Below, piece after piece: positions 1 to 64,000 of a stretch of DNA of 64,000 nt (positions within the stretch are counted from its first letter, which is position 1; every line of letters begins with the position of its first letter). Position numbers and translations under genes: made by a program. The stretch lies in the NCBI GenBank assembly GCA_016934325.1, contig JAFGSV010000019.1, positions 1,197 through 65,196 of the forward strand. The letters run 5' to 3'. The notes below the pieces were generated by a model, which saw nothing but the letters and a program-made list of their open reading frames with translations, did no database searches and had not been told where the DNA came from. Source of the DNA: Candidatus Aenigmatarchaeota archaeon (lineage in GTDB: Archaea > Aenigmatarchaeota > Aenigmatarchaeia > QMZP01 > JAFGSV01).

Positions 1-3000
1 ACTTCGATCTCATATGCGACGACGGGTTCGGATCGGGCTGCATGACTACCTACTGGGAGTTCAAGGCGTCTGCCGCATCGTGCGATCCGAACCTGCCCGC
101 GAATTACGACAATTCTGGGACCCCCACCCTGAGCGCCAGCACGGCTGCCGTTGACGGCACCATCTGGATAAACAAGGTGTGCTTCTGGTCGGATGACTAT
201 TCCGGCAACAGGGAAGCCCAGGTGGCATCCAACCTCTTCTACATCGACATGGAGGATCCCACTGTCGGCGTGACCGCCCTGAGCGGATTCGATACCTACT
301 TCAACGGGATTTCCTACTTCATCAAGGGCACGGGGACCATATCAGCCCCAGCCGATGACGGCCTCGGAAGCGGGATCGATGGGAGCAGCTCAGAATTCAC
401 CACCGACCTGGCGAGCTGGAACCCCGCAAGCTACTCCGGGGGGGATTGCGAGCGGAGCGGCATCTCGATCGTCAATGGCCTGTCGTATACCTTCAACCTG
501 AGGGTGAGGGATAACGTGGAGAACCTGGGGACCGGGACCCCGTCAGTGACCTATGCCGGCGACACGGCGGCGCCGACCTTCACTGCGCCCGAAATATATG
601 CCGGCAACTATTACAACAACTTCTTCAACGGCATACCTGGCCCGATATCCATAAGGTCCCGTCCCACTGACACGGGGTCGGGCTTCGACCCGAGCAGCTG
701 CGAGTACAGGATCACAGGCAGCTGGAACCCCGCCAGCTGGGACGGCACGTATTGCTACGTGACCGGGCTCTCTCCCGGCGGGGACATATCCGTGCAGTTC
801 AGGGGCGAGGACAACCTGCAGAACGCGGGGACAAGCGCGATCGCCGATTTCATCTACGATGACACGGGGCCGGCGGTCGACATCTCCGGGCTTTCGATGC
901 CCCTGGCAGGCTCGCTCACCATCCAGCTCACCGACATAACATGCGACGACGGTGCGGGTTCGGGATGCGACTTCGGCCCCCCGGCGGACACGAGGATGCT
1001 GCTCCTGTACGCGTCGGATCCGGGCTCATGCTCCAATGTCTACGCGAACTACGTTCTCAGCCCCCCGCAGGTCCTGGGCTCTCCCGGGATGTGGGCGTGC
1101 GCTGCGGCCTTGGACCACCTCGGGAACCCAGGGTTCTCGTCCCCGGCCGACCTGCAGGGCCCTGACGCTCCCGTCATATCGTCCATCACCCACCCGACCC
1201 AGACGAGCTGGTACAGCAACAACGACCCCGGCTTCAGCTGGACCGCGAGCGATGACAACGGCATAGCCCAATACAGCTACGAGTTCGACCAGCTGCCCGC
1301 GACCGTTCCCGACGGCACGAATCTCCAGCCGGGCAATACCATATCCTTCACCGACATATCGGACGGCGAATGGTACATCCATGTCAGGGCGCAGGACGGC
1401 CTCGGCAACTGGGGACCGACGGGCCATTACAGGGCGAGGATCGACGTGACGCCCCCCTCTGTGGACCTTTTCAATCCGGCGACCAGGCCTTGGGACCTGA
1501 CCGACGTAACCGTCACGGTAAGCGTGAGCGACGCCACCTCGGGCCTGAAGGGATACAGGTACGCCTTCACCAACAACGTGGCGAAGCCGTCCTCATGGAG
1601 CTCGTTCTCAGCGCTTTCTGGCAACAGCGACTCATTCTCCGAGACTGTCTCTTCCGATGGCGAGTGGTACCTGCACGTAGAGGTGAATGACAGCGCAGAC
1701 AACGAGGTCTGGGCCTTCAGCGGACCCTACCAGATCGACTCGATAGGGCCGACCATCGAATGGGTGAAAGACCTCTTCTGGGATGCGCTCGCCACCGATC
1801 CCGACGTCGCCGAGATAGGCGACAAGGACAGGGTCGGCGCTGCGTGGAACGCGACGGACTGGGGCCCAGGGCCGGGGATTGAGCAATATCATTATCAGCT
1901 GCGGGACAGCCTCATGAATGTCGTCGCGGAAGGCTACATCAGCGTGGCTCCGCCTGTGAAGACGGAATTGAAGAAGATGTACATCATTTACCCCACGAAC
2001 ATGTCGAGCGAGCTCGTCGAAGGAGAGACCTACATATTCAGGGTGAGGGCGCAGGACAGCGTCTTCGGATGGGGCGGCTGGACCTACAGCGACGGCTTCT
2101 TGGTAGGCATCTGCTTCAACAAGGACTGCGGCGTCCCATGCACCATTCCCGGGGAAGGTGACGGCGTCTGCAACGGCTCCGGGGGGTGCTACGTGCACGA
2201 CCTTTATGGCTTGGGGGTCTGCCCGCTCGGATGCGGCCCCCCTGCGCTCAGCCCGGGCGATGAGAGGGCATGCTACGATTACAGCGGGCTGACGTGGCCG
2301 TGCGGCATGTTCGCCAGCCTCTGCGGGATGAGCTGGCAGGGAGCCACTATAGCGGGCGACAGCCACGCCTGCACCGATTCTCTGTCGATCGATAACTGCT
2401 GCGGGGTCGCGGGATGCGGGTCGAAATCGAACACCGAGATCACGGGCAGCTGGCTTGCCTATCAGCCGCCGGCGCTCGATTACTACGGCCCGAACAAGCC
2501 CTTCACGATCGCCCTTCAGGGCGTCAATGCGTTGCTGAATCCGGACGTTCCTGTCTGCACTTTCATCCCGCTGGTCGATTGTTCCATAACGAGGCCCGAC
2601 GGCAGCTCCCTCTTCGTCGACCAGTGGATAAACTACAAGACGACCGCGGACACGAGCCTCAGCTATACACCCACCAGCCTCGACGGCGAATGGAACCTCA
2701 TCGGATGCGAACTGCGGTCGAACTTCGGGGTCAACGGCGGCTGGGTCATGATGAGGGACTTCAACAACTACAACTTCTTCGTTGATACGAACGATCCCGA
2801 AGCCTGGATAACGGCGCCCCCCGGCACCGGGCCGCCCGGGGCGAACGTTGGCCTGATATTCGACGTCACCTGGGGCAGCCAGGACGTTCCGGTCGGCGGC
2901 GTCGCCTCAGGGATAGACCACTTCGAGTTCCAGTACGTCGACGTGACCCGCTACCCGCTCATCGGATGGGAGAACTACATAATGAACGTCCCGGCTTCGC

Positions 3001-4349
3001 AGAGCTACTATACGATCGATGCCACCGCGGACGGTCCGGGACCCCACACGTACTGCTACAGGGTCAGGCCCGTCGATAACGCCGACAACGTCGGGAGCTG
3101 GTCGTGCGATCCCGGGCCATTGGCTTCGCCCGACTTCTCTCTGTGCAACTGCAGCACCACCGATGACGACCTGCCCATCATATCGAGCGTGGTGACGACC
3201 CCGTTGTACACGAACGCCTACCCGGCGTGGTTCAACGTGAACTGGAGCGGGTCTGACGGGTCCGGCATCAAATGCTTCTTCCCCCAGTACAAGATGATAA
3301 ACAACAGGACAGGCGCCGTCATACGTGACTGGTCAAATTGGACCGCGCTAAACAACGTGTTCAACGTCCCTGTATGGAACGGCCCCGCAAGCGTGATAAA
3401 CTGCACCGACCTGACAAGCGGCATCTTCATCCCGAATTCGGTCGTCGGCCTGGACCAGGAGAACAGGACGTACTATTTCAGGGTGGCCGCCGCCGATGAC
3501 GTGGTCGGGACCTCGAACATGGGCAACTGGGGGTATTCCGCCAACGGCACGTGGGTGGACTGGACCGCTCCCAGCGTCGTGGACCTTGCAGTCACTCGTT
3601 CGGACACCGGGGAGGTGGTGCCTGACGGTTGGGAAATTGAGTTGGGGGAGACAGCGACGTTCAGCCTGAACACATACGACTACTACACCGGCGTCAATGA
3701 ATCGTGGATTGAGATAAGGGTGGTGTCGGCCGATACAGGAGCGGTGATACAGGACTGGAGCGAATTGAGCAGGTGCAGCGGCACCTTCTGCCAGGCCGTC
3801 TCCAGCTGGAACATAGAGGTGAACGTCAGCTACCGCGGGGTTGCGCGCGACCTCGCCGGCAACGAGTACACGACAATCGATTACCTGCTGCTCGTGAGGA
3901 AGCCCAAGTTTCTGATAGCTTCCACAAGGGACCTGTTCATGCCGCTGGGATCCTACGAGTACGTGAACCTGAGGGTATCGAACCTGCAGGACCAGTATGA
4001 GTACGTGAACCTGGAAATCCAGGACGATTACATGTACAGCAAGTTCGTCGCCCTGGAAGACGGCGAGCTCAGCCTCGACCAGAGGTCGCTGAACATATCG
4101 CTTCTGCCCAATGAGATAAGGTCCCTGTCGGTGCTGGTCTACACGGCTGATGTTGGAGACTGGGTGATGACGATATATGCCAACTCCACCCTGCCCGGCC
4201 AGGAGAACGTGACCGACATGGTCCAGATAAAAATAAAGGTCGTCCACCCGGCGGAGTTCTCCGGCCTGTCGCTGTCGGCGGTCGTCATCCTGTTCTGTCT
4301 CGCGGTCATCGCCTACTTCAGGTTCGAGTCAGGCAAGGCGAGACGGTAG
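1..4349 (+). CDS. Giant cell-surface protein, 5'-truncated by the window edge (at least 1448 aa visible). Repeated beta-sandwich modules, Cys-rich segment, single C-terminal TM anchor
   Basis: ORF 42..4349 stays open in the same frame back to nt 3. FDLICDDGFGSGC at nt 3-41 echoes the internal DITCDDGAGSGCDF, so the ATG at 42 is internal. Recurrent module signature: GEWYIHVRAQDGLGNWG, GEWYLHVEVNDSADNEV, TYIFRVRAQDSVFGWG, TYCYRVRPVDNADNVGSW, TYYFRVAAADDVVG. Cys-rich block GICFNKDCGVPC...CCGVAGCGS. C-terminus PAEFSGLSLSAVVILFCLAVIAYFRFESGKARR is a hydrophobic helix plus basic tail. Confidence 0.8.
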   Translation, partial: FDLICDDGFGSGCMTTYWEFKASAASCDPNLPANYDNSGTPTLSASTAAVDGTIWINKVCFWSDDYSGNREAQVASNLFYIDMEDPTVGVTALSGFDTYFNGISYFIKGTGTISAPADDGLGSGIDGSSSEFTTDLASWNPASYSGGDCERSGISIVNGLSYTFNLRVRDNVENLGTGTPSVTYAGDTAAPTFTAPEIYAGNYYNNFFNGIPGPISIRSRPTDTGSGFDPSSCEYRITGSWNPASWDGTYCYVTGLSPGGDISVQFRGEDNLQNAGTSAIADFIYDDTGPAVDISGLSMPLAGSLTIQLTDITCDDGAGSGCDFGPPADTRMLLLYASDPGSCSNVYANYVLSPPQVLGSPGMWACAAALDHLGNPGFSSPADLQGPDAPVISSITHPTQTSWYSNNDPGFSWTASDDNGIAQYSYEFDQLPATVPDGTNLQPGNTISFTDISDGEWYIHVRAQDGLGNWGPTGHYRARIDVTPPSVDLFNPATRPWDLTDVTVTVSVSDATSGLKGYRYAFTNNVAKPSSWSSFSALSGNSDSFSETVSSDGEWYLHVEVNDSADNEVWAFSGPYQIDSIGPTIEWVKDLFWDALATDPDVAEIGDKDRVGAAWNATDWGPGPGIEQYHYQLRDSLMNVVAEGYISVAPPVKTELKKMYIIYPTNMSSELVEGETYIFRVRAQDSVFGWGGWTYSDGFLVGICFNKDCGVPCTIPGEGDGVCNGSGGCYVHDLYGLGVCPLGCGPPALSPGDERACYDYSGLTWPCGMFASLCGMSWQGATIAGDSHACTDSLSIDNCCGVAGCGSKSNTEITGSWLAYQPPALDYYGPNKPFTIALQGVNALLNPDVPVCTFIPLVDCSITRPDGSSLFVDQWINYKTTADTSLSYTPTSLDGEWNLIGCELRSNFGVNGGWVMMRDFNNYNFFVDTNDPEAWITAPPGTGPPGANVGLIFDVTWGSQDVPVGGVASGIDHFEFQYVDVTRYPLIGWENYIMNVPASQSYYTIDATADGPGPHTYCYRVRPVDNADNVGSWSCDPGPLASPDFSLCNCSTTDDDLPIISSVVTTPLYTNAYPAWFNVNWSGSDGSGIKCFFPQYKMINNRTGAVIRDWSNWTALNNVFNVPVWNGPASVINCTDLTSGIFIPNSVVGLDQENRTYYFRVAAADDVVGTSNMGNWGYSANGTWVDWTAPSVVDLAVTRSDTGEVVPDGWEIELGETATFSLNTYDYYTGVNESWIEIRVVSADTGAVIQDWSELSRCSGTFCQAVSSWNIEVNVSYRGVARDLAGNEYTTIDYLLLVRKPKFLIASTRDLFMPLGSYEYVNLRVSNLQDQYEYVNLEIQDDYMYSKFVALEDGELSLDQRSLNISLLPNEIRSLSVLVYTADVGDWVMTIYANSTLPGQENVTDMVQIKIKVVHPAEFSGLSLSAVVILFCLAVIAYFRFESGKARR

Positions 4350-4436
4350 CACAGTCCTTCCTCTGTTGTTTCCTTTGTCGTCAGGTGCCTATCCCGATGC
4401 ATGCCCTTGGTGAAGATTTCGCAGAGCGGCATGCGT

Positions 4437-5636
4437 TCAGAAATGAACCCTGTTCCTGAACGAGAAGAGTATGGCGAACGAGAGCAGGGAAAGGGCCCCC
4501 GAGATGATCAGGGGATACGAGAACCCGTACGCGAAGCCAAGGGGTCCGAAGACAAGGGAACCGAACACGGCTCCCATGATCATGACAGTGTACGCGATGC
4601 TCGTCTCCCCAGCGACCCTCTCCACCTTGAATATCTTCGAGAAGCTGACGTTGTAGCCCACCGCGGCCATGGCATCCCCTATCTCGTGCAGGACCCTGAA
4701 CATGAACGATACGGGTACTACAGGATATGCCATCATTATGTGGCCAATGCCGGAAATCACCAGGCCCGCGAAGAAGAAGACCTTGTTATTGCCTGTCTTG
4801 TCTATCCTCGAGCCGGCGATCATCGATACGACAGCGAGGACCATGACCGGTATCCCCATATATATCCCTATCCCCCCGAGGTCCAGCCCGAGCCCCTCCC
4901 TCAGGAATAGTGAGTATGAAGTGTGCTCAGCTCCCCAGTGGATGCCGAAAAGGAACAGGGGGAGCAGGAAGATGGCCGTGCTCCTCCTCAGGATGATGCT
5001 CCTGTACTCCCTCAGCGGGAATCGCCCTATCCTGGATTCGGTGATAATGTATGAGACGAGCGCCAGCAACAGGAAAGCGGCGCTGGTTATGAGCATCACG
5101 CCGCTGAAATCGAGGCTCGCCAGCATGAATCCACCGAGGACTATGCCTATCCCGAAGCCCCCCGTCGATGCGAGCTGGTATATTCCCAGTTTCCTCCCAC
5201 GGCCGCCGGGGCCCAGGGCCTTGAACGTCAGGCTCCTTATGCTGGTGTCTATCATGTTCCCGCCTAGGCCACCCGCGATGAAGAAGGGGATGATGAGCAG
5301 GAAATCCGTGTATAGGTAAAGGCCCGCGAAGAACAGGGACTCGAGCAGCATGCCAAAGATGATGACGTACTTGATGCTCAGCTTGTCGTTGATGATGCCG
5401 ATCGGAAACGAGCTGAAGAGGTTGACGATGTTGAATATGGACATCAGTATGCCGATCTGCAGCCCGTCGAACCCCAGGTCGAAAAGGTAAAGGGGCAGGA
5501 AGAAGAAGGTGAAGCTTATCAGGAGCTGCTTGAAGAAGTTCAACCCGTTCGGGATTCTTAGCGGCAACATGCGAATCAAGAAATTATTATCATGATTATT
5601 ATTAAATCGATGAGCAGGATGATGGCCGGCGTCCAT
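4437..5636 (-). CDS. Major-facilitator-type (MFS) membrane transporter
   Basis: 399-aa ORF dominated by hydrophobic helices. The loop PIGIINDKLSIKY after the second helix resembles MFS motif A (G-x-L-x-D-r-x-G-r-k). The first ~20 codons are polar, so the true start may be the internal Met of MLPLRIPNG. Confidence 0.65.
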   Translation of the reverse strand: MDAGHHPAHRFNNNHDNNFLIRMLPLRIPNGLNFFKQLLISFTFFFLPLYLFDLGFDGLQIGILMSIFNIVNLFSSFPIGIINDKLSIKYVIIFGMLLESLFFAGLYLYTDFLLIIPFFIAGGLGGNMIDTSIRSLTFKALGPGGRGRKLGIYQLASTGGFGIGIVLGGFMLASLDFSGVMLITSAAFLLLALVSYIITESRIGRFPLREYRSIILRRSTAIFLLPLFLFGIHWGAEHTSYSLFLREGLGLDLGGIGIYMGIPVMVLAVVSMIAGSRIDKTGNNKVFFFAGLVISGIGHIMMAYPVVPVSFMFRVLHEIGDAMAAVGYNVSFSKIFKVERVAGETSIAYTVMIMGAVFGSLVFGPLGFAYGFSYPLIISGALSLLSFAILFSFRNRVHF

Positions 5637-5667
5637 CTTTACTTACAGCCGTGCGCCCTCCATGGGC

Positions 5668-6294
5668 CTAACCCGGCCTGAGGGGGACGAATATGACGCC
5701 CCCGTGGCTCTCGCGCTTGAACCCGTCCTTGGACTTGCGCAGCAGGATCAGATCCTGGTGGTAGAAGCCCCCGACCGGCGCTATCAATATCCCTCCTTCC
5801 TTCAGCTGGTCCTTCCATGCCTGTAATATATCCGGGGCCGCGCAGGTGACTATTATCTTGTCATAGGGCGCCCTGGGCGGGTGGCCCTTGCTCCCGTCGC
5901 CGACAAGCACGTCGACATTCGTGCATCCGGCCTTGTCGAGGTTTCCCTTGGCGAACACGGCCAGGTCGGGCTCGACCTCGACGGTTAATACGCGGCTCAC
6001 CAGCCTAGACAGTATGGCGGCCTGGTACCCCGATCCGGCCCCGATCTCCAGCACGTTGTCGCTTTCCTTCGGCTTCAGCAGCTCCGTCATCATGGCGACC
6101 ATATGGGGGGCGGATATGGTCTGCCCGTGCCCGATCTGCAGCGGATAGTCGGAATAGGAATACACCCTGTCGCTGGCGAGGACGAACTCCTCCCTGGGCA
6201 CCTCCCTGAAGGCGAGGATAACCTTGTCGCTCTTCAGGTATCCCTCCCCCTGCAGCTTGCTGATCAGCATCTCCCTGTCCTCGTTGATACCCAT
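5668..6294 (-). CDS. pcm: Protein-L-isoaspartate O-methyltransferase
   Basis: GHGQTISAPHMVAMMTELL, SAM motif VLEIGAGSGYQAAILSRLV, later APYDKIIVTCAAPDI and GGILIAPVG. Typical PIMT order and length (208 aa). Confidence 0.9.
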   Translation of the reverse strand: MGINEDREMLISKLQGEGYLKSDKVILAFREVPREEFVLASDRVYSYSDYPLQIGHGQTISAPHMVAMMTELLKPKESDNVLEIGAGSGYQAAILSRLVSRVLTVEVEPDLAVFAKGNLDKAGCTNVDVLVGDGSKGHPPRAPYDKIIVTCAAPDILQAWKDQLKEGGILIAPVGGFYHQDLILLRKSKDGFKRESHGGVIFVPLRPG

Positions 6295-6378
6295 GAATAA
6301 TATGTCGTTCCGCTGGTTAAAGTATTTGAGCGGGTTTTCTATGCTTCATTTTTTAGCTTTGCCGGGCAATTTGTTAAC

Positions 6379-7038
6379 ATGAGAATGTACGATTACTGCA
6401 TACTGGACTTCTCCGACCCGGCCGCCGTCTCGGATAAGGCGGCAAAGCTCGGCTGGGGCGGGCTGTGCGTGCTGGACGCTGAAAGCCGCGAGGGGTCGAA
6501 AGAGAAGGGGAAGCCATGCATCGATGTCGCCAAGGGCACCATCATCGAGGCCGACAAGGCGGCAACGGTAAGGCGGGAGGCTCTGAAGAGGAGGAGGGTC
6601 TTCGAGGTCGTTGCCGTCAGGGGGCTGAGCGACGAGGCGAACAGGGCGGCCGTCGAGGCGCCCGCCGCCGACATCCTGCTGCCCGGCGATGATTCGAGGG
6701 TCGATTACGTCATGGTCAAGCTGGCGAAGAAGAACAGCGTGTCCATAGGGTTCGAGTTCAGGCAGCTGCTCCAGTCGAGCGGGGAGGACAGGAGCAGGAT
6801 CTTCTCCAGGATGCGGGCCACGGCGAAGCTGGTGCGCAAGTTCGGGGCCTCCTTCGTCATAACGAGCGGGGCCATGTCCGAATGGGACTTGAGGGCCCCA
6901 TCGGAGCTCATCGCCTTCGGCAGGGTCCTCGGATTCGAGACCCCCGGCATAACGAAGGCCATCTCCGCCTGGCTGATTGAAAGGAACAGGAAGAGGCTGG
7001 GAGGCAAATGGGTCATGCCTGGGGTGGAGGTCGAATAG
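6379..7038 (+). CDS. rnp3: RNase P protein component 3 (Rpp30 family)
   Basis: 219 aa with Rpp30-like pattern (VDYVMVKLAKKNSVSIGFEF...RMRATAKLVRKFGASFVITSGAMSEWDLRAPSELIAFGRVLGF). It lies immediately upstream of a Pop5-like gene, the usual archaeal pairing. Confidence 0.7.
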   Translation: MRMYDYCILDFSDPAAVSDKAAKLGWGGLCVLDAESREGSKEKGKPCIDVAKGTIIEADKAATVRREALKRRRVFEVVAVRGLSDEANRAAVEAPAADILLPGDDSRVDYVMVKLAKKNSVSIGFEFRQLLQSSGEDRSRIFSRMRATAKLVRKFGASFVITSGAMSEWDLRAPSELIAFGRVLGFETPGITKAISAWLIERNRKRLGGKWVMPGVEVE

Positions 7039-7076
7039 GTGCCAGGGATGGAATATATGAGTAAGAGGCGATTGTC

Positions 7077-7418
7077 GTGAAGCTCAAGAGGCTCCCGAGC
7101 ATGCGGGAGAAGAGGCACTACGTGACTTTCAGGCTGCACAGCAATAATCCCGTCATGTACAGCGAGATGAAGGGCGCCGTCATGAACTCCGTCCTGAACT
7201 GGCTGGGGGAGGGAGGCTTCTCAGCTGCCAGGTGCAGGATCATAAAGAACCTGTGGGACCACAGGAGGCAGGTCGGCATGATGGAATGCTCGCCTGCTTC
7301 CGTGGACGACATCAAGCTGGCCCTCGCCCTGGTCCACCAGATAGGCGACGAGCGGGTAATCTTCCAGGTCACCCGGGTCTCAGGCACGATCAAGTCCGGG
7401 AAGGCAAAGATGAAATAG
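7077..7418 (+). CDS. rnp2: RNase P protein component 2 (Pop5 family)
   Basis: 113 aa, GTG start. LKRLPSMREKRHYVTFRL at the N-terminus and VSGTIKSGK near the C-terminus match the Pop5 pattern (LPPxxRxxxRYIxFEI ... SGTI). Confidence 0.7.
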   Translation: MKLKRLPSMREKRHYVTFRLHSNNPVMYSEMKGAVMNSVLNWLGEGGFSAARCRIIKNLWDHRRQVGMMECSPASVDDIKLALALVHQIGDERVIFQVTRVSGTIKSGKAKMK

Positions 7419-7510
7419 ACTTAATATAATAGTAATTATTATGGAATATTATTCCGATAACACATTTATTACTGATTTTAAACCCAGGAAGTGGGAGTAT
7501 AAGCGAAAAC

Positions 7511-7519
7511 TATTTAAAG
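7511..7519 (+). promoter_or_regulatory. Candidate TATA box (TATTTAAAG) with A-rich BRE-like upstream bases for ORF 7541
   Basis: gcgaaaacTATTTAAAGatttc is centred about 26 nt upstream of the ATG at 7541. This implies a leaderless or near-leaderless transcript. Confidence 0.4.
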
Positions 7520-7540
7520 ATTTCTACTGAAGAATAGAGC

Positions 7541-7990
7541 ATGTCAGACGGAATTTTCGATTTCGGTCCAATAAAGTTGGATATGCTGGGAAATCCGAAC
7601 CACGGTAAAAGTTACGGCTTCATATATGATTCAGAAAAAGCTATCAATTTTGGTAGCTGGATCGAAGAAGGTACCTATAGGAATGCACCTGCTGATGTAG
7701 CTGAAATGTTGAACAGGAAGTACGGAGCGGAAGTCTTCCAGAAAAGGTGCTCATTCATCATCGTGCATTATGAAAACGAAATAGATATCGTTAATGACAT
7801 TTTTACCGATTCCGCTACGGAAGAATCGGCAGAAGAAGGGGTTGTTACCTTTGGATATGACATGAAAGGCCCAAACGGAGGTAGGTGGATAGACGCAAGA
7901 ACGCTTTCCCCAATCGTGGGAATTGCCTCCAAGCCATTAGACAGGGAATACCGGCATGTAATAGAATTGGTCAGTCCGAATTCTGAATGA
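7541..7990 (+). CDS. Hypothetical protein (149 aa), orphan in an AT-rich islet
   Basis: Clean ORF with balanced composition, preceded by a TATA-like box. No motif recognised. Confidence 0.5.
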   Translation: MSDGIFDFGPIKLDMLGNPNHGKSYGFIYDSEKAINFGSWIEEGTYRNAPADVAEMLNRKYGAEVFQKRCSFIIVHYENEIDIVNDIFTDSATEESAEEGVVTFGYDMKGPNGGRWIDARTLSPIVGIASKPLDREYRHVIELVSPNSE

Positions 7991-8044
7991 CTACCGTCAG
8001 CTCATTTGTTCTTTTTATAAAAAGAAGCTGATAATTGCTACTAT

Positions 8045-8707
8045 ATGAGATTGGACCTGCACATTCATACGTATTATTCGGATGACGCGATAAGGAGCCC
8101 CGAGGAGATGGTCGCGGGGGCCAAAGCCAGGGGGCTTGACGGCCTAGCTATCACCGAGCACAATAACACGGAGAGCTGGAAGAGGGCCATCGAGGCGGGG
8201 AAGAGGAGCGGCCTGGGCATAATACTCGGAGAGGAGATCAAGGTCTTGCACGAAGGCGAGAAGATCGGCGAGGTGATTGCGCTCTTCATAAACCATGAGA
8301 TAAGATTCCGCGAGTTCCTAGAGGTCAAGGACGAGATCAGGAGCCAAGGGGGGCTGATGATAGCCGCCCACCCTTTCGACTCGTTCAGGAACCGATTCAA
8401 GATGCTCGACGAATTCAGGAGATACTTCGATGCCGTCGAGGCGTTCAATGCGCGCGCCGTGATGCACAGGTTCAACAGGAAAGCCGAGGAGTTCGCCCTG
8501 AAGAACGGGATGGCGATGACTGGGGGCTCGGATGCTCACTGCGTCAGGGAGCTGGGAAAGGGTCAGACCATCACCGACATAGACAATGTTAAAGATCTCT
8601 ACGGCGCGATCAGGAAGAAGAAGACGCAAGTGTGGGGGAAGGAATCAAGCCCTATCATCCATGCGGTGACGACGTTCGCGAAGCTGGGCATTTGGAAATC
8701 CAAATAA
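8045..8707 (+). CDS. PHP-domain metal-dependent phosphoesterase
   Basis: N-terminal MRLDLHIHTYYSDDA plus GLDGLAITEHNN, AAHPF and GGSDAHC. These are the His/Asp metal ligand motifs of the PHP fold. Confidence 0.8.
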   Translation: MRLDLHIHTYYSDDAIRSPEEMVAGAKARGLDGLAITEHNNTESWKRAIEAGKRSGLGIILGEEIKVLHEGEKIGEVIALFINHEIRFREFLEVKDEIRSQGGLMIAAHPFDSFRNRFKMLDEFRRYFDAVEAFNARAVMHRFNRKAEEFALKNGMAMTGGSDAHCVRELGKGQTITDIDNVKDLYGAIRKKKTQVWGKESSPIIHAVTTFAKLGIWKSK

Positions 8708-8741
8708 TTAATCGTGTGAGATTTCTTTGGGTTCTATTCAA

Positions 8742-9590
8742 CTAAGCAGCTTCCAACCAGGTCATCTGGAAATCTCCCATATCGATTATCAACGGTCTGC
8801 TTTTACCTTTCCCGTCTTCTGAAATAATCCTTTCCGTCCTCAGTGCGGTTTCCGCGATCTCGCGCCTGCATGAGGGAAGGAAGACCCTCCTGTACGGGGC
8901 CTTGCTCTCATCAACGTATTGGGCCTCGCCGACTACACCAACGATATCCTCAGTCGCTCTTCTGACATCATCCATTCCGAATCCGCAGACATTGGATATC
9001 TCCTTGTCCGAGAACTTCGGGTACCAGTTATCGCCATACGCATTTCTCAGCTCTTCGGATCTCTCCAGGATATACTTCAGCACGGGAAGCGATGCTGTAT
9101 CGAATTCCCCCTCGAAGGTGTGGGTCTCGCTGTCTATCGCCCTTTCCACAGCATCCGAGACGCATTCGGGAATGTAGAGCCCGCATGTCCTCTTCTTTTT
9201 CATCCATTTTCTGGTGTAAAACTTGAGCTCATTCCCGTCTTTCACCGTCCACGTGCGCTTTCCGCGTCCCTCCCATTTCAGTTCTTTCTCAAGGACGGCC
9301 TTCTGCAACTCGCCCATGTACTTTAATTTCGTCCAGTCGATTGAATCCACATGCTTGTCGAGATGGAATGAATCGAATTTCTCGATAAATGTCCCAACGG
9401 GACCATAAAGATACTTCCGGCAGAGCCTCAAGGCCTCGTCTCTACCGATACCCGTCTTGTATTCAAGGAATTCTATGCCGCTTCTTCCGGCCCTGAATCG
9501 GTTGATTTCCCCTTTAGAAGGGACATCGAGGTTTGAAACCAGACAGGCCGCATCGTCTGATATGGAGAAAGAATACTGTATAACTGCCAT
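8742..9590 (-). CDS. Hypothetical protein (282 aa)
   Basis: Long ORF with ordinary soluble-protein composition. No motif recognised. Lies downstream of the PadR-like gene on the same strand. Confidence 0.5.
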   Translation of the reverse strand: MAVIQYSFSISDDAACLVSNLDVPSKGEINRFRAGRSGIEFLEYKTGIGRDEALRLCRKYLYGPVGTFIEKFDSFHLDKHVDSIDWTKLKYMGELQKAVLEKELKWEGRGKRTWTVKDGNELKFYTRKWMKKKRTCGLYIPECVSDAVERAIDSETHTFEGEFDTASLPVLKYILERSEELRNAYGDNWYPKFSDKEISNVCGFGMDDVRRATEDIVGVVGEAQYVDESKAPYRRVFLPSCRREIAETALRTERIISEDGKGKSRPLIIDMGDFQMTWLEAA

Positions 9591-9632
9591 TTCAATTAAT
9601 TGCCGGGAAATTTTTTAAGCGGCATTCTAATC

Positions 9633-9944
9633 TCAGCTTTCCAGTGACTTTATCTGCCCTTTGTAGAACGTGATCGCGTCTTTGAGGGCTTCCTTGCCCT
9701 TCTCCGTTATGTAATATATCTTCCTCCTGCCTTCGGCCTTCTTGCTGACGAATCCCTTGCCGGTCAGATGATACAGGACCCTGTACGCGGTCACGGTCCC
9801 GGGCTTGAACCCGAACCTGTCCTCGATCTGCTTCCTCAGCATGTACGCGTGGGTCTCCCTGTCCTGGAGAATCCTCAGGATGTAAATCCACAGGCAGTCC
9901 TTCGTGTTCAGGTCGGCCAGCCGGCGCAACAACTTGTCGGTCAT
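9633..9944 (-). CDS. PadR-family winged-helix transcription regulator
   Basis: DCLWIYILRILQDRETHAYMLRKQIEDRFGFKPGTVTAYRVLYHLTGKGFVSKKAEGRRKIYYITEKGKEAL fits the PadR wHTH pattern, including the K-x-Y-x-IT-x-x-G segment. Confidence 0.75.
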   Translation of the reverse strand: MTDKLLRRLADLNTKDCLWIYILRILQDRETHAYMLRKQIEDRFGFKPGTVTAYRVLYHLTGKGFVSKKAEGRRKIYYITEKGKEALKDAITFYKGQIKSLES

Positions 9945-9992
9945 AATGATTATTTTGTTTTACCGGCATAAAATATATAAACATGCCCCGCA

Positions 9993-10014
9993 ATATTTTA
10001 TACAGGTAAAATAT
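9993..10014. promoter_or_regulatory. Perfect 8-6-8 inverted repeat ATATTTTA-tacagg-TAAAATAT overlapping the TATA region of ino1, in the divergent PadR/ino1 intergenic
   Basis: Read directly at 9993-10000 and 10007-10014, ending 2 nt before the ino1 ATG (10016). It is AT-only, so it may be partly chance. Confidence 0.35.
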
Positions 10015-10015
10015 T

Positions 10016-12517
10016 ATGTCCAAGAGCATAAAATTCGCCGTTTCGGGGGTAGGCAACTGCCTCAGCTCGCTGATACAGGGGATCCACTACTACAAGGACA
10101 TCGAATCGGGCGACGTCCCGGGCCTGATGCACGTGAACTTCGGCGGCTACCTGATAAAGCAGCTCAAGCCGGTGGCGGCCTTCGACGTCGATAAAAGGAA
10201 GGTTGGCAAGGACCTGGGCGAGGCCATATTCGCCAAGCCGAACTGCACTACGGTATTCCACAAGGACGTGCCCAAGCTGGGCGTTGAGGTGAAGAAGGGC
10301 CCGGTCCTTGACGGGGTCGCTTCGCACATGCATGAGCATCCGGAGGACAGGACCTTCGTCCTGTCGGACGAATCCCCGGTCGACGCGGCGAAGGAGCTGC
10401 GCGACAGCGGCGCCGAGATCCTCATCAACTACATGCCCGTGGGTTCCGAGCATGCGACGAGCTATTACGCCCAGGCCGCGCTGGACGCGGGCTGCGCCTT
10501 CGTAAACTGCATGCCGGTATTCATAGCCTCCACGCCGCACTGGGTCAAGAGGTTCGAGGACAAGCGCCTGCCCATAATCGGGGACGACATCAAGTCCCAA
10601 GTCGGGGCGACCATCGTCCACAGGACCCTGGCCAAGCTCTTCTCCGACAGGGGAGTCAAGATCGTGTCGAGCTACCAGCTCAACGTGGGGGGCAACAGCG
10701 TGACAGGAGACCAAGAAATCATGCTTGCCGTCAATGGGAAGGTGAAGAAAACCAGGATTGGGGATTTTATCGACCGTTTTGTGGATGTCTTTGGAGAGAA
10801 GAGAGCTGACGGGAAGGATGTTGTAATCGTTGAAGATACCGAACAGGAAATAAAATGCTTCACTGTTGATGACGATTTTAATGTGATACAGTCGGATGTG
10901 GGCGCACTGATAAGGCACAGAATCTCAGAGCCAATTTATGAGATTACAACCGAGGAAGGCAGGAAGATCAAGATAACGAAGGACCATAACGTGTTCACAC
11001 TTGATGATGAGGGAAACCTGGAAGAGATCCCAATAGGATCGGTCAGGGAGAATGATACTTTCATTGCGGTACCAAGAAGCCTGGAGTTCTGTGCCAAGGA
11101 AGAAGCCAAGGTGATAGACCTTAACCCTTATCTGGATGACATGTTCGTGAAAGGCGTATCGGATGGCTTCATGAGGATTCACAACCATCCTGAGATAAGG
11201 ATCCCCGTGCATCTGCCTGTAACGGATGAGCTTTTACAGATAGTGGGTCTGTGGCTTGCGGACGGTAACTATGACAGGTTATCGTCATCTAACATAGAAC
11301 TGGCATGCGGTAATGAACCCGAGTGCATGGCAATTGTAGACAGCTTCACCTGCAATTACAATTTGAACTACAATGTGCGGAGCGACGGGGTGAGGGTGAG
11401 GCTCCTTTCAAAGACCCTGTCGAAGATTTTCAGATTGGCACTTGGATTAGGAGGGAATGCCTACTCGAAGCGAGTGCCGGGATGGGTATTCGGCCTTTCA
11501 GAGCGGCAGATTGGACTGGTACTAAGGGGGTATCTAAGCGGCGACGGGGGGGTGACCGGAAAACAAATACGCTGGTCTTCCGCATCGGAAGGCCTTGTCA
11601 GTGATATCCAGACATTATTCTTGCGCATCGGTATCAACTCCACCGTTTTCAAGGAGACCTATGGTAGCAGCAAGTCCTCCTACAGCAGCTCCCTGGGGCA
11701 TATCTGGCATGGCTTAATATCATCCGACGACATGGGGCCATTCATGGCTAAGGCGGGTTTCTTGCAGGATTACAAGAATGAAATGGCGTCGGAAGCTTTA
11801 GGGAAGCTGAGAATGAATAACACGCATAAGATACCGAACATATCCTTATTCAAGAGATCTCGAATTAAATCAAAAACCTGGCATAAGCATAAATCCATAA
11901 GAGCATACATAGTCCTCAATCAGCTCGACAAGATTAAGGATGAATTCGAAAGGGAGAGGGCAAGAAGCATCTGCTCCGGCGATGTGCGCTTCCTAAAAAT
12001 AAGAAAGGTAAAGCAAATAAGGACGGATGGTGTTTATGTTTACGACATAAGCACCAAGCCTTATGAACGATTTATCTGTTCCAATATCCTGGTTCACAAT
12101 ACCGATTTCAGCAACATGCTCGCCAGGGACAGGCTCAAGTCGAAGAAGATAAGCAAGACCCAGGCCGTCCAGTCGAACCTTCCCGTGCCAATAAATCCCT
12201 ACAACCTGCACATCTCGCCGAGCGACTACGTCCCCTGGCTCAAGGACAAGAAGCTCTGCTTCCTGAGGATAGAGGGCAGGAAGTTCGGCGACGTTCCCAT
12301 AAACATCGAGGCAAGGCTGGAGGTCGAGGACTCCCCGAACTCGGCTGGAGTCGTCATCGACGCCCTGAGGGCCGCGAAGATAGGCCTGGACAGGGGCCTT
12401 GGGGGCCCGCTTGATTCCATATCAGCATACTGCATGAAGAGCCCGCCGCACCAGTACCCGGATCCCATAGCCAGGGACATGGTCGAGGAGTTCATCAGGG
12501 GAGACAGGGAAAGGTAG
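10016..12517 (+). CDS. ino1: myo-Inositol-1-phosphate synthase interrupted by an intein (exteins 10016..10696 and 12101..12517, 365 aa when joined)
   Basis: N-extein FAVSGVGNCLSSLIQGIHYYKD...YQLNVGGN and C-extein TDFSNMLARDRLKSKKISKTQAV match the Ino1/IPS family (VGVGNCASSLVQG ... QLNVGGN-x-DF-x-NML-x-RDRL-x-SKKISKT). The joined length is typical for the family. Confidence 0.9.
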   Translation: MSKSIKFAVSGVGNCLSSLIQGIHYYKDIESGDVPGLMHVNFGGYLIKQLKPVAAFDVDKRKVGKDLGEAIFAKPNCTTVFHKDVPKLGVEVKKGPVLDGVASHMHEHPEDRTFVLSDESPVDAAKELRDSGAEILINYMPVGSEHATSYYAQAALDAGCAFVNCMPVFIASTPHWVKRFEDKRLPIIGDDIKSQVGATIVHRTLAKLFSDRGVKIVSSYQLNVGGNSVTGDQEIMLAVNGKVKKTRIGDFIDRFVDVFGEKRADGKDVVIVEDTEQEIKCFTVDDDFNVIQSDVGALIRHRISEPIYEITTEEGRKIKITKDHNVFTLDDEGNLEEIPIGSVRENDTFIAVPRSLEFCAKEEAKVIDLNPYLDDMFVKGVSDGFMRIHNHPEIRIPVHLPVTDELLQIVGLWLADGNYDRLSSSNIELACGNEPECMAIVDSFTCNYNLNYNVRSDGVRVRLLSKTLSKIFRLALGLGGNAYSKRVPGWVFGLSERQIGLVLRGYLSGDGGVTGKQIRWSSASEGLVSDIQTLFLRIGINSTVFKETYGSSKSSYSSSLGHIWHGLISSDDMGPFMAKAGFLQDYKNEMASEALGKLRMNNTHKIPNISLFKRSRIKSKTWHKHKSIRAYIVLNQLDKIKDEFERERARSICSGDVRFLKIRKVKQIRTDGVYVYDISTKPYERFICSNILVHNTDFSNMLARDRLKSKKISKTQAVQSNLPVPINPYNLHISPSDYVPWLKDKKLCFLRIEGRKFGDVPINIEARLEVEDSPNSAGVVIDALRAAKIGLDRGLGGPLDSISAYCMKSPPHQYPDPIARDMVEEFIRGDRER
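10697..12100 (+). mobile_element. Full-size intein (468 aa) with LAGLIDADG homing-endonuclease domain, inserted in ino1
   Basis: Starts with Ser1 (SVTGDQEIML, block A). TKDH (block B TxxH). Two LAGLIDADG motifs, LQIVGLWLADGNYD and VLRGYLSGDGGV. Ends ILVHN followed by Thr+1 (block G HN/T). Insertion lies between GGN and TDF of a conserved Ino1 motif. Confidence 0.85.
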
Positions 12518-12533
12518 GGCCTGCCTTCCAAGA

Positions 12534-13190
12534 ATGTTCTGGAAAAGTTATATAGGGAAGAGAGTAAATATTATCATGACCTTCTACGAGAACAGGCAGC
12601 GCTTCGAGAACATCTCCATCAGGATTGGCGCCGCCTTCAGCAAGCTCGGCCTCAGCCCGAACCAATGGACCATGCTGACTATCATCCCCGCCTTGCTTGC
12701 TTTGTACTTCCTCGTAAACTCGCAGTTCCTTTATGCGGCCATATTCTTCATAATATCGGGGTTCCTGGACATGGTAGACGGGGCGGTCGCGAGGGTCATG
12801 GGCAAGGTCACCAAGCTGGGTGCATACCTCGACACCATGATGGACAGGTACGTAGAGGCCGTGATAATCCTCGGCCTTCTCTTCGTCCCGCTGCCGGGCT
12901 TCGTGATACCGGCCACCGCCTGGCTCTTCCTGTACTTCATGGGATCAATGCTTACGACGTACGCCAAGTCAGCGGCCAAGGAGAAGGAGCTCGTCGAGCG
13001 AGAGCTGAAGGGCGGGATCCTCGAGAGGGCGGAGAGGCTGCTCATCCTTTTCGTGGGCATACTGCTGGCGATCGTCGACGTGACATACCTCACCTATGTC
13101 ATCGTCCTGCTCGCCATCCTGACGAACATCTCGGCTATCCAGAGGGCATACATTGCCATGAAGGCGGCGGGGAAGAAGGCCATCTCCTGA
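12534..13190 (+). CDS. CDP-alcohol phosphatidyltransferase, probable archaetidylinositol-phosphate synthase
   Basis: Signature DMVDGAVARVMGKVTKLGAYLDTMMDRY equals D-x2-DG-x2-AR-x8-G-x3-D-x3-D. Multi-TM protein directly downstream of ino1. An alternative start ATG at 12576 (MTFYENRQ) is possible. Confidence 0.8.
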   Translation: MFWKSYIGKRVNIIMTFYENRQRFENISIRIGAAFSKLGLSPNQWTMLTIIPALLALYFLVNSQFLYAAIFFIISGFLDMVDGAVARVMGKVTKLGAYLDTMMDRYVEAVIILGLLFVPLPGFVIPATAWLFLYFMGSMLTTYAKSAAKEKELVERELKGGILERAERLLILFVGILLAIVDVTYLTYVIVLLAILTNISAIQRAYIAMKAAGKKAIS

Positions 13191-13229
13191 GCCCGCTTTG
13201 ACCGGGCCGGCCTGCGCATATTTTAAGGA

Positions 13230-13616
13230 ATGCTGCAAATATTGATTATGAAACAGGAAGAAAGGGCCATAATCATCTGGTCGACCTTCTTCGTCATATC
13301 GGGATTCGTTTTCATGCTGGCCCTGTTCTTCTCACCCGTCATCGGCGCGATGATAACGCTTGCCTACATAATGCTCTATGTCGGCCTGTGCGCGGCCTTC
13401 ATAATCGTGTTCAGGGAGATCGAGGTCATCAAGAAGGACACGATCGAGAACCTCACGGAAAGGAAGGAAGAGCTCGAGCAGGTCAAGAGTGCCATAAAGA
13501 CCAAGTACTTCAAGAAGAAAATCGATGAGTCATCCTTCAAGTCAATCATCCAGGACTACGAGAAGATGCTGACCGAGATCGAGGTCAAGATAAAGAGGCT
13601 CGAGGGCCAGAAATAG
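13230..13616 (+). CDS. Small membrane protein with coiled-coil / SHOCT-like C-terminal tail
   Basis: Two hydrophobic helices (IIIWSTFFVISGFVFMLALFF, GAMITLAYIMLYVGLCAAFIIVF). These are followed by a charged helix ending KKKIDESSFKSIIQDYEKMLTEIEVKIKRLE. Confidence 0.55.
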   Translation: MLQILIMKQEERAIIIWSTFFVISGFVFMLALFFSPVIGAMITLAYIMLYVGLCAAFIIVFREIEVIKKDTIENLTERKEELEQVKSAIKTKYFKKKIDESSFKSIIQDYEKMLTEIEVKIKRLEGQK

Positions 13617-13622
13617 TCAGCT

Positions 13623-15383
13623 TCAGCGCCCGCCCTTCTGCTGCTTGTACATCAAGCTTATCCTGTCTATGTCGTCCGCGTCCTCGGGGCTCTTGTCGGG
13701 CCTGAGCCTTATGAGCCTCGGGAACCTGAGGGCAAAGCCGCTGTCGTAGTTCGGGGATTTCTGTATCTCCTCGTAGGCTATCTCGATGACGATCTTCGGG
13801 GTGATCCTCACCGTGCTGCCCTTCTCGCCGACGATATCGGGCTTCAGCATATCCGTAAGGTCCTTGAAGGTGATGTCGGTCTCCGCCGTCTTCTTCTCCT
13901 TCACCCCGGTCCCCATCATGCCGCATTGCAGGAACTCACCGCTCGCCTGGTCCCTGCACGCGAGCAGGAAGGAACCGAGCCATCCGGCCCTCTTGCCCGT
14001 GCCCCACTGCGCCCCCGATATCACGAGGTCCAGGGTCTCCATGATGGGCTTGACCTTCAGCCATCCCCCGGCCACCCTCTTCCCAGGCTGGTAGGTGGCG
14101 TCGAGGTTCTTCACCATCACGCCCTCCTGGCCGGCATAGAGCGCTTCCTGATAGAATTTCTCGGCTTTCTTTAGGTCTTTGGTAGTCAGGGGCTCCGCCA
14201 GCTGGAACTTCCCTAGGGTGGCCTTGATGACTTTTTCGAGCAGCCGCCTCCTCTCTTTGAAGGGCTTGTCGAACAGCTGCTCGCCCTCGAGATAGACTAT
14301 GTCGAACCAGTTGAGCTGGACGGGTATCTCCTTGGTCATCCTGGCTATGTCGTACTTCCTGTGTATTCGCTGGGAGAGCGCCTGGAAGGCCATCGGCTTC
14401 CCTGTCTTAGGGTTCACGGCCATGGCCTCGCCCTCGATTATGCATCTCTTCGCCTTGACCCCTTTCCTGACCATCTCGACCAGGTCCGGGAACTGCGTCG
14501 TCACGTTCTCGAGCCTCCTCGTGAAGAGCCATACCTTGTCGCCGTCCTTGTGCGCCTGTATCCTCGCCCCGTCAAATTTTTGCTCTATTTGCAGGTTATC
14601 GTAGGATTCAAGGGCGTCTTTCAGGGACGGCGCCTTGTCTGCAAGCAGGACGTGGAACGGCTTGCCGAGTTCAAGCGTCGCCTTCTTCAGGCCATCAAGC
14701 CCCTTGTCCTTCGCTATGCATGCGACCTCACCGTAATCGGGCCTGAGGAACCATGCCCACTCAATCGCCTTGATGGCATCTTTCTTGTCATCCCCTTCCT
14801 TATCAGGGAAGTAGGCTTTGGCGATGGCGTCCCTGATCACGCCCTCAGCCACGCCAACGCGCAGCTGCCCGAGGGATGTCCTGACGATATATTTCGCCTC
14901 CAACGGCGAGGAATGCATTATCAGCTCCTTGACTATGCTTATCTTGACCTCCTGGCTCCCCTTCCCCTCAACGGAAGCGAGCTTCCGCATGTTCTTGAAG
15001 ACCTTCTCGATGTCAATGTGCTTGAATCCGAGGGTCTGCTGCTGCTTCTTACCCATCAAAGCCTCCACTGTCAGTCCTAGGTCCCCGGTCTCCCTGTAGC
15101 TCCTGACCACCGCCGATTCAGGGAAGCCGGTAGCAGTCGCGACTATCTTGATGACAATCTTGTCGGCGATCCCTATCACCATCTCGCTCCATGAAGGGAA
15201 GACCTTACCCTGCAGCAGAAGGACTATCCTAGGGAGGTTCTCTGAATCGGATTCTTGCAGAAGGCTTGCGACGGCGTCAATTTTCGCCAGCCTTGACGGC
15301 GTCTCCTCAAGCTTCGCGTAAACGTCAACGAGCTTCGAATACAGCATGATTATAGTTGGTTTGGGATTTAAAATAGTGCTCAA
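13623..15383 (-). CDS. lig: ATP-dependent DNA ligase
   Basis: 586 aa. Adenylation motif I EQKFDGARIQ (KxDG). Also LFTRRLENVT, EGEAMAV, EGVMVK, WLKVKP. Standard archaeal Lig architecture. Confidence 0.9.
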   Translation of the reverse strand: MSTILNPKPTIIMLYSKLVDVYAKLEETPSRLAKIDAVASLLQESDSENLPRIVLLLQGKVFPSWSEMVIGIADKIVIKIVATATGFPESAVVRSYRETGDLGLTVEALMGKKQQQTLGFKHIDIEKVFKNMRKLASVEGKGSQEVKISIVKELIMHSSPLEAKYIVRTSLGQLRVGVAEGVIRDAIAKAYFPDKEGDDKKDAIKAIEWAWFLRPDYGEVACIAKDKGLDGLKKATLELGKPFHVLLADKAPSLKDALESYDNLQIEQKFDGARIQAHKDGDKVWLFTRRLENVTTQFPDLVEMVRKGVKAKRCIIEGEAMAVNPKTGKPMAFQALSQRIHRKYDIARMTKEIPVQLNWFDIVYLEGEQLFDKPFKERRRLLEKVIKATLGKFQLAEPLTTKDLKKAEKFYQEALYAGQEGVMVKNLDATYQPGKRVAGGWLKVKPIMETLDLVISGAQWGTGKRAGWLGSFLLACRDQASGEFLQCGMMGTGVKEKKTAETDITFKDLTDMLKPDIVGEKGSTVRITPKIVIEIAYEEIQKSPNYDSGFALRFPRLIRLRPDKSPEDADDIDRISLMYKQQKGGR

Positions 15384-15448
15384 ATTTCACTTTTCACTTT
15401 TCTATCGTGCACTAACGCAATCAATATAAGATAGCTAGAGAATTCCGA

Positions 15449-16189
15449 TTGATGGGTCTGAAAATGCCATTAAAAGAAAGTCCCATTTTAGCAGAATTAA
15501 TTGGTATTTTATTAGGCGATGGATCAATCGGTATTTACAAATGCAAGAGAAAATGTGGTAATTTTTCTTTACAGCATAAAATGCAGATTACCCTGAATTC
15601 TATCGATGATAAAGATTATATTATTTTCTTAGAAAAAATGATCTTTCGACTTTTTGGTGTAAAACCCAAGATAACCTACAGAAGTGGGAGAACTTGCGAT
15701 TTACGCCTTTTCAAGAAGGAAATAATTCAATTTTTAATCAATGAAATTGGTATGGTGATGTCTCCAAAATGGAAAAATGCAAAAATCCCTGATTATTACT
15801 TGCATACAGATTTGGAAATTAAAATTATACGAGGGTATTTCGATACTGATGGAAGCGTTGTTGTAACAAATAATAATGGAACATTGTACCCTAGATTAGA
15901 AATGAAAATATGCCCATCACCAATGCAAAGCCATATTATTGATATTCTAAAAAGAATGGAATTTAGATTTGGTGTTTATTCCATTGGGAAAGGGAAAGTA
16001 AGAATACAATTGAATGGTAAGCAACAATTGGAAAAATGGATAAAAGAAATTGGTTTTAGTAATAATAAACATATAATCAAGGCAAAACTATTCTTTTCTT
16101 CAAAACCGATAGCGGGGGATGGATTTGAACCATCGACCTTTGGGTCTCCCTTTGAACCTGAAGTCCAATATGAGCCATTCGCGAGTTAA
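15449..16189 (+). CDS. Free-standing LAGLIDADG homing endonuclease (double-motif) in an AT-rich islet
   Basis: Motifs LAELIGILLGDGSIG and IIRGYFDTDGSVV. TTG/ATG start at 15449/15452. The last ~27 codons (PIAGDGFEPSTFG...) are read-through into the antisense strand of the tRNA gene, so the functional C-terminus is probably near ...KAKLFF. Confidence 0.7.
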   Translation: MMGLKMPLKESPILAELIGILLGDGSIGIYKCKRKCGNFSLQHKMQITLNSIDDKDYIIFLEKMIFRLFGVKPKITYRSGRTCDLRLFKKEIIQFLINEIGMVMSPKWKNAKIPDYYLHTDLEIKIIRGYFDTDGSVVVTNNNGTLYPRLEMKICPSPMQSHIIDILKRMEFRFGVYSIGKGKVRIQLNGKQQLEKWIKEIGFSNNKHIIKAKLFFSSKPIAGDGFEPSTFGSPFEPEVQYEPFAS

Positions 16190-16258
16190 TACCCTCAACG
16201 AGCACTCCAGGCTTTGAGGACAAACCGAATGAACTGATTTGTCTTGCTCTACCCCGCT
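16110..16258 (-). tRNA. Initiator tRNA-Met (CAU) gene with three predicted introns (16214..16244, 16177..16195, 16146..16168). No encoded CCA
   Basis: The minus strand reads AGCGGGG-TA-GAGC-A[31 nt]AGCCTGGAGT-GCTC-G-TTG[19 nt]GG-CTCATA[23 nt]A-CCCAA-AGGTC-GATGG-TTCAAAT-CCATC-CCCCGCT-A. The spliced product is 76 nt including the discriminator A73. It has a 7-bp acceptor stem, A1:U72, A11:U24, G29-31:C39-41 and anticodon CAU (16170..16172), which are archaeal initiator hallmarks. The introns fold into BHB-like motifs. Confidence 0.8.
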
Positions 16259-16341
16259 GTTGCTATTATAATGAGGATGGTGGTTTTTAAAGGTTAACTG
16301 GGGGATACATTTTTCAAATTCGCCTGCTATAATGTGTTCTT

Positions 16342-17028
16342 ATGGGAGAAAAAATCATTGCAGGCGTTGATGAAGCGGGTAGGGGATGCGTCATAGGTCC
16401 GCTCGTTGTCGCCGGAATATCGATTCCTCACGACAAGGAAGAAGAGCTCAAGAGGATTGGCGTTAAGGATTCCAAGGAATTGCCTCACACTAAGAGGGAG
16501 AAGCTGGCCAAGCAGATAGAGGAGATTGCGAAGGACGTCATCGTCTTCAAGGTCGGGTCCTGCAAGATAGACACCTTCAGGAAGCAGGGCGTCAGCATGA
16601 ACAGGATCGAGGCGATGAAGTTCTCTGACATAATAAGGATGCTGAATCCCCATATGGCATATATTGACTGCCCGGACACGAACATAAACAAGTTCCATCT
16701 TTTCATGAACAAGCTGGTCGGAGGGGGCCCGGAGCTGATAGTGAAGCACAAGGCCGACAGGGACTATCCGGTGGTTTCAGCTGCCAGCATAATAGCGAAG
16801 GTCGAGAGGGAGCTCGAGATATCCAAGCTAAAGGAGGAGTACGGTGATTTCGGGACCGGGTACACGAGCGACGAGAGGACGATAGAATGGCTTAGGGGAT
16901 GGCTGAAGGAGAACAAGGAATTCCCCGAGCATCTCGTGAGGAGGAGCTGGATTACGTCATCCGTACTTAAAGGGGAACAAGAGCAGACAAATCTCGTGGG
17001 ATGGTTCAGGGATTTGTTAAAGAAATAA
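16342..17028 (+). CDS. rnhB: Ribonuclease HII
   Basis: GVDEAGRGCVIGPLVVAG catalytic motif, DSKEL, ADRDYPVVSAASIIAKVERE. 228 aa, typical archaeal RNase HII. Confidence 0.9.
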   Translation: MGEKIIAGVDEAGRGCVIGPLVVAGISIPHDKEEELKRIGVKDSKELPHTKREKLAKQIEEIAKDVIVFKVGSCKIDTFRKQGVSMNRIEAMKFSDIIRMLNPHMAYIDCPDTNINKFHLFMNKLVGGGPELIVKHKADRDYPVVSAASIIAKVERELEISKLKEEYGDFGTGYTSDERTIEWLRGWLKENKEFPEHLVRRSWITSSVLKGEQEQTNLVGWFRDLLKK

Positions 17029-17050
17029 GCCGGGAAAACATGTCCAAGTC

Positions 17051-17437
17051 TTATGGTGGTGTGTCCGTAGACCTAATTTCAAGTCTATATAATTTCTGAT
17101 TGAGTTGTTCTATCCTTAAAACATCTCCTGGCCCAAGTTCTTCATGCTTTCTATACCAGTTTGTAACGCTCATCTTATCGGAATCTCTTTCTGATCGCCT
17201 GGGAGAACATATATAGGCACCTGCCTTCTGGTCTCCAACACTAGTATCACTCGAAGCTGCCGCCGTTACCCATGCCTCTACTTTTCCATCGTCAGTATTA
17301 AATACGAATCGTTTCTTATATCCGGGGAAAAAATCTCTATGTTTTCTAGGGAAAACGATGATTCCATACCTTCTCCAAGATGGCTCGTCCCCTCTTGCTT
17401 GTGGGAGCTCAAGCTCTATGACTCCTGAATCGGTCAT
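17051..17437 (-). CDS. Small protein, possible B3/EcoRII-N-like DNA-binding pseudobarrel (tentative)
   Basis: Pattern IIVFPRKHRDFFPGYKKRFVFNTDDGKVEAWV...GAYI...TNWYRKHEELGPGDVLRIEQ...YRLEI resembles B3-type barrels (fP..f......l.D..G..w.v......g.yi...W..f....l..GD.v.f). The call rests on pattern only. Confidence 0.4.
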   Translation of the reverse strand: MTDSGVIELELPQARGDEPSWRRYGIIVFPRKHRDFFPGYKKRFVFNTDDGKVEAWVTAAASSDTSVGDQKAGAYICSPRRSERDSDKMSVTNWYRKHEELGPGDVLRIEQLNQKLYRLEIRSTDTPP

Positions 17438-17484
17438 GATTTAGCATATGACAGAAAACTTTATAAGTTTTCTTTTTAACTACT

Positions 17485-20076
17485 TTAGGGTTGTGTAATG
17501 GAATGGGTTCGCTCCTTCAACTGTGAAAATGCATTATCCAAGGGCCCGATTCTCTTCCCGGAATATCGGACATCTTTGCCATAAGAAGGTTGCGTGAATT
17601 TTGCCCCAAGATATATTCTTGATAGCCCGCCACTTGCGGCATAAGTTCTTGGCGTATGATTGTACATGACGAATTCTCCTTCAGGAACAGTATATCCTGA
17701 CTCATGATCCTTCACTTTCTCGGCTGCGACAAGGTATACCTTTTGAATCTGTCGCCTTTGACCATTCACTGTGGCACGGCCCGTGAACAGGTCAGAAAGA
17801 ACAGGATTTAAATTATACGAGGCAAGGACTTCATTGAAAGCGTGGAATATTTTGTTGTTTGTGCGGTAATGCGGTAATGTTGCTATGAAAAAGCCCTCGG
17901 GCACCAGCAAACCGTTGGTATCAATGAGTGTGTCCTCCACCTCCCTTTGAAATTTACTATCACCGTCATATCTTTGGGCAAGATACATCAGAGAATAGGA
18001 AGCTGTCACTAAATCGAACATCCCATTCCCAAAAAGCATATGCGCCTCTGCCATGTTGCCCTTCACATACTGCATCTTTCTTAAGCCACTCTTTACATGT
18101 TCCAGTTCTAATCCCTCGCATCTCTTCTTCGCTTCCTGTAGCATCCTCTCGTCTATATCCAGATTTACAATAGGTCTGCCGAGAGCTCTCGCCAGATTAG
18201 CGGACCCACATCCATAATCGAGTATTCTTCCGAATTTTCTTCCCCTCAGCTCTTCAAGTCCCTTAATCACCATAGTTACAAATCCAGCAGTTTTCGAGGG
18301 AGGCAGGTGACTATCATCCTCAATGGTGTAACTTCTTCGCATATTAGCAAATTTATCAGCGAACCGACCTTCTCCTGAACATGCCCTTTTGATTTCTTTG
18401 CTGCCTGCACCATAAAGCTCGACACTGCTTATCATGCCGCTCATGAATCTTTGTAATCTTCTGTCCTTGCTCTTTCTTGGAAGGCTGCCTAGTCCCTTAT
18501 TCGCTGCTTCTGTATGACTATCAGTATTCATCAATTTTTCTTCAACTTCATCCAATCTAAGCCCTTCATACAGTTTGTCTTTTAGAATACGGTCTTTTGC
18601 GATTCTCATATTATATGCGTCCAAGTCTATCGTTCCAGGAAGCCAAGTCGGCTTGAATTCAACCGCGTATTCGGTTTCCAGTGAATCCTTAGCTTTTATC
18701 ATGTAATCAGATAATTCAGAACTATTAGCCAAAACCGTATGGATATGGACCGGAGCAATTTGACCCTTCCTGTATCCCCTTCCAACAATTTCTCCATAAT
18801 CGCAGGGTGTGATTGCAGGCTCAAGAATGATTATATGTGAAGGCCTGTCATATGTTGTAAGAGGTATGCCCTCTCCCATTGTCTGTATGGTGTTGGCAAG
18901 TGCCCGTAGTTTTCCTTCGCGATACTGCTTGGCCATTTCTACCCTGTCCTCAATTCTATTTACGGTCCCGTCAATTCTTCCAACTCTTCTAGGCATTACC
19001 CTTTCAAGCCTTCTCGCAATTTCTTTGGTAACACCATCACGCAAATAAGAATATACCAAAATTTGTGATTCGCTGTCACCTTTGGCTATAGCATCCGCCA
19101 TATTCTCCAATGCATCATATTTTGATGCCAAAAGAGTTCTTCCGAGGAGCGGTATTTTCACCCCCGTGGGCATGTCCCCGTCTCTCCAGTATTTCATGTA
19201 CCTGTCTTTGTACTTGTCCTCCATATCAACGGAAACCGTGTCTTCACATAATTCGGGCAGATTGAATATCTCCTTCAGATCGTCCCTTGTGAAGGTCAAA
19301 AGCTTTCCCTGCATTTTCAAGTCCCTGAAAACAGCCGGATTCGAATTATAGTTAAAGGTACTAAGAGTATACCTGTCAGGGTCCAAGAGATGCAGCGCAA
19401 CACCAGCGTCTTTCAAACGATTTGGTATGGGATAAGCACTAAGAAGAACAACATATTTGTCCATGGTAGCTCTAATAATTTCATCGATAATCCTGGTCTT
19501 GTTTGATTTTGGATTTTTCAATAATTGGCATTCATCGAATACAAGTATATCTGGACCTTTGCTACTTTGGCACCATGATAAGAATCTTGAAAAGTATGAA
19601 TTATCAGCCCTTGCTTCCGGTCTCGTATAGCCGAATTTATGATAATTGACCGCTGCCATATCAAAGTCCGAGTCCAAAAGGGAAAGGTCGCTTCTGCCCA
19701 TAACGGGAACAACTTGCATAGGATCCATTCCCATAGCTTCACGGTAGCTGTTCTGCTCCTCCTCGGTCCATGCAGTCTGAATGGCCTGATTTGGTGCCCA
19801 GACCGCTGTCCTTGCAGGTCTTCCGATTTCTTCGGAAAGCAGTGAATGCAGCAGGTTTGTGACAAACGTTTTTCCTGATGATGTCGCATCCGCACAAAGA
19901 ATTCTCTTGTTTCCATTGTTCAAAGCCTCATATACCCTCCTGGTTTGATGTGCGGTGGGTGTGATTTCTCCTGTACTCCTTTTGCATAGGCCAGACCAGA
20001 AATCCACAAATTTGTTGCACTCAGCCAATGCTGCCTGCCTGGTTTCTGTTGAAATTGCGTTTTTCTGTCCCATCAT
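17485..20076 (-). CDS. SNF2-family SF2 helicase fused to a C-terminal class-I SAM-dependent methyltransferase
   Basis: Helicase motifs are I CADATSSGKT, Ia VWAPNQAI, II VFDECQLLKN, III LLSAYPIPNR, V TMGEGIPL and VI GRGYRKGQ. The C-terminal MTase has motif I ILDYGCGSANLARAL, an acidic post-I NLDID, FDLVTASYSLMYL and LVPEGFF. No (D/N/S)PP(Y/F/W) DNA-MTase motif was seen. Confidence 0.8.
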   Translation of the reverse strand: MMGQKNAISTETRQAALAECNKFVDFWSGLCKRSTGEITPTAHQTRRVYEALNNGNKRILCADATSSGKTFVTNLLHSLLSEEIGRPARTAVWAPNQAIQTAWTEEEQNSYREAMGMDPMQVVPVMGRSDLSLLDSDFDMAAVNYHKFGYTRPEARADNSYFSRFLSWCQSSKGPDILVFDECQLLKNPKSNKTRIIDEIIRATMDKYVVLLSAYPIPNRLKDAGVALHLLDPDRYTLSTFNYNSNPAVFRDLKMQGKLLTFTRDDLKEIFNLPELCEDTVSVDMEDKYKDRYMKYWRDGDMPTGVKIPLLGRTLLASKYDALENMADAIAKGDSESQILVYSYLRDGVTKEIARRLERVMPRRVGRIDGTVNRIEDRVEMAKQYREGKLRALANTIQTMGEGIPLTTYDRPSHIIILEPAITPCDYGEIVGRGYRKGQIAPVHIHTVLANSSELSDYMIKAKDSLETEYAVEFKPTWLPGTIDLDAYNMRIAKDRILKDKLYEGLRLDEVEEKLMNTDSHTEAANKGLGSLPRKSKDRRLQRFMSGMISSVELYGAGSKEIKRACSGEGRFADKFANMRRSYTIEDDSHLPPSKTAGFVTMVIKGLEELRGRKFGRILDYGCGSANLARALGRPIVNLDIDERMLQEAKKRCEGLELEHVKSGLRKMQYVKGNMAEAHMLFGNGMFDLVTASYSLMYLAQRYDGDSKFQREVEDTLIDTNGLLVPEGFFIATLPHYRTNNKIFHAFNEVLASYNLNPVLSDLFTGRATVNGQRRQIQKVYLVAAEKVKDHESGYTVPEGEFVMYNHTPRTYAASGGLSRIYLGAKFTQPSYGKDVRYSGKRIGPLDNAFSQLKERTHSITQP

Positions 20077-20084
20077 GCACCACC

Positions 20085-21422
20085 TTACAAACCTGCCCCA
20101 AGTCGCTCTAAATCTTTAAGATAGTTTCTCGCTTGCTGGGGGTTTCGCATCCTTTCTATAACGTCCATATGATACCTCGAAAGAATTCTTCCCGCAGTTT
20201 CCGATTCGACGTTAAGTTCAGCAAGGGACATTTCCAATGCTTCCGAGTCCTCGAATCCATTGGAAGGATCATTAGATGATTCATCCAGTCTTATCACGCC
20301 AAGATTCATTTTTGGCATTGTATAAACCAATCGTGCTAAGGCATCAGGGCTGGTCCTGCTTTTTTGTCCATTCAGTTTCTCATAAATTAATCTGCCAGCT
20401 GTTCCAGCCATTTGCATGCTTTCAGTATCTGTCGAATACCTTGAAGCTATTCGGTAAGCGTCAATTGTACCCGCTGAATCTGGTGATGCCTTCAACAATT
20501 CTTCAGAAGTAAAAGGTTTTATACCGTAGTTTAACTTTTTAGCAATAATTATTTTTTGTTTAAGTTCTTCCAAATCGATGCCCATTGCTATTGCTGCTGC
20601 ATTAAGGACTTTTTCATTTCTTAAGTAAACCATTGCACTTTTTCCATTATACCCAAAAACATCAGCTATAGAATCCATAGTGCCTTCATTGGAAGCATAT
20701 CGGGTAACCATTTGGACTTTATCATCAAAAGGTAGCCTTTTATTACTATGTTTTTCATCTAAATCTTCGATTCTTTGCCTTAATTCAGACACTGTTATAC
20801 CAATTGATTCTGCTGCGGAGGAAAGAATGTCGTCGTTTCTTAAATATTTTAAACAAGAAGTTCTACTACATCCAAAATCACGAGCTATAGAAGCCACAGT
20901 GCCTTCATTGGAAGCATATCGGGTAACCATTTGGACTTTATCATCAAAAGGTAGCCTTTTTCGATTTGTAAAATTTCCCCCTACCCTCATCATTTTTTGT
21001 TTTAATTCAGAAACTGTTATACCCATTGATTCGGCTGCAGCGGTAATAATATCTTCTTTTTTCAAAGAATATCCTAAAATCCATTCACGACATCCAAAAT
21101 CATCAGCGACAGAATCCATAGTGCCTTCATTGGAAGCATATCGGGTAACCATTTGGACTTTATCATCAAAAGGTGTATCTTTATTATGCTTATTATAAAT
21201 CCTTGCATTAATTATTCCTTGTTTCAATTCAGGCACGGTTATACCCATAGAATTAGCCGCAGCGTATAGAATTTCATTGTTGCTTAGACAATTTGTAACT
21301 GATTTTTTATGGCATCGAAAATCACGAGCTAAAGAAGACAAAGAGCCTTTATTTTTAGCATATCGGGTAACTATTTGGACTTTATCTTTGAATGAAATTC
21401 TATTTATACTTGGCATATTCAC
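20085..21422 (-). CDS. Protein made of four tandem ~73-aa double-HTH-like modules plus a unique C-terminal region
   Basis: The module (P/S)F(D/K)DKVQ(M/I)VTRYA(S/K)N(E/K)G(T/S)..S.A.DF(G/R)C...(N/D).(I/V)L.AAA.(S/A)(M/I)GI(T/D)(V/L).EL(K/R)Q occurs four times. It resembles transposase/terminase-type HTHs. The stop lies 8 nt before the helicase start codon. Confidence 0.7.
   Translation of the reverse strand: MNMPSINRISFKDKVQIVTRYAKNKGSLSSLARDFRCHKKSVTNCLSNNEILYAAANSMGITVPELKQGIINARIYNKHNKDTPFDDKVQMVTRYASNEGTMDSVADDFGCREWILGYSLKKEDIITAAAESMGITVSELKQKMMRVGGNFTNRKRLPFDDKVQMVTRYASNEGTVASIARDFGCSRTSCLKYLRNDDILSSAAESIGITVSELRQRIEDLDEKHSNKRLPFDDKVQMVTRYASNEGTMDSIADVFGYNGKSAMVYLRNEKVLNAAAIAMGIDLEELKQKIIIAKKLNYGIKPFTSEELLKASPDSAGTIDAYRIASRYSTDTESMQMAGTAGRLIYEKLNGQKSRTSPDALARLVYTMPKMNLGVIRLDESSNDPSNGFEDSEALEMSLAELNVESETAGRILSRYHMDVIERMRNPQQARNYLKDLERLGAGL
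20670..21175. repeat. Intragenic tandem repeat: about 60-bp near-identical cores spaced 219 and 222 bp apart (three copies, plus a diverged fourth near 21358)
   Basis: The string gtgccttcattggaagcatatcgggtaaccatttggactttatcatcaaaaggt occurs starting at 20680, 20899 and 21121. A diverged copy (gcatatcgggtaactatttggactttatc) starts at about 21358. Confidence 0.85.
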
Positions 21423-21483
21423 ACCTATTTACTACTAAAATATAACTAATAATGTTTAAATAGCTTATTTTGAGGTTCTCATA

Positions 21484-22815
21484 GTGATACAAATAAAAAT
21501 AGCCACAAACATAAATTGCTTTATGCAGAGAACTTATTCCAGTCACGTTAAGGTCGGGAACCATGTCATGGTCAAAGGATGGATAGCCAAGGTCAGGGAC
21601 CTGGGCGGTCTCAAGTTCTTCCTGCTCAGGGACAGGACCGGTACCATACAGGTAACGGCGAAGAAGGGCAAGGTTTCAGATGCGATCATCAAGAAGTTCG
21701 GCGAGCTCGGCAGGGAGGACTGCGTCTCGGTCGAGGGGAAGGTTACCGCAGCGAAGCAAGCTCCGGGAGGCAGGGAGCTCGTCCCGGAAAAGCTCGAGAT
21801 AGTCTCCAAGTCCGAAACGAAGCTTCCCATAGACGTGTTCGGCAAGATCGAATCCGGGAAGGACAAGAGGTTCGACTTCAGGTTCCTTGACATCAGGGAT
21901 CCCAAGCTGCAGGCCATATTCAGGATCAAGGCTGTAGCTATTAACAGCATCCGTGATTATTTCGTCAAGTCCGGATTCATAGAAGTGCATACGCCTGTGA
22001 TACAGGCAGCGGGAGCGGAAGGGGGAGCAACGATGTTCCCGGTGATATATTACAACCGCGAAGCCTTCCTTCGGCAGAGCCCGCAGCTCTACAAGCAGAT
22101 GCTGATGGCATCGGGCATGGACGGGGTCTTCGAGATCGGCCAGGCCTTCAGGGCCGAGAAGTTCCATACATCCAGGCATGTGTCCGAGTTCCTTTCCGTC
22201 GATTTCGAGCAGGCATGGATCGAGAGCGAGGAGGACATAATGAATACCCTCGAAAGGATGGTCGCCCATTCGCTCAGGGAGATAGCGAAAGATTGCAAGG
22301 ACGAGCTGGAGACGCTCGGCAGGAAGGTCAAGGTCCCCGAGCTTCCGCTGAGAAGGGTTACCTATGATGATATGGTGAAGACGCTGAGCAAGGCAGGCAC
22401 CCCTCTGGAATGGGGGGACGACATAGAGGACGCCCAGGAGAGGAAGATGGGCGAGATACTGGCGAAGAAGGGCATAGAATGGTACTTCATCACGAAGTTC
22501 CCCTCGAAGATAAAGCCGTTCTACATAATGCTCGACGGCGAGGTGAGCAGGGGCCTGGACCTGGACTACAAGGGCCTCGAGATGGCGAGCGGCGGCCAGA
22601 GGGAGCATAGGTACGACATCCTGAAGAAGGTCATGAAGCAGAAGGGCCTCGACCCGCACAAGTTCGAGTTCTATCTGGAGCCTTTCAGGTACGGGATGCC
22701 TCCGCACGGGGGGATAGGCTTCGGCGTCGAGAGGATGGTCGAGAAGATCCTCGACCTGCCCGACATAAAGGAGGCAATCCTCTTCCCAAGGACTCCGGAG
22801 AGGCTCGTGCCTTAA
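21484..22815 (+). CDS. aspS: Aspartyl-tRNA synthetase, archaeal type
   Basis: OB N-domain VMVKGWIAKVRDLGGLKFFLLRDRTGTIQV. Class II motifs FRAEKFHTSRHVSEFLSVDFE and GGIGFGVERMV. The probable true start is the ATG at 21523 (MQRTYSSHV), since the track start is GTG. Confidence 0.9.
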   Translation: MIQIKIATNINCFMQRTYSSHVKVGNHVMVKGWIAKVRDLGGLKFFLLRDRTGTIQVTAKKGKVSDAIIKKFGELGREDCVSVEGKVTAAKQAPGGRELVPEKLEIVSKSETKLPIDVFGKIESGKDKRFDFRFLDIRDPKLQAIFRIKAVAINSIRDYFVKSGFIEVHTPVIQAAGAEGGATMFPVIYYNREAFLRQSPQLYKQMLMASGMDGVFEIGQAFRAEKFHTSRHVSEFLSVDFEQAWIESEEDIMNTLERMVAHSLREIAKDCKDELETLGRKVKVPELPLRRVTYDDMVKTLSKAGTPLEWGDDIEDAQERKMGEILAKKGIEWYFITKFPSKIKPFYIMLDGEVSRGLDLDYKGLEMASGGQREHRYDILKKVMKQKGLDPHKFEFYLEPFRYGMPPHGGIGFGVERMVEKILDLPDIKEAILFPRTPERLVP

Positions 22816-22839
22816 TTTTTCTATCTGAAAATTCTAATT

Positions 22840-23361
22840 TCAAGCAATTTCGGATACGTAAATATTCCACATCTCTCTCCATAAAATATTCGGATGGTTT
22901 GCGCCGGTCAGAAGATTTGCAGTTCTTCTTCCATAAACTGATTCTGAAATCTTGAATGGAATATTGCCAAATGGCTGATAACCCTGGATCATCTCACCCA
23001 ACATGTTAGAGTGGTTGTTCAAAACGTGTTCAATAAAAGCGATCGACTTCTCACCGTTTTCAATCAGTGAAGCGCGAATTATTTTCCCTCCCATGAATGA
23101 TGTATAATCGTCGCAGAGGTATGAAAATACAACCTCATTGGATTGATAAGTCCTGAGCAATTTCTCAGGTCTATCGCTTATTGGTTTGAACCTTTTGTAT
23201 GGTCCCATACTTTCATGAATTTCTTTATCATCACGAAAGAAGCTATCCAGGGCATCAATCTGTTCCCTTCCCGATTCGGTAGATATTGATGCCGGATAAT
23301 CGGTTATTACATATCCGATGCCATCGAATTCCTCCATAGGTTCGTAACCCATATTCATCAA
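22840..23361 (-). CDS. Hypothetical protein (173 aa), AT-rich, 14 nt downstream of propeller paralogue 1
   Basis: Clean ORF, soluble composition, no motif recognised. Confidence 0.45.
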   Translation of the reverse strand: MMNMGYEPMEEFDGIGYVITDYPASISTESGREQIDALDSFFRDDKEIHESMGPYKRFKPISDRPEKLLRTYQSNEVVFSYLCDDYTSFMGGKIIRASLIENGEKSIAFIEHVLNNHSNMLGEMIQGYQPFGNIPFKISESVYGRRTANLLTGANHPNILWREMWNIYVSEIA

Positions 23362-23375
23362 CCCGAATTTTCCCT

Positions 23376-24656
23376 TTAGAATTCTTCATCCACCTGGTAT
23401 TTTCCCTTCGCCATGTACTGATTCGATACCTGATAGGTAATCCTTGACTTGTAAGCGCCCTCGAAATCGTCTTCCTTCCCGATATCCAGTTCGTATCTTT
23501 TCTTCCCTGACTCTTCGACATGTGCCTGAGGGATCATCATCTTTATCTCGTAGCCCTCGAATGGGGGCGGGATGAAAGCAGGGCCCCCTTCTGCCCTGAA
23601 CTTCCAGAGAAGGCTCTTGTTCTCGATATCGAGGCAGTAGAGGTTGCAGTCCCATGAGGAGAAGAAAAGCCTGCCTTCATGAACAACCGGCTGGATGTAG
23701 ACGAAGCCCTCCGTCTTGAATGACCAGAGCTTCTGCCCGTCGAGTGAGAGGGAATATATGTTATAGTCCTCGCTGCCTATGAATATCTTGTCATCATGGA
23801 TTGCAGGGGCGCCGAAAGGCTCCCTGTTTACATACTTCCATATTTGTTTTCCATCCGGGGTGAGCGCGAACAGAAGTCCGTCCCTCGATGCGTGGTATAA
23901 TATTCCTTTATAGACTACAGGCGATGCGGCGTTGCCGTAAATTCCGGTTGGAAACTTCCATAGCAGTTCACCGGTATTGGCATCGAGGGCCCTGAGGAAA
24001 TTGTCAAAAGAACCGAAATATACAACTCCATCATGCACTAATGGAGGGTGCATGTTGTGGTTTTCGCCTTGGGTGGTGAATTTCCATATGAGATTTCCGG
24101 TATCGGCGTTTAGGCAGTAGAAGTTCTTGTCAAAGGATCCTATGTAGACCTTATTTTTATGAACACTCGGGCTTGCCGATATCTCATCGAACGTCTTGAA
24201 CTTCCATATCAGGGAACCGGTCATTGCACCCAGAGCGTACACATTATGGTCCTTGGAACCAAAATAAACAATCCCGTCTGCAACTGAAGCTTTTGAGTCA
24301 ATCTGGCCTTCAGTCTTGAACTTCCATTTCAGTTTCCCTGTCTCCGCATCCAGGCAATAGAGATTGTAATCAAAGGAACCGATATAGATGTTTCCGTTCC
24401 AGTGGGTGGGCGACGATTCAAGAATTATTCCCCGGGTTTCGAATTTCCATTTCAGCTGGCCAGTTCTAACATCCACAGCATAAACGTTTCTGTTGCATGA
24501 ACCGAAAAATATTGTATCACTGTGTATTTCGGGTATTTGAAGTATGCTGCCGCCGTAACCGATATTCCACATCCTGTCGAATTTCCTCGACTTCTTCAGC
24601 TCGAATTCCTGCATCTCGGTCGAAAATTCGTCGAACGTGAACTGTCCCTCTTCCAT
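23376..24656 (-). CDS. Cytoplasmic PQQ-like (BamB/YVTN-type) beta-propeller repeat protein, paralogue 1 (AT-rich copy)
   Basis: Has about eight ~40-aa repeats of the type G.(I/V)Y.GS.D..(L/F)Y(A/C)(L/V)D..TG.L.WKF.T. No signal peptide. The start is set at the ATG at 24656 (MEEGQFTFDEFSTEMQEFE), by analogy with the paralogues. The track start at 24668 is GTG. Confidence 0.8.
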   Translation of the reverse strand: MEEGQFTFDEFSTEMQEFELKKSRKFDRMWNIGYGGSILQIPEIHSDTIFFGSCNRNVYAVDVRTGQLKWKFETRGIILESSPTHWNGNIYIGSFDYNLYCLDAETGKLKWKFKTEGQIDSKASVADGIVYFGSKDHNVYALGAMTGSLIWKFKTFDEISASPSVHKNKVYIGSFDKNFYCLNADTGNLIWKFTTQGENHNMHPPLVHDGVVYFGSFDNFLRALDANTGELLWKFPTGIYGNAASPVVYKGILYHASRDGLLFALTPDGKQIWKYVNREPFGAPAIHDDKIFIGSEDYNIYSLSLDGQKLWSFKTEGFVYIQPVVHEGRLFFSSWDCNLYCLDIENKSLLWKFRAEGGPAFIPPPFEGYEIKMMIPQAHVEESGKKRYELDIGKEDDFEGAYKSRITYQVSNQYMAKGKYQVDEEF

Positions 24657-24773
24657 GGCAAAACGCACCTCAAAGAATAAGAAAAAGTATCAGTTTATAA
24701 AATTATGAAATGATAATTTTAACAAATTAACAAAATATTTAAATATTAGGTTATAAAGATAAATCGTGAAATC

Positions 24774-25769
24774 ATGAAAATGATAAAACTTGACGCGAAG
24801 GACAGGAAAATCCTTTACGAGCTGGACAAGAACAGCAGGCTTTCCAACTCGGAGATAGGAAGGCGGGTGAGGCTGAGCAAGGAGGTCGTCAAGTACCGGA
24901 TAGACAGGATGATGAAGGACGGCCCGATAGTAAGGTTCTACACACTGACCAATTATTTCAAGATAGGCATTGTTAAATACAAGCTCTATCTTCGGCTGAG
25001 GGATGTCAACAACGAGAAGATAGAGGAAATCGCGGAATACTTCAGGAGCCACAGGAAGACGGAATGGGTCGTGACTTGCACCGGGCGATGGGACATGATA
25101 ATAGGCTTCCTGGTCCGCAACATCAACGAGTTCGACATGGAAGTGCAGAACCTGATGAACAGGTTCTCGCAGCACATACAGGAGAAAGCCATGACGACCA
25201 CACTGTACCTTGCGCATCATCTCAGGGAATTCCTCAGCGATTCCGAAACCAGGGAAATGAAAAGGGTTATATACCACACGTCTGCAGACAAGCAGACGGG
25301 GGTTGACGAGACCGACCTCGAGATAATAAGGATCATAACGAACAACGGGCGGATGCCTGTGAGGGAGATCGCAAAAAGGCTGCATACTACCCCGCGTGTC
25401 ATACAGTACAGGATGAGAAGGATGGAAAAGGAGAACATCATTCTGGCCTACAAGGTCCATCTCGACCCCAAGAAGATGGGCAATATCTTCTGCAAGGCCA
25501 TCATATATCTCCGCCCCTCGACGAAAGAGCGGCTGAACGAATTTGTCAATTACTGCTCATCGCTGCCGGACGCGGTCTGGCCTCAGAGGGTGATGGGAAC
25601 GTGGGACTTCGAGTTAGACTTCGAGATAGAAAGCTACGACAGGTTCCAGGGCGTCCTGTTCGACATAAAGGAAAAGTTCTCGGACATCGTCCAGTCCCAC
25701 GAGTTCGTAATAATCTCCAAGGAGTTCAAGCTGGACTTCTTCCCCGGCTGCTATCCCGAATTGAACTGA
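24774..25769 (+). CDS. Tandem (duplicated) Lrp/AsnC-family transcription regulator
   Basis: Two HTH_AsnC-like units, LDAKDRKILYELDKNSRLSNSEIGRRVRLSKEVVKYRIDRMMKDG and DETDLEIIRIITNNGRMPVREIAKRLHTTPRVIQYRMRRMEKEN. Each is followed by an effector-domain-sized segment. 331 aa. Confidence 0.75.
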   Translation: MKMIKLDAKDRKILYELDKNSRLSNSEIGRRVRLSKEVVKYRIDRMMKDGPIVRFYTLTNYFKIGIVKYKLYLRLRDVNNEKIEEIAEYFRSHRKTEWVVTCTGRWDMIIGFLVRNINEFDMEVQNLMNRFSQHIQEKAMTTTLYLAHHLREFLSDSETREMKRVIYHTSADKQTGVDETDLEIIRIITNNGRMPVREIAKRLHTTPRVIQYRMRRMEKENIILAYKVHLDPKKMGNIFCKAIIYLRPSTKERLNEFVNYCSSLPDAVWPQRVMGTWDFELDFEIESYDRFQGVLFDIKEKFSDIVQSHEFVIISKEFKLDFFPGCYPELN

Positions 25770-25798
25770 TTCAGAGGCGCTGCATTAAAGGCTCTTGA

Positions 25799-26689
25799 TC
25801 AACCCTTCCTTCTCCCATGGTTCCATTTGACGTACCTCTCAGCAACAGTGTCGAAGAAGGGAATCTTATGGAGAACTGGATTGACCTGCCTCTTGAACAC
25901 CCTGATGGCATCGATATCATCCATCTCCTTCTTCTTGAGCTTCCAGCCGAATATGTCAATGTTCTCCTTGAGATGCTCAACTGAGCTCGACTTTGGGATG
26001 ACGGCCATGCCGTGCTGGACCAGCCAGCGCAGGCTCACCTGTGCCGGGGTCTTTCCGTGGCCCTCAGCGATGCGTTTCAGCACGCCATCATCGAGTAACT
26101 CGGTTCGGGCAAGCGGGGAATATGCGGTGAGAACGATGCCGCTCCCCTTGCAGAAATCGAGCAGGTCCCCCTGGTACAGGTGCGGATGGAATTCGACCTG
26201 GTTCACCGAAACCGGTATCCTCGAGGCGTCAAGCGCCTTCTTGCACCATTCCATGTCGAAGTTGCTGACGCCTGTGCTCCTGACCATCCCATTGTCAACA
26301 AGCTCTGCCATAGCGCCCATGGTCTCCCCTATGGGGACACTGCCGCTCGGCCAATGAATCAGGTAAAGGTCCAGGTATGACGTGCCCAGCAGCTTAAGAG
26401 AGTTTTCGCAAGCCTTGAGCAAATCGCCCCGGCACAGGTTGGACGCCCATACCTTTGAAACCAGGAAAAGGTCCGACCGGTCGAATCCCTTTATGGCTCT
26501 CCCTATCTCATGCTCGTTGCCGTACAGCTCCGCGGTGTCTATGTGCCTGTACCCGAGCTCTATAGCTTGCCTGACGATCTTCTCGCAGAGCGCGCCGGTG
26601 AGCCGCCAGGTGCCAAGCCCCAGGACGGGTATGCTGTGGCCGCTCCTGAGCTTCAGGCTCCTCTTATCCATACCAATCATCCAGACCAA
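25799..26689 (-). CDS. Aldo/keto reductase
   Basis: LRSGHSIPVLGLGTWRL, GYRHIDTAELYGNEHEIG, DLFLVSKVW, LDLYLIHWP and IPKSSSVEHLKENI are AKR family signatures. The likely start is the internal MDKRSL. Confidence 0.85.
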   Translation of the reverse strand: MVWMIGMDKRSLKLRSGHSIPVLGLGTWRLTGALCEKIVRQAIELGYRHIDTAELYGNEHEIGRAIKGFDRSDLFLVSKVWASNLCRGDLLKACENSLKLLGTSYLDLYLIHWPSGSVPIGETMGAMAELVDNGMVRSTGVSNFDMEWCKKALDASRIPVSVNQVEFHPHLYQGDLLDFCKGSGIVLTAYSPLARTELLDDGVLKRIAEGHGKTPAQVSLRWLVQHGMAVIPKSSSVEHLKENIDIFGWKLKKKEMDDIDAIRVFKRQVNPVLHKIPFFDTVAERYVKWNHGRRKG

Positions 26690-26698
26690 GAAAACCGG

Positions 26699-28024
26699 TC
26701 AGTCCAGCTCGATCTCCCTGCCGAGCTCCTTCCTGACGAAGGCGGCTATCTCCCTCTTCTTATCCTTGATGCCGCCCCTCTTCTCCTTCAGCTTCCTCTC
26801 CAGCTCCGACTCCTCCCGGTGCAGCATGTCCAGCTCGGCCCGGCTCTTCTCGAGCATGCGCTCCGTCTCCCTCTTCTCGACCATGACGTTTATGCCGTCC
26901 CTTTCATGCTTCGCGGCCGATGCCGCCAGCCTGTTCTCATCGTGCTCGGCCTTCGACTTCGAAACCCAGCCGGATTCAAGCATCTCATGCAGCTCCGCCG
27001 TCTTCCCCTCGTCCTTCTTAGAGAGCCTGAAATCGCCGCTCTCTATCCCCTTTTCGAGCTTCTCAAGGCCCCTCTCGACCGTGCCGGCATCGGTCGCCAT
27101 GAAAGTCTTCAGGGGGGAGTGCGACAGGTCCTCGAAAAACCTCCTCTCGTCCTTGTCCAGCTCCGCGGCGTCATGCGCGAACAGCTTGAAGACCCTCTTC
27201 ATGGAGCCCAGCCTCTCGCTCACCCGCAGCTCGATCTCATCGACCCTCTCCAGGCTCTCCTTTATCCTCTTGTCGAGCTCCGTCAGCTCGCCCCATTCCG
27301 GCCTCTTCTCCACCTCGGCGAACTGGGCTTCCAGCCGCTTGATCTCCTCTTCCTTTTCCCTCAGTCTGGACCTCGCTTCCTCTATGCTCATCACCGTCCT
27401 CTTGACCTCTCCCGCGAGCGCGTTCAGCTGGCTGAGCATGTCCTTGACCCTGCTCACGCTCTTCAGGGTCCCCGTCCCGGTCACCGCCTGCTTGATGTTG
27501 TCCGTCACCGTCCCGAAGGATTTCAGTATCTCCGCCATCCTCTTGCTCTCCGGCTCGAAATACCTGCTCAGCACCAGCCTCTGCCTCGGTATCATGTTTA
27601 TCTCGTTCATGAGGCGCGTCGTGTTTGCATACAGGTCCCTGAGAGCGGGGAAGTCCATGCTTTCCGTGGTTATCCTCTCGTTCCTGATCTCCCTGAAGAA
27701 CGACGTCAGGCTTAGCAGGGCCTTCTTCGACCAGGTGTCCTTTATCATGTTGACGGCGGCATAGGTCCTGTCACCCGCCTCGAAGCTTCGCTGCCTTATT
27801 CCCTCGACGATCTTGCGGAAATCCCTGATCAGGCCCAGCAGCTCGCTGGCCCAGGCGCTGTACGTCTCCCTCTCCTGCGCGATCTCTTGCGCCAGCTGGC
27901 CATTCAGCCACTCGAGGACGTTGGCCGTCTCGAGGCGCTTCTTCCCGGCTGGGGATGCGGGAGCCCCCTCTTCATGCGCGGGCTTCTTCCTGCCTAACAG
28001 AGAGCCTAGAAAACCGAATGCCAT
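26699..28024 (-). CDS. Long coiled-coil protein (about 441 aa from the ATG at 28024)
   Basis: E/K/R/L-rich heptad-like sequence throughout the C-terminal two-thirds (EEARSRLREKEEEIKRLEAQFAEVEKRPEW...). The ATG at 28024 (MAFGFLGSLLGRKK) lies about 24 nt downstream of a TATA-like box. The track start at 28063 would fall inside that promoter. Confidence 0.7.
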   Translation of the reverse strand: MAFGFLGSLLGRKKPAHEEGAPASPAGKKRLETANVLEWLNGQLAQEIAQERETYSAWASELLGLIRDFRKIVEGIRQRSFEAGDRTYAAVNMIKDTWSKKALLSLTSFFREIRNERITTESMDFPALRDLYANTTRLMNEINMIPRQRLVLSRYFEPESKRMAEILKSFGTVTDNIKQAVTGTGTLKSVSRVKDMLSQLNALAGEVKRTVMSIEEARSRLREKEEEIKRLEAQFAEVEKRPEWGELTELDKRIKESLERVDEIELRVSERLGSMKRVFKLFAHDAAELDKDERRFFEDLSHSPLKTFMATDAGTVERGLEKLEKGIESGDFRLSKKDEGKTAELHEMLESGWVSKSKAEHDENRLAASAAKHERDGINVMVEKRETERMLEKSRAELDMLHREESELERKLKEKRGGIKDKKREIAAFVRKELGREIELD

Positions 28025-28042
28025 ATTATGAATACAAAGGGG

Positions 28043-28053
28043 CTTTTTAAAAG
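28043..28053 (-). promoter_or_regulatory. Candidate TATA box (minus strand CTTTTAAAAAG) for the coiled-coil gene
   Basis: Centred about 24 nt upstream of the ATG at 28024, consistent with a leaderless-type archaeal promoter. Confidence 0.4.
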
Positions 28054-28177
28054 ATTTTGTCAATAGAATAACGGGCTATGAGGAAAACGCTCCAGAATGA
28101 CTTCCCGACGGAGGATGATTTTCTAGGTAGCTTCCGAGCCCATGATGATTCATCTCTCTGGCGGCATTCTCCCATCA

Positions 28178-29476
28178 TCACAAAGCTTCCTCGTCGCTGT
28201 CTATCTGGTATTTCCCCTTCTCAGCGTACTGCGTCGAGATCTGGTACGTTATCCTGGACTTGTAGAACCTGCCGTCCTCGCTCTCGTCGTCAAGGATGAA
28301 CTCGTAGGTCTTCCTCTCGCCCTCCTTCTTCCCGGCACCTTCGGCCTGCTTCCTGATGACGACCTCGAACTCATCGTGCGCTGGCGGGAGGTATGACGGT
28401 GACCCCTCGGTCCTGAACTTCCAGATGACCCTTGCGCTGGAGGCGTCGATCGCGTACATGTTGCAGTCCCAGCTCGGGAATATGACCATGTTCCCCCAGA
28501 AGACGGCTGTCAGCCAGATCGGGCCCTGTGTGGTGAACTTCCATATCACCTTGCCCTGCATGTCCAGGCAGTACAGGTTGTAGTCCTCGAAACCCACGTA
28601 GATCCTGCCGTCCTTGAACGCAGGTATGGACGGGACGTGCATCCTCGAGAACTTCCATTCGATCCTGCCGTCCATCGAGATCGCCAGCAGGTTGCCGTCC
28701 CTCGTAGCGAGAAACATCTTCCCGTCATGATATACGGGGGAGTAGGCGTTGCCGAACTCCGCCGTCTTCAGTTTCCAAACATTCTTTCCCTCATCTGCCG
28801 TCAGGGCGTACAAGTTGTTGTCGAAGGACGTGAAGTATACGATGCCGTCACGGATGAGCGGCCTGTTGGCGTGGTAGACCTCGCCCTGCGTGACGAACTT
28901 CCAGACCAGCCTGCCGTTCCTGGCATCGATGCAGTAGAAGACCTTATCGAACGAGCCTATGTACACCTTGCCGTCGTGGACGGCCGGGCTCGAGCCGATC
29001 TCGTCCTGCGTATGGAATTTCCAGATCAGGCTGCCGTTCCTGGCATCGCAGCAATAGACGTTCTGGTCCTTCGAGGCGAAATATATCCTCCCGTTGTCGA
29101 TGCATGCCATCGAATTGACCTTGTCCATGCACTCGTACTTCCACCTTAGCTCGCCGCTCTTCGCGTCGAGCGCGTACATGTTGCGGTCGAAGCTGCCCGC
29201 GAATATCATTCCCTTCCAATAGACGGGCGAGGATTCGAAGACTATGCCGAAGGTCTTGAATTTCCATACCAGCTTCCCCGTCTTGACGTCCACGGCGTAG
29301 ATGTTGAAGTTGTTGGAGCCGAAGTAAAGGATGCCGTCGTGTGTCAGGGGTATGCAGCACATGCTGCCCCCATCGGAGACCCTCCATATCCGGTCGAACT
29401 TGCTCGTCCGCCTCATCTTGAAGTCCTCCATCTCGACGGAGAACTCGTCGAACCCGAATCCAGTGTGCTCTTCCAT
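28178..29476 (-). CDS. Cytoplasmic PQQ-like beta-propeller repeat protein, paralogue 2
   Basis: Same repeat pattern as paralogue 1. N-terminus MEEHTGFGFDEFSVEMEDFKM and C-terminus FYKSRITYQISTQYAEKGKYQIDSDEEAL are shared with paralogue 3. Confidence 0.8.
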   Translation of the reverse strand: MEEHTGFGFDEFSVEMEDFKMRRTSKFDRIWRVSDGGSMCCIPLTHDGILYFGSNNFNIYAVDVKTGKLVWKFKTFGIVFESSPVYWKGMIFAGSFDRNMYALDAKSGELRWKYECMDKVNSMACIDNGRIYFASKDQNVYCCDARNGSLIWKFHTQDEIGSSPAVHDGKVYIGSFDKVFYCIDARNGRLVWKFVTQGEVYHANRPLIRDGIVYFTSFDNNLYALTADEGKNVWKLKTAEFGNAYSPVYHDGKMFLATRDGNLLAISMDGRIEWKFSRMHVPSIPAFKDGRIYVGFEDYNLYCLDMQGKVIWKFTTQGPIWLTAVFWGNMVIFPSWDCNMYAIDASSARVIWKFRTEGSPSYLPPAHDEFEVVIRKQAEGAGKKEGERKTYEFILDDESEDGRFYKSRITYQISTQYAEKGKYQIDSDEEAL

Positions 29477-29500
29477 TTTAAATAAGAGGGGCGGAAAGAT

Positions 29501-29527
29501 TTATAACGGTTATAACGGTTATAACGC
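29501..29527. repeat. Three tandem 9-bp units TTATAACGG / TTATAACGG / TTATAACGC between propeller genes 3 and 2. Likely TATA/regulatory element
   Basis: Read directly. The third unit contains the stop codon of gene 29519..30820. The first unit is centred about 29 nt upstream of the ATG at 29476. Each unit contains the palindrome TTATAA. Confidence 0.5.
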
Positions 29528-30820
29528 TTCCTCGTCGCTGTCTATCTGATACTTGCCCTTGGAGGCATACTGGGTAGAAATCTGGTAGGTTATCTTGGAC
29601 TTGTACTGGGAGGTGGTCTCCTCCTCGGACATGCCGAAGTCGTACCTCTTCCTCGTCGCCTTCTCCTCGAGGCCCGATTCGGATGCCGCCTTCTTGACGG
29701 TCAGCTCGTAGCTATCGAAAGGAGGCGGGAAATATGAGGGGGCGCCCTGCCCCCTGAACTTCCACAATAGCTGATGAGTGTTTATGTCGACGCAGTATAC
29801 GTTGCAGTCGTGGCTGGTGAATAAGACCTTCTCCTCCCAGATCGTCGGCTTCCACCACAGGGACCCCTGCGTCTTGAACTTCCACAGGACGTTCCCTTCA
29901 AGATCGATGCAGTACAGGTTCTCGTCCTCGGTCCCCACGTATATCTTGCCGTCATGAATCATCGGCAGGGCCATCGCTTGGTTTATCCTGAACTTCCATA
30001 TCACCTTGCCCCCGAACGTCAGGGCGTGCATGACCCCCTCCCTGTTGACCTGGATGAGCCTGTCACCGGCCATCCTGGGCCCCGAATGCATGCCCCCATA
30101 GTTACCTGTCCTGAACTTCCACAGCATGCGGCCGGTCTTGATGTCCACGGCCCTGAGGAAATTGTCGAATGACGGGAAGTAGACAACTCCTTCATGGATC
30201 AGGACGTCATCCTCGTTGTAGACATCCCCCTGGGTCTCGAACTTCCATATCAGCCGCCCAGATTGCTCGTCGACGCAGTAGAAGAAGCGGTCGTAGGACC
30301 CGAATAACACCATGCCGTCATGGAACGTGGGCTTCGAGGGGACCTCTCCCTGCGTCCTGAACTTCCATATGAACTCCCCTGTCTTCGCATCCAGGCAGTA
30401 CATGTTGTAATCGTTGGAGCCGACGAAGACCCTGCTCCCGTGTATCGTGGCGTTGCCGGCCAGCTTTCCCTGAGTATGGTATTTCCAGATCATGCCCCCG
30501 GTCCTGGCGTCCAGCGCATACAAGTTGTAATCATAGGACCCTATGTAGACGATTCCCTCATCTATCATCGGGGATGCGGGGGCGAAACCCCCGTCCGCCG
30601 TGAACTTCCAGACCAGGCCCCCCGTCCTGCCGTCCAGGCAGTAGACGTTCCGGTCCAGGCAGGCCACGTATACCCTTCCCTCGTACAGAAAGGGCCATTG
30701 CAGGAACGAGCCTCCCTCTCCAAGGTTGAATATCCTGTCGAACTTCTTGACCAGCTTGTACTCGAAGTCCTCTATCTCGACGCTAAAGTCATCGAACCCG
30801 AAGCCTCCATGCTCTTCCAT
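29519..30820 (-). CDS. Cytoplasmic PQQ-like beta-propeller repeat protein, paralogue 3
   Basis: MEEHGGFGFDDFSVEIEDFEY..., a repeated Y(A/C)(L/V)D..TG...WK(F/Y) pattern, and C-terminus YKSKITYQISTQYASKGKYQIDSDEEAL. The last ~25 nt are identical to paralogue 2 (gcttcctcgtcgctgtctatctg). Confidence 0.8.
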   Translation of the reverse strand: MEEHGGFGFDDFSVEIEDFEYKLVKKFDRIFNLGEGGSFLQWPFLYEGRVYVACLDRNVYCLDGRTGGLVWKFTADGGFAPASPMIDEGIVYIGSYDYNLYALDARTGGMIWKYHTQGKLAGNATIHGSRVFVGSNDYNMYCLDAKTGEFIWKFRTQGEVPSKPTFHDGMVLFGSYDRFFYCVDEQSGRLIWKFETQGDVYNEDDVLIHEGVVYFPSFDNFLRAVDIKTGRMLWKFRTGNYGGMHSGPRMAGDRLIQVNREGVMHALTFGGKVIWKFRINQAMALPMIHDGKIYVGTEDENLYCIDLEGNVLWKFKTQGSLWWKPTIWEEKVLFTSHDCNVYCVDINTHQLLWKFRGQGAPSYFPPPFDSYELTVKKAASESGLEEKATRKRYDFGMSEEETTSQYKSKITYQISTQYASKGKYQIDSDEEAL

Positions 30821-30934
30821 AGAGTCTTTTTCAGAACAAAATTATATAATGTTATCTGAGCGTCCCAATTCGCATGGCTGAGAGAATCAGCCGCTGCGGA
30901 AATTAAAAAATGAATAAAGGGGGGTCCCTAGTTG

Positions 30935-31402
30935 CTATCCCTTCAGACCCAGAGCCCCGCCGATTATTCCGAGTATCGCGCCTATGAAGAACCCGCTTCC
31001 GACGACCGTCACCAGGGACGCGATGGAGCAGATCAGCACGAGAATCGATCCCATCTTCGCCATCCCGCCGGTCTTCATCAATGCCGCCCCGACGATGACC
31101 ACGATGCCCAGGATGAGGGGTATGTACATCATAGCTCCCGCCGCCATGAGAACTTCCATGCCAAACATGGGGATTATTGATGCAATAGCCGCTATTATCG
31201 TGCCCATGGCTGCGAACACAACGCCCGTAATCAGGATCAAGATCCCCCCGATCAGGGACAGCACGAAAGGCTTTGACGATACACCAGAAGGCTGTGCAGC
31301 TGCCGCTGGCGCTGCTCCGGCTTCAGGCTTCCCGACCGGCTTCCCTGCTGGTGCCGCTGCCGGCTTCTCGACTGGCTTCTCTGCTGGCGCTTCTTCTGCC
31401 AT
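30935..31402 (-). CDS. Small polytopic membrane protein with Pro/Ala/Lys-rich N-terminal tail
   Basis: N-terminus EKPVEKPAAAPAGKPVGKPEAGAAPAAAAQP followed by about four Gly/Ala/Ile-rich helices. The plus-strand ORFs over the same region are low-complexity shadows. Confidence 0.6.
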   Translation of the reverse strand: MAEEAPAEKPVEKPAAAPAGKPVGKPEAGAAPAAAAQPSGVSSKPFVLSLIGGILILITGVVFAAMGTIIAAIASIIPMFGMEVLMAAGAMMYIPLILGIVVIVGAALMKTGGMAKMGSILVLICSIASLVTVVGSGFFIGAILGIIGGALGLKG

Positions 31403-31452
31403 ATTTTCACCTCCTTATGACTTCGATGTTCAGCATCCGTCCGTGCACAGGG

Positions 31453-32742
31453 CTATCCGAGTATGCCCACTTCCTTGATCGCCGTGGGCGATCCCCCCGC
31501 ATGCCATGTCTTCCTCGGCCTCGCCTGCAGGGTGTATATCCTCTCGCTGTTGTCGTCTAGCAGTATGGCGGTGCCTTTCTGCCTCGGAAGGGCGTTTATG
31601 TATTCCTCGATGTCCTCGAGCATGTAGCTCTGCATTATGCCCCTCAGCGCCTCCAGGTCGGCCTTGGCCGTGAGCCTGTGCGCTATGATTATGTCGGACT
31701 GGGCAAGGGCGTCCTCGTGCAGCTTGTTCGGCCTCTGCGTTATGAAAAGCAGTGATATGCCCGGTTCCCTTCCCTGCTTGACCAAGGTCAGCAGGGGCTC
31801 CGTCGCGGCGGTCTTCCCCTTGTTCGGGAGGAACTGGTGGGCTTCGTCGATCATTATCCACGCCATCGGCAGCGTCGTCCTGGCCTCCCCCGTCATCACC
31901 TCGAGTTCCTCGGACTTCCTCGCCATCAGCCTGGAATGGAAGAGCTTCCTGCAGAGAAGCGCCACGAGCATGGAGCGCACCGACCAACCTGCGGATATCT
32001 GCATGTAATGGGACACGTCGATGATGGTCACGGTCCCGGGCTGCATGATGTCCTTCATCATGGTCCCCTCGGTGCTGAATATGCCCCAGCCTTCCGCTGC
32101 CGTGAACCTGTTCACGAGGGAGTCCTTCACCCGCTGCTCCGACCTCTTGTCGGCCTCTATCGCCGATATTATGTCCTTTATCGAATACGTCCCGGCCTTC
32201 TTCCTCTTCAGCTGCTTTATGACCCTCTCGATGGTGATGCCGAACTCGTCTATGAAGGAGAATCCGAAGGTCAGTATCCAGTCCTCAGACGAAAGGTCGG
32301 TGCACTGAAGGGTGAACACGCTGTCGTAGGCCACCCCCGCCTGCTCGTACTCGCCCGCGTAGCCGCTGGGTATGAAGAGCCTGGTCTCCATGCCCTCGGC
32401 CTTCAGGCCCCATCCCTTGAGGATGTCCTTGTCCTTGTCGTTCGGGTTCTTCATCGACCAGTATATCCCCATCGTGTCGATCATCACCACGGAAAGGTTC
32501 TCCTTTATGGATTTGGGGAGCCCCGCTATCTCCTCGGAGACAATCCCCGCGGAGTATGACTTCCCGGTCCCCCTCTTGCCGCAGACCAGCACCACGTGGG
32601 GCCTCGCGACATCCATGAGTATCGGGTTGGTCAGGTGGGCGTCCTCCCCCTTGCCCACTATGTGCTTGCCTATGAACGCGGTTCCCTTGTCGCCGAACTT
32701 CTTGAGGTCCTCCTTGTCCCGGCCTATTATTATGTTCTCCAT
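31453..32742 (-). CDS. HerA/FtsK-superfamily P-loop ATPase (DUF87-like), stand-alone, 429 aa
   Basis: Walker A VVLVCGKRGTGKSYS, Walker B WIMIDEAHQFLP, then LLFITQRPNKLHEDALAQSDIIIAHRLT. No TM segment and no long HAS-barrel N-domain. Confidence 0.8.
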   Translation of the reverse strand: MENIIIGRDKEDLKKFGDKGTAFIGKHIVGKGEDAHLTNPILMDVARPHVVLVCGKRGTGKSYSAGIVSEEIAGLPKSIKENLSVVMIDTMGIYWSMKNPNDKDKDILKGWGLKAEGMETRLFIPSGYAGEYEQAGVAYDSVFTLQCTDLSSEDWILTFGFSFIDEFGITIERVIKQLKRKKAGTYSIKDIISAIEADKRSEQRVKDSLVNRFTAAEGWGIFSTEGTMMKDIMQPGTVTIIDVSHYMQISAGWSVRSMLVALLCRKLFHSRLMARKSEELEVMTGEARTTLPMAWIMIDEAHQFLPNKGKTAATEPLLTLVKQGREPGISLLFITQRPNKLHEDALAQSDIIIAHRLTAKADLEALRGIMQSYMLEDIEEYINALPRQKGTAILLDDNSERIYTLQARPRKTWHAGGSPTAIKEVGILG

Positions 32743-32888
32743 GGCAAACAGCTTCCTAATCAGGTATCATTTATTAATTGGCTTGGATTATATTTATTTG
32801 GCTTGCCTTTGACGCATCCAATTTGCCATCTCATCGCTTTTCTTGCCGCGGGAAAGGATAAAAAATTTCCTGACATTATAAATGAATT

Positions 32889-33851
32889 ATGTATTACGAT
32901 GAACCACGTCAACCAAGTGATATACCACTTGAAGTCGGGGAAAGCTTTATAATGGTAATCAGTGGTTTTGATAGAAGCGGCTTACCTTATGGATGGTGCA
33001 GACCCCCGGGTAGCCATGACAAGCCGATAAGAATCAGAATCGGGAAGCCAGAAACTTTTCCTGAAAGGCCCCAGAGGAACATGGAATATGAAGCCGGTGC
33101 CCAGTGTGCTGATGCGGTCAGGGTCGAAATTACGGGCGTATCGGATAGGTCGGCTTTTGCGAGGGTCAATGAGATAATCGGCTGTTCCTTTGAGAAGTGC
33201 TCGGATTCTGACGGACGTTTCCATGTGGATTATCAGAGTGACGGTCGCGGTAAATGCAGGAGAGTGGAATTGACCAATCATAGTTACACGGATACCAGGA
33301 ATGCGGTAAGCCAAGGAGGGCCTAAGCATAAAGCGGGTTTCAGAGGCGTCACCACGATAGTCAAGCATGCGAAGTATGGTTCTAGGGATTATAGGCCTGA
33401 ATGCGAAGTGTGGCTTGACAGGTGGCGCAGAGATAAACATGGCAGGTATATAATAAACGCCCATCCGGTGAACGAGAAGGATAAGAGGGACGTGACAAAG
33501 GAGATCTGGGTTGCTGAATACAGTTCATCACGTTCATTGGCCGAGGAAATCAGCTTTCCATGGCTTTATGAAAATTTATCAGGTTTCCCCAAAAGCCTTG
33601 TCAATGCATTGTTTTTCGACGGCCCCAATCAGATGTATATCATTCACAGAGGCGGGAACAATGATATTAGCGGAAGGCCCATTCAGAAGGTGGTCGATGA
33701 TTTCTTCTATGGCAGCGATCCTCAAAGTTACAGGCTGGTGGTTACGACCCCTTGGAGCAGGTCTCAAATTGAAGATGCAATAGGTAATTCTGATTATAGA
33801 CTGGATCTTCAGAGAATACCACTTGATTTCTGCCGAAAGAAAACTTTATAA
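32889..33851 (+). CDS. Hypothetical protein (320 aa)
   Basis: Long ORF with normal composition and lower GC than the backbone. No motif recognised, and the start codon is uncertain. Confidence 0.45.
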   Translation: MYYDEPRQPSDIPLEVGESFIMVISGFDRSGLPYGWCRPPGSHDKPIRIRIGKPETFPERPQRNMEYEAGAQCADAVRVEITGVSDRSAFARVNEIIGCSFEKCSDSDGRFHVDYQSDGRGKCRRVELTNHSYTDTRNAVSQGGPKHKAGFRGVTTIVKHAKYGSRDYRPECEVWLDRWRRDKHGRYIINAHPVNEKDKRDVTKEIWVAEYSSSRSLAEEISFPWLYENLSGFPKSLVNALFFDGPNQMYIIHRGGNNDISGRPIQKVVDDFFYGSDPQSYRLVVTTPWSRSQIEDAIGNSDYRLDLQRIPLDFCRKKTL

Positions 33852-33899
33852 TCTATAATTCCAAATAATGAGATAGCTGCAATCAAAGCGGAGGTGTTG

Positions 33900-34097
33900 A
33901 TGATGGGTGTTATAGAGGAGATATTGAAGAACAAGGAAGGCCTGCTTACCAAGTTCCTGAGCATCGTTGAGGGGAAGGAGACCAAAGCGAACGTGAACCT
34001 GGACGGCATAGAGTTCAAGGTGGGCAAGACCTCGGTCCAGCTCAACGGCAACGTGGAGTTCACAGTTGTGCCTAACTTCGGCAAGAGGAAAAAGTAG
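33900..34097 (+). CDS. Small hypothetical protein (65 aa)
   Basis: ATG at 33900 preceded by a GGAGGTG Shine-Dalgarno-like sequence (33892-33898). No motif recognised. Confidence 0.4.
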   Translation: MMGVIEEILKNKEGLLTKFLSIVEGKETKANVNLDGIEFKVGKTSVQLNGNVEFTVVPNFGKRKK

Positions 34098-34146
34098 CCC
34101 TGGTGCCGGTCGCTCAATATCAAAATTTAAACTTCTTTTGATTTGC

Positions 34147-34407
34147 ATGGGCATGATGACTAACATACTCGAGATGATGCAAGGGAAGGTTCATTTCTAC
34201 CTGTTCGTCGGTGGGTCCCCTGCCATCGAGATCAAGATACACAACAAGGAGATCATCGCCGAGATCAAGAACCCACTGCTGGCCCTTGAGCTGGGGATCC
34301 ATCAGCTGGCCACGAACAGGAAGTCGGACTCTTACATCCTGAAGCAGGCCAAGAAGGCAGGATACAAGGTCAGGGTGAAGTACAAGATGCTCGAGATAGA
34401 GCTATGA
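34147..34407 (+). CDS. Small hypothetical protein (86 aa)
   Basis: In-frame ATG at 34147 within track ORF 34066..34407. No motif recognised. Confidence 0.35.
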   Translation: MGMMTNILEMMQGKVHFYLFVGGSPAIEIKIHNKEIIAEIKNPLLALELGIHQLATNRKSDSYILKQAKKAGYKVRVKYKMLEIEL

Positions 34408-34432
34408 TGAATATAATCATGATTGCCGGTAC

Positions 34433-35446
34433 TCACCTGAGATATATGTGGCCCTTTATCTTCTTGTCCCACAGCCAGCCGTCCTCCGTGTTGGCCTCCC
34501 TCTTCAGCCTCAAGAACAGGTCCACCCTCGCATCGCATTGGTCAGCGTGGTGGATGGCCACGGCCTCGGGCAGCTGGGGCTCCTTCGACGCGCCATATTC
34601 GGGCCTTCCGTGATGGCTGATTATTATGTGCAGCAGCTTGAGCCCGAGCTCCTTGGGGAATCCCTGCATCTCGTTGATCTTGTTCGAGAGTATCTCATAG
34701 CCGATTATGATGTGCCCCACCAGCATACCCTCGTGCGAGACGTCTATGATGCCCCCGGAGACCTCGAACTCCTTTACCTTCCCGAAGTCGTGCAGGAAGG
34801 CGCCTGTCAGGACAAGGTCCCTGTCCAGCTCTGGGTGAATGTCACACAGGTTGACGCATATCCGCATGACGTTCAGTGTGTGCTCGGCGAGACCCCCGAT
34901 GTAGTTCTGGTGGTACTCCATCGCCGCGGGGGACCTCATGAAGGCCTGCATCAGCTTCGCGTCCTCCATGTACTTGGCGAGCAGCGCCCTCAAATGCTCG
35001 TTCCTGACGGACGATAGCATCACCTTCATCTCGTTTACCATTCCCTTGACATCCTTCTTTGTCGCGGCCACGTAATCGGTAATATCATACTCCCCTGGCT
35101 GGCACTTGCGCAGCTTGCCCTTGGCAGCATCGACGGATATGGAGAAAAGCCTGCTGCCGCGCGGGTATTCCTGCACCTCCCCTGTGACATGCACCACGTC
35201 CCCTTTGGCTATGGTGCCGTACAGTTCGTCAGTCTGCTTGTCGCTCCTTCCCCAGTACTTAGCCGTGATCTCGCCCGTCTTGTCCGACAGCCTCAGCTCG
35301 AACCATTTCCCCGGCTTGTCGCTGCCCCTGTAGGACACGGGCGGCTTCTTGAACTTGACTGCGAACTTATCATCCACCCTGTCGCCATCTTGTGTCAGCG
35401 CATTCACGTACTGTTTCTTCATCTGATCGCCGCTACCGGCAAACAC
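34433..35446 (-). CDS. OB-fold plus HD-domain phosphohydrolase (YhaM/CBF-like 3'-5' exoribonuclease family)
   Basis: N-terminal OB pattern (WFELRLSDKTGEITAKYWGR...GDVVHVTGEVQEY). HD motif AEHTLNVMRI...GAFLHDFGKV and later HIIISHHG. Confidence 0.75.
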   Translation of the reverse strand: MFAGSGDQMKKQYVNALTQDGDRVDDKFAVKFKKPPVSYRGSDKPGKWFELRLSDKTGEITAKYWGRSDKQTDELYGTIAKGDVVHVTGEVQEYPRGSRLFSISVDAAKGKLRKCQPGEYDITDYVAATKKDVKGMVNEMKVMLSSVRNEHLRALLAKYMEDAKLMQAFMRSPAAMEYHQNYIGGLAEHTLNVMRICVNLCDIHPELDRDLVLTGAFLHDFGKVKEFEVSGGIIDVSHEGMLVGHIIIGYEILSNKINEMQGFPKELGLKLLHIIISHHGRPEYGASKEPQLPEAVAIHHADQCDARVDLFLRLKREANTEDGWLWDKKIKGHIYLR

Positions 35447-35519
35447 GGGCCGGCAGTAATAAATAAGGACCTGAAATTTAAATGCGTATCCGGGTAACTG
35501 CGGAGAAGGACGTGTCGGT

Positions 35520-36389
35520 TCATCTTGCCTTCTTTTTCATCTTCTTCCTCAGCACGACCTCCGTGTGCGGGTAGGCGAACTCGACGTCGATTGCCCTGTT
35601 GATGCCCCTGAATATCTCCTGGGTCAGGTCGCTGACCACCCTTATCCTCTCGCTCGCCTTCACATAATATCTGGTCTTCACGTCGATGCCCGACGGCTGG
35701 AAGTAAGTTCTGATGTAAGGAGGCTTCGGCATGCCCGGCCCGAAATCCTGTGTCACCTTATCTATAGCGTCTTGGCATATCTTTATCGCCTTATCTAGAT
35801 TGCTATCGTAGGTGACGGTAATCACGACCTGGTCCAGGATGTACTCGTCCATCATCGTGTAGTTGATGATGTTCTGCTCGAACAGGATCGAGTTGGGCAG
35901 CAATATGACCCTGCCGGAGATCTCCTCGGTGGCTATCGTTCCTCCGATCTCCCGCAGACATATGTGCGTCAGCGTGATGTCTATCACGTCACCCTTCACG
36001 GCACCGATCTCGATCCTGTCCCCGATCTGGAAAGGCTTCTTGATGACCACAAGAAGGTATCCAGCGATTCCCGTTATGGGCTTCTGCAAGGCCCATCCCA
36101 AGGCCGCCGTCATGAGCCCCGCCCATAAACCGAGGCCCGCGATGTCTCCGCCAAGGTAGAAGATGAGCCCTATGATTATTATGATGGTGAAGGCGTACTT
36201 CCAGATGCTGAGGAACACTAGGGCGTTGTTCTTCTGATTCTTCGTCTTGGCCTTGGAAATCAAGGCTCTCCTTAATGCCGCCGTGATCACCTTGTATATG
36301 GCGAACGAGACGGCTAAAATCAGCAGCAAGTAGAAGAAGGTCGGGAAAGATTGGAATATGCCCTGGATGAAAGCCAAATAGTCTGCCAT
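35520..36389 (-). CDS. MscS-family mechanosensitive channel
   Basis: Three N-terminal TM helices, then KPFQIGDRIEIGAVKGDVIDITLTHICLRE...ILLPNS. This is the MscS beta-domain signature. Confidence 0.8.
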   Translation of the reverse strand: MADYLAFIQGIFQSFPTFFYLLLILAVSFAIYKVITAALRRALISKAKTKNQKNNALVFLSIWKYAFTIIIIIGLIFYLGGDIAGLGLWAGLMTAALGWALQKPITGIAGYLLVVIKKPFQIGDRIEIGAVKGDVIDITLTHICLREIGGTIATEEISGRVILLPNSILFEQNIINYTMMDEYILDQVVITVTYDSNLDKAIKICQDAIDKVTQDFGPGMPKPPYIRTYFQPSGIDVKTRYYVKASERIRVVSDLTQEIFRGINRAIDVEFAYPHTEVVLRKKMKKKAR

Positions 36390-36444
36390 GATACTCTATT
36401 GCCCAATATTAGTTATATGTGTAAAAAAATGGCATTTCAGGGCG

Positions 36445-36927
36445 TCATTCCCACAGGACGAAATTCACCTTCACGATCCTCTCATCATATATCGCGTAGC
36501 GCTCGATAGGGACTACGATGGGCGAGGCCGTGCTAACCGGAGTGGTGGTGTTCGCGTAGACCGTGCCGTTGATGTCCCTGACCTCGAAATAGAAGTCGTG
36601 CAATCCTATGTCCATCAGGCCTTTCAGTTGGTCCTCGTCAACGATGCTCATGTCGATGAAGAGCCCAACCTTGCTCACGTCAAGCACATTCTGGTCCTGC
36701 GCCAGGCCAACGACCTCCACGGTGCTCTCGTTCCAGTCAAGGGGTATGCCCCTGGTCCTTATCAGGGAATCGGACAATGCCAGGGCCTTCACCTGCAGGT
36801 CCTTCATCGCCTGGTTCTCCAGCGCGTTCACGCTGATGTAGTTCCATGCGAATATGACCGCGAAGAGAGAGGTCATGAAAATGACGAGGGAAAGCGCGAA
36901 ATCCAGCGACCATACCTGAGCCTTCAT
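36445..36927 (-). CDS. Type IV pilin-like protein with class III signal peptide (tentative)
   Basis: N-terminus MKAQVWSLDFALSLVIFMTSLFAVIFAW resembles archaeal prepilin leaders (K-[GA]-Q-x-S-L-[ED]-F followed by a hydrophobic helix). The rest is soluble. Confidence 0.5.
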   Translation of the reverse strand: MKAQVWSLDFALSLVIFMTSLFAVIFAWNYISVNALENQAMKDLQVKALALSDSLIRTRGIPLDWNESTVEVVGLAQDQNVLDVSKVGLFIDMSIVDEDQLKGLMDIGLHDFYFEVRDINGTVYANTTTPVSTASPIVVPIERYAIYDERIVKVNFVLWE

Positions 36928-36934
36928 CCAAGCA

Positions 36935-37726
36935 TCACCCGCCTGTTATCCTTTTGGTCGAGTATCCTTTTAACTTCCCTACCCGCACCACCTTGCACGT
37001 GATGCCCGCGCTATTCAGCTGCGCCTTCATGCCCCGCACATCCTGATCGTATCCCATCGCTATCACATCGGGACGCTCCGCTCTGACGACCTTGAGCATG
37101 TCGCGCTCATCACCTATGACGGCCTTGCTCACGAATCCGATCGACCCGACCATCCGAGCCCTGATTCCGGCGGGGAAGAGGAGCTGCTTCCCGGCCTTCA
37201 ATACCGTCTTGTCGCTCGCGACGACCACGACGAGCTCGTCCCCGAGCTCCCTGGCCCTCTCCAGGAAATGGATGTGCCCCGGGTGCACAAGGTTGAAGGC
37301 CCCTCCCGCGAGGACCTTCTTGGGCGCCTTCTTCGTACCGAGCAGCCCGGCCGCGTCCCTGATCATCTCCCTGTGGTCGAAGGCCATCCTGCTGGGCAAC
37401 CTATCCAGAGGGAAGAATCGCACTCCGCAAGAATCGGAGCCGGCGCTCGGCTCGCCATCTTTTATGCTGCACAGGAAAGCTATGGTGACGTTCCCCCGCT
37501 TGTCCCTCTTCGGGTCGTCATAAATCCCAACGGGCATACCGGGCTCGACGACGAGGCCGGTCTCCTCCCTGACCTCCCTGACCAGGGCCTGAATCACGTC
37601 CTCGTTCTTCTCTATGTGCCCGCCGGGAAGCGCATAGTATCCCCTGAAGGGAGGGCTTCCCCTCCTGATGAGCAGTATCCTGCCTTCTTCGATGACTATG
37701 CCGTCAACGGTCAGTGCTCTCGGCAT
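36935..37726 (-). CDS. Nudix hydrolase fused to a RibL-like (FMN adenylyltransferase-type) nucleotidyltransferase
   Basis: Nudix box GGHIEKNEDVIQALVREVREETGL in the N-half. The C-half GGAFNLVHPGHIHFLERARELGDELVVVVASDKTV...PDVIAMGYDQ resembles archaeal RibL (GTFDxLHPGH...LGDELIVIVARD...PDIIxLGxDQ). Confidence 0.75.
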   Translation of the reverse strand: MPRALTVDGIVIEEGRILLIRRGSPPFRGYYALPGGHIEKNEDVIQALVREVREETGLVVEPGMPVGIYDDPKRDKRGNVTIAFLCSIKDGEPSAGSDSCGVRFFPLDRLPSRMAFDHREMIRDAAGLLGTKKAPKKVLAGGAFNLVHPGHIHFLERARELGDELVVVVASDKTVLKAGKQLLFPAGIRARMVGSIGFVSKAVIGDERDMLKVVRAERPDVIAMGYDQDVRGMKAQLNSAGITCKVVRVGKLKGYSTKRITGG

Positions 37727-37876
37727 TTGTTATCACTTCATATCATTTCATTCCTGCTTTGCAGAAAAGACGAATTACACAAGCAATTTCATTTTTTGGA
37801 ATAAAAGCTTTAATTACGGAGAATCTGATTGGAAAGACGATTAGATTATATTATTATATTAAAACAATAATTAATA

Positions 37877-38488
37877 ATGGGACCTGGCAGGTACATGAGA
37901 AAGGCCATACACTGCGCATCGCTCACCAATCCCGCAATCCTCAGCAGCAAGGTCGGTTCTATTGTGGTTGCTGACGGAATAATAATCGGCGAGGGATGCA
38001 AGAAGTTTGCTTACGTCTTCTACGGGAATCCTGACTATGGCAACTCGGTCCTCCATGCCGAGAGGGTCGCTATCGAGAATGCGGAAGGGGGCGCTCATGG
38101 CGCGACGCTCTACACCACACTCGAGCCTTGCTTGCCGCTGGATTATGAGGGGAACCATGACTTCTCCTGCTGCTCGGATCTTATCGCGGAGAGCGGGATA
38201 AAGACGGTTTATATAGGCATGCTGGATCCCAATCGGGATATCAACGGCAGAGGGATGGATTACCTCGCCGAACATGGAGTCAATGCGATCTTGCTCCCCG
38301 GATTCGAAGATATGATCTCCCCGCTACTCGAATATGAACGGTTGCCGTGGAAAACGACCAGAGGTAAGAGCAAGGACTGGAGGCATTTGAAGCCAATCCT
38401 GGGAGACAAGGACACGCATATCCATTGGAGTATCCTGAGAAGGTTGGAGAAAGCCAGGGTAAGAGAGCTGATGAGCGAGTGGGTTTGA
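37877..38488 (+). CDS. CMP/dCMP-type zinc deaminase, RibD-deaminase-like
   Basis: HAERVAIENAEG ... TLYTTLEPCLP...CC ... VYIGMLDPNRDINGRGMDYLAEHGV follows the RibD N-domain pattern. It has an unusually long spacer in the PC...C zinc motif. Confidence 0.65.
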   Translation: MGPGRYMRKAIHCASLTNPAILSSKVGSIVVADGIIIGEGCKKFAYVFYGNPDYGNSVLHAERVAIENAEGGAHGATLYTTLEPCLPLDYEGNHDFSCCSDLIAESGIKTVYIGMLDPNRDINGRGMDYLAEHGVNAILLPGFEDMISPLLEYERLPWKTTRGKSKDWRHLKPILGDKDTHIHWSILRRLEKARVRELMSEWV

Positions 38489-38548
38489 AGGGCTGTCATC
38501 GAGCATTTAGCTGATTCCATTTATTTATCATCCGGGACAAAACTTAAT

Positions 38549-39118
38549 ATGACAGTGGCAAATTCATCGTGGCGCATCGTCGAAGAAACGCTGCCAATAA
38601 TCATCCTCTTCTCCCTGATCGAGCTTTTCACCGGGGGATTCCTCAGCTCGATAGTCAGCGAGGCCGTCAATGCCCCGGGGCTGCTCATCATCGTTCCCGG
38701 GATTCTCGGGCTCAGGGGCAACATATCCTCGGCCCTGGGCGCGCGCATTTCCAGCGGCCTTCACCTCGGCTACATCTCCGCCAACAAGTTCTCCGATGCG
38801 CTCAAGGTCAACATACTGATCGGCATAGCGCTGAGCCTCATCATGTCCTTCCTTCTGTCGATTTTCGCCTGGATGATGTGCTCTTGGACCAGCCCGGTCT
38901 GCATGAGCCTGATCAACTTCGTCCTCATATCAGTCCTGACCGGCCTGCTTTCTGGTGTCATACTGTCCTTCACGACAGCCTCGATCGCCATTCTGAGCAG
39001 CAGAAGGGGCCTGGATCCGGACAACACGACCCTGCCGAGCAGCGCGAGCATAGGGGACGTCATGACGATAATATGCCTGCTGATAGCAGTGAATTTGGTG
39101 GTGGGATTGGGCCTATGA
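38549..39118 (+). CDS. MgtE/SLC41-type divalent-cation transporter membrane domain protein (half 1)
   Basis: PGLLIIVPGILGLRGNISSALGARISSGLHLG and RRGLDPDNTTLPSSASIGDVMTI match the MgtE TM-domain motifs. The stop overlaps the next start (ATGA at 39115-39118). Confidence 0.7.
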   Translation: MTVANSSWRIVEETLPIIILFSLIELFTGGFLSSIVSEAVNAPGLLIIVPGILGLRGNISSALGARISSGLHLGYISANKFSDALKVNILIGIALSLIMSFLLSIFAWMMCSWTSPVCMSLINFVLISVLTGLLSGVILSFTTASIAILSSRRGLDPDNTTLPSSASIGDVMTIICLLIAVNLVVGLGL

Positions 39119-39672
39119 GCTATCTTGATGTCAGGGAGATATTCGAGGAAAGCATTCCGGTGCTGACGCTGACGGCGGCGATAAGCATATTCTCGGGGTT
39201 CTTCCTCAACAACAACGAGGAAGTGCTCAAGTTCCTGCCCGGGCTGCTGATTATAATCCCGTCCTTCATCGCGATCAACGGCAACATCTCGAGCGTGATG
39301 ACGAGCAGGCTGAGCAGCGCGCTGCACATGGGCCTCATAAAGCCCGACTTCAGGAGGACCAGCCTCCTGATGAGGAACTTCTATTCCATGATATTCATAT
39401 CCCTTGTATCATTCCCGGTGCTGGGCCTGATAGCCGGGGGGTTGAACGTCCTGTTCGGCGGCGGGGCGGAGTGCATGCTCGCATTCCTCCTCATCACGTT
39501 CGCGGCTGGGATGACGACGGCCCTCGTCCTCATTTTCGTATCGATGCTGTTCAGCTATCTGACCTACAGGAGGGGCCTGGATCCGGACAACGTCGTGATT
39601 CCCCTCCTGACCACGATAGGCGACCTCGTCGGCATTTCGGTGCTGCTCATAGTCACTGGATTGGTGATTTAG
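39115..39672 (+). CDS. MgtE/SLC41-type divalent-cation transporter membrane domain protein (half 2)
   Basis: PGLLIIIPSFIAINGNISSVMTSRLSSALHMG and RRGLDPDNVVIPLLTTIGDLVGI. The start is set at ATG 39115. Upstream codons of track ORF 38569..39672 are an out-of-frame overlap of half 1. Confidence 0.7.
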   Translation: MSYLDVREIFEESIPVLTLTAAISIFSGFFLNNNEEVLKFLPGLLIIIPSFIAINGNISSVMTSRLSSALHMGLIKPDFRRTSLLMRNFYSMIFISLVSFPVLGLIAGGLNVLFGGGAECMLAFLLITFAAGMTTALVLIFVSMLFSYLTYRRGLDPDNVVIPLLTTIGDLVGISVLLIVTGLVI

Positions 39673-39710
39673 TAAACAATTTAAATCGTGACATTAATAA
39701 AAAAGGATAA

Positions 39711-40316
39711 GTGGTGATGCAAATACCAAAAAGCGAATACCAGAGCGAAGAGATTCTCGAAGACCTTCAAAAGGGCAAAAACGTCGTGGACCTTATTGTC
39801 GAAATGAAGAACATGGTGAACCTTGCGATAGCCCTGGGGTTCTCGGCCCTGCTCATGCAGGACAAGAACCTCGTCAAGAAGATACACGAGCTCGAAGAGG
39901 AGATCGACATTAGGCAGTACGAGATAGAGGCGGAGTGCATGCTCGCCAGCAAGACGCCCAAGGACGCGCTCGAGCTGACGTCGGTGATAAGGCTCTCCTC
40001 AGCGATGGAAGACATATCGGACGCGATCAAGGAACTGATCGATTCCCTTTCGAGGGGGATACCGATCCACCCGACGATACTGAAAGGTCTGAAGGACTCT
40101 ATGGAAGTCGCCGACTACGTGGAGATGAAGAAGAAGTCCAAGGCGATCGGGAAGACCCTGGAGGTTTTCACTGAGGGCAAGGTAGAGGTGATCGGCCTGC
40201 GCAGGGACGAGAAATGGATATACCTTCCTAACAGGGAAGAGGTTATCAAGCCCGACGACGTCTTGATAATATCCGGCAGGAGAAAACTGGTATCCGAGAC
40301 GGGCAAGAAGGCCTGA
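39711..40316 (+). CDS. PhoU-like plus TrkA-C (RCK-C) domain regulator, likely partner of the MgtE-like halves
   Basis: The N-half is a helical PhoU-like segment (VEMKNMVNLAIALGFSALLMQDKNLVKKIHELEEEID). The C-half GKTLEVFTEGKVEVIGLRRDEKWIYLPNREEVIKPDDVLIISG is TrkA-C-like. GTG/ATG starts at 39711/39717. Confidence 0.6.
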   Translation: MVMQIPKSEYQSEEILEDLQKGKNVVDLIVEMKNMVNLAIALGFSALLMQDKNLVKKIHELEEEIDIRQYEIEAECMLASKTPKDALELTSVIRLSSAMEDISDAIKELIDSLSRGIPIHPTILKGLKDSMEVADYVEMKKKSKAIGKTLEVFTEGKVEVIGLRRDEKWIYLPNREEVIKPDDVLIISGRRKLVSETGKKA

Positions 40317-40395
40317 GGCCCGTAACCGGATCGGGAATCGGCTTGTCTTCAGTCCCATTTATTCGGGATTCCGATCCTGGCGGCAGCCCTCTGGA

Positions 40396-40554
40396 TCAGG
40401 ACCTTGCCTTCTTGGGCTTCCTCCTGCTCCTCGGGTTCGTGAATGGGGCAGGCATGGATTCCTCAGCCTTCGCCCTCAGAAAATGCAGATAGATGCCCAC
40501 GCCGATGAATGCCAGCGCAGCAATCCCCATGACGAGCAACGCGTAAGTCTCCAT
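40396..40554 (-). CDS. Possible 52-aa single-TM protein (below the ORF-track cutoff)
   Basis: Hand translation of the minus strand gives METYALLVMGIAALAFIGVGIYLHFLRAKAEESMPAPFTNPRSRRKPKKARS-stop. It lies 27 nt downstream of the 865-aa coiled-coil gene. Confidence 0.3.
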   Translation of the reverse strand: METYALLVMGIAALAFIGVGIYLHFLRAKAEESMPAPFTNPRSRRKPKKARS

Positions 40555-40581
40555 CTTCAACCAGCTCCGCCGTTATCGGGC

Positions 40582-43179
40582 TTACTCTTTGTCGGGTTCC
40601 AGGTCCACCAGCATCACCTTCTCCCCGGCCTCTCCCTTCGTCTCGAGCTTGTCGACGTCCCTCCTGATCTCAGCGCTCCTCTCGGTGACCCTGTCCATCT
40701 TCTTCTCGAGCAGGTCCATCCTCATCATCGACCTGGAGAAATCGTTCATCCTCCTCTCCAGCTCCGACAGCTTGGCATCGAGGCCGTTCATCTTGCCGCT
40801 CAGCTCGCCCCTGGTCGTTAGGAAGGCCTTCACCGCGGAATCGAACTTGTCCCGGCCTCCCATCTTCAGAGAGTCGACCTGGCTCCTGGCATCCGCGAGG
40901 CCCTTCGCAAGGCCGGACCTCATCTCCTTCATCTCCTTCCCCAAGTTCCTCGCCCTCTCGTCGATGCCAGCCTGGTTGGCCTTCATGGCCTGCAGCGAAG
41001 CCACGCTCCTCTCGATCTCATCTTTCTCCTCGTCTATGAATCTCAGCCTCTCCTCCAGCCTGCCGAGCGATTCCAGCCTGGTCTTCATCCTCTCCATGCC
41101 CTTAGACGAGGCGGTCATTTCTTTCCTCAAGCCTGCCATGTCGGACCTCATCTTCGACTCGATCGCTTTCGTCTTCTCGCCGAAGCCGGCTTCGATGTTT
41201 TCCCTCAACTGCCGCATGCTGGCCTCCAGGAACTGGACCTTCTCCTCGATCCTCTCGTCAACGGCCGCGCTCTGCGCGTCCTTCGCCTGGTCTATCTCCT
41301 TGAGCCTAATCTGAAGCTTCTCTATGTCCTCGAGCTTCCTGTCGTACTTGGAAAGTTCCGCATGGACGAACGACATGTCCCTCTTGCCGGCCTGCCAGTC
41401 CTTCCTTGCCGACTGCATCTCGAGGTTCAGGGCCTTCAGCTCCTCGGAAAGCTTTGATAATGAAGCCGTGTTGAATCCGGTCTCCCTCTTCAGCGCCGCG
41501 ACATTGTAATCCAGCTTGCCATCGAGGACGGTGCTCGCGCTCTCGATCTTGTCCTGGATGGCCATGTCGGCGCTCTTGGATTCCTTCATGGCGGATTGCA
41601 GTTCGTTCCTGAGCGCGGCTGTCTGACGCAGGACGGGCTTGATCTCGCTGAGGCTGGCGGACAATGACCTTTCCAGCTTCTCTATGTCCCTGATCTTCTG
41701 CCTGAGGGTGCCCAGGGACGCGACCTTCTTGCCGAACTCCAGCTGGCCGGCCCTGAGCCCCGCGGCCGTTTTCGCGAGGTCTGCCTTGATAGCAGCCGCC
41801 TCCCCGGCCAACCTGCCGTCGAGGGATTTGTGCTTCTCATCCAATTTCACGAGGCCTTCCCGGACCTCGGAAACGTCTCCCATCCCTGCGAGGAGGGCAT
41901 CCTTTGCGTCCTCGATCACCTTCACCCTTTCTCTGAGAGCCTCGAGCGACCCGACCCTCTTCGATATCGAAGCCAGGCCGGCCTTGACATCCTGGATCCC
42001 TGCCTTGGATCCCGTCGAGCTGTTCCTGATGTCCCTCATGCCCGCGCTTAGCTTATGCAGCTCCGCCTTAAGCTTCGCGATTCCCGCATGCTCCTGGGCC
42101 AAGGACTTTCCCATGCCCACGAGATCCGCCGACACTCCCGCTTCGAACTGCTTGCCCCTTTCGACCAGCCTCGTCTCCATGGTCCTGCCCTTCTCGGTCA
42201 GGCTGGCCTCGAGAAACTTGAGCCTCTCCTGCAGCTTCGAATCGAGGACCTTGTCCGCGCCCGTGAGCCGGGCATCGATGTCCCTCGTCTTCTGCTCCAA
42301 TAACGCCAGCTTCGCCTTCATCTCCTTGTTGGACTCCACTCCCCTGACGAGGCTCTCCTTGACGGCCTCAAGGTTCTTTATCCGGGACTGCAGCGTGCCG
42401 AGCAGCTCCAGCCTCTTCCTGTCCTGGGCGGCGTGGCCCCTCACTCGCGCGATGCTCGCGCCCTGAGATTCCAGGTCCTTCCTCAGGGCCTGCAGGTCCA
42501 GGGCCGACCTGTCCAGCGCCGCGTCAACTGCCTTGATCGCGAGGCTGTTGCCCCTCATGTCCTTCTGCATGGAAGCCATGTCCGCCGACAGCTTGGATTG
42601 GGCCTGGGCTGCCTTATCCCCTATCGAGGACTCCAGGCCGGAAAGCCTTTCCTTCAGGACGGCGACGCTGCCGCTCAGCGATTCTAGGTCCTGCACCCCC
42701 TTGAGCAGGACCTGCCCCGCCTTCTCTATCTCGCTCACCTTCTCGCGCACAGAAGAGAGGCTGGCTATCCTCTTCTCCAGCCCGTCAAGGTACCTGGTCA
42801 GCGCCTTGTCATCATCCTTGCTCTCCTTCACGCCATGCTGCGCATCCTCCGCCGCGCCCTGGGCGCGCTGGATCCTCTCCCCGACCTCGAGCAGCGCCGT
42901 CTTGTGATCCTCCGAGCGCTTCTCCAGGGCGGAAATGCCGGCCGCGAGCCTCCTCTCGGCATCCCCGATGCCTCCTTCCAGCTCCTTCATCCTCTCGCTC
43001 AGCTTGGCCAGCGATTCGGAAGCGGAGATGGCCCTCTGGGAAACCTCCCTGATCCCGAGCCTGTTCGATTCGACGACCTTGGTAAGCTCGTTTGCCAGAA
43101 CATCATGCTTGGCCTTCAGCTCTTCCTTCTCCCTCTTCAGTTCGGTTATGCCGCTTCTGATCCTTTTGAAGGTGTCCAT
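40582..43179 (-). CDS. Very long coiled-coil protein (865 aa)
   Basis: A/E/K/L/R/S-rich, with no TM or signal peptide. Recurrent signature near residues 139, 258, 409, 487, 616 and 702 (for example VGSLEALRERVKVIEDAKDAL, VASLGTLRQKIRDIEKLERSL, LESLGRLEERLRFIDEEKDEI). The start lies 1 nt after the stop of the upstream gene. Confidence 0.75.
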   Translation of the reverse strand: MDTFKRIRSGITELKREKEELKAKHDVLANELTKVVESNRLGIREVSQRAISASESLAKLSERMKELEGGIGDAERRLAAGISALEKRSEDHKTALLEVGERIQRAQGAAEDAQHGVKESKDDDKALTRYLDGLEKRIASLSSVREKVSEIEKAGQVLLKGVQDLESLSGSVAVLKERLSGLESSIGDKAAQAQSKLSADMASMQKDMRGNSLAIKAVDAALDRSALDLQALRKDLESQGASIARVRGHAAQDRKRLELLGTLQSRIKNLEAVKESLVRGVESNKEMKAKLALLEQKTRDIDARLTGADKVLDSKLQERLKFLEASLTEKGRTMETRLVERGKQFEAGVSADLVGMGKSLAQEHAGIAKLKAELHKLSAGMRDIRNSSTGSKAGIQDVKAGLASISKRVGSLEALRERVKVIEDAKDALLAGMGDVSEVREGLVKLDEKHKSLDGRLAGEAAAIKADLAKTAAGLRAGQLEFGKKVASLGTLRQKIRDIEKLERSLSASLSEIKPVLRQTAALRNELQSAMKESKSADMAIQDKIESASTVLDGKLDYNVAALKRETGFNTASLSKLSEELKALNLEMQSARKDWQAGKRDMSFVHAELSKYDRKLEDIEKLQIRLKEIDQAKDAQSAAVDERIEEKVQFLEASMRQLRENIEAGFGEKTKAIESKMRSDMAGLRKEMTASSKGMERMKTRLESLGRLEERLRFIDEEKDEIERSVASLQAMKANQAGIDERARNLGKEMKEMRSGLAKGLADARSQVDSLKMGGRDKFDSAVKAFLTTRGELSGKMNGLDAKLSELERRMNDFSRSMMRMDLLEKKMDRVTERSAEIRRDVDKLETKGEAGEKVMLVDLEPDKE

Positions 43180-43180
43180 T

Positions 43181-45403
43181 TCAGCCCTCTATCTCTTTCA
43201 GCAGCCGGTCAAGCTCCAGCTTGTACTCCTTCTTCCAGCTGACGATCTCGCCGAGCACCTTCTGCAGCCTCTTGTCAAGCATTTCCAAACGCTTCCTGTT
43301 CGCGGCCGAGAGCTGGGTGTTCTTCCCCGCCTGGCCGCCCAGCTCTTGCAGGCTCTTGCCGACCTCAGCGACCGACTTCCCAAGGCCCTCGAACCTGCTC
43401 TCCAGGCCGGCGCTCTGCCTGCCGAAGGCCTGCTTCTCGGCCGCAATCATGTCCTTCAGGTCGCTCTTGAGCTTGGCCGCCGTCCCTGCCATGTCCTTGC
43501 TGGCCCTGAGGGCCTCGTTCTCGAGCCTGGCGCTCGTGCCCGCGGCCAGCCTGTCCATGGAATTGCCGAAAGCGTCCATCCTCTTCTCCATGCCGGCGAC
43601 GCTCTTCTGCATCCCGGTGACCATGGCCGCGAGGGAATGCAGGCCCTTGACATCGGCCTTCAGCGCGGCGTTATCCTCCCGCAGGGCGTGCACGTCCTGC
43701 CTAAGGTTGTGCCTTGCGGCCGAGAAGGCCTTAACGTTCTCCTCGGTGATCCTGGATTCCGCAGCCTCCAAACCGCTCTTGATCTCGGACTTCAGCAGAT
43801 CGAGCTGCTTCTTGAGCCGCATGTCGTCGCGCTCCGACTTGTCCATCACCTGCCGTGAGATGGCATCGATTTTGGACTGCAGCGCCGCATCGGCATCATC
43901 CGCCTTCCTAAGGCCGGCCGCCAGCGCCTTGATGTCGGAGGTAAGTGCCTTGAGCCTGGCGACCTCCTTCGAGGTCGCTTCAGCCCGCGAGCGCAGGGAG
44001 ATGAGGGCTGCCATGTTGTCCTCCCTGAGCTTGGCGATGACCGCCGCATTCTCCTTTCCCAGCTCGGAGCTGATCAGCTTGACCCTCTCGTCTATCTTCT
44101 TGTCGATCTTCTGCAGCTCGTTCTTGATAATGATCCTGTTCCTCTCGAACCTGTCCTTGAATGAGGCTATGTTCTCGTTCACCCCGGCTTCCGTGGTCTG
44201 GATCCTCCGACTCATCGTTGCCGCCTGCTTAACCATGTCTCCCATCCTGCCTTTCATCTCCCTGAGGCCGGCTATCTCGCCGCTGGCCGCAGCCAGGCCG
44301 CTGTCCAGGCTCGATATCTTACCCAGGATCGCCTTCTCGGAATCCTTCTGGGCCCTTGCGTTGCCGTCGATCCCCTTCTCGAGCATCCTCAGCCTTTCAT
44401 CCACGCCCCTGATCTCCGAGCCGAGGCCGCTTCTGAGGGCGGACCCGGCCTTCCGCACCTTGCTATCGACCTTCCTCTCGAATGACAGCCTGGCGGAATT
44501 GGCCGATTCAAGCTGCCTCGCCAGATGTGCCTGGATCTCCTCCAGCCTCAGCATCGTTTCGCGCAAGTTCTTCTCGTCCTTCTGCCTGAGGTCGCTGGAG
44601 AAAGACAGCACCTTCCTGTCGACATCGTCCGCCAGCCCCTTCAGCGCCCCGCTGATGTCCGCCTCCTTCTTGGACATGACGCCCTTTATCCTTCCCTCGA
44701 GCTTCTCCATGTCGAGCTTCGTCTGGCTGAGGTTCGCGATCGTCTCCTGCAGCCTGCCGTCCAGCCCGCCTATGTCCTGCTCGAACTTCATGATGGCCTC
44801 TATGTCCTTGCCTATGATGAGGTTCCTCTCTCTAAGCATGTTGATCTTGGCGTTGAGGTCCTTCTCGAGGGCCGCTGCCTTGCCGGCCACCTTCCTGTCG
44901 AGCGAGAGCCTCAGCGCATCGAGCTTCTTGTCCGTCTCGGCCAGGGCGCCGGTTATGCTCTCCCCTAGCGCGGCGTCGACCTTCTGCGTCTTGGTCACGG
45001 ACCCCTTGATGGCCAAGCCTAGCCTATCATCCCTGGCGTCGAGCTCCTGCGCAAGGGCCGCAATCCTTGCGTCCAGCTTCCCAAGGCTTTCGTTCATGGA
45101 CTTCTTCAGGGAAAGGATGGATTCGCCAAGCATCCTGTCCTCCGTCCCGAGCTTCCTCGAGCCGCCCTCGAGCTTGTTGAGCCTCTCCACAACCGGGTTG
45201 ACCTGGTTGTTTATGAAGTAGAGGAGCCTCTTCCCCGCCTCGCCGTAGACATAGGACGCCTCCTTCAGCTTGTTCAGCAGGTAGTCGTTCCTGCTCTTGA
45301 GCAGCGTGTTCTCCTTCTTCAGGGCCTGGGCTGCAGACTTCTGGTTCTCGGCGTCATCCCTCAGACGCTTCAGCTCGACTTCAACCCTGCTTATCTCGTC
45401 CAT
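43181..45403 (-). CDS. Very long coiled-coil protein (740 aa), compositional paralogue of the 865-aa protein
   Basis: Same A/E/K/L/R/S-rich heptad-like composition, with no TM. The plus-strand 666-aa ORF over it is Ser/Leu-rich antisense noise. Confidence 0.75.
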   Translation of the reverse strand: MDEISRVEVELKRLRDDAENQKSAAQALKKENTLLKSRNDYLLNKLKEASYVYGEAGKRLLYFINNQVNPVVERLNKLEGGSRKLGTEDRMLGESILSLKKSMNESLGKLDARIAALAQELDARDDRLGLAIKGSVTKTQKVDAALGESITGALAETDKKLDALRLSLDRKVAGKAAALEKDLNAKINMLRERNLIIGKDIEAIMKFEQDIGGLDGRLQETIANLSQTKLDMEKLEGRIKGVMSKKEADISGALKGLADDVDRKVLSFSSDLRQKDEKNLRETMLRLEEIQAHLARQLESANSARLSFERKVDSKVRKAGSALRSGLGSEIRGVDERLRMLEKGIDGNARAQKDSEKAILGKISSLDSGLAAASGEIAGLREMKGRMGDMVKQAATMSRRIQTTEAGVNENIASFKDRFERNRIIIKNELQKIDKKIDERVKLISSELGKENAAVIAKLREDNMAALISLRSRAEATSKEVARLKALTSDIKALAAGLRKADDADAALQSKIDAISRQVMDKSERDDMRLKKQLDLLKSEIKSGLEAAESRITEENVKAFSAARHNLRQDVHALREDNAALKADVKGLHSLAAMVTGMQKSVAGMEKRMDAFGNSMDRLAAGTSARLENEALRASKDMAGTAAKLKSDLKDMIAAEKQAFGRQSAGLESRFEGLGKSVAEVGKSLQELGGQAGKNTQLSAANRKRLEMLDKRLQKVLGEIVSWKKEYKLELDRLLKEIEG

Positions 45404-45457
45404 TCGATCACGTCAGACATCGGCCTCATCGAAACGGCCTTACATATACATCACTTA

Positions 45458-47347
45458 TCACTTCAGCTCGTGCAGCAGCATCGCCACCCTGGCCTTCTGG
45501 GCCTTGATGGTGTCCTCCAGCTTCCTCTTCTCGGCTGCGTGCTGCTTGATCAGGGCATGGAACTCCTTCTTCTCCCCCGCGACCCTCTGCTCCAGCGCCT
45601 TGTAGGAATCCCGCAAAGCCTTGACGTCGTTCAAGATGACGGCCACCCTGTCATGGAGCTTCTTCGTTGGGACGGCCCTCTCGTCGAGGTCGTTAATCCT
45701 CTGCTCGAGCCCATCGGCCCGCCGGACGAAGAACTCCCTGATCTCGAGTATGTCCTTCGTCTTGTTGTCCAGCTCCGTGATGATCTCCTTCGGCGTCTGC
45801 AGCGCCTTTATCATGTCCTCGAGGTCCACGTCCCGGGACTTGAGGCCTTCGATCCTTCCGGATAACTTCTCCTGCTCGTCGTTGATGTCCTGCATTTCGT
45901 CCTCGAGCTTGTCGAACTGCCCTTGCAGGACCGCAAGCTCGCTTATCTCCTTGTGGGATTCGGCCACCATGTTTTCCACCGACTCTAGCTTGTCATCGAT
46001 GAACGCGAACCGGCCGGCGAACTCCTTCCTGATGCTGCTTGCCTCCGCCTCTATCATCTTGGGCAGCAGCTCCTTAATCCTGTCCTCGGTTGATTTCTTC
46101 TGCTCCTTGTCCAGCTCCCTGACCAGCGCCCTCAGCTCGGCCAAGAGCTGCTTGGTGCCGGTGAGGCCCTCGTCCAGCTTCTCGATCCGCTGATCGAACT
46201 TGTATAATGACTTGATGTCCTTGTTGGCCGTGTCTATTTCGCTTCGGATGGACAGCCTCGCCTCATCGGCTTTCTGCAAGGCGTCCTCCACGTCCTTCAC
46301 CCTCTTCGAGAAGGGATCGATCCTCTCATCTACCTTCCTCTTGACGATCACGGGGATGACCTCTTCCTTCAGGTCGTCCGCGGATGATATCAGCATCCTG
46401 AGCTTCTGGACGTTGTCCGCCCCCAGCTTCCTGTCCAGCTGCTTCATCTTGTCCTCGAGGTCCGGCACCACATCCACGACTTGGAGTTCCTTGTCTATCG
46501 CCATGAACCTGTTCTCGGCCTCCTCCTTGAAGGCATCGAAAAGGGTCGCCATGTCCCTGATGCCCTTCTTTATCTTATCTATCTCCTTCTGCAGCTCGAC
46601 GCCCCCTCCCATGGCCATGAGCCCGCCCGATACCTCTCCGGCAGCGGCCGCCTCCTGCCTGGGCGGCGACTCCTTCTTCTCCTCGAGCTTCTCCGACAGC
46701 TCCTTGAGCCTCTTGTCGAACATCTTCTTCATCGTCTCCGCGACCTCCTCCTCTCCCTTCTTTTGCTCTTCCTTCTTCGCCGAGGCGGCCTCCAAGGCTT
46801 CCTTCAGCGCCGTTATCTGGGATGCCGTCTTCTCCTCGAGCTCCCTGAGCTTCGGCTCTATGTCGGGCGCGGCTGACTGGGTGGCGGGAGCGGCTTGCGC
46901 GGCCGGGGTCGTCTTGGCCTCCTTTATCTCGCCGGAAAGCTCCTCGACGAGGCTGGCCATCTCGTCCCTCTTCCTTTCCGCATCCTCCTTTTCCTTCTCG
47001 GCTTCCTCTATGCTGGCCTTCTGCTGCTCAAGCTGCTTCCTCAGCTTCGCGACGGAGGATGGCTCTTCCTTCTTCTTCGCCTTTTTCGGCCTGGGAGCCG
47101 GCTTTTCAACCTCGTCGGGTTTCTCCTGCTCCACTGCCTCGACGAGCGCCTCTTCCATGGCGCCCGGGGGCTTCTCCTCGGCCTTCCCCGCATCTTCCTT
47201 TTCGCCCGCGGCGAAATTGGCGAGGCCGGCAAGCGATTCTTCCTTCTTCCCTTCCCGGCCGCTGCCTGGCTCATCGAGCTTCTTGCCCTCTTGCTTGGCC
47301 TTCTCAAGCTCCTTCTTCCTCTTTTCCTCTTCGCTCTTTCCGAACAT
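45458..47347 (-). CDS. Coiled-coil protein (629 aa) with a K/E/P/A-rich disordered N-terminal third
   Basis: N-terminus MFGKSEEEKRKKELEKAKQEGKK...PAPRPKKAKKKEEP, followed by long helical segments. The start codon directly abuts the stop of the 90-aa TM protein (47348). Confidence 0.75.
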   Translation of the reverse strand: MFGKSEEEKRKKELEKAKQEGKKLDEPGSGREGKKEESLAGLANFAAGEKEDAGKAEEKPPGAMEEALVEAVEQEKPDEVEKPAPRPKKAKKKEEPSSVAKLRKQLEQQKASIEEAEKEKEDAERKRDEMASLVEELSGEIKEAKTTPAAQAAPATQSAAPDIEPKLRELEEKTASQITALKEALEAASAKKEEQKKGEEEVAETMKKMFDKRLKELSEKLEEKKESPPRQEAAAAGEVSGGLMAMGGGVELQKEIDKIKKGIRDMATLFDAFKEEAENRFMAIDKELQVVDVVPDLEDKMKQLDRKLGADNVQKLRMLISSADDLKEEVIPVIVKRKVDERIDPFSKRVKDVEDALQKADEARLSIRSEIDTANKDIKSLYKFDQRIEKLDEGLTGTKQLLAELRALVRELDKEQKKSTEDRIKELLPKMIEAEASSIRKEFAGRFAFIDDKLESVENMVAESHKEISELAVLQGQFDKLEDEMQDINDEQEKLSGRIEGLKSRDVDLEDMIKALQTPKEIITELDNKTKDILEIREFFVRRADGLEQRINDLDERAVPTKKLHDRVAVILNDVKALRDSYKALEQRVAGEKKEFHALIKQHAAEKRKLEDTIKAQKARVAMLLHELK

Positions 47348-47620
47348 CTACTTCCCCAGCTCCTCTATCAGCTTCTTGGTCAGCTTCTTCTGCTTCTCTA
47401 TATCGCCCTCGATGCCGGCGATCCTGGCCTCCAGCTTCTGCACCTTCTCCGTGAGGTTTGATTCTTCCATGTCATCGGGCCTTATGCCGACGAACTTCTC
47501 CCATATCTTCTCCGTTGGCAGCTCGTACTTCCTGGCATGCAGGACGCCGAACTTGCGCAGCTCGTATACGAGAAAAACGATGGATGCCAGAAGCAAAACA
47601 GACAAAGCTATGTCCCACAT
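47348..47620 (-). CDS. Small N-terminal-TM protein with coiled-coil tail (90 aa)
   Basis: MWDIALSVLLLASIVFLVYEL (TM), then KVQKLEARIAGIEGDIEKQKKLTKKLIEELGK. There is zero-nt spacing to the next gene. Confidence 0.6.
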   Translation of the reverse strand: MWDIALSVLLLASIVFLVYELRKFGVLHARKYELPTEKIWEKFVGIRPDDMEESNLTEKVQKLEARIAGIEGDIEKQKKLTKKLIEELGK

Positions 47621-47749
47621 GATTATCTGAGTTATAATTTAGACTAGGTGTTAATAAATTTACCATATGGCTGTATGCCGTTTTCTGGCATTTGGGTCGC
47701 CATGGATTTTGCACACGATACAATGGATTTGCTGGTGGTTGGAAAGGGA

Positions 47750-47760
47750 TTAAAAAAGAA
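47750..47760 (-). terminator. Candidate oligo-T terminator after the MinD-like gene
   Basis: The minus strand reads TTCTTTTTTA about 30 nt downstream of the stop at 47787. Archaeal termination commonly uses T-runs. Confidence 0.3.
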
Positions 47761-47786
47761 TAAGATACCGATTCAATGCTCCTGTC

Positions 47787-48557
47787 TCATCTCGACAGCC
47801 CGAAGAATCTCAGGAACCTCGTTATGAAGCTCTCTATCCTGTACTTCTCCCCTATCAGCCTGCCGGCCAGCTCGAAGAACTGCCTGCTCGCTGGAGATGA
47901 GGGATCGTAAAGGACGACCGGAGTCTTCAGGGCGAGGCTCCTCAGGACGTTCTTGTCCATCGGCACGCTTATGGTCACGGGCAGCTCGGCCAGCTGCTCG
48001 ACCTCGTCAGTGCTGAGCTCGTACCTCTCCTTACCGACCATATTGAGCATGATGCCTATGGGCTTGACCCCGACTTCCAGTGCAACCTGATGGGACTTTA
48101 TGATGTCCATGGTGGAAGGGACGAAAGGCGTTGATATGAAGAGCACCTCGTCGCTGGCCCTCATGGTCGCCATCGCCTCCCTTCCCAGTCCGGGGGCCGC
48201 ATCAAGCAGCACGATGTCTGCCTCGCCCGACAGCTTCTTTATGGTGTTCCTGAGCCTGCTGATGTCCACCCCTCTCAGGTCCTTCAGCGACAGGGAGGCT
48301 GGTATCACCCTGAGCCCCGGCACGTGATAATCGTAGATGGCCTCGTGGATCCTGGCCTTCCCCGTAAGCACCTGGTTCAGGGTGACCGGCGAATAGTACA
48401 TGCCGAGATAGAGGCTCAGGTGGGATGTCGTTATGTTGCAATCGACGATTATTACATTCTTCTTGAAATATGACGCGAGGGCTGTCCCGACGTTTGCGAC
48501 CGTGGTCGTCTTTCCTACCCCGCCCTTACCGGAAAGGATGCCTATAATCCTTGTCAT
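47787..48557 (-). CDS. MinD/ParA-family deviant Walker-A ATPase with C-terminal amphipathic helix
   Basis: GILSGKGGVGKTTTVANVGTALA (deviant Walker A KGGxGK[ST]), VLLDAAPGLG (Walker B region), and C-terminus ESFITRFLRFFGLSR. Confidence 0.85.
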   Translation of the reverse strand: MTRIIGILSGKGGVGKTTTVANVGTALASYFKKNVIIVDCNITTSHLSLYLGMYYSPVTLNQVLTGKARIHEAIYDYHVPGLRVIPASLSLKDLRGVDISRLRNTIKKLSGEADIVLLDAAPGLGREAMATMRASDEVLFISTPFVPSTMDIIKSHQVALEVGVKPIGIMLNMVGKERYELSTDEVEQLAELPVTISVPMDKNVLRSLALKTPVVLYDPSSPASRQFFELAGRLIGEKYRIESFITRFLRFFGLSR

Positions 48558-48642
48558 TCCAACACCAGATGTATTATTTTAACGTTTCTTAATATATATT
48601 TCCGACCGATTTCCGACCGGGACCCACCCGGACCCGTTGACA

Positions 48643-49308
48643 TCACCATTTCAGTGGGCACAGCATCTTTGCCAGCTCCGTCTCGTTCTTGACCAGCACA
48701 GGGAAATCCCCGCTCCCCCCTATCTGGGAATGCAGATGGTACATGTAGTTCAGCACGTCTGCGCCTGTTCCCAGCGACAGCGATGTTGAAATCATCCTCG
48801 TTACGATTTCCGCGTGATACCTCTTGGAGAAGAGCACCAGGTTGGAGAAGAGCACGTAGAGGAAGATGTGCTGGAACACGTATCTGCCATGCGTCCCGAG
48901 CATGTCCTTGTCGCTCTTGTAAAGTATCCTGAGGTTGTCGAGGTCGAAGAAGAACGTCCTGCGCCTCTCCATGAAAGGCTGGACCAGAGGCCAACCTCCC
49001 TTGACGGCGAGCTCCGGGGACCAGCCGCTGGTTGGCTTCTCCATGTGAAAAAGGTGGCTGACATAATCGGGTATCCATTCGAACTTCGGCCTTATCTTGT
49101 TCCCTGCGATATCCATGTAGCCCTGCTCGGCCATCAGTTTGAAGAGGGGCTTCCCCAAGCCCGCCTCCTTGTGGTAAAGGTAGTTCGTCTGGATCCCCCA
49201 TGTGGTCTGGATTCTGAACAGGGAGATGCCCTTCTCATGGCCCGCGCAGCTGAGCCAGATCAGCCAGAAGTTCTTGTAATCGGTGAGCTTCTCCTTCAGC
49301 GTTCCCAT
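48643..49308 (-). CDS. Hypothetical Trp-rich protein (221 aa), possible winged-helix segment
   Basis: Balanced composition. It is preferred over the overlapping R/G/P-rich ORF 48554..49201. No secure motif. Confidence 0.5.
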   Translation of the reverse strand: MGTLKEKLTDYKNFWLIWLSCAGHEKGISLFRIQTTWGIQTNYLYHKEAGLGKPLFKLMAEQGYMDIAGNKIRPKFEWIPDYVSHLFHMEKPTSGWSPELAVKGGWPLVQPFMERRRTFFFDLDNLRILYKSDKDMLGTHGRYVFQHIFLYVLFSNLVLFSKRYHAEIVTRMISTSLSLGTGADVLNYMYHLHSQIGGSGDFPVLVKNETELAKMLCPLKW

Positions 49309-49512
49309 GATACCACTATAATATATTGTATGAACATATAAATAAATTCATATATTTTTTCGGTTTTAAAAACCAAAGATCCTTCCAGAGGCTCAGTACT
49401 GTTTGTTCGTCTGGGAAAATTGATCCTGGAAAAAATAGTATGGACATATGATAAAGGGCGTCATATTATGAATTTGCAATGCCTTATGAAGGGGACCGGA
49501 AGGGGTAATCCC

Positions 49513-49782
49513 CTACCAGCCAAGCGCCTTGAGCTTCTCCATGTTCCGCTTTCTCAGCTCCTTGTAGGCATTTTCAGAGATGATGCCCTGGTTGTACTCC
49601 TTCTCGAGCAGGTTGAGAACCTTGATTATCTTCGCCTTCTCTTCCTCCTTCCTGGCTGCTGCAGCTGCATCCTTCTCCACATATTTACCCTTCATGGCAG
49701 GCCCGGCTCCTATCATCTCCTTTGCGGCAGTCACCTCGGGGACCTCCCTCTTGAAGGTCCTCTCTATCCTCTTCCTGTACCT
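49513..49782 (-). other. Cytoplasmic tail of giant protein B with a SHOCT-like motif (49513..49632)
   Basis: Positive-inside residues RYRKRIERTFKR follow the TM. The terminal L-x2-L-x3-Y-x2-G-x-I-S-x2-x-Y-x2-L-x-K pattern resembles the SHOCT short C-terminal domain. Confidence 0.5.
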
Positions 49783-52700
49783 GCTCAGCAATATGACCAG
49801 CACGAGTATCGAGATTATCAACAGCATGACGAGGGTGAGCACCCAGTCGGGTATCATGAACATCGTTATCGCCCTAAGCGGAGGGGCCGCCAGGAGCAGC
49901 TCCCTCCCCCTCTCCAGCAGCCTCCATCCCGTGGTCACGGCGTTCAGGGCCTCATCGAACATCTTGGCGTCGAGATAGCCCTCGGTCATGTCTATCTGGT
50001 TCTGTATCTCATCGATTATGTCGTAGACCCTGGACAGGTCAAGCAGGCCCTCCTCTGCTGTCGCGTTCACATCCTCCCGGAAATCCTTGAACTCCTCCTT
50101 GAGCTTCTTAAGCTGGTACCTGACGAGCTCCTCCCTCGATCCGAACACGATTATCGACGTCAGCTCCTCGTCATAGGTCTCGTTCGCCGTCGCGTTGATG
50201 GTCCCGAAATACTGCCTTGCCTCCGTCCCCACGGGCACGATCAGGTTGATGACGAAAGTCTTGCCCACGCCCGGATTGAGCAGCGGCAGCATGAGCGGCT
50301 CGACTGTGTACCAGCTTGATGGTATTCCATCGATCCTTATCCTTATGTTGTGAAGGGTTGTGGTGCCCGTGTTGTTGACGGTCACCGACGGGTACTGCGC
50401 CCAGCCGACCTCCGTCGTGATCTCCTCAGGGTAATCGACTATCTCCATCTGCGGCTTTGGTGCTGGTCCGATGCCTCCTCCTTCAGGGCCTTCTGGCCCC
50501 TCTGGCCCGGGAGTCGGCCCCGGAGGCTGGGGCCCTGGAGGTCCCTCCTCGACAGTCTCGAACTCCCAGAAGGCCCCGGCCCTGTAGGGGCCGTATTGGA
50601 TGATGACCGTGATCTTCACCCAGCCGAGGTAGGTTATGCCTGGGATGTCGATGTAGTGGTCAAGGACCGAATTGGCTGCCACCTTCACCGTGGTCCCTCC
50701 TGCCCTCAGGTTCTCTCCCGTGTCCCTGATCGTAAGGTTCCAGGCCAGGTCAACGTCCACCTCCTCGTCTCCGGTATTCGTCAGTTTGGCCAACGCCTGA
50801 AGGTCGGGTATCGTGTTGTCGGTTTCCGTCACGTTGACGTCGAATAGGGCCCCGACAAGCCTCTGGAAAAGGTCCTTCGTCACGTTCTTGCCTTTGTAAG
50901 AGGCCGTAACCTCCCACCTGAATATGCCGGCTGCCAGGAACTCCGAATCCACGGTCCAGTTGTACCTTCCGGGACCCATCCGGACCGGGAATCCGGGATC
51001 CAAGGGGAAACCGGTGGAAGTGTACAGCGTGGCGCTGATGGAGTCAGGGTCTATGTTCTCGACGCCGTTCGTCAAGATCGCCACGATCGAAAGGTCCTCG
51101 GACGTCTGGGCTATCCTGTCAAGGCCTTCCAGCTCGAGCTGAACGATTCCCGGCTGGCTTTCGACGACCATGAAGTACGACTTAGTTGTGTTCGTGACGA
51201 TGTAGCTTATAGGCGTATCGTTGAACACCGAAGTCGCGGTCATGTTATAAATCCCCGTAGGCGAGTCGCTGAAAAGTGCGAAGTTCGGGAGGGTGTCGGA
51301 TTCGCCGTTCGTATTCGTTATAAAATTAGCATTGTTCAGGTTGAGGGTGCGGTTGGTCGGGTCCATGATGCCTATGCTTACGTTTACTCCCGGCAGGTCT
51401 GACCCCGAAAGGTCGGTGACGTGGCAATCGATTGTTCCCGTCTCGCCCTGGTAGTACAATCCGCTGCTCCTGGCCGTCTGGAGGCTCACGTCCATGACGG
51501 CATAGGCATAGAAGCTTCCGTTCGCGGTCTTGTTCAGCCCGATGTTGTCCTCGGTGTAAACGGAGAACGTGTAGTTGCCCCTCAGGGTGCTGTCCCCCCA
51601 GGTGCCGTTCACGCTGTCGAACGGGTAACCGATCAGGTATTCATAGGGGTCGGTGCTGCTTCCGAAACGCCTCATCAGTATGCTGTCGACGGTGTCGTCG
51701 GGCCTTGTCATATAGATGCGGGTGAAGTTTATCGGGATGCCGGATTGGCTTGTCACGTTCGCCCAAATCTCCAGGTTCCCAAGCTGAGGGATTATCCCGG
51801 GAACCGCGCTTACTCCAATCAGGGGGGCGATGTTCGGGGACAGAATGACCGTAAGATTGAGATGGGAAGGGGAGCCCTGGACTGCCGATATGTTGTAGCT
51901 TGCATTGTACAAGGTTATGTTGGCCCCCGAGATGTTGTAGAAAACGCTGAACTTGAAGGCCGTCTGGTTCTCGACCTGAAAATTAACGAACTCGGTCCAG
52001 GTATAGTTGAACATGCTAGAGCTAGAGGTCGCTGGATAGATGTTGAAGGTGATGTTGACGTTGCCGGAGTTGTTGATGGTCACGTTGCAAAGGACACCCT
52101 CCTCGGGCGATTCGGAATGCTCGCAGAAGAGGTCAGCCGGATCCGGCACGGCCCACGTCCTGCTCGCCGGGACGTTGACTGCCATGCTGAGCGTCTTGTA
52201 CCCGCCGTTATCTGATGTTATGTTCAGCAATCCACTATATTCACCTGGCGGGTAGCTGAGCGGAACGGAAACGCTCAGATTGACCCTTACGAAAGAGCCC
52301 GGAGTGAGGTTCCCGCCCGCCGTCGCCGTGATGTTCGGGATGACCTTAATTGTGAAATCGTCCAGTTCCGACAAAGGGTCCAGTACCGTGAATTCCATTC
52401 CCTCGACCGGGTCGTTCCCCGTGCAGTTCATGGTGAAATTGCCGATGATGCCGGTCGTTCCGTGGGTCACCGTCCCGTTGAGTACGTCCTCTGGTATTAT
52501 CACCGTGACATTGGACAGCACGAATATGTCGACCAGAGAGGAGTTCATCCTCATGCCAATCTCCGGGTTGTCCCAGATCACGCTCACGTTTACGGTGTAG
52601 TTGCCCGAAGGTGTCCCGTTCGAGACTGTGATCAAGTAAGAGCCTGGGCAGGACTCGGAACTCCCCAGGTTCCCGCACTCGTAATTCGTCGTGTTGCTCG

Positions 52701-55700
52701 TGTTTATGAATGGCGAAGAGAAATTCAGGGTAATGTTGACCGCATAAGCCGTGGCATTCTCGACGTTGGTGGAGTTGACGAACACGCTGAACGATTGGCC
52801 TTTGAAATAAGTGATGATGTCCGCGGTGAAGTTTGCTGGGCTGACGTTCAGCGTCAGGTTCGTGCCGGAGACCGTGACGTTGATGGGCAACTCCTCGTAC
52901 CCGCCATTGCCGCTGCTGATGTTGACCGTCCCCGAGTAATCCCCGCTGGGGTATCCGCTCTCGACCTCGAGCCACATCGGGACCTGGCTCACGTTCCCGG
53001 GGGCCATGGCCGTGATGTTCGGAGGAACGAAAGTGAAATTGAACTGGCTGACGAAGCCGGTCACGTTGAACGTCACGTTCTCAAGCTCAGCATTGCCGAA
53101 GGACCTCAGCGTCAGGTTCGCGATGTTCTTCGGGATGCCCGCGGCCACGGTGGCCGAGACGTTCTCCTCGAGGACATCCAGCACATGGGTCGGCGTGACG
53201 TTCACGGTAAGGTAGGTCTCGTTGAAATCCGATGTTGGGTTGGTGTTGTCCCAGGTGACGTTTATGAGCACCGAGAAGTTCCAGGGCGCAGTCGTCTTCC
53301 AGACTGTGATGTTGAAATCTCGCGAGCAGGTCTTGGATATCAGCACCATTCCGCAGGATGCGCTGGAAGAGTCCGATGTCAGGTTCTGGGGCAGGCCGAG
53401 ATTGATTGTGGTGTTGTATGCCGTGCCGTTCTCGGTGTTGGTTGCATTCACCGTCACCAAGAAGCTTTGATTGTTTATCCAGGTAACGTTCGAGGCGATA
53501 TAGCTCGCGGGGAATACCGATATGGACATGTTCGTCTCCAGCGCCTCCGTCGTGAAATCCTCCGTGCCGAACCCTTCGTTCCCCGTCTTGTTCGCGCTGC
53601 AGTTGAGCGTATATAGCCCATAAATCAGGGGCGATTTGAATTTCACGAAATAAGAGCCGTTGTTGAGATCCGTGATGTTGTCAGGATGGACATCGAACAG
53701 CTCCGTGGCCCCCCGGTATATGGAGCAGTTCATCGTAGCGGCCGGGTGCCACACGTCCTGCCTGAACGATAACACATCGACTGAGGCGTTGACCGCCCTT
53801 CCGGATATCCCGGTGGGGTTATAGATCGTGACGTTGACGAACAGCTCCTTCGTCACGTTGAATTGCTTCGACGAGATGTTGAGCAGGACAAGGTCCCCGT
53901 CATAAAGCCACGCGATCGCTTCCCATTTCCCGGTATTTGCGGTGTAGGCAAACTGGTAGGTGTTCGTGTATACGCCGTCTCCCGCAGTCAGATCCCCGTT
54001 CGTGCCGTCATCATACATGGTCATGTTTATGTCATCATCCGGGGACGGTGTCCCGTTATCGAGAGACAGGTTGACGTATTGGAGCAGGCTGTATGGGTCG
54101 TAGGTGATGTTGACGGTGATGAAAGCTGTCTCGTTCCTGTTGTAAATGTCCAGGTCGGTCTCCGTCCTTGAGGCCAAGGTCCGCTGGCCGAAGCCTCCGA
54201 CGACAATGACTGGGGGGCTCCTGATGGCGTCCTTCAGGGCCAGGAACTCGTCGGTCTGCCCGGTTCCCTTCCCGAAATAAGCCACCGCCTTCTCGGTTAT
54301 CGATTGGCCGGGGCTCACGGTTATGGCGCTGAGCTGAATGCCGATCCTGTCCCCAGCCGAGTTGTTGGTCGCGAAGAAGTCCGCGGCCGTCTCGTTTAAA
54401 TTGATCACGCCAACAAGATCACCATAGCTCGACAGCGCATAGAACCATGAAAACGGGTCGGTCTTGTTCCCCTGATCGATGGACGTGACCGAGCCGCCGT
54501 ACGAGCCCCAGGAATCACCGACATCGAAGGCGAGCGCACCTGCCTCGGTGGAGTTCCTGTCGATGCCGTAACCGGCTGCGTTGGTGAAGTTCTGCTCGAT
54601 CTTGATGAACGTCCCGGTCTTTTCCTGTCCCGCGTGATTGTAAACATAATATTTCTTGGTCAGCATGCCCTCGTTGGTAGGCAGGCTCGCATTGCCCCAA
54701 TAAGTCTCATTCCCGGTCTGGACAATGGTGAGCCTCACGGGCCCCGGAACGAGGGTTACGTCGTCAAAAAGCCTGAAGCCGAACGAGTCCGTGCCGTTCG
54801 AGTATTCGATGTATTCAACTGTCTTCATGTACTCATAGTCGTTGAGGAAGATGAACGGCGGGGAACCTCCCGAGTATATCTTGAAAAGGCCGCTGGCGTT
54901 CTCGCTCCTGTTCGTGTCCAGGAAGAAGTACAGCCTTGTAGTATTGAAGTGGAACTCGTCCCCGCTCCAGACATACGTCAGGTTCGTGGCATAATTTCGA
55001 TATGGCTTCGCTCCGTTCTCAAGGGTGTCGAAATGCATGTAGAAGACCCTCCTTGTGCCGTTAGTTGTTGTCCCGTTCATGATGAACACGGCGTTCCCTG
55101 CCGCATTCGTAAAAGGGTCATATGACGACAGCTGGTCGAACTGGCTGGGCAGCTCATGCATCGCTCCGCCCGAGAGGTTGTACTCGACGAGCCTGGTCGA
55201 GTTCTCGTCGAACGTGCCGCTCGCACCTACCTGCCTCAAGACGTCTGTGAAGTTCAAGTCCCATTCAACGGGCCAGTTCGAAACGTTGGAATCGCCGGTA
55301 TCGACAACGAACCTCATCCTGTAGCCCCAGGTGTCGTTCCACCACTCGTATCGATTCAGGTAAATCCCGTCGCTGTCCGTGACGTTGAGCGTCTCGAATC
55401 CCCCGGCCGCGCCGTCGCAGAGCACGTTCCAGCTGAAGTTGCCAATGTTGCTGAACGTCCTGTTGTACGCGTAAAGGGATGAAGCCGCGTCAAAGTACAT
55501 CGCGGCCGGGGCGCTCCAAGCACCGGTTTCGTTGAATCTTATCTCGCAGTAGACCCCGCTTCCGTTGATGGGCTCCGATGAGGTCAAGTTCGTGAAATTG
55601 GCGAAGAAGAAGACCGGCTCGTTTATGAATGCCGGCTCGTTCCCGCCGAGCGCCTCGCTCGAGTCCCAGACCCCGAGCCGCGAGTCGGTTCCGGTGACGA

Positions 55701-55794
55701 ACGCGAAGAAGCCCGTGAAGGCGGGCTGCAGGTAAATTCCTGCAGCTAACAAAGCGGCCACGACAAGTATCTGCAACAGCCTCATCCCTAACAT
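49513..55794 (-). CDS. Giant surface protein B (2093 aa): signal/anchor, sequon-rich ectodomain, Pro/Gly linker, membrane-proximal CARDB/NEW3-like domain, helical stalk, TM, SHOCT-like cytoplasmic tail
   Basis: N-terminus MLGMRLLQILVVAALLAAGIYL. Very frequent N-x-S/T sequons (NFTNLT, NGSG, NETG, NRTF, NFSW, NVTD...). Linker PPGPQPPGPTPGPEGPEGPEGGG. TM ITMFMIPDWVLTLVMLLIISILVLVILLS (49783..49869). The 89-aa tail ends KIIKVLNLLEKEYNQGIISENAYKELRKRNMEKLKALGW. Confidence 0.85.
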   Translation of the reverse strand: MLGMRLLQILVVAALLAAGIYLQPAFTGFFAFVTGTDSRLGVWDSSEALGGNEPAFINEPVFFFANFTNLTSSEPINGSGVYCEIRFNETGAWSAPAAMYFDAASSLYAYNRTFSNIGNFSWNVLCDGAAGGFETLNVTDSDGIYLNRYEWWNDTWGYRMRFVVDTGDSNVSNWPVEWDLNFTDVLRQVGASGTFDENSTRLVEYNLSGGAMHELPSQFDQLSSYDPFTNAAGNAVFIMNGTTTNGTRRVFYMHFDTLENGAKPYRNYATNLTYVWSGDEFHFNTTRLYFFLDTNRSENASGLFKIYSGGSPPFIFLNDYEYMKTVEYIEYSNGTDSFGFRLFDDVTLVPGPVRLTIVQTGNETYWGNASLPTNEGMLTKKYYVYNHAGQEKTGTFIKIEQNFTNAAGYGIDRNSTEAGALAFDVGDSWGSYGGSVTSIDQGNKTDPFSWFYALSSYGDLVGVINLNETAADFFATNNSAGDRIGIQLSAITVSPGQSITEKAVAYFGKGTGQTDEFLALKDAIRSPPVIVVGGFGQRTLASRTETDLDIYNRNETAFITVNITYDPYSLLQYVNLSLDNGTPSPDDDINMTMYDDGTNGDLTAGDGVYTNTYQFAYTANTGKWEAIAWLYDGDLVLLNISSKQFNVTKELFVNVTIYNPTGISGRAVNASVDVLSFRQDVWHPAATMNCSIYRGATELFDVHPDNITDLNNGSYFVKFKSPLIYGLYTLNCSANKTGNEGFGTEDFTTEALETNMSISVFPASYIASNVTWINNQSFLVTVNATNTENGTAYNTTINLGLPQNLTSDSSSASCGMVLISKTCSRDFNITVWKTTAPWNFSVLINVTWDNTNPTSDFNETYLTVNVTPTHVLDVLEENVSATVAAGIPKNIANLTLRSFGNAELENVTFNVTGFVSQFNFTFVPPNITAMAPGNVSQVPMWLEVESGYPSGDYSGTVNISSGNGGYEELPINVTVSGTNLTLNVSPANFTADIITYFKGQSFSVFVNSTNVENATAYAVNITLNFSSPFINTSNTTNYECGNLGSSESCPGSYLITVSNGTPSGNYTVNVSVIWDNPEIGMRMNSSLVDIFVLSNVTVIIPEDVLNGTVTHGTTGIIGNFTMNCTGNDPVEGMEFTVLDPLSELDDFTIKVIPNITATAGGNLTPGSFVRVNLSVSVPLSYPPGEYSGLLNITSDNGGYKTLSMAVNVPASRTWAVPDPADLFCEHSESPEEGVLCNVTINNSGNVNITFNIYPATSSSSMFNYTWTEFVNFQVENQTAFKFSVFYNISGANITLYNASYNISAVQGSPSHLNLTVILSPNIAPLIGVSAVPGIIPQLGNLEIWANVTSQSGIPINFTRIYMTRPDDTVDSILMRRFGSSTDPYEYLIGYPFDSVNGTWGDSTLRGNYTFSVYTEDNIGLNKTANGSFYAYAVMDVSLQTARSSGLYYQGETGTIDCHVTDLSGSDLPGVNVSIGIMDPTNRTLNLNNANFITNTNGESDTLPNFALFSDSPTGIYNMTATSVFNDTPISYIVTNTTKSYFMVVESQPGIVQLELEGLDRIAQTSEDLSIVAILTNGVENIDPDSISATLYTSTGFPLDPGFPVRMGPGRYNWTVDSEFLAAGIFRWEVTASYKGKNVTKDLFQRLVGALFDVNVTETDNTIPDLQALAKLTNTGDEEVDVDLAWNLTIRDTGENLRAGGTTVKVAANSVLDHYIDIPGITYLGWVKITVIIQYGPYRAGAFWEFETVEEGPPGPQPPGPTPGPEGPEGPEGGGIGPAPKPQMEIVDYPEEITTEVGWAQYPSVTVNNTGTTTLHNIRIRIDGIPSSWYTVEPLMLPLLNPGVGKTFVINLIVPVGTEARQYFGTINATANETYDEELTSIIVFGSREELVRYQLKKLKEEFKDFREDVNATAEEGLLDLSRVYDIIDEIQNQIDMTEGYLDAKMFDEALNAVTTGWRLLERGRELLLAAPPLRAITMFMIPDWVLTLVMLLIISILVLVILLSRYRKRIERTFKREVPEVTAAKEMIGAGPAMKGKYVEKDAAAAARKEEEKAKIIKVLNLLEKEYNQGIISENAYKELRKRNMEKLKALGW

Positions 55795-55798
55795 GCCA

Positions 55799-57823
55799 TC
55801 ATTTCTTCAGCAACATCCTCTTGCTCTTTTCATAAGCCCTTCTGCTGATCTCCCCGTTCTTGTAGGATTCCTGGAGCTTAGCCAGCATCATCGCCTTGCT
55901 GTGGCGCTTCCCGCCACCGCCGCCGGTTGCCGCCGGATCTTCGCCCTTCTGGGCCTTCGGCTTCGAGTAGGACGCTATCTTGGCGTCGATCTCCCTTATC
56001 CTCTGCAGGTTCTTGGTCTTGGCGCTGTTGAACTCCTCCTCCGATATGTCCTTGTTGCGCAGGTTCTCCTCCAGCGTGCTCAGCAGCGTCTCGATCTCCT
56101 CCTTCTCCTCCTGCAGCATCTTGGCCTCGGGCGGGAGCTCGATTTCGGTAGACTTCGCTGCCTTCATGGCCTGTTCCTTCACTTCGGAAACCGCCTGCTT
56201 GACGACTTCCATGTCGTCCCTGGTCGCATAATCCGACAGCCTCCTTGTCACGTCCTCCATGTTCTTCATGATGTCCGCCAGCATTCCTTCGGTCTTGTCC
56301 TGCCTGACCCTGTAGGTGTTGAATTCGTCAAGGCGCTTCCTCAGCTCCACGTACAGGCCGTCCAGCTTTGTCGAAGCCGCCTTCATCCTCTCCTCGATCT
56401 CCTGTATCCTCTCGAGCTTCTCCCCCACGAGCTTGCTGCCCTTCATTATGTTCTCCAGGCTTCCGATATCGGTCATGAGGCCCTTTATCCTGTTCATCGT
56501 GTCGGAGAGCATCTTCCCGCTCCTCTCGAGCCTCTCTATCCTCGTGTTTACGTCCCTCATCTGCTCGTCCCTCGTCGTGAACTCCCTCAGAATCCTGGCC
56601 GAATCCACCTGCGATATGGCGTCCTTGAGCTTGTCGAAGACGACCTCCTGCTCCTTTGATTGCGCTTCCCTCTGATATACGATCGACCTGATCTCGGCGA
56701 AGCTCTCCATCATCCTCTGGATCTTATCATCAGTGACGTTCTTTGCTTCCTTCATGCTCTCGACCAGGGCCTTGCTCTTCTCGACCTCCGTGTTCATCTT
56801 CGTGAACTGCTTGTCAAAGCCTGCCACCGTCTCGCCGGCCTTCTTCAGGTCCTTCAGTTCCGATTCTATAGAGCTGATCCTGTCATCGACCTTCTTGATC
56901 CTCTTGTCCGTCATCTCAAGGCTGGCCGCGGTTATGACATCCTTCATGCGGTCCCCTACCATCTTCTCGAAGTCCTCAAGTACCGGGACTGAGGAAAAGA
57001 TACCTGGCCTCTGGGTCTGCGCGGCCGCCTCCGTTGGGGCTTCGGGCCGTGCAGCTCCCGTCACGACGACGGGCCTCTCCTGCGCGGCAGCCGCGACCGG
57101 CGCCTCTTGCGGGGCGGGCCTCTCCTCCACCTTCACGCCGGAGGCTTCCAGCCTCTTTATCTTGTCCTCCAGCTCCTTGAGCTTGTTCTCGTTCTTTGAC
57201 CTGACCTCCTGGTAGGTCTTGTCCGGGAGAGTGGCTTCCCTGTAGGCATCCTCTATCGAAGAAAGCAGCGCCTCAACCTCATCCTTCTGGGCAATAAGCT
57301 CTGACATGGTCTCCACCGGATTCTCTCCTGGCGCCGTCTCATCCTTGGTGGTCTTTCCATGTTTTCCCTTCTTCTTTACGGGTTTTCTTCCCTTCTTCGG
57401 CCTCGCGTCCTTACTATGACCTTTGACATCATTCCGGGATCCTGCGCCTTCGGGCTTGTCGTCGTCTGGCGCCCCTTGCGTGCCTTCGTCTGGTTTCCGG
57501 TCCCCTTTTCCAGCAGCTTCAGTATTTCCCCCGGAGTCAGATTCCTTCGGCTTATCGGGCCTTTTTCCAGGCTTCGATGAATCGCCTTTGGCACCAGCCG
57601 CGCTCAGGCCTTTAACCCCCGTATCTGAATCTTCCTTTCCCTCCATAACACCAGCCTCCTTCTGCGCCTCCTCGTTATCCTTCCCGCCGCGCTTTTCAAG
57701 CATGACGCGGAACTTGGACCCGAACCTCTTCCGCAGCCCGCCTATGCCGCCTCCGTCATCCGTCCGATCCGCATCCCGCCGGGCATCGCCGCCCGCTCCC
57801 GTATCCTCGCCTTTGCCTTTCAT
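55799..57823 (-). CDS. Coiled-coil protein (674 aa) with highly charged disordered N-terminus and SHOCT-like C-terminus
   Basis: N-terminal ~170 aa are G/K/D/E/P-rich. A central helical region follows. SHOCT-like segments are LLSSIEDAYREATLPDKTYQEVRSKNENKL, LLSTLEENLRNKDISEEEFNSAKTKNLQRI and the C-terminal MLAKLQESYKNGEISRRAYEKSKRMLLKK. The stop lies 4 nt before the giant B start. Confidence 0.75.
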   Translation of the reverse strand: MKGKGEDTGAGGDARRDADRTDDGGGIGGLRKRFGSKFRVMLEKRGGKDNEEAQKEAGVMEGKEDSDTGVKGLSAAGAKGDSSKPGKRPDKPKESDSGGNTEAAGKGDRKPDEGTQGAPDDDKPEGAGSRNDVKGHSKDARPKKGRKPVKKKGKHGKTTKDETAPGENPVETMSELIAQKDEVEALLSSIEDAYREATLPDKTYQEVRSKNENKLKELEDKIKRLEASGVKVEERPAPQEAPVAAAAQERPVVVTGAARPEAPTEAAAQTQRPGIFSSVPVLEDFEKMVGDRMKDVITAASLEMTDKRIKKVDDRISSIESELKDLKKAGETVAGFDKQFTKMNTEVEKSKALVESMKEAKNVTDDKIQRMMESFAEIRSIVYQREAQSKEQEVVFDKLKDAISQVDSARILREFTTRDEQMRDVNTRIERLERSGKMLSDTMNRIKGLMTDIGSLENIMKGSKLVGEKLERIQEIEERMKAASTKLDGLYVELRKRLDEFNTYRVRQDKTEGMLADIMKNMEDVTRRLSDYATRDDMEVVKQAVSEVKEQAMKAAKSTEIELPPEAKMLQEEKEEIETLLSTLEENLRNKDISEEEFNSAKTKNLQRIREIDAKIASYSKPKAQKGEDPAATGGGGGKRHSKAMMLAKLQESYKNGEISRRAYEKSKRMLLKK

Positions 57824-57857
57824 ATCCTTAATTTCACCTCATATTTTTTATATCGGG

Positions 57858-58968
57858 TCACATCGCCTTCACCCGGTTGCTAACGGATTCTATGTAGCTC
57901 TCCGCCATCGTGAAAAGCCCCTGCTTCAGCTTGTCCCTGGCGAGGTTGAGTTCCACCTCCACGTCGCTCGTTTCGACCCCCCTCTTCTTCATGTCGTCGA
58001 GCTTCTTCTGGATCTCGTCGACCGACTTGCCTATCTTGACGTACTTGTCCAACTCCTCCGCCGTCAGCCTCTTGGTATCATGGAGCAGCGGCCTGAAGCT
58101 CACGAACCACGGCTTCCCGTTGTTGTAGCTCGCGTTCTGCATGAGCCCCGTCCCCGTCACGAGCTTGGTGATCTTGCTGGCATAGTCCGGGCCGTACTTG
58201 GTCTTGACCCTGTTTATGTCGCCCTCGTACTTCGTCCTGAGCTGTATCTCGGTCGATATGTTCGCCCTTATGGCTCCCCTGAAGTCCATGAGCACCTGGG
58301 ATATCATGAATATCCCGACGCCCCACTTCCTGAACTCCCTGCACGCCCTCTCGAGCACGATATAGCCGCCCTTGCCTCCATATTTCGGAAGCAGCCTGTG
58401 GACCTCGTCGTATATGAGCATCATCCTCATCTCCCTTGCCTCCGGCAACCTCATCTCGAAAAGGCTCTCGACGCTCCTCCTGACGAACTTGTCCATCTCC
58501 TTGTTGGGAAGCTTCTCCGTGACAAGCACCGTCATCTCTCCCTTCTTCTCCATGATATCCTTCCAAGGTATCGGTTGGTCGCCGTTCTCGATCATTATGA
58601 TGTTCACCTTGTAAGCCCTTGCGTCGTCGGGCTTCATGCCGAACTGCGGGTAGAGGTTCAGCATCGCCGGGTCCTTGCATGGCCTCATGAAGCCGGTCCA
58701 CTGGGCAGTCGGGTCGACAACGACTATGGGTATGCCTCTCTTGAGCAGCTCCTCCGAGCAGACCTGGGCCGACACCGACTTCCCGGCGCCCGTGGAACCC
58801 GCCGCTATGCTGTGGGTGGTGAGGTCGTCAAGGGTCATGTACGCCTTCATGTCGGTCTCGGCGATCTTCCCGACCAGAAGCGACCTGTCCCCGGGCTTGG
58901 GCAGCTTTCCGACATCCATCGGGAATATGTACCTGGCCTTCGATTTCTTCTTCTTCCTGTACATCGAG
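57858..58968 (-). other. Cytoplasmic HerA/FtsK-superfamily ATPase domain of giant protein A
   Basis: Walker A AAGSTGAGKSVS (about 58776-58802), Walker B MLIYDEVHRLLP (about 58387-58420), GVGIFMISQVLMDFRGAIRANISTEIQLRT, and a C-terminal coiled-coil ELDKYVKIGKSVDEIQKKLDDMKKRG. The motif order parallels the stand-alone ATPase at 31453..32742. Confidence 0.75.
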
Positions 58969-61900
58969 AAGAACCTGCTGCCGAAGTAGTAGCCGGGGAT
59001 AAGCGCAAACAGTATCGCATACGTTATCCAGCTCGAGAAGATGGACATGAGCATCTTGATGGGGAGCGGCACGTATATTATGTCGAAGGAGTCTATCGCG
59101 AAAGCCTGCTTCCTGCCGTCCCAGTAAGTCGCGTTGATCTCGATGACGTACCTTCCGAACGATGTGTCGGCCGGTATCTCGATGGACTTCTTGAAGGTCT
59201 TCACGTTCTCTATTGCCAGCGTCTCCCTCTTCCTGATAATGACGTTCTCCGTCTCCAGGCTCTTGATATCATAGGTCACGACGATGTCGTCGATATCTGC
59301 CGTTTCCCCCATGTTCAGCAGGGTGACCTCCAGCGTGAGGTTCGTGCCCGGCTCCACCGTCTTCGAAAGCGCCTTGACCCCCACGTCGAGCAACGGCTCC
59401 TTGGGCCTCTCCACCTTGACGGTTATGGGGGTGACGTGGGTTATGTTCCTTTCCCTGATCCTGGTTATAATGTCGCCTGTGTATATCCCCTCCATCGTCG
59501 ACGGCAGGGTGAACACCTTGATCTTGACAGTTCCCGTGGAGCTTCCCCTGATGTCGAAGACCGGCCTCTCTATCATGACCAGCTCCCAGACATTGCCCTC
59601 CACGCTAACGTCCACCGTTATCGCGCTGCCCAGGTTGTTGGTGACGTCGATGCTGTGTATCTCATGCTCCCCCGGCCTGAGTGTCACGAATATGAGACTC
59701 GACTTTATTTCCACCGGGACCCTGGGCACGCCGACGGCCCCCACCGCGCCGGCTCCGACCCCGCTTGGCCCTCCGGGGGTCGGGGGTTTAGGCGGGACTG
59801 GCTCGGGAGTAACATGCCTGCAGTCCTGCGGGCAGTTGGCGTTAGACTCGCCGTAGTCCTCCTCGCACTCTCCGTTGCCGCAGACGTACTCGGCCAGCGC
59901 GTACGCATCCCCGATCGAGGTCATGAATGCCGCCAAGGTGGTGTTCGACGGGTAGACAGCGACGTTGCTCATCCTGGTCCAAACGCTTCCGCACCCGGTC
60001 CTCCTCGTCCAATTGGTGCATTGGTAGATGCCCAGCACTTTCGGGCTGGCGATTTCATCCTCGAACTCGCTGTAGTTGAAAACCAGAGTGGCGTTGGTCA
60101 TGTTAAGCGTGGTGTTGACCGTGATGCCCCTGAACAGCCCCCTGACGTTCATGCCTATCAGTTTTGTCATGATGTTGCCGAAGCACAGCGGGTTGAAGAC
60201 ATCCGATTGTATGCCGACCCCCCTGATCCCAAGGGATTCGTTCCACAGGTGCAGGTCGATGTTGTACACCCCGGAGTCGATCGTCTGGTTGTAGGTACCC
60301 GCCTGATCGGTGCTGAAGTTGAAGTACGACATGCCTTCGATGTAATAAAGGCTGAAATCAACGCTCAACGGGTCCTTGGGAGCCGTGTCCTCTTCGTCAA
60401 CCGCCTTACCGTGGAACAATATGAGCACAGAGACCAGGAAGGACGCGGAAGTCCCGTTCATGTTCCCCGACATGTCGTAGACCGTCGCGTTTACGTAGTA
60501 ATCACCGGTCTGCGAGGTGTTCGTGAACTGTCCCTGATACGTGTAGGTGTCTCCTATCCTTCCCAAAAGGTAGAGGGAGAGGTTCTCGGTTACATTGTGA
60601 TGGCTAACCGTGGCAGTCACGTTTTTCACGCCGCCAGGCTCTATTATGTCAACGGTTACCGTCGCAATCGAGTTAAGCGAGACCTTCGGAGGAACGCTTA
60701 TCGATATGTCCGGGGGTGAGGTATCCGTGTATATCACGGACTTGTACGCGACATCCCAGTAATAAAGGCTGGTATTGGTGCCATTCATGGTATAGTTGGC
60801 GGAGACGTTCAGGTCGTATCCCCTGTCCAGCTCCAGGTCTGGGGCGGTGAAATTGATCAGCCAATAGCTCTCGTTGGTGACGTTGTCCAAGATCCAGATG
60901 ATATATGTCAAGTTGACATTGAAGGTATCCGTTCCGTTAGAAAGGCTTATATTCCATGCTACGGTGTCGTTCGAGGTTATCGTGTAGTTCCCGTATGTGA
61001 GATTCGCCATCACCCGGACGCTGTCGTTCCAATTCACATTCACGACAGGGTTTGACTCGGTCGGTGATAGGATGTCCACGAAGTATGGGTGCACGGTTAA
61101 GTTCAGGACGGTGGTCTCTATCTTCTCGCCAGCCTCCGCCGTCCAGTTCCTCGTCCTGGCATAGGCGTAGAAAGTGGAGAACTGGCTCACAACCGGCGCC
61201 GTGTAATTGACCTCAAGCTGCCGTGAACCGCCGATGGGGATGTCGATAATCTGCTGGTCCTCTTCAAGCACGAAGTACTGCGGGTATCCTCCGGTTCCCC
61301 TGTAAACGTCGAGCTCAAGATAAACATTCCCCAGGTTCTCGACATATATCTTGCCGAGCGTGCCGTTAGTTCCCTGGATTACGGTCTTGGCGAGCTGTGG
61401 AGTCACCGACCAGGTCAGGTTGGTGGGTATCCTCACGTACACGTCGATGTCATCGTATACCCCCTCGTCGCTAGTCACTTCGAGCATGCCGGAGTACTGC
61501 GCAGCGGGATAGTCCATCGGCACGTAGACCCCGACGCTGATGTTGGCGATTTGCCCGGATTCGAGAACGGACAGGCCGGGAGGCACGAATACCGTGCTGA
61601 AGTTCACGCACACCTCGCCCATGACGCAGTCGAAATCGATGTTTGTGACGTTGACGTTCCCGACGGATTTCACCTGCATCGTCTCGTTCCCGTAAGTGAC
61701 GTTCATTATCCATATGGTGATGTTCTGCCCAAGTATCTCGATGGCCGGATTCGGCTCCACCACGACGAGGACGGTTGTGGTGCTGTTGCCGGTCGTGCTG
61801 TCTATGTTTGTCCATCCGGCTGTGAAGTTGATGGTGTAATTTCCGGCCGGCGTTCCATCCGGCACCGAAAGCGTTATGTTCCCCTCTTTGCTTGAGTTCT

Positions 61901-64000
61901 TGTATATTACCCCGAAGTCGAACGTGCCCGGCGTCACGTTCCACCCGCTTCCTGCCGTCGCATTAACCGACACGTTGTATGCCCTTGCGTACCCGGCGGT
62001 CGCGTTGAAGGCCAGGGCATAAGAGCTGCCATTGTAAATCGTGATGTTATGTATGTATATCGTCGAGACGTTGGGCACGACCGTAACGGCGGTGTTCGCG
62101 GTCGCTGTGCCGTTTATATCGACGCACCTCATCAGGTTGTACGTGTCATTCGCGCATATCTTGAACTGGTAAAGGCCTGTCACGCCTGTCGAGAAGTTAT
62201 GGTAATAATAAGAGCCGTTATGATCCATGGGGACGGTGGTTACACCTCCGATCGTGTTTGTTATGTTTATCCATGCGTAATCCACCGCCTCGTTGTCACT
62301 TATTATGGCGTTCACCGTAGCATTGCTGAAGATTATCTCGAAAACCGGCGGGTCGACGCTGGCATTCTCGATGGTCGGCGGCGGGTTTGTTATGTTCATG
62401 ATGAAGGTCACGTCCCTGGGAGTGGGCGGGGCAGGATCCGTCGTGCCGGTGATGATCGCTGTGATCGTGATCTTGTTGCTGTACTCTCCCGGCGTTGCCA
62501 GAGCCGGCACGGAATAGTTGATGAAGAGCTGTCCCGAAGTCTGCTTTCCTACGTCGAAAGCTTTGTAGAGGTCGTTCGTCCCGTTTATAAGAACGTAAGC
62601 TGGGGTCGAGCCGCCCTTGTAGAAGGTCAGGGTAACCTTGACGTTGCCCGTGTTCGAGAAGTTTATCACGCCGATCGAGCCTTGGGTGGCAAGCGGCGTC
62701 AGGATGGCACCGAAGGTGCTGGGGGCATTCAGCCAGCTGCTGTTCACAAGCACTGTCATATTCAGCAGGGCTTCATCGTACTCTGCGTTGCTGACGTTCG
62801 CCCTCAGCTTGGTCCAATAATCTCCCGGCTGCTGGCCGGCCGGCAAGGTCACCTCGATGTCGGAGGTGAAATTATCACCGGCGGCCAGGTATCCCTGATA
62901 ATCGGGAACAAGCTCAAGTGTGCAGACGGGGCAGTTTACCCTGAAATTGCCACCGACATCCTGCATGTTTACAAGAAGCAGCGGAGAGTTGCCCGTGGAT
63001 GCTATCGTTATGTTCCCGACGAATGTCTTCATGCCATGCTGTATCTGCTTGTAGACATAGTTCTCAAGGATATCAACGACGGGGTTGGATGCCACGACCA
63101 CGGTGGTTGTGCCCACCGTGGTGTTTATGGTCTTGTCCGGATTCCTCCACGTCGCATTGGCCGTGATTGTGATGAGGCCCGGAGGCGTCTTCGGCTTTAT
63201 AGTGACTATTATCTTCCAAACGCATGATTCGCCGGCTTCCATGGTCTGGCATGAGACGTCCGACTGGTTGTACTGCACTTTTCCTCCGGAGTCGTCGTAG
63301 ACGCTGAGATTGACGTTATAAGCGTGGGCAGGTCCGGGGTTGGTGAAATTCATCGTAAGGTTGAAGGGATATCCGCCAGTCTGGGTTATGTTGCTGGCCG
63401 TAAGCCACGACGGGCTAGAGTTCATGATGCCATCGACCTTGCCCCATACCGAGAAATTATAGATAGCCGACTCGTTCATGTTATGCTCCGTGTACGGGTC
63501 CCACGCCCTTATGGTGACGTTGAAGAGGCCGCCCACTGCAGGCAGGTACTGGACCCTATAGGTGTCATTCGCGATCTCCGTCATGTTGAGGTCCACGTAT
63601 CCGTCTCCCGGTATCCCTATGTGCGCCTTGACATCGTAGACATCATAGTTGTCGATTGCCATGGCCGTGATGTTCGTGTAATTCAGGTTGGCTTCCAGGC
63701 TGGCGTTAGGTATGATCGTTATATTGAAAATCTGCGGCGGCTGCTGGTCCTCGATCGTGTATGTGGCGAACGCCTCCGTCGGGTCGGATGCGTTGTACAG
63801 CATGCTCTGGTTGTCGGTAATGTTGCACTTGAAGTATATGACCCCTTTGCTCTCAGGGATCCACAGATGGGTTATGTAGCCGCTGATATTCGAGTAGTGC
63901 GAACCGTTGAATGTATAGTCGGCACCGTTGTAGCTGTACCAGACCTTGACGAGATAGTCCTTAACGGGGTTGTCCTCCGGCCTGTCCTTCACCTGGCAGG
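57858..64000 (-). CDS. Giant surface protein A (more than 2044 aa, 5'-truncated by the window edge) fused through one TM helix to a cytoplasmic HerA/FtsK-like ATPase
   Basis: The frame stays open to nt 64000 and there is no signal peptide at the track start (GTG). The ectodomain is sequon-rich with repeated modules. Cys motif CGNGECEEDYGESNANCPQDC. Linker PEPVPPKPPTPGGPSG. Two CARDB-like domains. TM MSIFSSWITYAILFALIPGYYFGSRFF (about 58969..59047). Then RKKKKSKAR and the ATPase domain. Confidence 0.85.
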   Translation of the reverse strand, partial: CQVKDRPEDNPVKDYLVKVWYSYNGADYTFNGSHYSNISGYITHLWIPESKGVIYFKCNITDNQSMLYNASDPTEAFATYTIEDQQPPQIFNITIIPNASLEANLNYTNITAMAIDNYDVYDVKAHIGIPGDGYVDLNMTEIANDTYRVQYLPAVGGLFNVTIRAWDPYTEHNMNESAIYNFSVWGKVDGIMNSSPSWLTASNITQTGGYPFNLTMNFTNPGPAHAYNVNLSVYDDSGGKVQYNQSDVSCQTMEAGESCVWKIIVTIKPKTPPGLITITANATWRNPDKTINTTVGTTTVVVASNPVVDILENYVYKQIQHGMKTFVGNITIASTGNSPLLLVNMQDVGGNFRVNCPVCTLELVPDYQGYLAAGDNFTSDIEVTLPAGQQPGDYWTKLRANVSNAEYDEALLNMTVLVNSSWLNAPSTFGAILTPLATQGSIGVINFSNTGNVKVTLTFYKGGSTPAYVLINGTNDLYKAFDVGKQTSGQLFINYSVPALATPGEYSNKITITAIITGTTDPAPPTPRDVTFIMNITNPPPTIENASVDPPVFEIIFSNATVNAIISDNEAVDYAWINITNTIGGVTTVPMDHNGSYYYHNFSTGVTGLYQFKICANDTYNLMRCVDINGTATANTAVTVVPNVSTIYIHNITIYNGSSYALAFNATAGYARAYNVSVNATAGSGWNVTPGTFDFGVIYKNSSKEGNITLSVPDGTPAGNYTINFTAGWTNIDSTTGNSTTTVLVVVEPNPAIEILGQNITIWIMNVTYGNETMQVKSVGNVNVTNIDFDCVMGEVCVNFSTVFVPPGLSVLESGQIANISVGVYVPMDYPAAQYSGMLEVTSDEGVYDDIDVYVRIPTNLTWSVTPQLAKTVIQGTNGTLGKIYVENLGNVYLELDVYRGTGGYPQYFVLEEDQQIIDIPIGGSRQLEVNYTAPVVSQFSTFYAYARTRNWTAEAGEKIETTVLNLTVHPYFVDILSPTESNPVVNVNWNDSVRVMANLTYGNYTITSNDTVAWNISLSNGTDTFNVNLTYIIWILDNVTNESYWLINFTAPDLELDRGYDLNVSANYTMNGTNTSLYYWDVAYKSVIYTDTSPPDISISVPPKVSLNSIATVTVDIIEPGGVKNVTATVSHHNVTENLSLYLLGRIGDTYTYQGQFTNTSQTGDYYVNATVYDMSGNMNGTSASFLVSVLILFHGKAVDEEDTAPKDPLSVDFSLYYIEGMSYFNFSTDQAGTYNQTIDSGVYNIDLHLWNESLGIRGVGIQSDVFNPLCFGNIMTKLIGMNVRGLFRGITVNTTLNMTNATLVFNYSEFEDEIASPKVLGIYQCTNWTRRTGCGSVWTRMSNVAVYPSNTTLAAFMTSIGDAYALAEYVCGNGECEEDYGESNANCPQDCRHVTPEPVPPKPPTPGGPSGVGAGAVGAVGVPRVPVEIKSSLIFVTLRPGEHEIHSIDVTNNLGSAITVDVSVEGNVWELVMIERPVFDIRGSSTGTVKIKVFTLPSTMEGIYTGDIITRIRERNITHVTPITVKVERPKEPLLDVGVKALSKTVEPGTNLTLEVTLLNMGETADIDDIVVTYDIKSLETENVIIRKRETLAIENVKTFKKSIEIPADTSFGRYVIEINATYWDGRKQAFAIDSFDIIYVPLPIKMLMSIFSSWITYAILFALIPGYYFGSRFFSMYRKKKKSKARYIFPMDVGKLPKPGDRSLLVGKIAETDMKAYMTLDDLTTHSIAAGSTGAGKSVSAQVCSEELLKRGIPIVVVDPTAQWTGFMRPCKDPAMLNLYPQFGMKPDDARAYKVNIIMIENGDQPIPWKDIMEKKGEMTVLVTEKLPNKEMDKFVRRSVESLFEMRLPEAREMRMMLIYDEVHRLLPKYGGKGGYIVLERACREFRKWGVGIFMISQVLMDFRGAIRANISTEIQLRTKYEGDINRVKTKYGPDYASKITKLVTGTGLMQNASYNNGKPWFVSFRPLLHDTKRLTAEELDKYVKIGKSVDEIQKKLDDMKKRGVETSDVEVELNLARDKLKQGLFTMAESYIESVSNRVKAM

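What the first reader, a model, noticed from the sequence alone, without database searches (positions are those of the whole stretch)
16110..16258. Initiator tRNA-Met gene interrupted by three introns (D-loop, anticodon stem 29/30, canonical 37/38)
Removing 31, 19 and 23 nt yields a perfect 76-nt cloverleaf (including the discriminator A73). It has archaeal initiator identity marks: A1:U72, A11:U24, three G:C pairs 29-31:39-41, and the loop CUCAUAA.

The 19-nt intron forms a textbook bulge-helix-bulge:
- a 4-bp central helix, T24C25G26T27 paired with intron GCGA
- 3-nt bulges TG|A and AT|G, with cleavage after the second nucleotide of each
- an inner helix GGGT/ACTC

The canonical intron gives CTC(A)/GGG(A), bulges TA|T and AG|A, and the hairpin TGGA/TTCA. 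The D-loop intron gives GAG/CTC, a CA|A bulge and a GACAAA/TTTGTC helix, which is a relaxed BHB.

Multi-intron tRNAs at non-canonical positions are known mainly from some Thermoproteales and a few other archaeal lineages. They imply a broad-specificity splicing endonuclease.
Basis: partly seen in the sequence, partly recalled or inferred. Interest (0 to 1): 0.65.

Follow-up and report, generated by a model that had tools for sequence, protein, structure and literature searches.

The report
Three-intron initiator tRNA gene, DPANN archaeon
This is a real gene for the initiator methionine tRNA of an Aenigmatarchaeota (DPANN) archaeon, split by three small protein-spliced introns; that is a known kind of gene, but close relatives carry 0 to 6 introns in the same gene and a homing-endonuclease gene sits exactly at its end.

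Summary
The finding is real and lies on the minus strand (window 16258..16110).

**The gene.** Joining four exons (14, 17, 8 and 36 nt) gives a 75-nt tRNA-Met(CAU) with initiator marks. This product is identical, 75 of 75 bases, to an intron-less gene at the same syntenic position in a relative. That intron-less gene scores 63 bits on Rfam tRNA.

**One correction.** The D-loop intron is 32 nt, not 31, and the mature tRNA is 75 nt, not 76. Three things support this: the orthologs, a strain-level presence/absence pair, and the 4-bp bulge-helix-bulge (BHB) ruler.

**The introns.** They lie at 14/15, 29/30 and 37/38 and fit the BHB register. The 19-nt intron fits strictly; the other two are relaxed.

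**The lineage.** About 54 orthologs from Aenigmatarchaeota-like genomes and metagenomes carry 0-6 introns at about a dozen recurrent positions. All give a 75-nt product.

**Verdict.** This is a new member of a known kind, the multi-intron archaeal tRNAs. I could not test the type of the splicing endonuclease (EndA), the spliced RNA, or whether a second gene copy exists.

**Seen in passing.** An AT-rich LAGLIDADG endonuclease cassette is inserted 2 nt from the tRNA's 3' end. Homologs of this endonuclease lay beside tRNAiMet in every context I examined.

The parts
16110..16258 (-). Complete tRNAiMet gene (149 nt, no encoded CCA): four exons and three introns.
   Evidence: ARAGORN in intron mode finds exactly these ends but miscalls the gene as tRNA-Leu with a single 74-nt intron.
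16245..16258 (-). Exon 1 (14 nt, AGCGGGGTAGAGCA), tRNA positions 1-14.
   Evidence: Identical to the intron-less ortholog in L002.
16213..16244 (-). Intron 1 (32 nt) at 14/15 in the D-loop. Relaxed BHB: central helix GAG/CUC plus an A.A mismatch, 5' bulge CA|A, 8-bp inner helix, 3' bulge AA|G with no closing outer helix.
   Evidence: Homologous 32-nt introns occur in L110, L114, L120, L126 and L140, and a 30-nt one in L010. Covariation. Presence/absence pair L097 versus L114.
16196..16212 (-). Exon 2 (17 nt, GCCTGGAGTGCTCGTTG), positions 15-29.
   Evidence: 100% identical to L002.
16177..16195 (-). Intron 2 (19 nt) at 29/30. Strict BHB: central helix UCGU/GCGA, bulges UG|A and AU|G, inner helix GGGU/ACUC.
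   Evidence: All 17 introns at 29/30 in the orthologs have 4 of 4 central pairs. Close homologs in L092, L124 and L149.
16169..16176 (-). Exon 3, an 8-nt micro-exon (GGCTCATA), positions 30-37, which holds the CAU anticodon.
16146..16168 (-). Intron 3 (23 nt) at the canonical 37/38. Central helix CUC/GGG plus an A35.A mismatch, bulges UA|U and AG|A, inner hairpin UGGA/UUCA.
   Evidence: Homologous introns in L004 and L108 begin TTGGCTTCAGG.
16110..16145 (-). Exon 4 (36 nt), positions 38-73, ending in the discriminator A73.
   Evidence: 100% identical to L002 over 38 nt.
16284..16298 (-). Putative archaeal promoter: TATA-like TTTAAAAA at -33 to -26, preceded by GTTAACC.
   Evidence: A TTTAAA-like box peaks at -34 to -30 in the aligned upstream regions of about 50 orthologs. 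That it works as a promoter is inferred.
16102..16105 (-). T-run (TTTT) 4 nt after the discriminator, a likely archaeal terminator.
   Evidence: T-rich runs follow most orthologs. Function is inferred.
15372..16107 (+). AT-rich (31% GC) cassette that carries the LAGLIDADG endonuclease gene. It is inserted 2 nt from the tRNA's 3' end. The ORF (15452-16189) reads on, antisense, into tRNA exon 4, intron 3 and exon 3.
   Evidence: Pfam LAGLIDADG_3 and LAGLIDADG_1. Insertion limits from blastn against L002. GC content. Homologs are about 30 aa shorter. Weak match to I-DmoI.

Best explanation
This is the functional initiator tRNA-Met gene of an Aenigmatarchaeota (DPANN) archaeon.

**Proposed mechanism.**
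1. A TATA-box promoter drives transcription of a precursor of about 150 nt.
2. The archaeal tRNA splicing endonuclease (EndA) cuts at three bulge-helix-bulge motifs. It releases introns of 32 nt (14/15, D-loop), 19 nt (29/30) and 23 nt (37/38).
3. An RtcB-type ligase joins the four exons (14, 17, 8 and 36 nt) into a 75-nt tRNA.
4. RNase P and a 3' nuclease trim the ends, and CCA is added afterwards.

**Constraints on folding.** The BHB helices of introns 1 and 2 use the two strands of the D-stem and nucleotides 26-27, so the precursor must fold differently from the cloverleaf. The outer helix of intron 2 and the central helix of intron 3 compete for G31 and C32, so removal is probably stepwise.

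**Shown and inferred.** Shown: exon/intron anatomy, BHB register, identity to intron-less orthologs, conserved flanking signals. Inferred: transcription, the enzymes involved, and the order of splicing.
For: - **Spliced product.** It is a perfect cloverleaf that ARAGORN calls tRNA-Met(CAU). It is identical, 75 of 75, to the intron-less gene in L002 at the same position (DNA ligase, tRNA, RNase HII, AspRS). That gene scores 63.1 bits on Rfam RF00005.
- **Exon conservation.** The exons are 100% identical to L002, while the flanking DNA is 77-85% identical and RNase HII is 85% identical at the protein level.
- **Orthologs.** The 49 orthologs parsed (45 distinct) carry 0-4 introns, and those parsed carry up to 6. 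All splice in silico to 75 nt.
- **BHB register.** It is specific to the true boundaries.
- **D-loop intron.** Its helix is 82% paired, against 33-48% in slid controls, and 4 pairs show compensatory changes.
- **Strain-level pair.** L097 and L114 differ by exactly the 32-nt intron.
- **Flanking signals.** A TATA-like box and a T-run are conserved.
- **Literature.** Multi-intron, non-canonical BHB introns and the broad-specificity endonucleases that cut them are documented in archaea, including DPANN (PMC5829648, PMC4090602, PMC8450103).
Against: - There are no RNA data, so splicing has not been observed.
- EndA was not found in the window or in any Aenigmatarchaeota locus I held. Its type and its specificity loop are therefore unknown.
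- Introns 1 and 3 have only 3 of 4 central-helix pairs. The 3' bulge of intron 1 has no closing helix.
- The minimum-free-energy fold of the full precursor shows the BHB of intron 1 but not those of introns 2 and 3.
- A second, intron-less initiator gene elsewhere in the genome cannot be excluded.
Confidence: 0.9

Rival explanations
1. The D-loop intron is 31 nt, giving a 76-nt tRNA with D-loop AAGCCUGGAGU.
For: ARAGORN also accepts the 76-nt product as tRNA-Met. The run of A residues at both junctions leaves the sequence alone ambiguous.
Against: - Every ortholog without a D-loop intron has GAGCAGCCTGG.
- Genes with only this intron are 107 nt, which is 75 + 32.
- L097 and L114 differ by 32 nt.
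- The BHB register gives 2 of 4 central pairs for 31 nt and 3 of 4 for 32 nt.
- The 76-nt form would put A15, not G15, opposite C48.
Confidence: 0.04
2. The locus is a decaying pseudogene: a former tRNAiMet gene disrupted by three insertions and no longer used.
For: Standard tools find no tRNA here. A mobile cassette abuts the gene, and the cassette's ORF runs antisense across it. A second gene copy was not excluded.
Against: - All 75 exon positions are identical to the intron-less ortholog, although the flanks have diverged.
- Each insertion sits in BHB register.
- The promoter box is retained.
- The syntenic gene in the 742-kb relative CP070804.1 is itself split by two introns.
- Dozens of relatives keep intron-bearing versions whose products are all perfect cloverleafs.
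Confidence: 0.04
3. It is a CAU-anticodon tRNA of another identity: elongator tRNA-Met, or tRNA-Ile2 whose C34 becomes agmatidine.
For: The anticodon CAU is shared by all three tRNA species.
Against: From established knowledge of tRNA identity, A1:U72, A11:U24 and three consecutive G:C pairs at 29-31:39-41 mark archaeal and eukaryotic initiators, whereas elongator Met and Ile2 have G1:C72. The sequence shows all of the initiator marks.
Confidence: 0.02
4. It is tRNA-Leu(UAG) with one 74-nt intron, as ARAGORN's intron mode reports.
For: ARAGORN -i gives this call with the same gene ends.
Against: The call is an artefact of a model that allows one intron. It lumps 32 + 19 + 23 nt together with the internal exons, it has no BHB, and it contradicts the intron-less orthologs.
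Confidence: 0.01

Closest known systems
Multi-intron tRNA genes of Thermoproteales (Pyrobaculum, Thermofilum, Caldivirga), as summarised in PMC4090602 and PMC8450103
   Same: - Several short BHB introns in one tRNA gene.
- A canonical 37/38 intron together with non-canonical positions such as 29/30 and the D-arm.
- Relaxed BHB forms.
- Standard tRNA finders miss these genes.
- Rapid gain and loss among relatives.
   Different: The lineage is Aenigmatarchaeota (DPANN), not Crenarchaeota. The gene is the initiator tRNA. Its orthologs reach 4-6 introns, whereas the tRNAscan-SE 2.0 paper gives a maximum of three.
Disrupted tRNA genes of other DPANN archaea (ARMAN-2 / Micrarchaeum with epsilon2 EndA; Nanoarchaeum; Woese- and Pacearchaeota), PMC5829648
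   Same: The same superphylum, the same non-canonical and multiple introns, and the same presumed need for an EndA with an added specificity loop.
   Different: Aenigmarchaeota is not among the four DPANN genomes that paper names as newly analysed. The EndA type of this lineage was not determined here. No split or permuted gene is involved.
Methanopyrus kandleri pre-tRNA-Glu(UUC), with a relaxed HBh' intron in the D-loop plus a canonical intron (PMC5829648)
   Same: A relaxed D-loop intron sits beside a canonical 37/38 intron in one precursor. In vitro, the canonical intron is removed first.
   Different: The gene here has a third intron at 29/30 and an 8-nt anticodon micro-exon. No biochemistry exists for it.
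Free-standing homing endonucleases that act with nearby introns (phage T4 mobE; cyanophage F-CphI 'collaborative homing'; PMC2790892, PMC6083498), and I-DmoI, the LAGLIDADG enzyme of an archaeal rRNA intron
   Same: - The neighbouring ORF is a two-motif LAGLIDADG protein with both catalytic Asp residues.
- It lies outside the introns, at a fixed site next to a highly conserved gene.
- It is sporadically present among close relatives.
- It gives a weak sequence match to I-DmoI.
   Different: No cleavage site is known. The introns are protein-spliced BHB introns, not group I introns. Any link between the endonuclease and the introns is only a hypothesis.

Membership tests
Archaeal initiator tRNA-Met | Cloverleaf that a tRNA covariance model accepts | tested here: met
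   The spliced 75-mer is identical to the L002 gene, which scores 63.1 bits on RF00005 against a gathering score of 29. ARAGORN calls it tRNA-Met.
Archaeal initiator tRNA-Met | Anticodon CAU with the initiator marks A1:U72, A11:U24 and G29-G31:C39-C41 | tested here: met
   Read directly from the spliced sequence. The meaning of these marks rests on established knowledge of tRNA identity.
Archaeal initiator tRNA-Met | Charged with methionine and used by aIF2 for initiation; sole or main initiator gene of the genome | not testable with these tools
   There are no RNA or biochemical data, and only 64 kb of the genome is held. No other tRNA was found in the window.
Archaeal BHB (EndA-spliced) introns | Two 3-nt bulges separated by a 4-bp helix, with cleavage after the second bulge nucleotide giving the correct exon junction | tested here: met
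   Intron 2 has 4 of 4 central pairs, so it is strict. Introns 1 and 3 have 3 of 4, so they are relaxed. In the orthologs, 81 of 83 introns have at least 3 of 4 pairs in register, and far fewer do when the boundary is shifted.
Archaeal BHB (EndA-spliced) introns | Structure kept while sequence varies across homologous introns | tested here: met
   D-loop intron: 82% of cells are paired, against 33-48% in slid controls, and 4 pairs change on both sides. This rests on only 5 sequences. At 29/30, 17 of 17 introns have a full central helix, with differing inner helices.
Archaeal BHB (EndA-spliced) introns | A splicing endonuclease able to cut relaxed, non-canonical sites ((alpha-beta)2, epsilon2, or loop-bearing alpha4) | not tested
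   tblastn with EndA queries found nothing in the window or in the Aenigmatarchaeota loci held. It hit only L066 and L047, which belong to other lineages.
Archaeal BHB (EndA-spliced) introns | Excised intron and spliced product seen as RNA | not testable with these tools
   No transcript data are available.
Multi-intron archaeal tRNA genes | At least two introns in one gene, at least one at a non-canonical position | tested here: met
   Three introns, at 14/15, 29/30 and 37/38.
Free-standing LAGLIDADG homing endonuclease (the neighbouring ORF) | Two LAGLIDADG motifs with catalytic acidic residues | tested here: met
   Pfam LAGLIDADG_3 (E = 4e-6) and LAGLIDADG_1. The motifs LLGDGS and FDTDGS are visible in the translation. 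Weak match to I-DmoI.
Free-standing LAGLIDADG homing endonuclease (the neighbouring ORF) | Present or absent at one fixed genomic site among close relatives | tested here: met
   The 736-nt, 31% GC cassette is present in the window. It is absent at the same site in L002, L004 and L148. A LAGLIDADG gene lies at the same site in the P0124 contig.
Free-standing LAGLIDADG homing endonuclease (the neighbouring ORF) | Site-specific cleavage of the empty allele, followed by gene conversion | not testable with these tools
   This needs the enzyme and a cleavage assay.

The most novel reading that the evidence does not exclude
The LAGLIDADG gene beside this tRNA is a free-standing homing endonuclease whose homing site is the tRNAiMet locus. 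Under this reading it drives the intron mosaic in one or both of two ways:
- Introns that interrupt the conserved tRNA sequence protect the carrier from cleavage of its own gene.
- Repair of the double-strand break copies the endonuclease gene together with the donor's intron-laden tRNA allele into intron-poor genomes.

This would be the first mechanistic link between a homing endonuclease and the gain or spread of archaeal BHB tRNA introns. It would also be a direct instance of the idea that introns protect tRNA genes from mobile DNA.

**Support so far.**
One of them is inferred from synteny only, because no DNA was returned. Two further loci were found by tblastn.
- The surrounding protein genes differ between these loci.
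- The cassette ends 2 nt from the tRNA's 3' end.
- Linked genes carry 2-6 introns (mean 3.6), against a mean of 1.8 in 46 unlinked genes. The one-sided Mann-Whitney p is 0.002, not corrected for phylogeny or for sampling bias.
Probability: 0.22. Interest if true: 0.8.

Novelty: new member of a known kind. Interest (0 to 1): 0.5.

Why it matters
**Annotation.** Default ARAGORN and Rfam miss this gene altogether, and ARAGORN in intron mode mislabels it as tRNA-Leu. A genome annotated with these tools would therefore appear to lack an initiator tRNA. The same holds for most of its relatives: Rfam found only the intron-less copy among eight loci.

**tRNA intron biology.** The locus adds Aenigmatarchaeota to the lineages with heavily split tRNA genes. 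The surrounding data give an unusually clean natural series for one orthologous gene:
- Its exons barely change, yet it carries 0, 1, 2, 3, 4, 5 or 6 introns in relatives.
- One pair of near-identical strains differs by exactly one intron.

Such a series makes two old questions about archaeal tRNA introns testable: how they are gained and lost, and whether they protect tRNA genes from mobile DNA. The homing-endonuclease gene fixed at the end of this tRNA adds to that.

Tried and rejected
- **Standard tRNA and RNA finders.** Default ARAGORN and Rfam at gathering threshold find nothing in the 64 kb. ARAGORN in intron mode finds the right ends but calls tRNA-Leu(UAG) with one 74-nt intron; I rejected this.
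- **Folding.** The minimum-free-energy fold of the whole precursor shows the acceptor stem, the T arm and the BHB of intron 1. It mispairs the region of introns 2 and 3. The fold with only intron 3 left prefers a register shifted by 2 nt. Folding alone therefore does not prove those two BHBs; the comparative register test does. My hand-built composite structure had the T arm mis-indexed, so its energy should be ignored.
- **Other tRNAs in the window.** I searched for other hidden tRNAs by T-arm motif and found none.
- **EndA.** Pfam scans of 20 window ORFs found none. tblastn with the M. jannaschii EndA sequence, recalled from memory, hit only L066 and L047. tblastn with the L066 EndA also found no convincing hit in the window or any Aenigmatarchaeota locus. 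I ran no further search on this, because its top hits would not be specific to this lineage.
- **Automatic spliced alignment.** It mis-parsed the more divergent genes (L143, L145, L147). I re-parsed them by hand and checked them. The mature length of 75 is partly forced by the aligner. The independent support is the natural length of the intron-less genes and of the single-intron genes.
- **Endonuclease linkage against intron number.** The test is suggestive only. It is not corrected for phylogeny, and the metagenome search pattern excluded genes with introns between positions 14 and 29.
- **Missing or uninformative data.** The P0124 contig returned no DNA. A survey of other tRNAs in 395 kb of related loci found only two, which is too few to say whether tRNAiMet is unusually intron-rich. 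The paper PMC1852824 was not held.
Full report
**1. The observation**

The feature lies on the minus strand, from window 16258 down to 16110, and is 149 nt long. Default ARAGORN and Rfam at gathering threshold report nothing anywhere in the 64 kb.

Removing 32, 19 and 23 nt gives a 75-nt sequence that it also accepts. ARAGORN in intron mode finds exactly the same gene ends. It lumps everything into one 74-nt 'intron' and miscalls the gene as tRNA-Leu(UAG).

**2. Organism and neighbourhood**

- The gene lies between a DNA ligase gene (minus strand) and the RNase HII and AspRS genes (plus strand).
- The best named homologs of the RNase HII are labelled Candidatus Aenigmatarchaeota.
- The same gene order occurs in relatives, including the 742-kb genome CP070804.1.
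- An identical stretch was assembled from SRA run SRR13394437.

**3. Orthologs settle what the gene is**

At the syntenic position, relatives carry the following versions:

| Locus | RNase HII identity | tRNAiMet gene |
|---|---|---|
| L002 | 85% | intron-less, 75 nt |
| L003 | 80% | one intron, at 53/54 |
| L004 | 73% | introns at 29/30 and 37/38 |

- The L002 gene is identical at all 75 positions to the window's exons, provided the D-loop intron is 32 nt.
- It scores 63.1 bits on Rfam tRNA, against a gathering score of 29. The seven intron-bearing orthologs searched alongside it are invisible to Rfam.
- Between the window and L002 the exons are 100% identical, while the flanks are 77-85% identical. 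This argues against a pseudogene.

**4. A wider sample**

I collected more orthologs in two ways. One was a genome scan seeded with an RNase HII alignment. The other was a metagenome scan with an 18-nt exon word. Together with the syntenic loci, these gave 49 closed tRNAiMet genes, 45 of them distinct.

A spliced alignment gives 0-4 introns per gene at recurrent positions:

| Position | Number of genes |
|---|---|
| 37/38 | 23, plus 4 placed at 38/39 |
| 29/30 | 17 |
| 59/60 | 17 |
| 14/15 | 7 |
| 43-45 | 7 |
| 7/8 | 6 |
| 53/54 | 6 |
| others | a few |

L010 (Aenigmatarchaeota CSMAG_1366) has the same three positions as the window.

At the boundaries dictated by the exons, the 4-bp central helix of the BHB motif is well formed. 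Of 83 introns, 81 have at least 3 of 4 pairs and 50 have 4 of 4. When the 3' boundary is moved by 1-3 nt, only 1-8 of 83 have 4 of 4. The insertions are therefore BHB introns in the correct register and not random insertions.

**5. The one correction**

The D-loop intron is 32 nt (window 16213-16244), not 31.
- All intron-less orthologs are 75 nt, and every gene without a D-loop intron reads GAGCAGCCTGG.
- Genes with only this intron are 107 nt, which is 75 + 32.
- L097 and L114 are 95-99.7% identical over more than 8 kb and differ by exactly this 32-nt insertion.
- The BHB ruler gives 3 central pairs for 32 nt and 2 for 31 nt.
- Only the 32-nt version puts G15 opposite C48.

Final anatomy:

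| Part | Window coordinates | Length |
|---|---|---|
| Exon 1 | 16245-16258 | 14 nt |
| Intron 1 | 16213-16244 | 32 nt |
| Exon 2 | 16196-16212 | 17 nt |
| Intron 2 | 16177-16195 | 19 nt |
| Exon 3 | 16169-16176 | 8 nt (GGCTCATA, holds the anticodon) |
| Intron 3 | 16146-16168 | 23 nt |
| Exon 4 | 16110-16145 | 36 nt |

**6. The three BHB motifs**

- **Intron 2 is strict.** Central helix UCGU/GCGA, bulges UG|A and AU|G, inner helix GGGU/ACUC.
- **Intron 3 is relaxed.** Central helix CUC/GGG plus an A35.A mismatch; relatives have U there, which completes the helix. Bulges are UA|U and AG|A.
- **Intron 1 is relaxed.** Central helix GAG/CUC plus an A9.A mismatch (a G.U pair in L010), bulge CA|A, and an 8-bp inner helix. 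Its 3' bulge AA|G has no closing outer helix.
- **Covariation.** Across five homologous D-loop introns, the proposed helices are 82% paired, against 33-48% in slid controls. Four inner-helix pairs change on both sides.
- **Folding alone is weak evidence.** The minimum-free-energy fold of the precursor shows the BHB of intron 1 but mispairs introns 2 and 3 (z = -4.0).
- **Competing helices.** The helices of introns 1 and 2 use the two D-stem strands. Introns 2 and 3 compete for G31 and C32. Stepwise removal is therefore likely. This is an inference, and it agrees with remarks in PMC5829648 and PMC8450103.

**7. Expression signals**

A TATA-like box, TTTAAAAA at -33 to -26 (window 16284-16291), is conserved in position across about 50 orthologs. 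T-runs follow the genes. No CCA is encoded.

**8. Comparison with what is known**

- Non-canonical positions, including 29/30, 45/46, 53/54 and 59/60, are documented, mainly for Thermoproteales and Nanoarchaeota. So are multi-intron genes and relaxed BHB forms (PMC4090602).
- DPANN lineages are known to pair loop-bearing EndA enzymes with disrupted tRNA genes. Aenigmarchaeota is not among the four DPANN genomes that the paper names as newly analysed (PMC5829648).
- The tRNAscan-SE 2.0 paper states that archaeal tRNA genes contain up to three introns.

The window's gene is therefore a new member of a known kind, at the reported maximum number of introns. I could not determine the EndA type, the spliced RNA, or whether a second gene copy exists.

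**9. Beyond the finding: intron number**

- Some relatives exceed three introns. L092/L127, L138 and L071 have four.
- L145 has five and L143 has six, with exons as short as 5 nt. I parsed these by hand. Each insertion has at least 3 of 4 central pairs, and each product is a 75-nt cloverleaf that ARAGORN calls tRNA-Met.
- The closest relatives differ sharply. L148 (RNase HII 91% identical) has no intron. L149 (89%) has at least four introns and the gene is inverted.

**10. Beyond the finding: the LAGLIDADG cassette**

- A 736-nt cassette of 31% GC (window 15372-16107; the window as a whole is 54% GC) carries a two-motif LAGLIDADG endonuclease gene.
- It replaces 20 nt of spacer and ends 2 nt from the tRNA's 3' end.
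- Its ORF runs on, antisense, into the tRNA gene. This makes it about 30 aa longer than its homologs.
- The cassette is absent from L002, L004 and L148.
All lie beside a tRNAiMet gene, usually tail to tail and abutting its 3' end, while the surrounding protein genes differ. They are the P0124 contig (synteny only, no DNA returned), L141, L142, L143/L144, L145/L146 and L147. tblastn added L010 and L094.
- Endonuclease-linked tRNAiMet genes carry 2-6 introns, with a mean of 3.6. The 46 unlinked genes have a mean of 1.8. The one-sided Mann-Whitney p is 0.002, uncorrected for phylogeny and sampling.
- I found no paper describing this association.
- Phage systems offer a working analogy, in which free-standing endonucleases act together with nearby introns (PMC2790892, PMC6083498). 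So does the proposal that introns shield tRNA genes from mobile DNA (cited in PMC4090602). This remains a hypothesis.

**11. Verdict**

- Confidence that this is a functional, EndA-spliced initiator tRNA gene: 0.9.
- Novelty: new member of a known kind.
- Interest is moderate (0.5). It is raised by the intron series and the endonuclease linkage, which make the dynamics of tRNA introns experimentally approachable.

Noticed in passing
window 15372-16107 (ORF 15452-16189, + strand): An AT-rich (31% GC) cassette carries a two-motif LAGLIDADG endonuclease gene. It is inserted 2 nt from the tRNAiMet 3' end, and its ORF reads antisense into the tRNA. Homologs lie beside tRNAiMet in every context examined (P0124 contig, L141, L142, L143/144, L145/146, L147, L010, L094), although the neighbouring genes differ.
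   Followed up: partly
L143 2676-2845 (-); L145 2647-2805 (-); L092 5499-5670 (-); L127; L138 3436-3661 (-); L071 1847-2019 (-): Orthologous tRNAiMet genes appear to have four (L092/L127, L138, L071), five (L145) and six (L143) BHB-register introns, with exons as short as 5 nt. The tRNAscan-SE 2.0 paper gives a maximum of three.
   Followed up: partly
L097 5052-5126 versus L114 4456-4562: Two metagenome contigs are 95-99.7% identical over more than 8 kb and differ at the tRNAiMet gene by exactly the 32-nt D-loop intron. This is a strain-level presence/absence polymorphism of an intron.
   Followed up: yes
L010 227-368 (+); L149 1-~175 (+): In two relatives the tRNAiMet gene is inverted relative to RNase HII, so that both lie on the same strand. 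This suggests the tRNA locus is rearranged or replaced as a unit.
   Followed up: no
window 17040-21440: A lower-GC (41%) insertion of about 4.4 kb lies between RNase HII and AspRS. It encodes an 863-aa SNF2/DEAD-like helicase fused to a methyltransferase, a 445-aa protein with repeated CENP-B-type HTH units, and a 128-aa ORF. Relatives (L002-L004, L148, L149) have AspRS directly after RNase HII.
   Followed up: partly
window 10016-12517 (+): This 833-aa ORF, which I read by eye as a myo-inositol-1-phosphate synthase, seems to be interrupted by an intein with LAGLIDADG-like motifs. I did not check it with any tool.
   Followed up: no
window 6379-7418 (+): Adjacent genes encode the RNase P protein subunits p30 and Pop5/Rpp14 (Pfam). 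They are part of the tRNA 5'-processing machinery.
   Followed up: no
whole window, and 395 kb of related loci: Apart from the split tRNAiMet, no tRNA or Rfam RNA was detected in the 64 kb. Only two non-initiator tRNAs (Val, Ser) were found in 395 kb of related contigs. Other tRNA genes of this lineage may also be split beyond what standard tools can detect.
   Followed up: partly
L142 3735-3900; L109; L071: Some orthologs have C33 in place of the near-universal U33 in the anticodon loop (CCCAUAA).
   Followed up: no
window 23376-24668, 28178-29476, 29519-30820 (-): Three ORFs of about 430 aa look paralogous; Pfam on the first (23376-24668) shows a PQQ-like beta-propeller. Very large ORFs (1,435 to 2,093 aa) and strongly skewed, lysine- and glutamate-rich ORFs at 40-48 kb fill much of the rest of the window.
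   Followed up: no

Follow-up and report, generated by a model that had tools for sequence, protein, structure and literature searches.

An AT-rich island of about 4.46 kb has been inserted exactly between rnhB and aspS in the genome of a Candidatus Aenigmatarchaeota archaeon, and its composition is foreign to that genome. Its three genes are predicted to encode a DNA-binding array fused to a domain that we call X, an SNF2-type ATPase fused to a methyltransferase, and a small B3-like protein. The set made up of domain X, the helicase-methyltransferase and the B3-like protein is conserved in distantly related archaea. We see about an even chance that the island is a horizontally acquired, self-contained three-part module, most likely defence-like or of a selfish restriction-modification (R-M)-like kind and free of nuclease.

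Restriction-modification and CRISPR systems are reportedly scarce in DPANN archaea (PMC12988326), which raises the question of how such tiny symbionts deal with foreign DNA. With the island comes a compact, transferable set of genes that is absent from PADLOC, from the system-level families of Pfam and from the literature searched. It appears to unite a chromatin-remodeler-type motor with a methyltransferase class not known to act on DNA, and it combines them with modular, swappable DNA-binding repeat arrays and no nuclease.

An insertion of foreign composition between rnhB and aspS

The window analysed here is a stretch of 64,000 nucleotides from a single contig (JAFGSV010000019.1). We compared the rnhB-aspS site with that of four related genomes, one from the same genus (G001) and three from the same family (G003, G004 and G007). 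All four lack the island, and rnhB and aspS are neighbours about 30-45 nt apart. The helicase-methyltransferase was not found in the 40 relatives searched. The GC content of segment 17029-21522 is 41.2 % compared to 54.1 % for the genome, within the lowest 1.9 % of the genome's 4.4-kb windows. The genome has a median GC3 of 0.77, but the island genes reach only 0.27, 0.43 and 0.34, and their codon usage, which is foreign, falls in the bottom 0.5-6 % of the genome's long ORFs, while the flanking lig, rnhB and aspS genes have codon usage typical of the genome. Taken together, the adjacency of rnhB and aspS in relatives, the lack of the helicase-methyltransferase there and the atypical GC content and codon usage demonstrate an insertion of foreign composition.

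A first-pass annotation made from the sequence had described an AT-rich three-gene island at this position and had asked how it compares in GC content, codon usage and presence among relatives. The description stands on each count: the trio is neither conserved across the lineage with native codons nor confined to this locus.

The inserted DNA ends at about 21488, because the ancestral aspS leader of about 35 nt, beginning at about 21489 with AAATAAAAATAGCC..., has been kept. The start of aspS itself is most likely ATG 21523, not GTG 21484. The hexamer AAATAA of the left junction is present again at the right junction (21491-21496); this 6-nt microhomology is not convincing as a target-site duplication and is compatible with chance. 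Similarly, an inverted pair matching at 14 of 19 positions (17023-17041 and 21452-21470) is no better as a terminal repeat than many chance pairs. Searches with Pfam, NCBIfam and phrog profiles found no integrase, transposase or any other recombinase in the island, and its borders carry no att site or target-site duplication beyond the microhomology. The earlier reading had likewise seen no nuclease, integrase or flanking direct repeat. Lacking a recombinase, an att site and a target-site duplication, the island does not qualify as an integrative mobile element. ARAGORN and Rfam place no tRNA or ncRNA in or beside it as an integration target. The island sits amid housekeeping genes, and no known defence genes flank it. 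Promoter and terminator scans with bacterial models, which are not relevant to archaea, stayed at background level.

Table 1. Coordinates of the island and of its genes, domains and borders, numbered from the first letter of the window
Feature	Position	Strand	Basis or remark
Inserted AT-rich island	17029..21488	.	From rnhB stop codon to retained aspS leader
Left junction AAATAAGCC	17023..17031	+	Contains rnhB stop codon
Gene 3, 128 aa, predicted stand-alone B3-like DNA-binding pseudobarrel	17051..17437	-	AF2 and Foldseek
47-nt spacer with TATA-like CTTATAAAG	17438..17484	-	Upstream of gene 3; putative element
Gene 2, 863 aa, predicted SNF2-type ATPase fused to class-I SAM methyltransferase	17485..20076	-	Profile and motif evidence
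SNF2/Rad54-like helicase core, residues ~40-460	18697..19959	-	GKT, DECQ, SAYP and GRGYRKGQ motifs
Class-I methyltransferase domain, residues ~600-790	17707..18279	-	SAM motif I LDYGCGS; acidic post-I NLD
Gene 1, 445 aa, tandem-HTH array fused to domain X	20085..21422	-	ORF intact; Pfam CENP-B_N, HTH_28; phrog_8446
Four ~74-aa HTH repeat units, residues ~10-304	20511..21395	-	222-bp tandem repeat; protein repeat alignment
Domain X, residues ~286-445	20088..20567	-	All-alpha; profile matches elsewhere; AF2 model
Divergent intergenic region	21423..21522	.	Holds gene 1 upstream region and aspS leader
TATA-like TTATATTT	~21437-21444	-	Upstream of gene 1; putative promoter element

Predicted proteins of the island

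The three ORFs, all on the minus strand and co-oriented, are intact. Genes 1 and 2 are 8 nt apart, as the first reading had it, and genes 2 and 3 are separated by 47 nt; the TATA-like element in this spacer may be gene 3's own promoter.

Gene 1 had been taken for a multi-HTH DNA binder, and profile searches agree: it matches the Pfam families CENP-B_N (4.6e-14) and HTH_28 as well as phrog_8446, the DNA-binding repeat region of HNH endonucleases. Its four repeat units are 45-64 % identical to one another at the protein level, and the DNA repeats with a period of 222 bp in four copies of 214 nt. Variability among the units is greatest at the expected HTH recognition helix, with positions judged by eye.

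The remainder of gene 1 is domain X. AF2 predicts an all-helical fold for it (pLDDT 71), but no structure in the PDB matches this model at better than E = 0.87, and the fold points to no function. A profile of the domain matches ORFs outside its training set that lie directly upstream of the helicase gene (L022, L025, L061 and L062). Domain X also occurs in two kinds of fusion, one with DNA-binding repeat arrays (the window, L015 and, at the C-terminus of the repeat protein, G060) and one with the N-terminus of the helicase itself (L024, L063 and L064). X is a new domain and, judged by these profile matches, the constant partner of the helicase-methyltransferase.

The earlier assignment of gene 2 as an SF2 helicase-methyltransferase is borne out by profile matches in both halves. 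Full-length homologues are few, with only 5 among 5.8 billion clustered proteins. The four helicase motifs are invariant in the alignment of the window protein with its homologues, and the catalytic motifs of gene 2 are intact. Searched against the PDB, the helicase profile matches the Sulfolobus SNF2 protein 1z63 at 1e-14 and also Rad5, DDM1, INO80 and RapA, while phrog_62 (a profile of 1,881 positions annotated as DNA helicase) matches the helicase part at 3.9e-30. The motor is thus assigned to the SNF2 family of SF2 ATPases. It would be a divergent member, because the single sequence scores below the Pfam gathering cut-offs for SNF2 and Helicase_C (SNF2-rel_dom 17.2 against 24.9).

The C-terminal part of gene 2 is assigned to the class-I SAM-dependent methyltransferases. 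It scores 35.5 bits with both Methyltransf_25 (cut-off 27) and Methyltransf_11 (cut-off 21.2), and residues D620, G622, G624, N638 and D640 are invariant. Its sequence neighbours in the PDB are YcgJ, Bud23, the cap guanine-N7 methyltransferase and UbiG. Neither (D/N/S)PP(Y/F/W) nor PC/ENV motifs are present in the window protein or its 5 homologues, and gene 2 has no match to a DNA-methylase family in Pfam or NCBIfam. By these comparisons the enzyme belongs to the generic Methyltransf_11/25 group of small-molecule, RNA and protein enzymes and is no recognisable DNA methylase.

For gene 3 the first-pass annotation had ventured a B3-like fold, and structure prediction agrees. In a Foldseek search with the AF2 model (pLDDT 84) the PDB matches ranked 1-24 are all of B3 type, comprising plant B3 domains, BfiI-C and LlaJI.R1-N (TM 0.46-0.60), with probabilities up to 1.0 and a modest best E-value of 1.8e-3. 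The sequence has no Pfam B3 match, and the B3 protein has no structural match in BFVD. The model gives gene 3 the predicted fold of a DNA-binding pseudobarrel (B3 / EcoRII-N / BfiI-C). In its family the loops FFPGYK and GDPxAG are unusually conserved, and the family may therefore bind a common ligand instead of many different DNA sequences.

A profile of this B3 family collects 303 representative proteins, some of them fused to restriction-type nucleases: at least 10 of 150 representatives carry HSDR_N, MTES_1575/DUF559 or PLDc_2/RE_NgoFVII domains. The 128-aa protein of the window is the barrel only, with no nuclease domain. The longer B3 proteins were also considered as nuclease carriers and rejected. 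An alignment of five homologues of about 300 aa shows a coiled coil and a small domain but no catalytic motif common to them, Pfam gives no match, and their N-terminal ~190 aa hold no conserved acidic or lysine motif.

The module recurs in distant archaea

The first reading had suggested looking for the trio elsewhere. Domain X, the helicase-methyltransferase and the B3 protein indeed co-occur at about 11 loci of distantly related archaea, although these counts are small and some loci are related to each other. The B3 protein adjoins the helicase-methyltransferase in the window, in L015, L016, L018, L022, L023, L024, L061, L062 and L063, and in G060. The hosts of the other loci are distant, since their flanking housekeeping genes are only 33-52 % identical to those of the window's genome (G000). 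Occurrence is patchy, with 12 of 301 genomes of the phylum positive and none in the window's own family.

The type of array changes from locus to locus: CENP-B-like HTH in the window, HNH_repeat in L015 and G060, and HTH_17 together with HNH_repeat in L016. In G292 an HNH_repeat array is fused to a class-I methyltransferase. The unit of 3-4 genes recurs by itself in varied chromosomal contexts, while a longer conserved neighbourhood that includes an APH kinase and a MazE/AbrB-like gene is common to some type A loci, and the L016 copy contains an IS240 transposase. Full-length relatives were found neither in 2.9 million IMG/VR viral contigs nor in 50,697 phage and 72,556 plasmid records, which may hold few archaeal elements; the earlier parallel with helicase-methylases of plasmids and phages finds no direct support in these collections.

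In the tree of helicase-methyltransferases a sister clade splits off with support of 100/100, its members being 23-29 % identical to the window protein. There, the third gene encodes a divergent methylpurine-DNA-glycosylase-like protein in place of B3. These partners score 47-64 bits with PF02245, above its cut-off, and can be aligned with human AAG. All five divergent PF02245 matches in the 301-genome sample of the phylum adjoin a methyltransferase gene, namely the helicase-methyltransferase in four cases and an array-methyltransferase in one. The equivalent of the catalytic Glu125 is absent, with ETAAY, ETWPY, ETAAF and ETGAY where the human enzyme has ETEAY, and TATDAY in one protein. A loop that presumably carries His136 in human AAG is also missing. 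From the lack of both, the AAG-like proteins are probably binders and not excision enzymes. No PF02245 gene was found in the window or in G000, a genome that is 79 % complete.

Comparison with known systems

That the island matches no named system, as the first-pass annotation had found, holds after database searches. PADLOC returned no system and only weak domain-level matches (DrmD, DpdE, mad2 and ZorD), with none for genes 1 and 3, and NCBIfam returned nothing specific for the island proteins. In the literature searched, no SNF2-methyltransferase accompanied by B3 or AAG-like partners is described.

The CglI/NgoAVII systems are built from a B3-like domain, a methyltransferase and a helicase-like SF2 ATPase with dsDNA translocation activity (PMC4267653, PMC4267654, PMC5861437). 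The island resembles them in combining a B3-like barrel, an SF2 ATPase and a methyltransferase in a compact mobile gene set. However, their R protein joins a PLD nuclease to the B3 domain while the island B3 protein is nuclease-free; their motor is of DEAD-Z1 type while that of the island is SNF2/Rad54-like with no Z1 match; and their methylase is a separate, bona fide DNA methyltransferase while the generic class-I enzyme of the island is fused to the motor. The island also has the additional adaptor domain X and the tandem HTH array. With the PLD-B3 R protein, the DEAD-Z1 subunit and the separate DNA methyltransferase all absent, we do not count it as a member.

Gene 2 resembles the Type ISP enzymes in having an SF2 motor followed by a methyltransferase in a single polypeptide. 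Type ISP enzymes such as LlaGI and LlaBIII act at a specific DNA site as one polypeptide, in which the SF2 motor is preceded by an N-terminal Mrr-family nuclease and followed by an N6-adenine methyltransferase that bears NPPY; a target-recognition domain forms the C-terminus. In gene 2 the helicase core begins at about residue 40, there is no nuclease match and NPPY is absent, which argues against membership. The island also lacks the Type ISP target-recognition domain and has separate array and B3 proteins for recognition.

The first-pass annotation had invoked DISARM- or BREX-like logic, but membership in either system fails because the partner genes are absent. All share a methylase and a helicase within a multi-gene defence arrangement (DrmD SNF2 helicase and DrmMI/MII methylase in DISARM), some BREX types have no dedicated nuclease, and PADLOC gives a weak DrmD match to the SNF2 core (2.6e-10). 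However, the resemblance is confined to generic SNF2 and Rossmann cores. DrmC and the DISARM core of DrmA and DrmB (DUF1998) are missing and the other island proteins have no PADLOC match. PADLOC and Pfam likewise find no PglZ phosphatase, BrxC ATPase or PglX methylase of BREX in the island.

Gene 3 resembles plant B3 factors, EcoRII-N, BfiI-C and LlaJI.R1-N in predicted fold but differs in its lack of a Pfam match and its conserved loops. The likeness to the AAG/MPG alkylpurine DNA glycosylases applies to the sister-clade partners only.

Possible function of the module

That the module is patchy, transferred and fast-evolving, with swappable arrays, makes conflict with foreign DNA its most likely role. 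The first-pass proposal of a defence or anti-defence module remains an inference drawn from the scattered occurrence, the transfer and the exchangeable arrays. DNA is the likely substrate because all partners are DNA binders, the sister clade is linked to a glycosylase-like protein and PF02245 genes adjoin methyltransferases. We hypothesize that the four-unit HTH array would read a long DNA site and domain X would dock it onto the motor-methyltransferase. ATP hydrolysis would move or remodel the complex on duplex DNA, the methyltransferase would put methyl groups on the targeted DNA, and the B3-like protein would contact DNA as a second subunit and possibly read the product. Against this stand the generic class of the methyltransferase, from which the DNA-methylase motifs are absent, the lack of any nuclease or other effector found in the island, and the origin of the glycosylase-like link in the sister clade and not in the window's own.

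It is conceivable, though we advance it tentatively and with some doubt, that the module is a nuclease-free writer-motor-reader system in which arrays aim an SNF2-driven methyltransferase at DNA for lesion-like purine methylation, with a dedicated non-catalytic reader. The mark would be of alkylpurine type (sequence neighbours of the enzyme include guanine-N7 methyltransferases), and it would be read by the B3-like barrel in the window's clade and, in the sister clade, by the AAG-like protein that lacks the glutamate. Invading DNA would then be blocked from replicating or being transcribed, or archaea would have a new kind of epigenetic control. Should the methyltransferase mark DNA and B3- or AAG-like partners read the mark, the module would offer a new means to tell DNA apart or to silence it, and array-targeted DNA modification would have a natural example.

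Alternatively, the module may be a true ATP-dependent R-M system, akin to CglI/NgoAVII or Type ISP, with a nuclease that escapes recognition, lying in domain X, in the N-terminal part of long B3 proteins or in trans. A B3-like reader, an SF2 motor and a methyltransferase are the CglI/NgoAVII parts list (PMC4267653, PMC4267654), and family members fused to restriction-type nucleases point the same way. We nevertheless consider this very unlikely: the window protein is barrel only, domain X is all-helical with no structural match, the long B3 proteins show no conserved acidic or lysine motif in their N-terminal ~190 aa, and the methyltransferase lacks DNA-methylase motifs. The island could also be what is left of the cargo of an integrated plasmid or virus that has since decayed, originally serving element maintenance or anti-restriction self-methylation as do the DarB-like helicase-methylases of phage P1. 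Its AT-richness, the phrog_62 match, the IS240 transposase of L016 and the longer neighbourhood of some type A loci would fit such an origin. It is nonetheless quite unlikely given that viral, phage and plasmid collections yielded no full-length relative, that the site has no integrase, att site or other element genes, and that the unit of 3-4 genes turns up by itself in varied chromosomal settings.

A further alternative is a host-domesticated module for gene regulation or chromatin. The array and B3 protein would bind specific sites on the chromosome, nucleoid proteins or RNA polymerase would be remodelled by the SNF2 motor in the manner of RapA, and the methyltransferase would act on protein or RNA instead of DNA. 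The enzyme class is typical of protein, RNA and small-molecule methyltransferases, the helicase profile matches RapA and chromatin remodelers, and a nuclease-free island amid housekeeping genes would suit such a role. However, an extremely patchy distribution with transfer between distant archaea is unexpected for a core regulator, and the foreign composition, the arrays swapped between loci and the tie of the sister clade to a DNA-lesion-binding fold weigh against it, so that we regard it as unlikely. Even if the role proved regulatory, domain X and the B3 family with its 303 representatives would be new, testable protein families.

An insertion of foreign DNA between rnhB and aspS

Housekeeping genes of archaeal type (for ATP-dependent DNA ligase, RNase HII and class II AspRS) flank the AT-rich island, which is an insertion of foreign DNA. 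In G001, from the same genus, and in G003, G004 and G007, from the same family, rnhB and aspS are immediate neighbours, separated by a spacer of 30-45 nt. Alignment with these four empty sites places the aspS start most likely at ATG 21523 rather than at GTG 21484, the start of the longest ORF, and shows that the aspS side of the island keeps the ancestral A-rich spacer (AAATAAAAA...). The foreign DNA therefore begins just past the stop codon of rnhB, at 17029, and ends at about 21488. The helicase-methyltransferase was not found in the 40 relatives searched.

The segment also differs in composition, with 41.2% GC compared to 54.1% genome-wide in the source MAG (1.24 Mb, completeness 79%), and just 1.9% of the genome's 4.4-kb windows are as AT-rich. 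GC3 is 0.27, 0.43 and 0.34 for genes 1, 2 and 3 (long-ORF median 0.77) and their synonymous-codon likelihood falls in the bottom 0.5-6%; codon usage of the ligase gene, rnhB and aspS is typical for the genome. We found no recombinase gene in the island and no tRNA or ncRNA at the insertion site (ARAGORN, Rfam). The borders show just an AAATAA microhomology of 6 nt and an inverted pair (14/19), both compatible with chance.

Between the ligase gene and rnhB lies a second AT-rich insertion (32% GC, GC3 0.28), consisting of a free-standing gene for a double-LAGLIDADG endonuclease. This gene is missing in G001, where the lig-rnhB gap is 228 nt, and G004 holds a partial copy with 68% identity at the same place. 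Just past aspS, an orphan gene with 40% GC and GC3 of 0.41, having neither family matches nor a homologue in the G001 locus examined, may be a third small insertion.

Features of the island and its surroundings
Feature	Position	Strand	Description
LAGLIDADG gene	15449-16189		ligase gene/rnhB interval
rnhB	16342-17028	+	left flank of island
gene 3	17051-17437	-	B3-like protein, 128 aa, intact ORF; 47 nt after gene 2
gene 2	17485-20076	-	helicase-methyltransferase, 863 aa, intact ORF; 8 nt downstream of gene 1
gene 1	20085-21422	-	HTH-repeat array and domain X, 445 aa, intact ORF
aspS		+	right flank of island
orphan gene	22840-23361	-	173 aa

Products of the three genes

Gene 1 carries four repeats of about 74 aa (DNA period 222 bp) with mutual identity of 45-64%, matching CENP-B_N, HTH_28 and further transposase-type HTH models as well as a phage family of HNH-endonuclease DNA-binding repeats. 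In the alignment, read by eye, repeat variability is highest at the expected position of the HTH recognition helix. A separate domain, all-helical in the AF2 model (pLDDT 71) and here named X, takes up the final ~160 residues; no structural neighbour of the model was found.

The ATPase core of gene 2 is of the SNF2/Rad54 type with invariant GKT, DECQ, SAYP and GRGYRKGQ motifs, and its profile matches Sulfolobus SNF2 (1z63) at 1e-14, then Rad5, DDM1, INO80 and RapA. A class-I SAM methyltransferase follows the core (Methyltransf_25 and Methyltransf_11 above cut-offs), and both ATPase and SAM motifs are intact. The closest solved relatives of the methyltransferase are YcgJ, Bud23, cap guanine-N7 methyltransferase and UbiG; it contains no (D/N/S)PP(Y/F) or PC motif and is therefore not recognisable as a DNA methylase. 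A search of 5.8 billion clustered proteins yielded just five full-length homologues of gene 2 (31-36% identity), and further homologues were taken from genome and metagenome scans and a 301-genome phylum sample.

Gene 3 has no match in Pfam, NCBIfam, PHROG or PADLOC. The first-pass annotation had guessed a B3-like protein, and the AF2 model (pLDDT 84) bears this out at the fold level: its PDB matches are exclusively B3-type DNA-binding pseudobarrels, ranks 1-24 including At1g16640, BfiI-C, TEM1, VRN1, FUS3 and LlaJI.R1-N (TM 0.46-0.60). The B3-family profile collects 303 representative proteins, and at least 10 of the top 150 bear restriction-type nuclease domains (HSDR_N, MTES_1575/DUF559, PLDc_2/RE_NgoFVII), which ties the B3 domain to restriction-like contexts. 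Gene 3 itself is a bare barrel.

A conserved set at other loci

X, the SNF2-methyltransferase and B3 are a conserved set. The helicase-methyltransferase has a B3-family protein as its neighbour in the window, at loci L015, L016, L018, L022, L023, L024, L061, L062 and L063, and in genome G060. Outside its training set, the X profile finds ORFs that immediately precede the helicase gene (L022, L025, L061, L062), N-terminal fusions onto the helicase (L024, L063, L064) and the C-terminus of a 674-aa HNH_repeat protein in G060. X, the helicase-methyltransferase and B3 stay constant across loci while the repeat type changes. Tandem HTH or HNH_repeat arrays characterize the type B layout (window, L015, L016, G060); in type A, from Methanosarcinales MAGs and metagenome contigs, a coiled-coil protein of ~560-770 aa, with a C-terminal winged helix judged by eye, replaces the arrays. 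Type A B3 proteins are ~300 aa long with an N-terminal coiled coil, and no catalytic motif was found in them.

Of the 301 genomes in the phylum sample, 12 carry the module, none of them from the family to which the window belongs; the loci are few, and some are relatives of others. The GC of the module is 32-45% everywhere it was found, and in G170 and G226, whose genomes are higher in GC, it likewise forms an AT-rich island; host genes flanking the other loci share only 33-52% identity with those of the source genome. No full-length relatives were found in the viral contigs, phage records and plasmid records searched.

In L016 an IS240-family transposase gene (7192-7869) lies within the module copy, between the HTH-repeat and B3 genes. 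The type A loci L018 (on a 413-kb contig), L061 and L062 have in common a longer neighbourhood with an APH-family kinase gene, many unknown co-oriented genes and, on the opposite strand, a MazE/AbrB-like gene of 290-330 aa; this neighbourhood may belong to a larger element or system.

Proposed role and relation to known systems

Fusions join array to X, X to helicase and, in G292, a class-I methyltransferase directly to an HNH_repeat array. This argues that the arrays aim the enzyme at DNA and that X is a docking piece. We propose that the HTH array would read a long DNA site and X would tether it onto the motor-methyltransferase; ATP hydrolysis would move the complex along duplex DNA, the methyltransferase would mark the DNA, and the B3 protein would be a second DNA-contacting subunit, perhaps the mark reader. 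We favour a role in genetic conflict because the distribution is patchy, transferred and fast-diverging and the arrays are swappable. Taken as one package, an array-targeted motor-methyltransferase acting as a defence-like or selfish restriction-modification-like unit is in our estimate about evenly balanced between right and wrong; we infer its substrate, phenotype and promoter assignments.

Among known systems CglI/NgoAVII come closest in logic: their R protein bears a B3 domain and is combined with an SF2 motor and a methylase (PMC4267653, PMC4267654, PMC5861437). The island shares the B3 fold alone among their defining features: the PLD nuclease has no counterpart, an SNF2 motor takes the place of DEAD-Z1, and a fused generic methyltransferase domain contrasts with their methylase. 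A true restriction system would require an unrecognised nuclease; no nuclease was found in the island, and we consider this reading very unlikely. That the island is cargo from a mobile element since decayed, serving anti-restriction or maintenance, seems quite unlikely, and a domesticated regulator or chromatin module acting on protein or RNA is an unlikely alternative to the array-targeted conflict unit. The island does not belong to Type ISP, DISARM or BREX, and no description of its gene set was found in the literature searched. We rate it as a new form of helicase-plus-methylase conflict system.

A sister clade with AAG-like partners

A tree of 19 helicase-methyltransferases splits into two clades (support 100/100). 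Every B3-partnered locus falls in one, with the window, G060 and L015 grouped at 100/99. The helicase-methyltransferases of the sister clade adjoin a divergent methylpurine-DNA-glycosylase-like gene (PF02245, 47-64 bits), and the B3 and AAG-like partners never occur together in the loci examined. PF02245 is found in 86 of the 301 genomes, canonical copies scoring ~92-244 bits. All five divergent whole-gene copies (L092 in G083, L093 in G170, L113 in G218, L096 in G226 and L112 in G292) adjoin a methyltransferase gene, exclusively of the SNF2-methyltransferase or repeat-array-methyltransferase kind.

The divergent copies are without the loop on which human AAG carries His136. The equivalent of catalytic Glu125, in the register set by the E125Q structure 1EWN, is replaced (ETAAY, ETWPY, ETAAF, ETGAY and TATDAY vs canonical ETEAY). 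Judged by these residues, the proteins look as if they bind alkylpurines without excising them. There is a real, though minor, chance that the module is something categorically different, a nuclease-free writer-motor-reader whose methyl mark on purines is lesion-like. The AAG-like evidence comes from the sister clade and not the window's own.

At L096 (720-4555), three consecutive separate genes encode the helicase (468 aa), an HTH array (452 aa) and the methyltransferase (360 aa), a natural split of the window's fusion. At L091 of G280 (3960-8810), the helicase-methyltransferase gene is followed by five unknown genes, and in three of the encoded proteins the last part weakly matches the C-terminal half of X; these genes may supply alternative specificity or adaptor subunits.

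Follow-up and report, generated by a model that had tools for sequence, protein, structure and literature searches.

Introduction

Do ten neighbouring genes of a DPANN archaeon, two of them encoding giant surface proteins, specify a single machine, and what would such a machine do? The genes lie in a 64-kb window (the whole stretch of DNA analysed here) from a MAG of Aenigmatarchaeota. SPEARE proteins were described in Nanohaloarchaeota by Hamm et al. 2019 (PMC6642349) and re-annotated by Reva et al. 2023 (PMC10266531). The SPEARE protein of Nha. antarcticus is expressed in culture, and a part in host interaction was suggested for it (PMC6642349); for such proteins, contact with a host or secretion has been put forward as the role (PMC6642349, PMC10266531), and Hamm et al. 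noted similar cytoplasmic domains in Aenigmarchaeota (PMC6642349). On balance, we lean towards reading the region as the SPEARE locus of a DPANN archaeon, with genes for one envelope-spanning apparatus that contacts a putative host.

Results

Layout of the locus

Positions 40396-64000 hold ten genes, all co-oriented on the minus strand by their ORF coordinates; the gene set was chosen by greedy ORF selection. From 64000 downward the order is giant A, CC674, giant B, a 221-aa protein, MinD, TM-CC90, CC629, CC740, CC865 and a 52-aa TM ORF. Their features are as follows.

57858-64000 and beyond, minus: giant A, whole ORF (ORF coordinates)
59055..64000, minus: giant A ectodomain, beta-sandwich arrays with many N-glycosylation sequons (translation, Pfam, sequon count)
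58998..59054, minus: giant A single TM helix, aa 1649-1667 (hydropathy scan)
57858..58997, minus: giant A cytoplasmic HerA-clade P-loop ATPase and C-terminal helical coiled-coil tip (Pfam, alignment, PDB profile search)
55799-57823, minus: CC674, SPEARE-associated coiled-coil protein (alignment A2, motif HMM, AF2 model, synteny)
56144-56836, minus: CC674 conserved core, ~230 aa, with invariant E373 and R379 (alignment A2)
57146-57310, 55952-56140 and 55805-55891, minus: three SHOCT-like helix-loop-helix motifs of CC674 (alignment A2, motif HMM, AF2)
49513-55794, minus: giant B, second giant glycoprotein, 2093 aa (ORF coordinates, Pfam, hydropathy scan)
50188-50388, minus: giant B NPCBM_assoc (Pfam)
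49786-49842, minus: giant B single, C-terminal TM helix, aa 1985-2003 (hydropathy scan)
49522-49647, minus: giant B cytoplasmic SHOCT-like tail (motif HMM)
48643-49308, minus: 221-aa protein with its own promoter-like region (ORF coordinates, AF2, family search)
47787-48557, minus: archaeal MinD-type ATPase with C-terminal amphipathic helix FITRFLRFFGLSR (NCBIfam, Pfam)
47348-47620, minus: TM-CC90, N-terminal TM helix and cytoplasmic coiled coil (ORF coordinates, hydropathy scan)
45458-47347, minus: CC629, cytoplasmic coiled-coil protein (translation, orthologue comparison)
43181-45403, minus: CC740, cytoplasmic coiled-coil protein (orthologues, composition, synteny)
40582-43179, minus: CC865, cytoplasmic coiled-coil protein (orthologues)
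40396-40554, minus: 52-aa single-TM peptide, from its ATG (conserved ORF position)

Long plus-strand ORFs (e.g. 57423-60719) were rejected as antisense shadows of homology-supported genes.

An earlier, sequence-only reading of this DNA had listed the same ten co-oriented genes, and the ORF coordinates bear it out. They also reproduce all of its junction lengths: 4 nt between CC674 and giant B, 0 nt between TM-CC90 and CC629 and 1 nt between CC740 and CC865, with loose junctions of 204, 85 and 166 nt. The TATA-like and T-run signals that it had placed at the loose junctions were found as AT-rich boxes ~30 nt upstream of starts and as T-runs 3' of the giant B and MinD stop codons. By these promoter-like regions and T-runs, CC629, CC740, CC865 and TM-CC90 appear to form a transcription unit separate from the SPEARE genes.

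Giant A is a SPEARE-type ATPase fusion

The cluster had been said to match no described archaeal system, a claim that fails for giant A. In BLASTP, giant A aligns over 593 aa with the published SPEARE protein of Nha. antarcticus (PMC6642349), at 35% identity and E = 3e-108. The match spans the membrane-proximal ectodomain, TM helix, ATPase and coiled-coil tip, the TM segments of the two proteins falling at the same place in the alignment. On this homology we identify giant A as a SPEARE protein, of the same architecture and sequence family as the nanohaloarchaeal SPEAREs, with which it shares a very long adhesin-like ectodomain carrying NPCBM_assoc, a C-proximal TM helix, a P-loop ATPase and a coiled-coil tip. 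It differs in that the portion inside the window has no serine-protease, laminin-G or toxin-like region by Pfam; the CC674 family, giant B with its SHOCT-like tail and MinD, moreover, are unmentioned in PMC6642349 and PMC10266531.

Giant A as listed earlier is incomplete: the ORF is interrupted by the window end and runs past it, placing the N-terminus outside. Its nearest relatives are 2700 to >3740 aa long, with the 5' end still open in the fetched flank. Pfam matched NPCBM_assoc in giant A (7.8e-18), and we counted 95 sequons (4.6 per 100 aa); the cytoplasmic proteins of the cluster have 0.1-0.5 per 100 aa. Of 83 sources (the window and 82 loci), 78 have a homologous ectodomain. No sequence relative of the giant A ectodomain was found in the PDB, and domain and PDB searches of the ectodomains, for giant A of the part inside the window, revealed no recognisable enzymatic or toxin domain.

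C-terminal of the TM helix, Pfam DUF87 and HerA_C both scored above their cut-offs. The Walker A (AAGSTGAGKS) and Walker B (IYDEVH) residues are invariant across the ATPase-family alignment (A1). In a PDB profile search with the ATPase, HerA chains were the top matches (E = 3e-11 to 7e-07) and were favoured over VirD4/IcmO (E = 0.026) and FtsK. Giant A thus shares a P-loop core with HerA-NurA and FtsK/SpoIIIE systems; in contrast to HerA, it lacks the N-terminal HAS-barrel, its core is preceded by the TM helix and ectodomain, and every curated HerA model scored far under cut-off, and in contrast to HerA-NurA there is no NurA partner in the cluster. We conclude that giant A has the predicted make-up of a type I membrane protein, with a huge glycosylated ectodomain, one TM helix and a HerA-clade ATPase that is predicted to be catalytically intact.

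Giant B and CC674 share a SHOCT-like motif

Giant B runs from an N-terminal signal/anchor through beta-sandwich arrays, NPCBM_assoc and an extracellular helical stalk to the TM helix and a SHOCT-like tail (motif i-E = 1.2e-07), with 111 sequons (5.3 per 100 aa). The tail is kept in every member of the giant B family inspected, and mini paralogues correspond to aa 1780-2090. Giant B is thus a second glycosylated type I giant whose short cytoplasmic tail is one SHOCT-like hairpin; the topology proposed earlier for both giants, and the SHOCT-like tail motif for giant B, hold in the hydropathy scan and motif HMM.

CC674 has a Lys-rich, disordered, subclade-specific N-terminus. We assign its repeated motif to the SHOCT type weakly: Pfam SHOCT and SHOCT_2 matched 6 and 5 of 32 CC674-family members, respectively (E 3e-4 to 0.1), and neither matched the window's own CC674. 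The motif HMM gave i-E = 3e-15 and 1e-3 on CC674, and its AF2 model has hairpins at the motif positions with pLDDT about 90. Proteins of this family consist of a conserved helical core with up to three SHOCT-like hairpins. With the motif HMM, the motif was found in the cluster only in CC674 (three copies) and the giant B tail, and not in CC629, CC740, CC865 or TM-CC90. Thus, of the proposal that the long coiled coils carry the tail motif, the part concerning CC674 stands and that concerning CC629, CC740 and CC865 does not.

SPEARE genes have fixed partners across DPANN phyla

The SPEARE-type ATPase has at least 518 relatives in a species-representative genome collection, and the loci fetched carry labels that include Aenigmat-, Micr-, Nano-, Woese-, Undin- and Nanohal-archaeota. 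Of 100 loci from DPANN phyla, 90 have a CC674-family gene <=5 kb downstream of the ATPase gene on the same strand, as the first ORF after it in 73 of them. Nanohaloarchaeal SPEARE genes also have a CC674 partner; in the type organism, Nha. antarcticus, no CC674 gene adjoins the SPEARE gene. Where the sequence extends >=9 kb downstream (59 loci), 38 loci have giant B and 23 have MinD. Mini paralogous clusters consist of a short-ectodomain ATPase, which bears a signal peptide, a coiled-coil protein, a giant B core of 325-341 aa and MinD; their occurrence in the same MAGs as the giant versions defines a four-gene core.

The MinD assignment made from the sequence holds: NCBIfam TIGR01969 (minD_arch) scored 234 bits, above its cut-off of 201.75, alongside Pfam matches to ParA, AAA_31 and CbiA. 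A basic-hydrophobic C-terminal tail is common to the MinDs of these clusters, and SPEARE loci frequently have a linked MinD that bears a membrane-targeting helix. One genome (locus L056) encodes a fusion of MinD with two SHOCT-like motifs.

The 221-aa protein, previously taken for an orphan, belongs to a small family with 25 representatives among 1.84 billion proteins, and its gene is syntenic in 11 loci. Its AF2 model (pLDDT 88, pTM 0.86) has an N-terminal winged-helix-like unit, for which Foldseek returned non-significant PadR/IclR-type matches (best E = 0.4); it is possibly a winged-helix regulator.

The SPEARE giant is known already. We did not find the set of CC674, giant B, MinD and distal partners described in the literature searched, and the fixed partner genes are apparently undescribed there.

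The distal block

TM-CC90 is 69-70% identical to its counterparts in two related loci (L083 and L085), and two others (L030 and L035) have MinD followed by analogous TM-CC ORFs of 75-89 aa. CC629 has a Lys/Glu-rich, disordered N-terminal half and a conserved C-terminal part of ~390 aa; a database search with it gave just generic coiled-coil matches under cut-off. CC740 is nearly devoid of proline and aromatic residues. Its full-length orthologues fall into 24 clusters, with identities of 34-77%, and the few clusters that carry source organism names are from Aenigmatarchaeota. CC865 has orthologues in L083 and L085 and a partial one in L084, and its database matches were generic SMC/Rad50-arm matches under cut-off. 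The 52-aa peptide contains a conserved motif, PAPFxNP...RKPK. ORFs that occupy its position in L083 and L085 match it at 40-59% identity, and it is present in L084 as well; in L086, a 54-aa gene is called at this place.

Starting at giant B and ending with the 52-aa peptide, the full order is kept in five of five informative contigs (L083, L085, L086, L087 and L088), down to 34% CC740 identity and, in L086, with a different downstream flank. L084, at a scaffold gap, was left out as uninformative. Homologues are therefore not scattered but form a syntenic unit, on these five contigs and the 90 of 100 loci described above, and the cluster is beyond chance because its gene order is kept in other genomes.

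It is possible, if rather unlikely, that two unrelated units meet here: a SPEARE operon (giant A, CC674 and giant B), possibly with MinD, and an independent cytoskeletal or membrane-associated operon (TM-CC90, CC629, CC740, CC865 and the 52-aa peptide) that is adjacent by descent. This would fit the separate promoter-like regions and T-runs, and the fact that the SHOCT-like motif is not common to both units; nor did hhalign show homology between CC629 and the CC674 family (probability 7.5%). The 221-aa protein, TM-CC90, CC629, CC740, CC865 and the 52-aa peptide have detectable orthologues in one Aenigmatarchaeota clade only, so the adjacency could be inherited synteny. Its persistence to such low identity and across a changed flank argues against two units, however, as does the similar order of MinD, small TM-CC and long coiled-coil genes that also follows giant B in distant Aenigmatarchaeota; the sole apparent counter-example is the gapped L084. 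That CC629, CC740 and CC865 are a physical part of the same machine as the SPEARE genes is what we infer.

MinD/ParA positioning modules with adaptor and coiled-coil partners include bacterial MinD-MinJ-DivIVA, Myxococcus PomXYZ, TadZ/CpaE of Tad pili and haloarchaeal MinD4. As in these, the cluster has a MinD, here an archaeal one with a C-terminal amphipathic helix, that adjoins a membrane machine and precedes the genes for a small TM-plus-coil protein and for long coiled coils. The likeness is architectural only: TM-CC90, CC629, CC740 and CC865 have no sequence relation to MinJ, DivIVA or PomX/Y, and the cluster has no MinE or MinC. DPANN-specific long coiled-coil proteins (CCPs), reported in Aenigmarchaeota among other lineages, occur at type IV pilus loci and were proposed to act in host interaction (10.1101/2023.02.24.529834). 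Compared by description with CC674 and the CC629/CC740/CC865 trio, CCPs differ in adjoining CpaF/TadC pilus genes, none of which is in the cluster.

Discussion

Archaeal TM-anchored S-layer glycoproteins and tetrabrachion-type stalked proteins are large, heavily N-glycosylated type I surface proteins. Both giants resemble them, being sequon-rich and TM-anchored, and giant B has its helical stalk outside the cell beside the membrane. The locus might thus serve housekeeping, the giants forming the main S-layer-like coat and the ATPase ring, CC674, MinD and coiled coils an anchoring skeleton that orders or inserts it. Further points in favour are the presence of the locus in most Aenigmatarchaeota genomes sampled, the lack of an S-layer domain match in the Pfam scan of the window proteins (those scanned), and the possibility that a ring with six-fold symmetry acts as the template for a p6 lattice. 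We nonetheless regard a coat as unlikely. The giants themselves likewise have no S-layer domain detected by Pfam, they end in a cytoplasmic ATPase or SHOCT-like tail, and ectodomain length in the family ranges from ~300 aa to >15,000 aa with mini and giant versions in one genome, which is unexpected for a lattice protein. We also know of no S-layer that requires a covalently attached ATPase, which we count against a coat. The Nha. antarcticus SPEARE protein, finally, has been interpreted in print as an interaction protein (PMC6642349).

Transfer of DNA or effectors by a type IV secretion, conjugation-like or Ced-like system, proposed for the nanohaloarchaeal giants (PMC10266531), seems more doubtful still. 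It would make the cytoplasmic domain a VirB4/TraG/VirD4-type ATPase, for which one can cite the TM-plus-P-loop layout, like that of coupling proteins, NCBIfam matches under cut-off to CedD (4.8e-9), TraC and TraD, and faint precomputed TrwB_AAD_bind or T4SS-DNA_transf matches in some homologues. However, HerA chains (E about 1e-11) rank ahead of VirD4/IcmO and FtsK in the profile search, the VirB4 N-terminal domain was not found in the ATPase, and domain searches of the cluster found no VirB3, VirB6, VirB8, relaxase, pilin or CedA-like genes. The conserved neighbour is a coiled-coil protein, rather than the second ATPase reported downstream of the giant gene in Nanohalococcus (PMC10266531). 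Anti-phage defence built on a HerA ATPase, suggested by weak PADLOC matches of the ATPase to mad8 (1e-13) and HerA models, is highly improbable, since the ATPase is held at the membrane by its link to a giant glycosylated ectodomain, the cluster has no nuclease, Sir2 or other effector partner, PADLOC gave at most generic sub-threshold coiled-coil/P-loop matches for the other proteins scanned (all but giant B, TM-CC90 and the 52-aa peptide), and the locus is near-universal, chromosomal and vertically conserved in the lineage.

In the host-contact apparatus that we favour, the two giants would be glycosylated adhesins, one of them tethering a hexameric motor to the membrane; a SHOCT scaffold and a positioning module of MinD and coiled coils would complete it. 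Gene order, a single shared motif and a single fusion link these parts. HerA/FtsK-superfamily ATPases form hexameric rings, and polymer translocation is expected of the family. The ATPase domains might assemble such a ring beneath the membrane, bundling the giant ectodomains into one host-binding surface structure. CC674 would dock on the ring, and SHOCT-SHOCT contacts would recruit the tails of giant B and, in certain lineages, MinD as well. The motor could then remodel the adhesin or, where the cells touch, drive a polymer (DNA or protein) through the symbiont membrane; no pore-forming or channel component was identified in the cluster. MinD, its adaptor TM-CC90 and CC629, CC740 and CC865 would act as a positioning or landmark module, comparable to MinD-MinJ-DivIVA or PomXYZ, that sets the place of the apparatus on the cell, with the 221-aa winged-helix-like protein perhaps as a local regulator. 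If this is true, the partner genes would be testable candidates for how tiny symbiotic DPANN cells attach to their hosts and feed from them.

Organization of the gene cluster

A cluster of co-oriented genes on the minus strand, running from 64000 down to 40396, had been proposed from the sequence alone. ORF calling recovered all supported genes at the coordinates of that proposal.

Genes of the cluster from ORF calling, in window positions; coiled-coil (CC) proteins are named by length
57858 to beyond 64000, minus strand: giant A, with a SPEARE-type ectodomain, TM helix and HerA-like ATPase; cut by the window end
55799-57823, minus strand: CC674
49513-55794, minus strand: giant B, a second giant glycoprotein
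48643-49308, minus strand: 221-aa protein
47787-48557, minus strand: MinD
47348-47620, minus strand: TM-CC90, a small TM-plus-coil protein
45458-47347, minus strand: CC629
43181-45403, minus strand: CC740
40582-43179, minus strand: CC865
40396-40554, minus strand: 52-aa TM peptide

The tight (4, 0 and 1 nt) and loose (204, 85 and 166 nt) junctions of the sequence-only reading all match these calls. We read the intergenic regions by eye, having set aside a sigma-70 promoter scan as unsuited to archaea. In the long junctions, the 221-aa gene, MinD and TM-CC90 each have an AT-rich TATA-like box ~30 nt ahead of the start, and T-runs follow the stops of giant B and MinD, suggesting that the genes are likely to form at least four transcription units: giant A, CC674 and giant B; the 221-aa gene; MinD; and TM-CC90, CC629, CC740, CC865 and the peptide. 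The upstream context is that of an ordinary archaeal chromosome, with AspRS, DNA ligase, MgtE and MscS, and CC740 is 100% identical to JXC85_03860 from a "Candidatus Aenigmarchaeota archaeon" MAG.

Other parts of the window yielded separate observations. GC content is 0.40-0.45 at ~16000-22000, compared with 0.54-0.62 elsewhere; the genes there, among them one for a methyltransferase-domain protein (863 aa) and one for an HTH protein (445 aa), may have been acquired as an island. The myo-inositol-1-phosphate synthase gene at 10016-12517 (+) is split by an intein that contains a LAGLIDADG homing endonuclease, Pfam identifying Inos-1-P_synth, Intein_splicing and LAGLIDADG_3. Three paralogous PQQ-like/BamB-type beta-propeller proteins of ~430 aa each are encoded near one another at 23376-24668, 28178-29476 and 29519-30820 (all minus strand). 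A 1435-aa ORF at 42-4349 (+), without a Pfam match, has a C-terminal TM anchor (aa 1406-1424) and is probably another surface protein.

Giant A is a SPEARE-type protein

Previous work on Nanohaloarchaeota described SPEARE proteins, in which a giant ectodomain is joined through a C-proximal TM helix to a conserved domain in the cytoplasm, and pointed out similar sequences in Aenigmarchaeota (Hamm et al. 2019, PMC6642349). A later re-annotation identified the cytoplasmic part as a P-loop ATPase that ends in a coiled-coil tip (Reva et al. 2023, PMC10266531). We compared giant A with the last 752 residues of the SPEARE protein from Nha. antarcticus, taken from SI Fig. S18 of PMC6642349. The BLASTP alignment (35% identity over 593 aa, E = 3e-108) extends from the last ectodomain modules across the TM helix and the ATPase to the terminal coiled coil, and the 'restriction enzyme' region of SPEARE corresponds to the HerA-like ATPase of giant A. 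The single-pass topology proposed earlier holds: one hydrophobic segment (aa 1649-1667), which aligns with the SPEARE TM region, is followed by DUF87/HerA_C. The giants are dense in N-glycosylation sequons, with 95 in giant A (4.6 per 100 aa) and 111 in giant B (5.3 per 100 aa), compared with one or two in each cytoplasmic cluster protein (0.1-0.5 per 100 aa). Most of giant A is thus placed outside the cytoplasm, with its C-terminal region inside. We therefore regard giant A as almost certainly a member of the SPEARE family. The sequence-only reading had recognized no described archaeal system in the cluster; since the giant A family was published in 2019, with a role in contact or secretion already proposed, that statement was wrong.

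At least 2046 aa of giant A lie within the window, whose end cuts the ORF, and its closest relatives measure 2700 to >3740 aa with the 5' end still open. Giant A contains NPCBM_assoc beta-sandwich domains (Pfam). In the part inside the window, beyond which the N-terminus lies, we detected no laminin-G domain and no Pfam match to protease or nuclease families. Neither giant ectodomain matched any PDB sequence.

We found 352 relatives of the TM-plus-ATPase part in the protein collection; where an organism is named, it is almost always a DPANN archaeon. A pattern scan of species-representative genomes returned at least 518 relatives. The best loci are mostly labelled Aenigmatarchaeota, and others carry Micr-, Nano-, Woese-, Undin-, Parv-, Alti- and Nanohal-archaeota labels. 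One 3.5-kb contig with a SPEARE ATPase and a CC674-family gene (L019, a comparison locus on JAEOTG010000200.1) is binned as Heimdallarchaeota; it is probably a DPANN fragment placed in the wrong bin.

A membrane-tethered branch of HerA-like ATPases

The Walker A and Walker B residues of the ATPase are invariant in an 18-sequence alignment. When the ATPase profile was compared with solved structures, HerA chains matched best (E = 3e-11 to 7e-07), with VirD4/IcmO and FtsK far behind (E = 0.026 for the VirD4-like IcmO), and curated HerA, TraC, TraD and CedD models all scored far under cut-off. The domain differs from canonical HerA in scoring only 23-26 bits against NCBIfam HerA cut-offs of 800-970, and in having a TM helix before its core in place of the N-terminal HAS-barrel. 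Pfam identified no nuclease gene among the cluster genes that could be a NurA-type partner. The giant A ATPase is thus within the HerA clade at superfamily level only. It is a distinct membrane-tethered HerA/FtsK branch that differs from canonical HerA and could not be identified as an ATPase of a type IV secretion system (T4SS).

A second DUF87/HerA-like ATPase, soluble and 429 aa long, is encoded in the window at 31453-32742 (-), with mad8 as its best PADLOC match (8e-24); a 155-aa ORF with four TM segments adjoins it (30935-31402). A DUF87 gene of 428-430 aa also sits a few kb past the cluster in three of the comparison loci (L083, L084 and L086).

SPEARE-type ATPase genes are linked to a CC674-family gene

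We called ORFs in all loci fetched from other genomes and searched this set using the window proteins and family profiles as queries. We scored 100 SPEARE-type ATPase genes for which 1.5 kb or more of downstream sequence was available: a CC674-family gene lies on the same strand within 5 kb downstream of 90 of them, and in 73 it is the first downstream ORF. The partner is also present at nanohaloarchaeal SPEARE genes that are 62-68% identical to the type protein (L092-L102). Nha. antarcticus itself, the type SPEARE organism (L089, NAR1_11, 11202-13371), has no CC674-family gene within 10 kb of its SPEARE gene; unlike in other nanohaloarchaeal SPEARE loci, the genes that follow lie on the opposite strand. 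For loci with at least 9 kb of downstream sequence, we identified a giant B homologue in 38 of 59 and MinD in 23 of 59, the latter being an undercount because MinD often lies beyond a 6-kb giant B.

The linkage extends to loci of very different size. In a woesearchaeal locus (L002, GCA_021734865.1, 1-22100), a separate SPEARE-type ATPase of 699 aa comes immediately after a gene called at 15,808 aa, and is followed by a 696-aa CC674-family coiled-coil protein and a 4,143-aa giant in which similarity to giant B is not detectable. Two MAGs carry both a giant cluster (L021, L023) and a mini cluster (L073, 2465-7972; L075, 3832-9274). The mini cluster consists of a 724-730-aa ATPase with a signal peptide, a ~500-aa coiled-coil protein, a 325-341-aa protein and MinD; the 325-341-aa protein corresponds to residues ~1780-2090 of giant B, which comprise NPCBM_assoc, stalk, TM helix and tail. 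The mini versions therefore define a four-gene core of SPEARE ATPase, CC674-family protein, giant B-type protein and MinD.

A SHOCT-like motif in CC674, giant B and one MinD

An alignment of 32 CC674-family sequences revealed a conserved helical core of ~230 aa, in which E373 and R379 are invariant, and up to three copies of the motif LLxxLExxYxxGxISxxxYxxxKxxN. The Pfam models SHOCT (PF09851) and SHOCT_2 (PF20612) match six and five of the 32 members, respectively, and weakly (best E = 7e-4 and 3e-4), and the window CC674 itself matches neither. An AF2 model of CC674 residues 170-674 (pLDDT 72, pTM 0.21) places confident helix-loop-helix hairpins at all three motifs, with long helices in between; Foldseek returned only helical matches for this model, none significant (best E = 1.5). 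We call the motif SHOCT-like only, since the sequence motif and the predicted helix-loop-helix fit that domain.

The sequence-only reading had the long coiled coils sharing the tail motif of the giants. We searched all six frames of the window with an HMM of the motif and found three copies in CC674 and one in the giant B tail (i-E = 1.2e-07), so that the proposal stands for CC674; it fails for CC629, CC740, CC865 and TM-CC90. Giant B has the N-terminal signal/anchor and single C-terminal TM helix expected of it, and every giant B homologue inspected terminates in the motif. The same HMM also weakly matched (E = 2e-3) the C-terminus of an unrelated 128-aa membrane protein encoded at 13230-13616 (+).

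MinD was correctly assigned, scoring 234.1 bits on the archaeal MinD model TIGR01969 against a cut-off of 201.75. It has a deviant Walker A (SGKGGVGKTT, residues 9-18) and a basic-hydrophobic tail, FITRFLRFFGLSR, which is a candidate amphipathic membrane-targeting helix; cluster MinDs of other loci end in a similar predicted helix. In a MAG labelled Altiarchaeota (L056, 5378-6736), a complete MinD carries two C-terminal SHOCT-like motifs (i-E = 4e-7 and 6e-6), and this fusion is flanked by a mini giant B on one side and another MinD on the other.

Gene order is conserved downstream of giant B

The order giant B, 207-222-aa protein, MinD, TM-CC protein of ~90 aa, coiled coil of ~640 aa, CC740-like and CC865-like protein is conserved in all five informative contigs (L083, L085, L086, L087 and L088, the last of which starts at MinD). 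A tiny TM peptide comes next in all three contigs that reach past the last coiled-coil gene (L083, L085 and L086), and in L086 the flank downstream of the cluster differs. The 52-aa peptide is kept at 40-59% identity, with the motif PAPFxNP...RKPK. Full-length orthologues of CC740 form 24 clusters (34-77% identity), and the few with a source name are from Aenigmatarchaeota. In more distant Aenigmatarchaeota, the ORFs after MinD again encode a TM-coil protein (75-89 aa) and a coiled coil (633-655 aa), neither with detectable sequence similarity to the window proteins.

The 221-aa protein had been considered an orphan and proves to belong to a family of 25 representatives. It has no Pfam or NCBIfam match. 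Its AF2 model (pLDDT 88) has a winged-helix-like N-terminal unit; the Foldseek matches of PadR/IclR type are non-significant, the best being PadR Rv1176c (E = 0.4, TM 0.25-0.29).

The coiled coils have almost no proline or aromatic residues and gave only generic, sub-cut-off matches to SMC/Rad50 arms. BLAST self-comparison found no internal repeats in CC865, CC740, CC629 or CC674, and a loose regex recovered irregular spacing only. A BLASTP match between CC629 and CC674 (23% over 178 aa, E = 1e-3) hinted at distant paralogy, which we rejected, the profile-profile probability being just 7.5%.

The coiled-coil operon could be functionally independent of the other genes, an arrangement that would also fit the four-gene core; we consider it possible but doubtful. 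One locus (L084, CP070804.1) had appeared to carry the coiled-coil trio without giant B or MinD. However, a run of N (~8685-8785) lies directly upstream of its cut-off CC629 homologue, where giant B, MinD and TM-CC are expected, and we therefore withdrew this argument for separability. The genome is deposited as one 742-kb sequence, and the giant genes were probably lost during assembly.

Discussion

The analysis shows the protein architectures, the orthology of giant A to the SPEARE proteins, the linkage of the genes, a common SHOCT-like motif and a MinD fusion. On balance we lean towards reading the cluster as an envelope-spanning host-contact apparatus, the host-contact role being drawn from the SPEARE literature and the DPANN lifestyle rather than from the window sequence.

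ATPases of the HerA/FtsK superfamily form hexameric rings. The ATPase domains of giant A would assemble into such a ring at the inner membrane face, gathering six giant ectodomains into a single surface structure. CC674, encoded beside the ATPase, is the natural candidate for a ring binder, and its three SHOCT-like hairpins could connect it to the tails of giant B and, in some lineages, to MinD. A positioning role, keeping the apparatus at a single site, may fall to MinD together with the TM-coil adaptor and the long coiled coils; this group is like MinD-MinJ-DivIVA, PomXYZ and TadZ in layout only. The motor could act on DNA or on protein, or could do mechanical work on the adhesin.

The two giants might instead form a housekeeping glycoprotein coat with an anchoring skeleton, an explanation that we find unlikely. 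Somewhat less probable still is a strict type IV secretion or Ced-like transfer system, which overlaps with the host-contact reading: the part of giant A in the window has no VirB4 N-terminal (CagE_TrbE_VirB) or coupling-protein Pfam domain, and the Pfam-scanned window proteins include no VirB3, VirB6, VirB8 or relaxase. We give almost no credence to a HerA-based anti-phage defence system, since PADLOC gave only weak ATPase matches (mad8, 1e-13; HerA, 1.6e-11) and no effector among the cluster proteins scanned.

The host-contact apparatus also admits a bolder form, in which the four-gene core would be a new DPANN-specific class of transport machine that spans the envelope: a conduit driven by a HerA motor, with no relation to T4SS, on the symbiont side of a cytoplasmic bridge to the host. 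We regard this as a long shot. Cryo-ET of the DPANN archaeon ARM-1 revealed a 21-nm barrel-shaped docking platform (10.1101/2024.05.20.594898), and this barrel is one candidate for such a conduit. In Aenigmatarchaeota, CC629, CC740 and CC865 would then make up a dedicated cortex that holds the conduit in place.

In the searchable literature, which leaves most subscription journals outside and in which absence is no proof, we found no description of a near-obligatory CC674-family partner across DPANN phyla; of a SHOCT-like motif common to this partner, the second giant and one MinD; of the four-gene mini version; or of the Aenigmatarchaeota-specific extension by three long coiled coils and two small TM proteins.

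These findings bear on the open question of how DPANN archaea recognize their hosts, hold on to them and take resources from them. Work on SPEARE proteins, the leading candidates for this interaction, has so far concerned lone giant genes in one phylum. With an almost obligatory coiled-coil partner of the SPEARE ATPase across DPANN phyla, a putative SHOCT-like docking motif that this partner has in common with a second giant glycoprotein and, in one genome, with MinD, and a minimal four-gene version, what was one peculiar protein becomes a defined candidate complex whose interfaces are specific and testable. The mini versions lend themselves to expression and structural studies, and the partner genes may help to locate the apparatus in tomograms and proteomes from the few DPANN-host pairs in culture.
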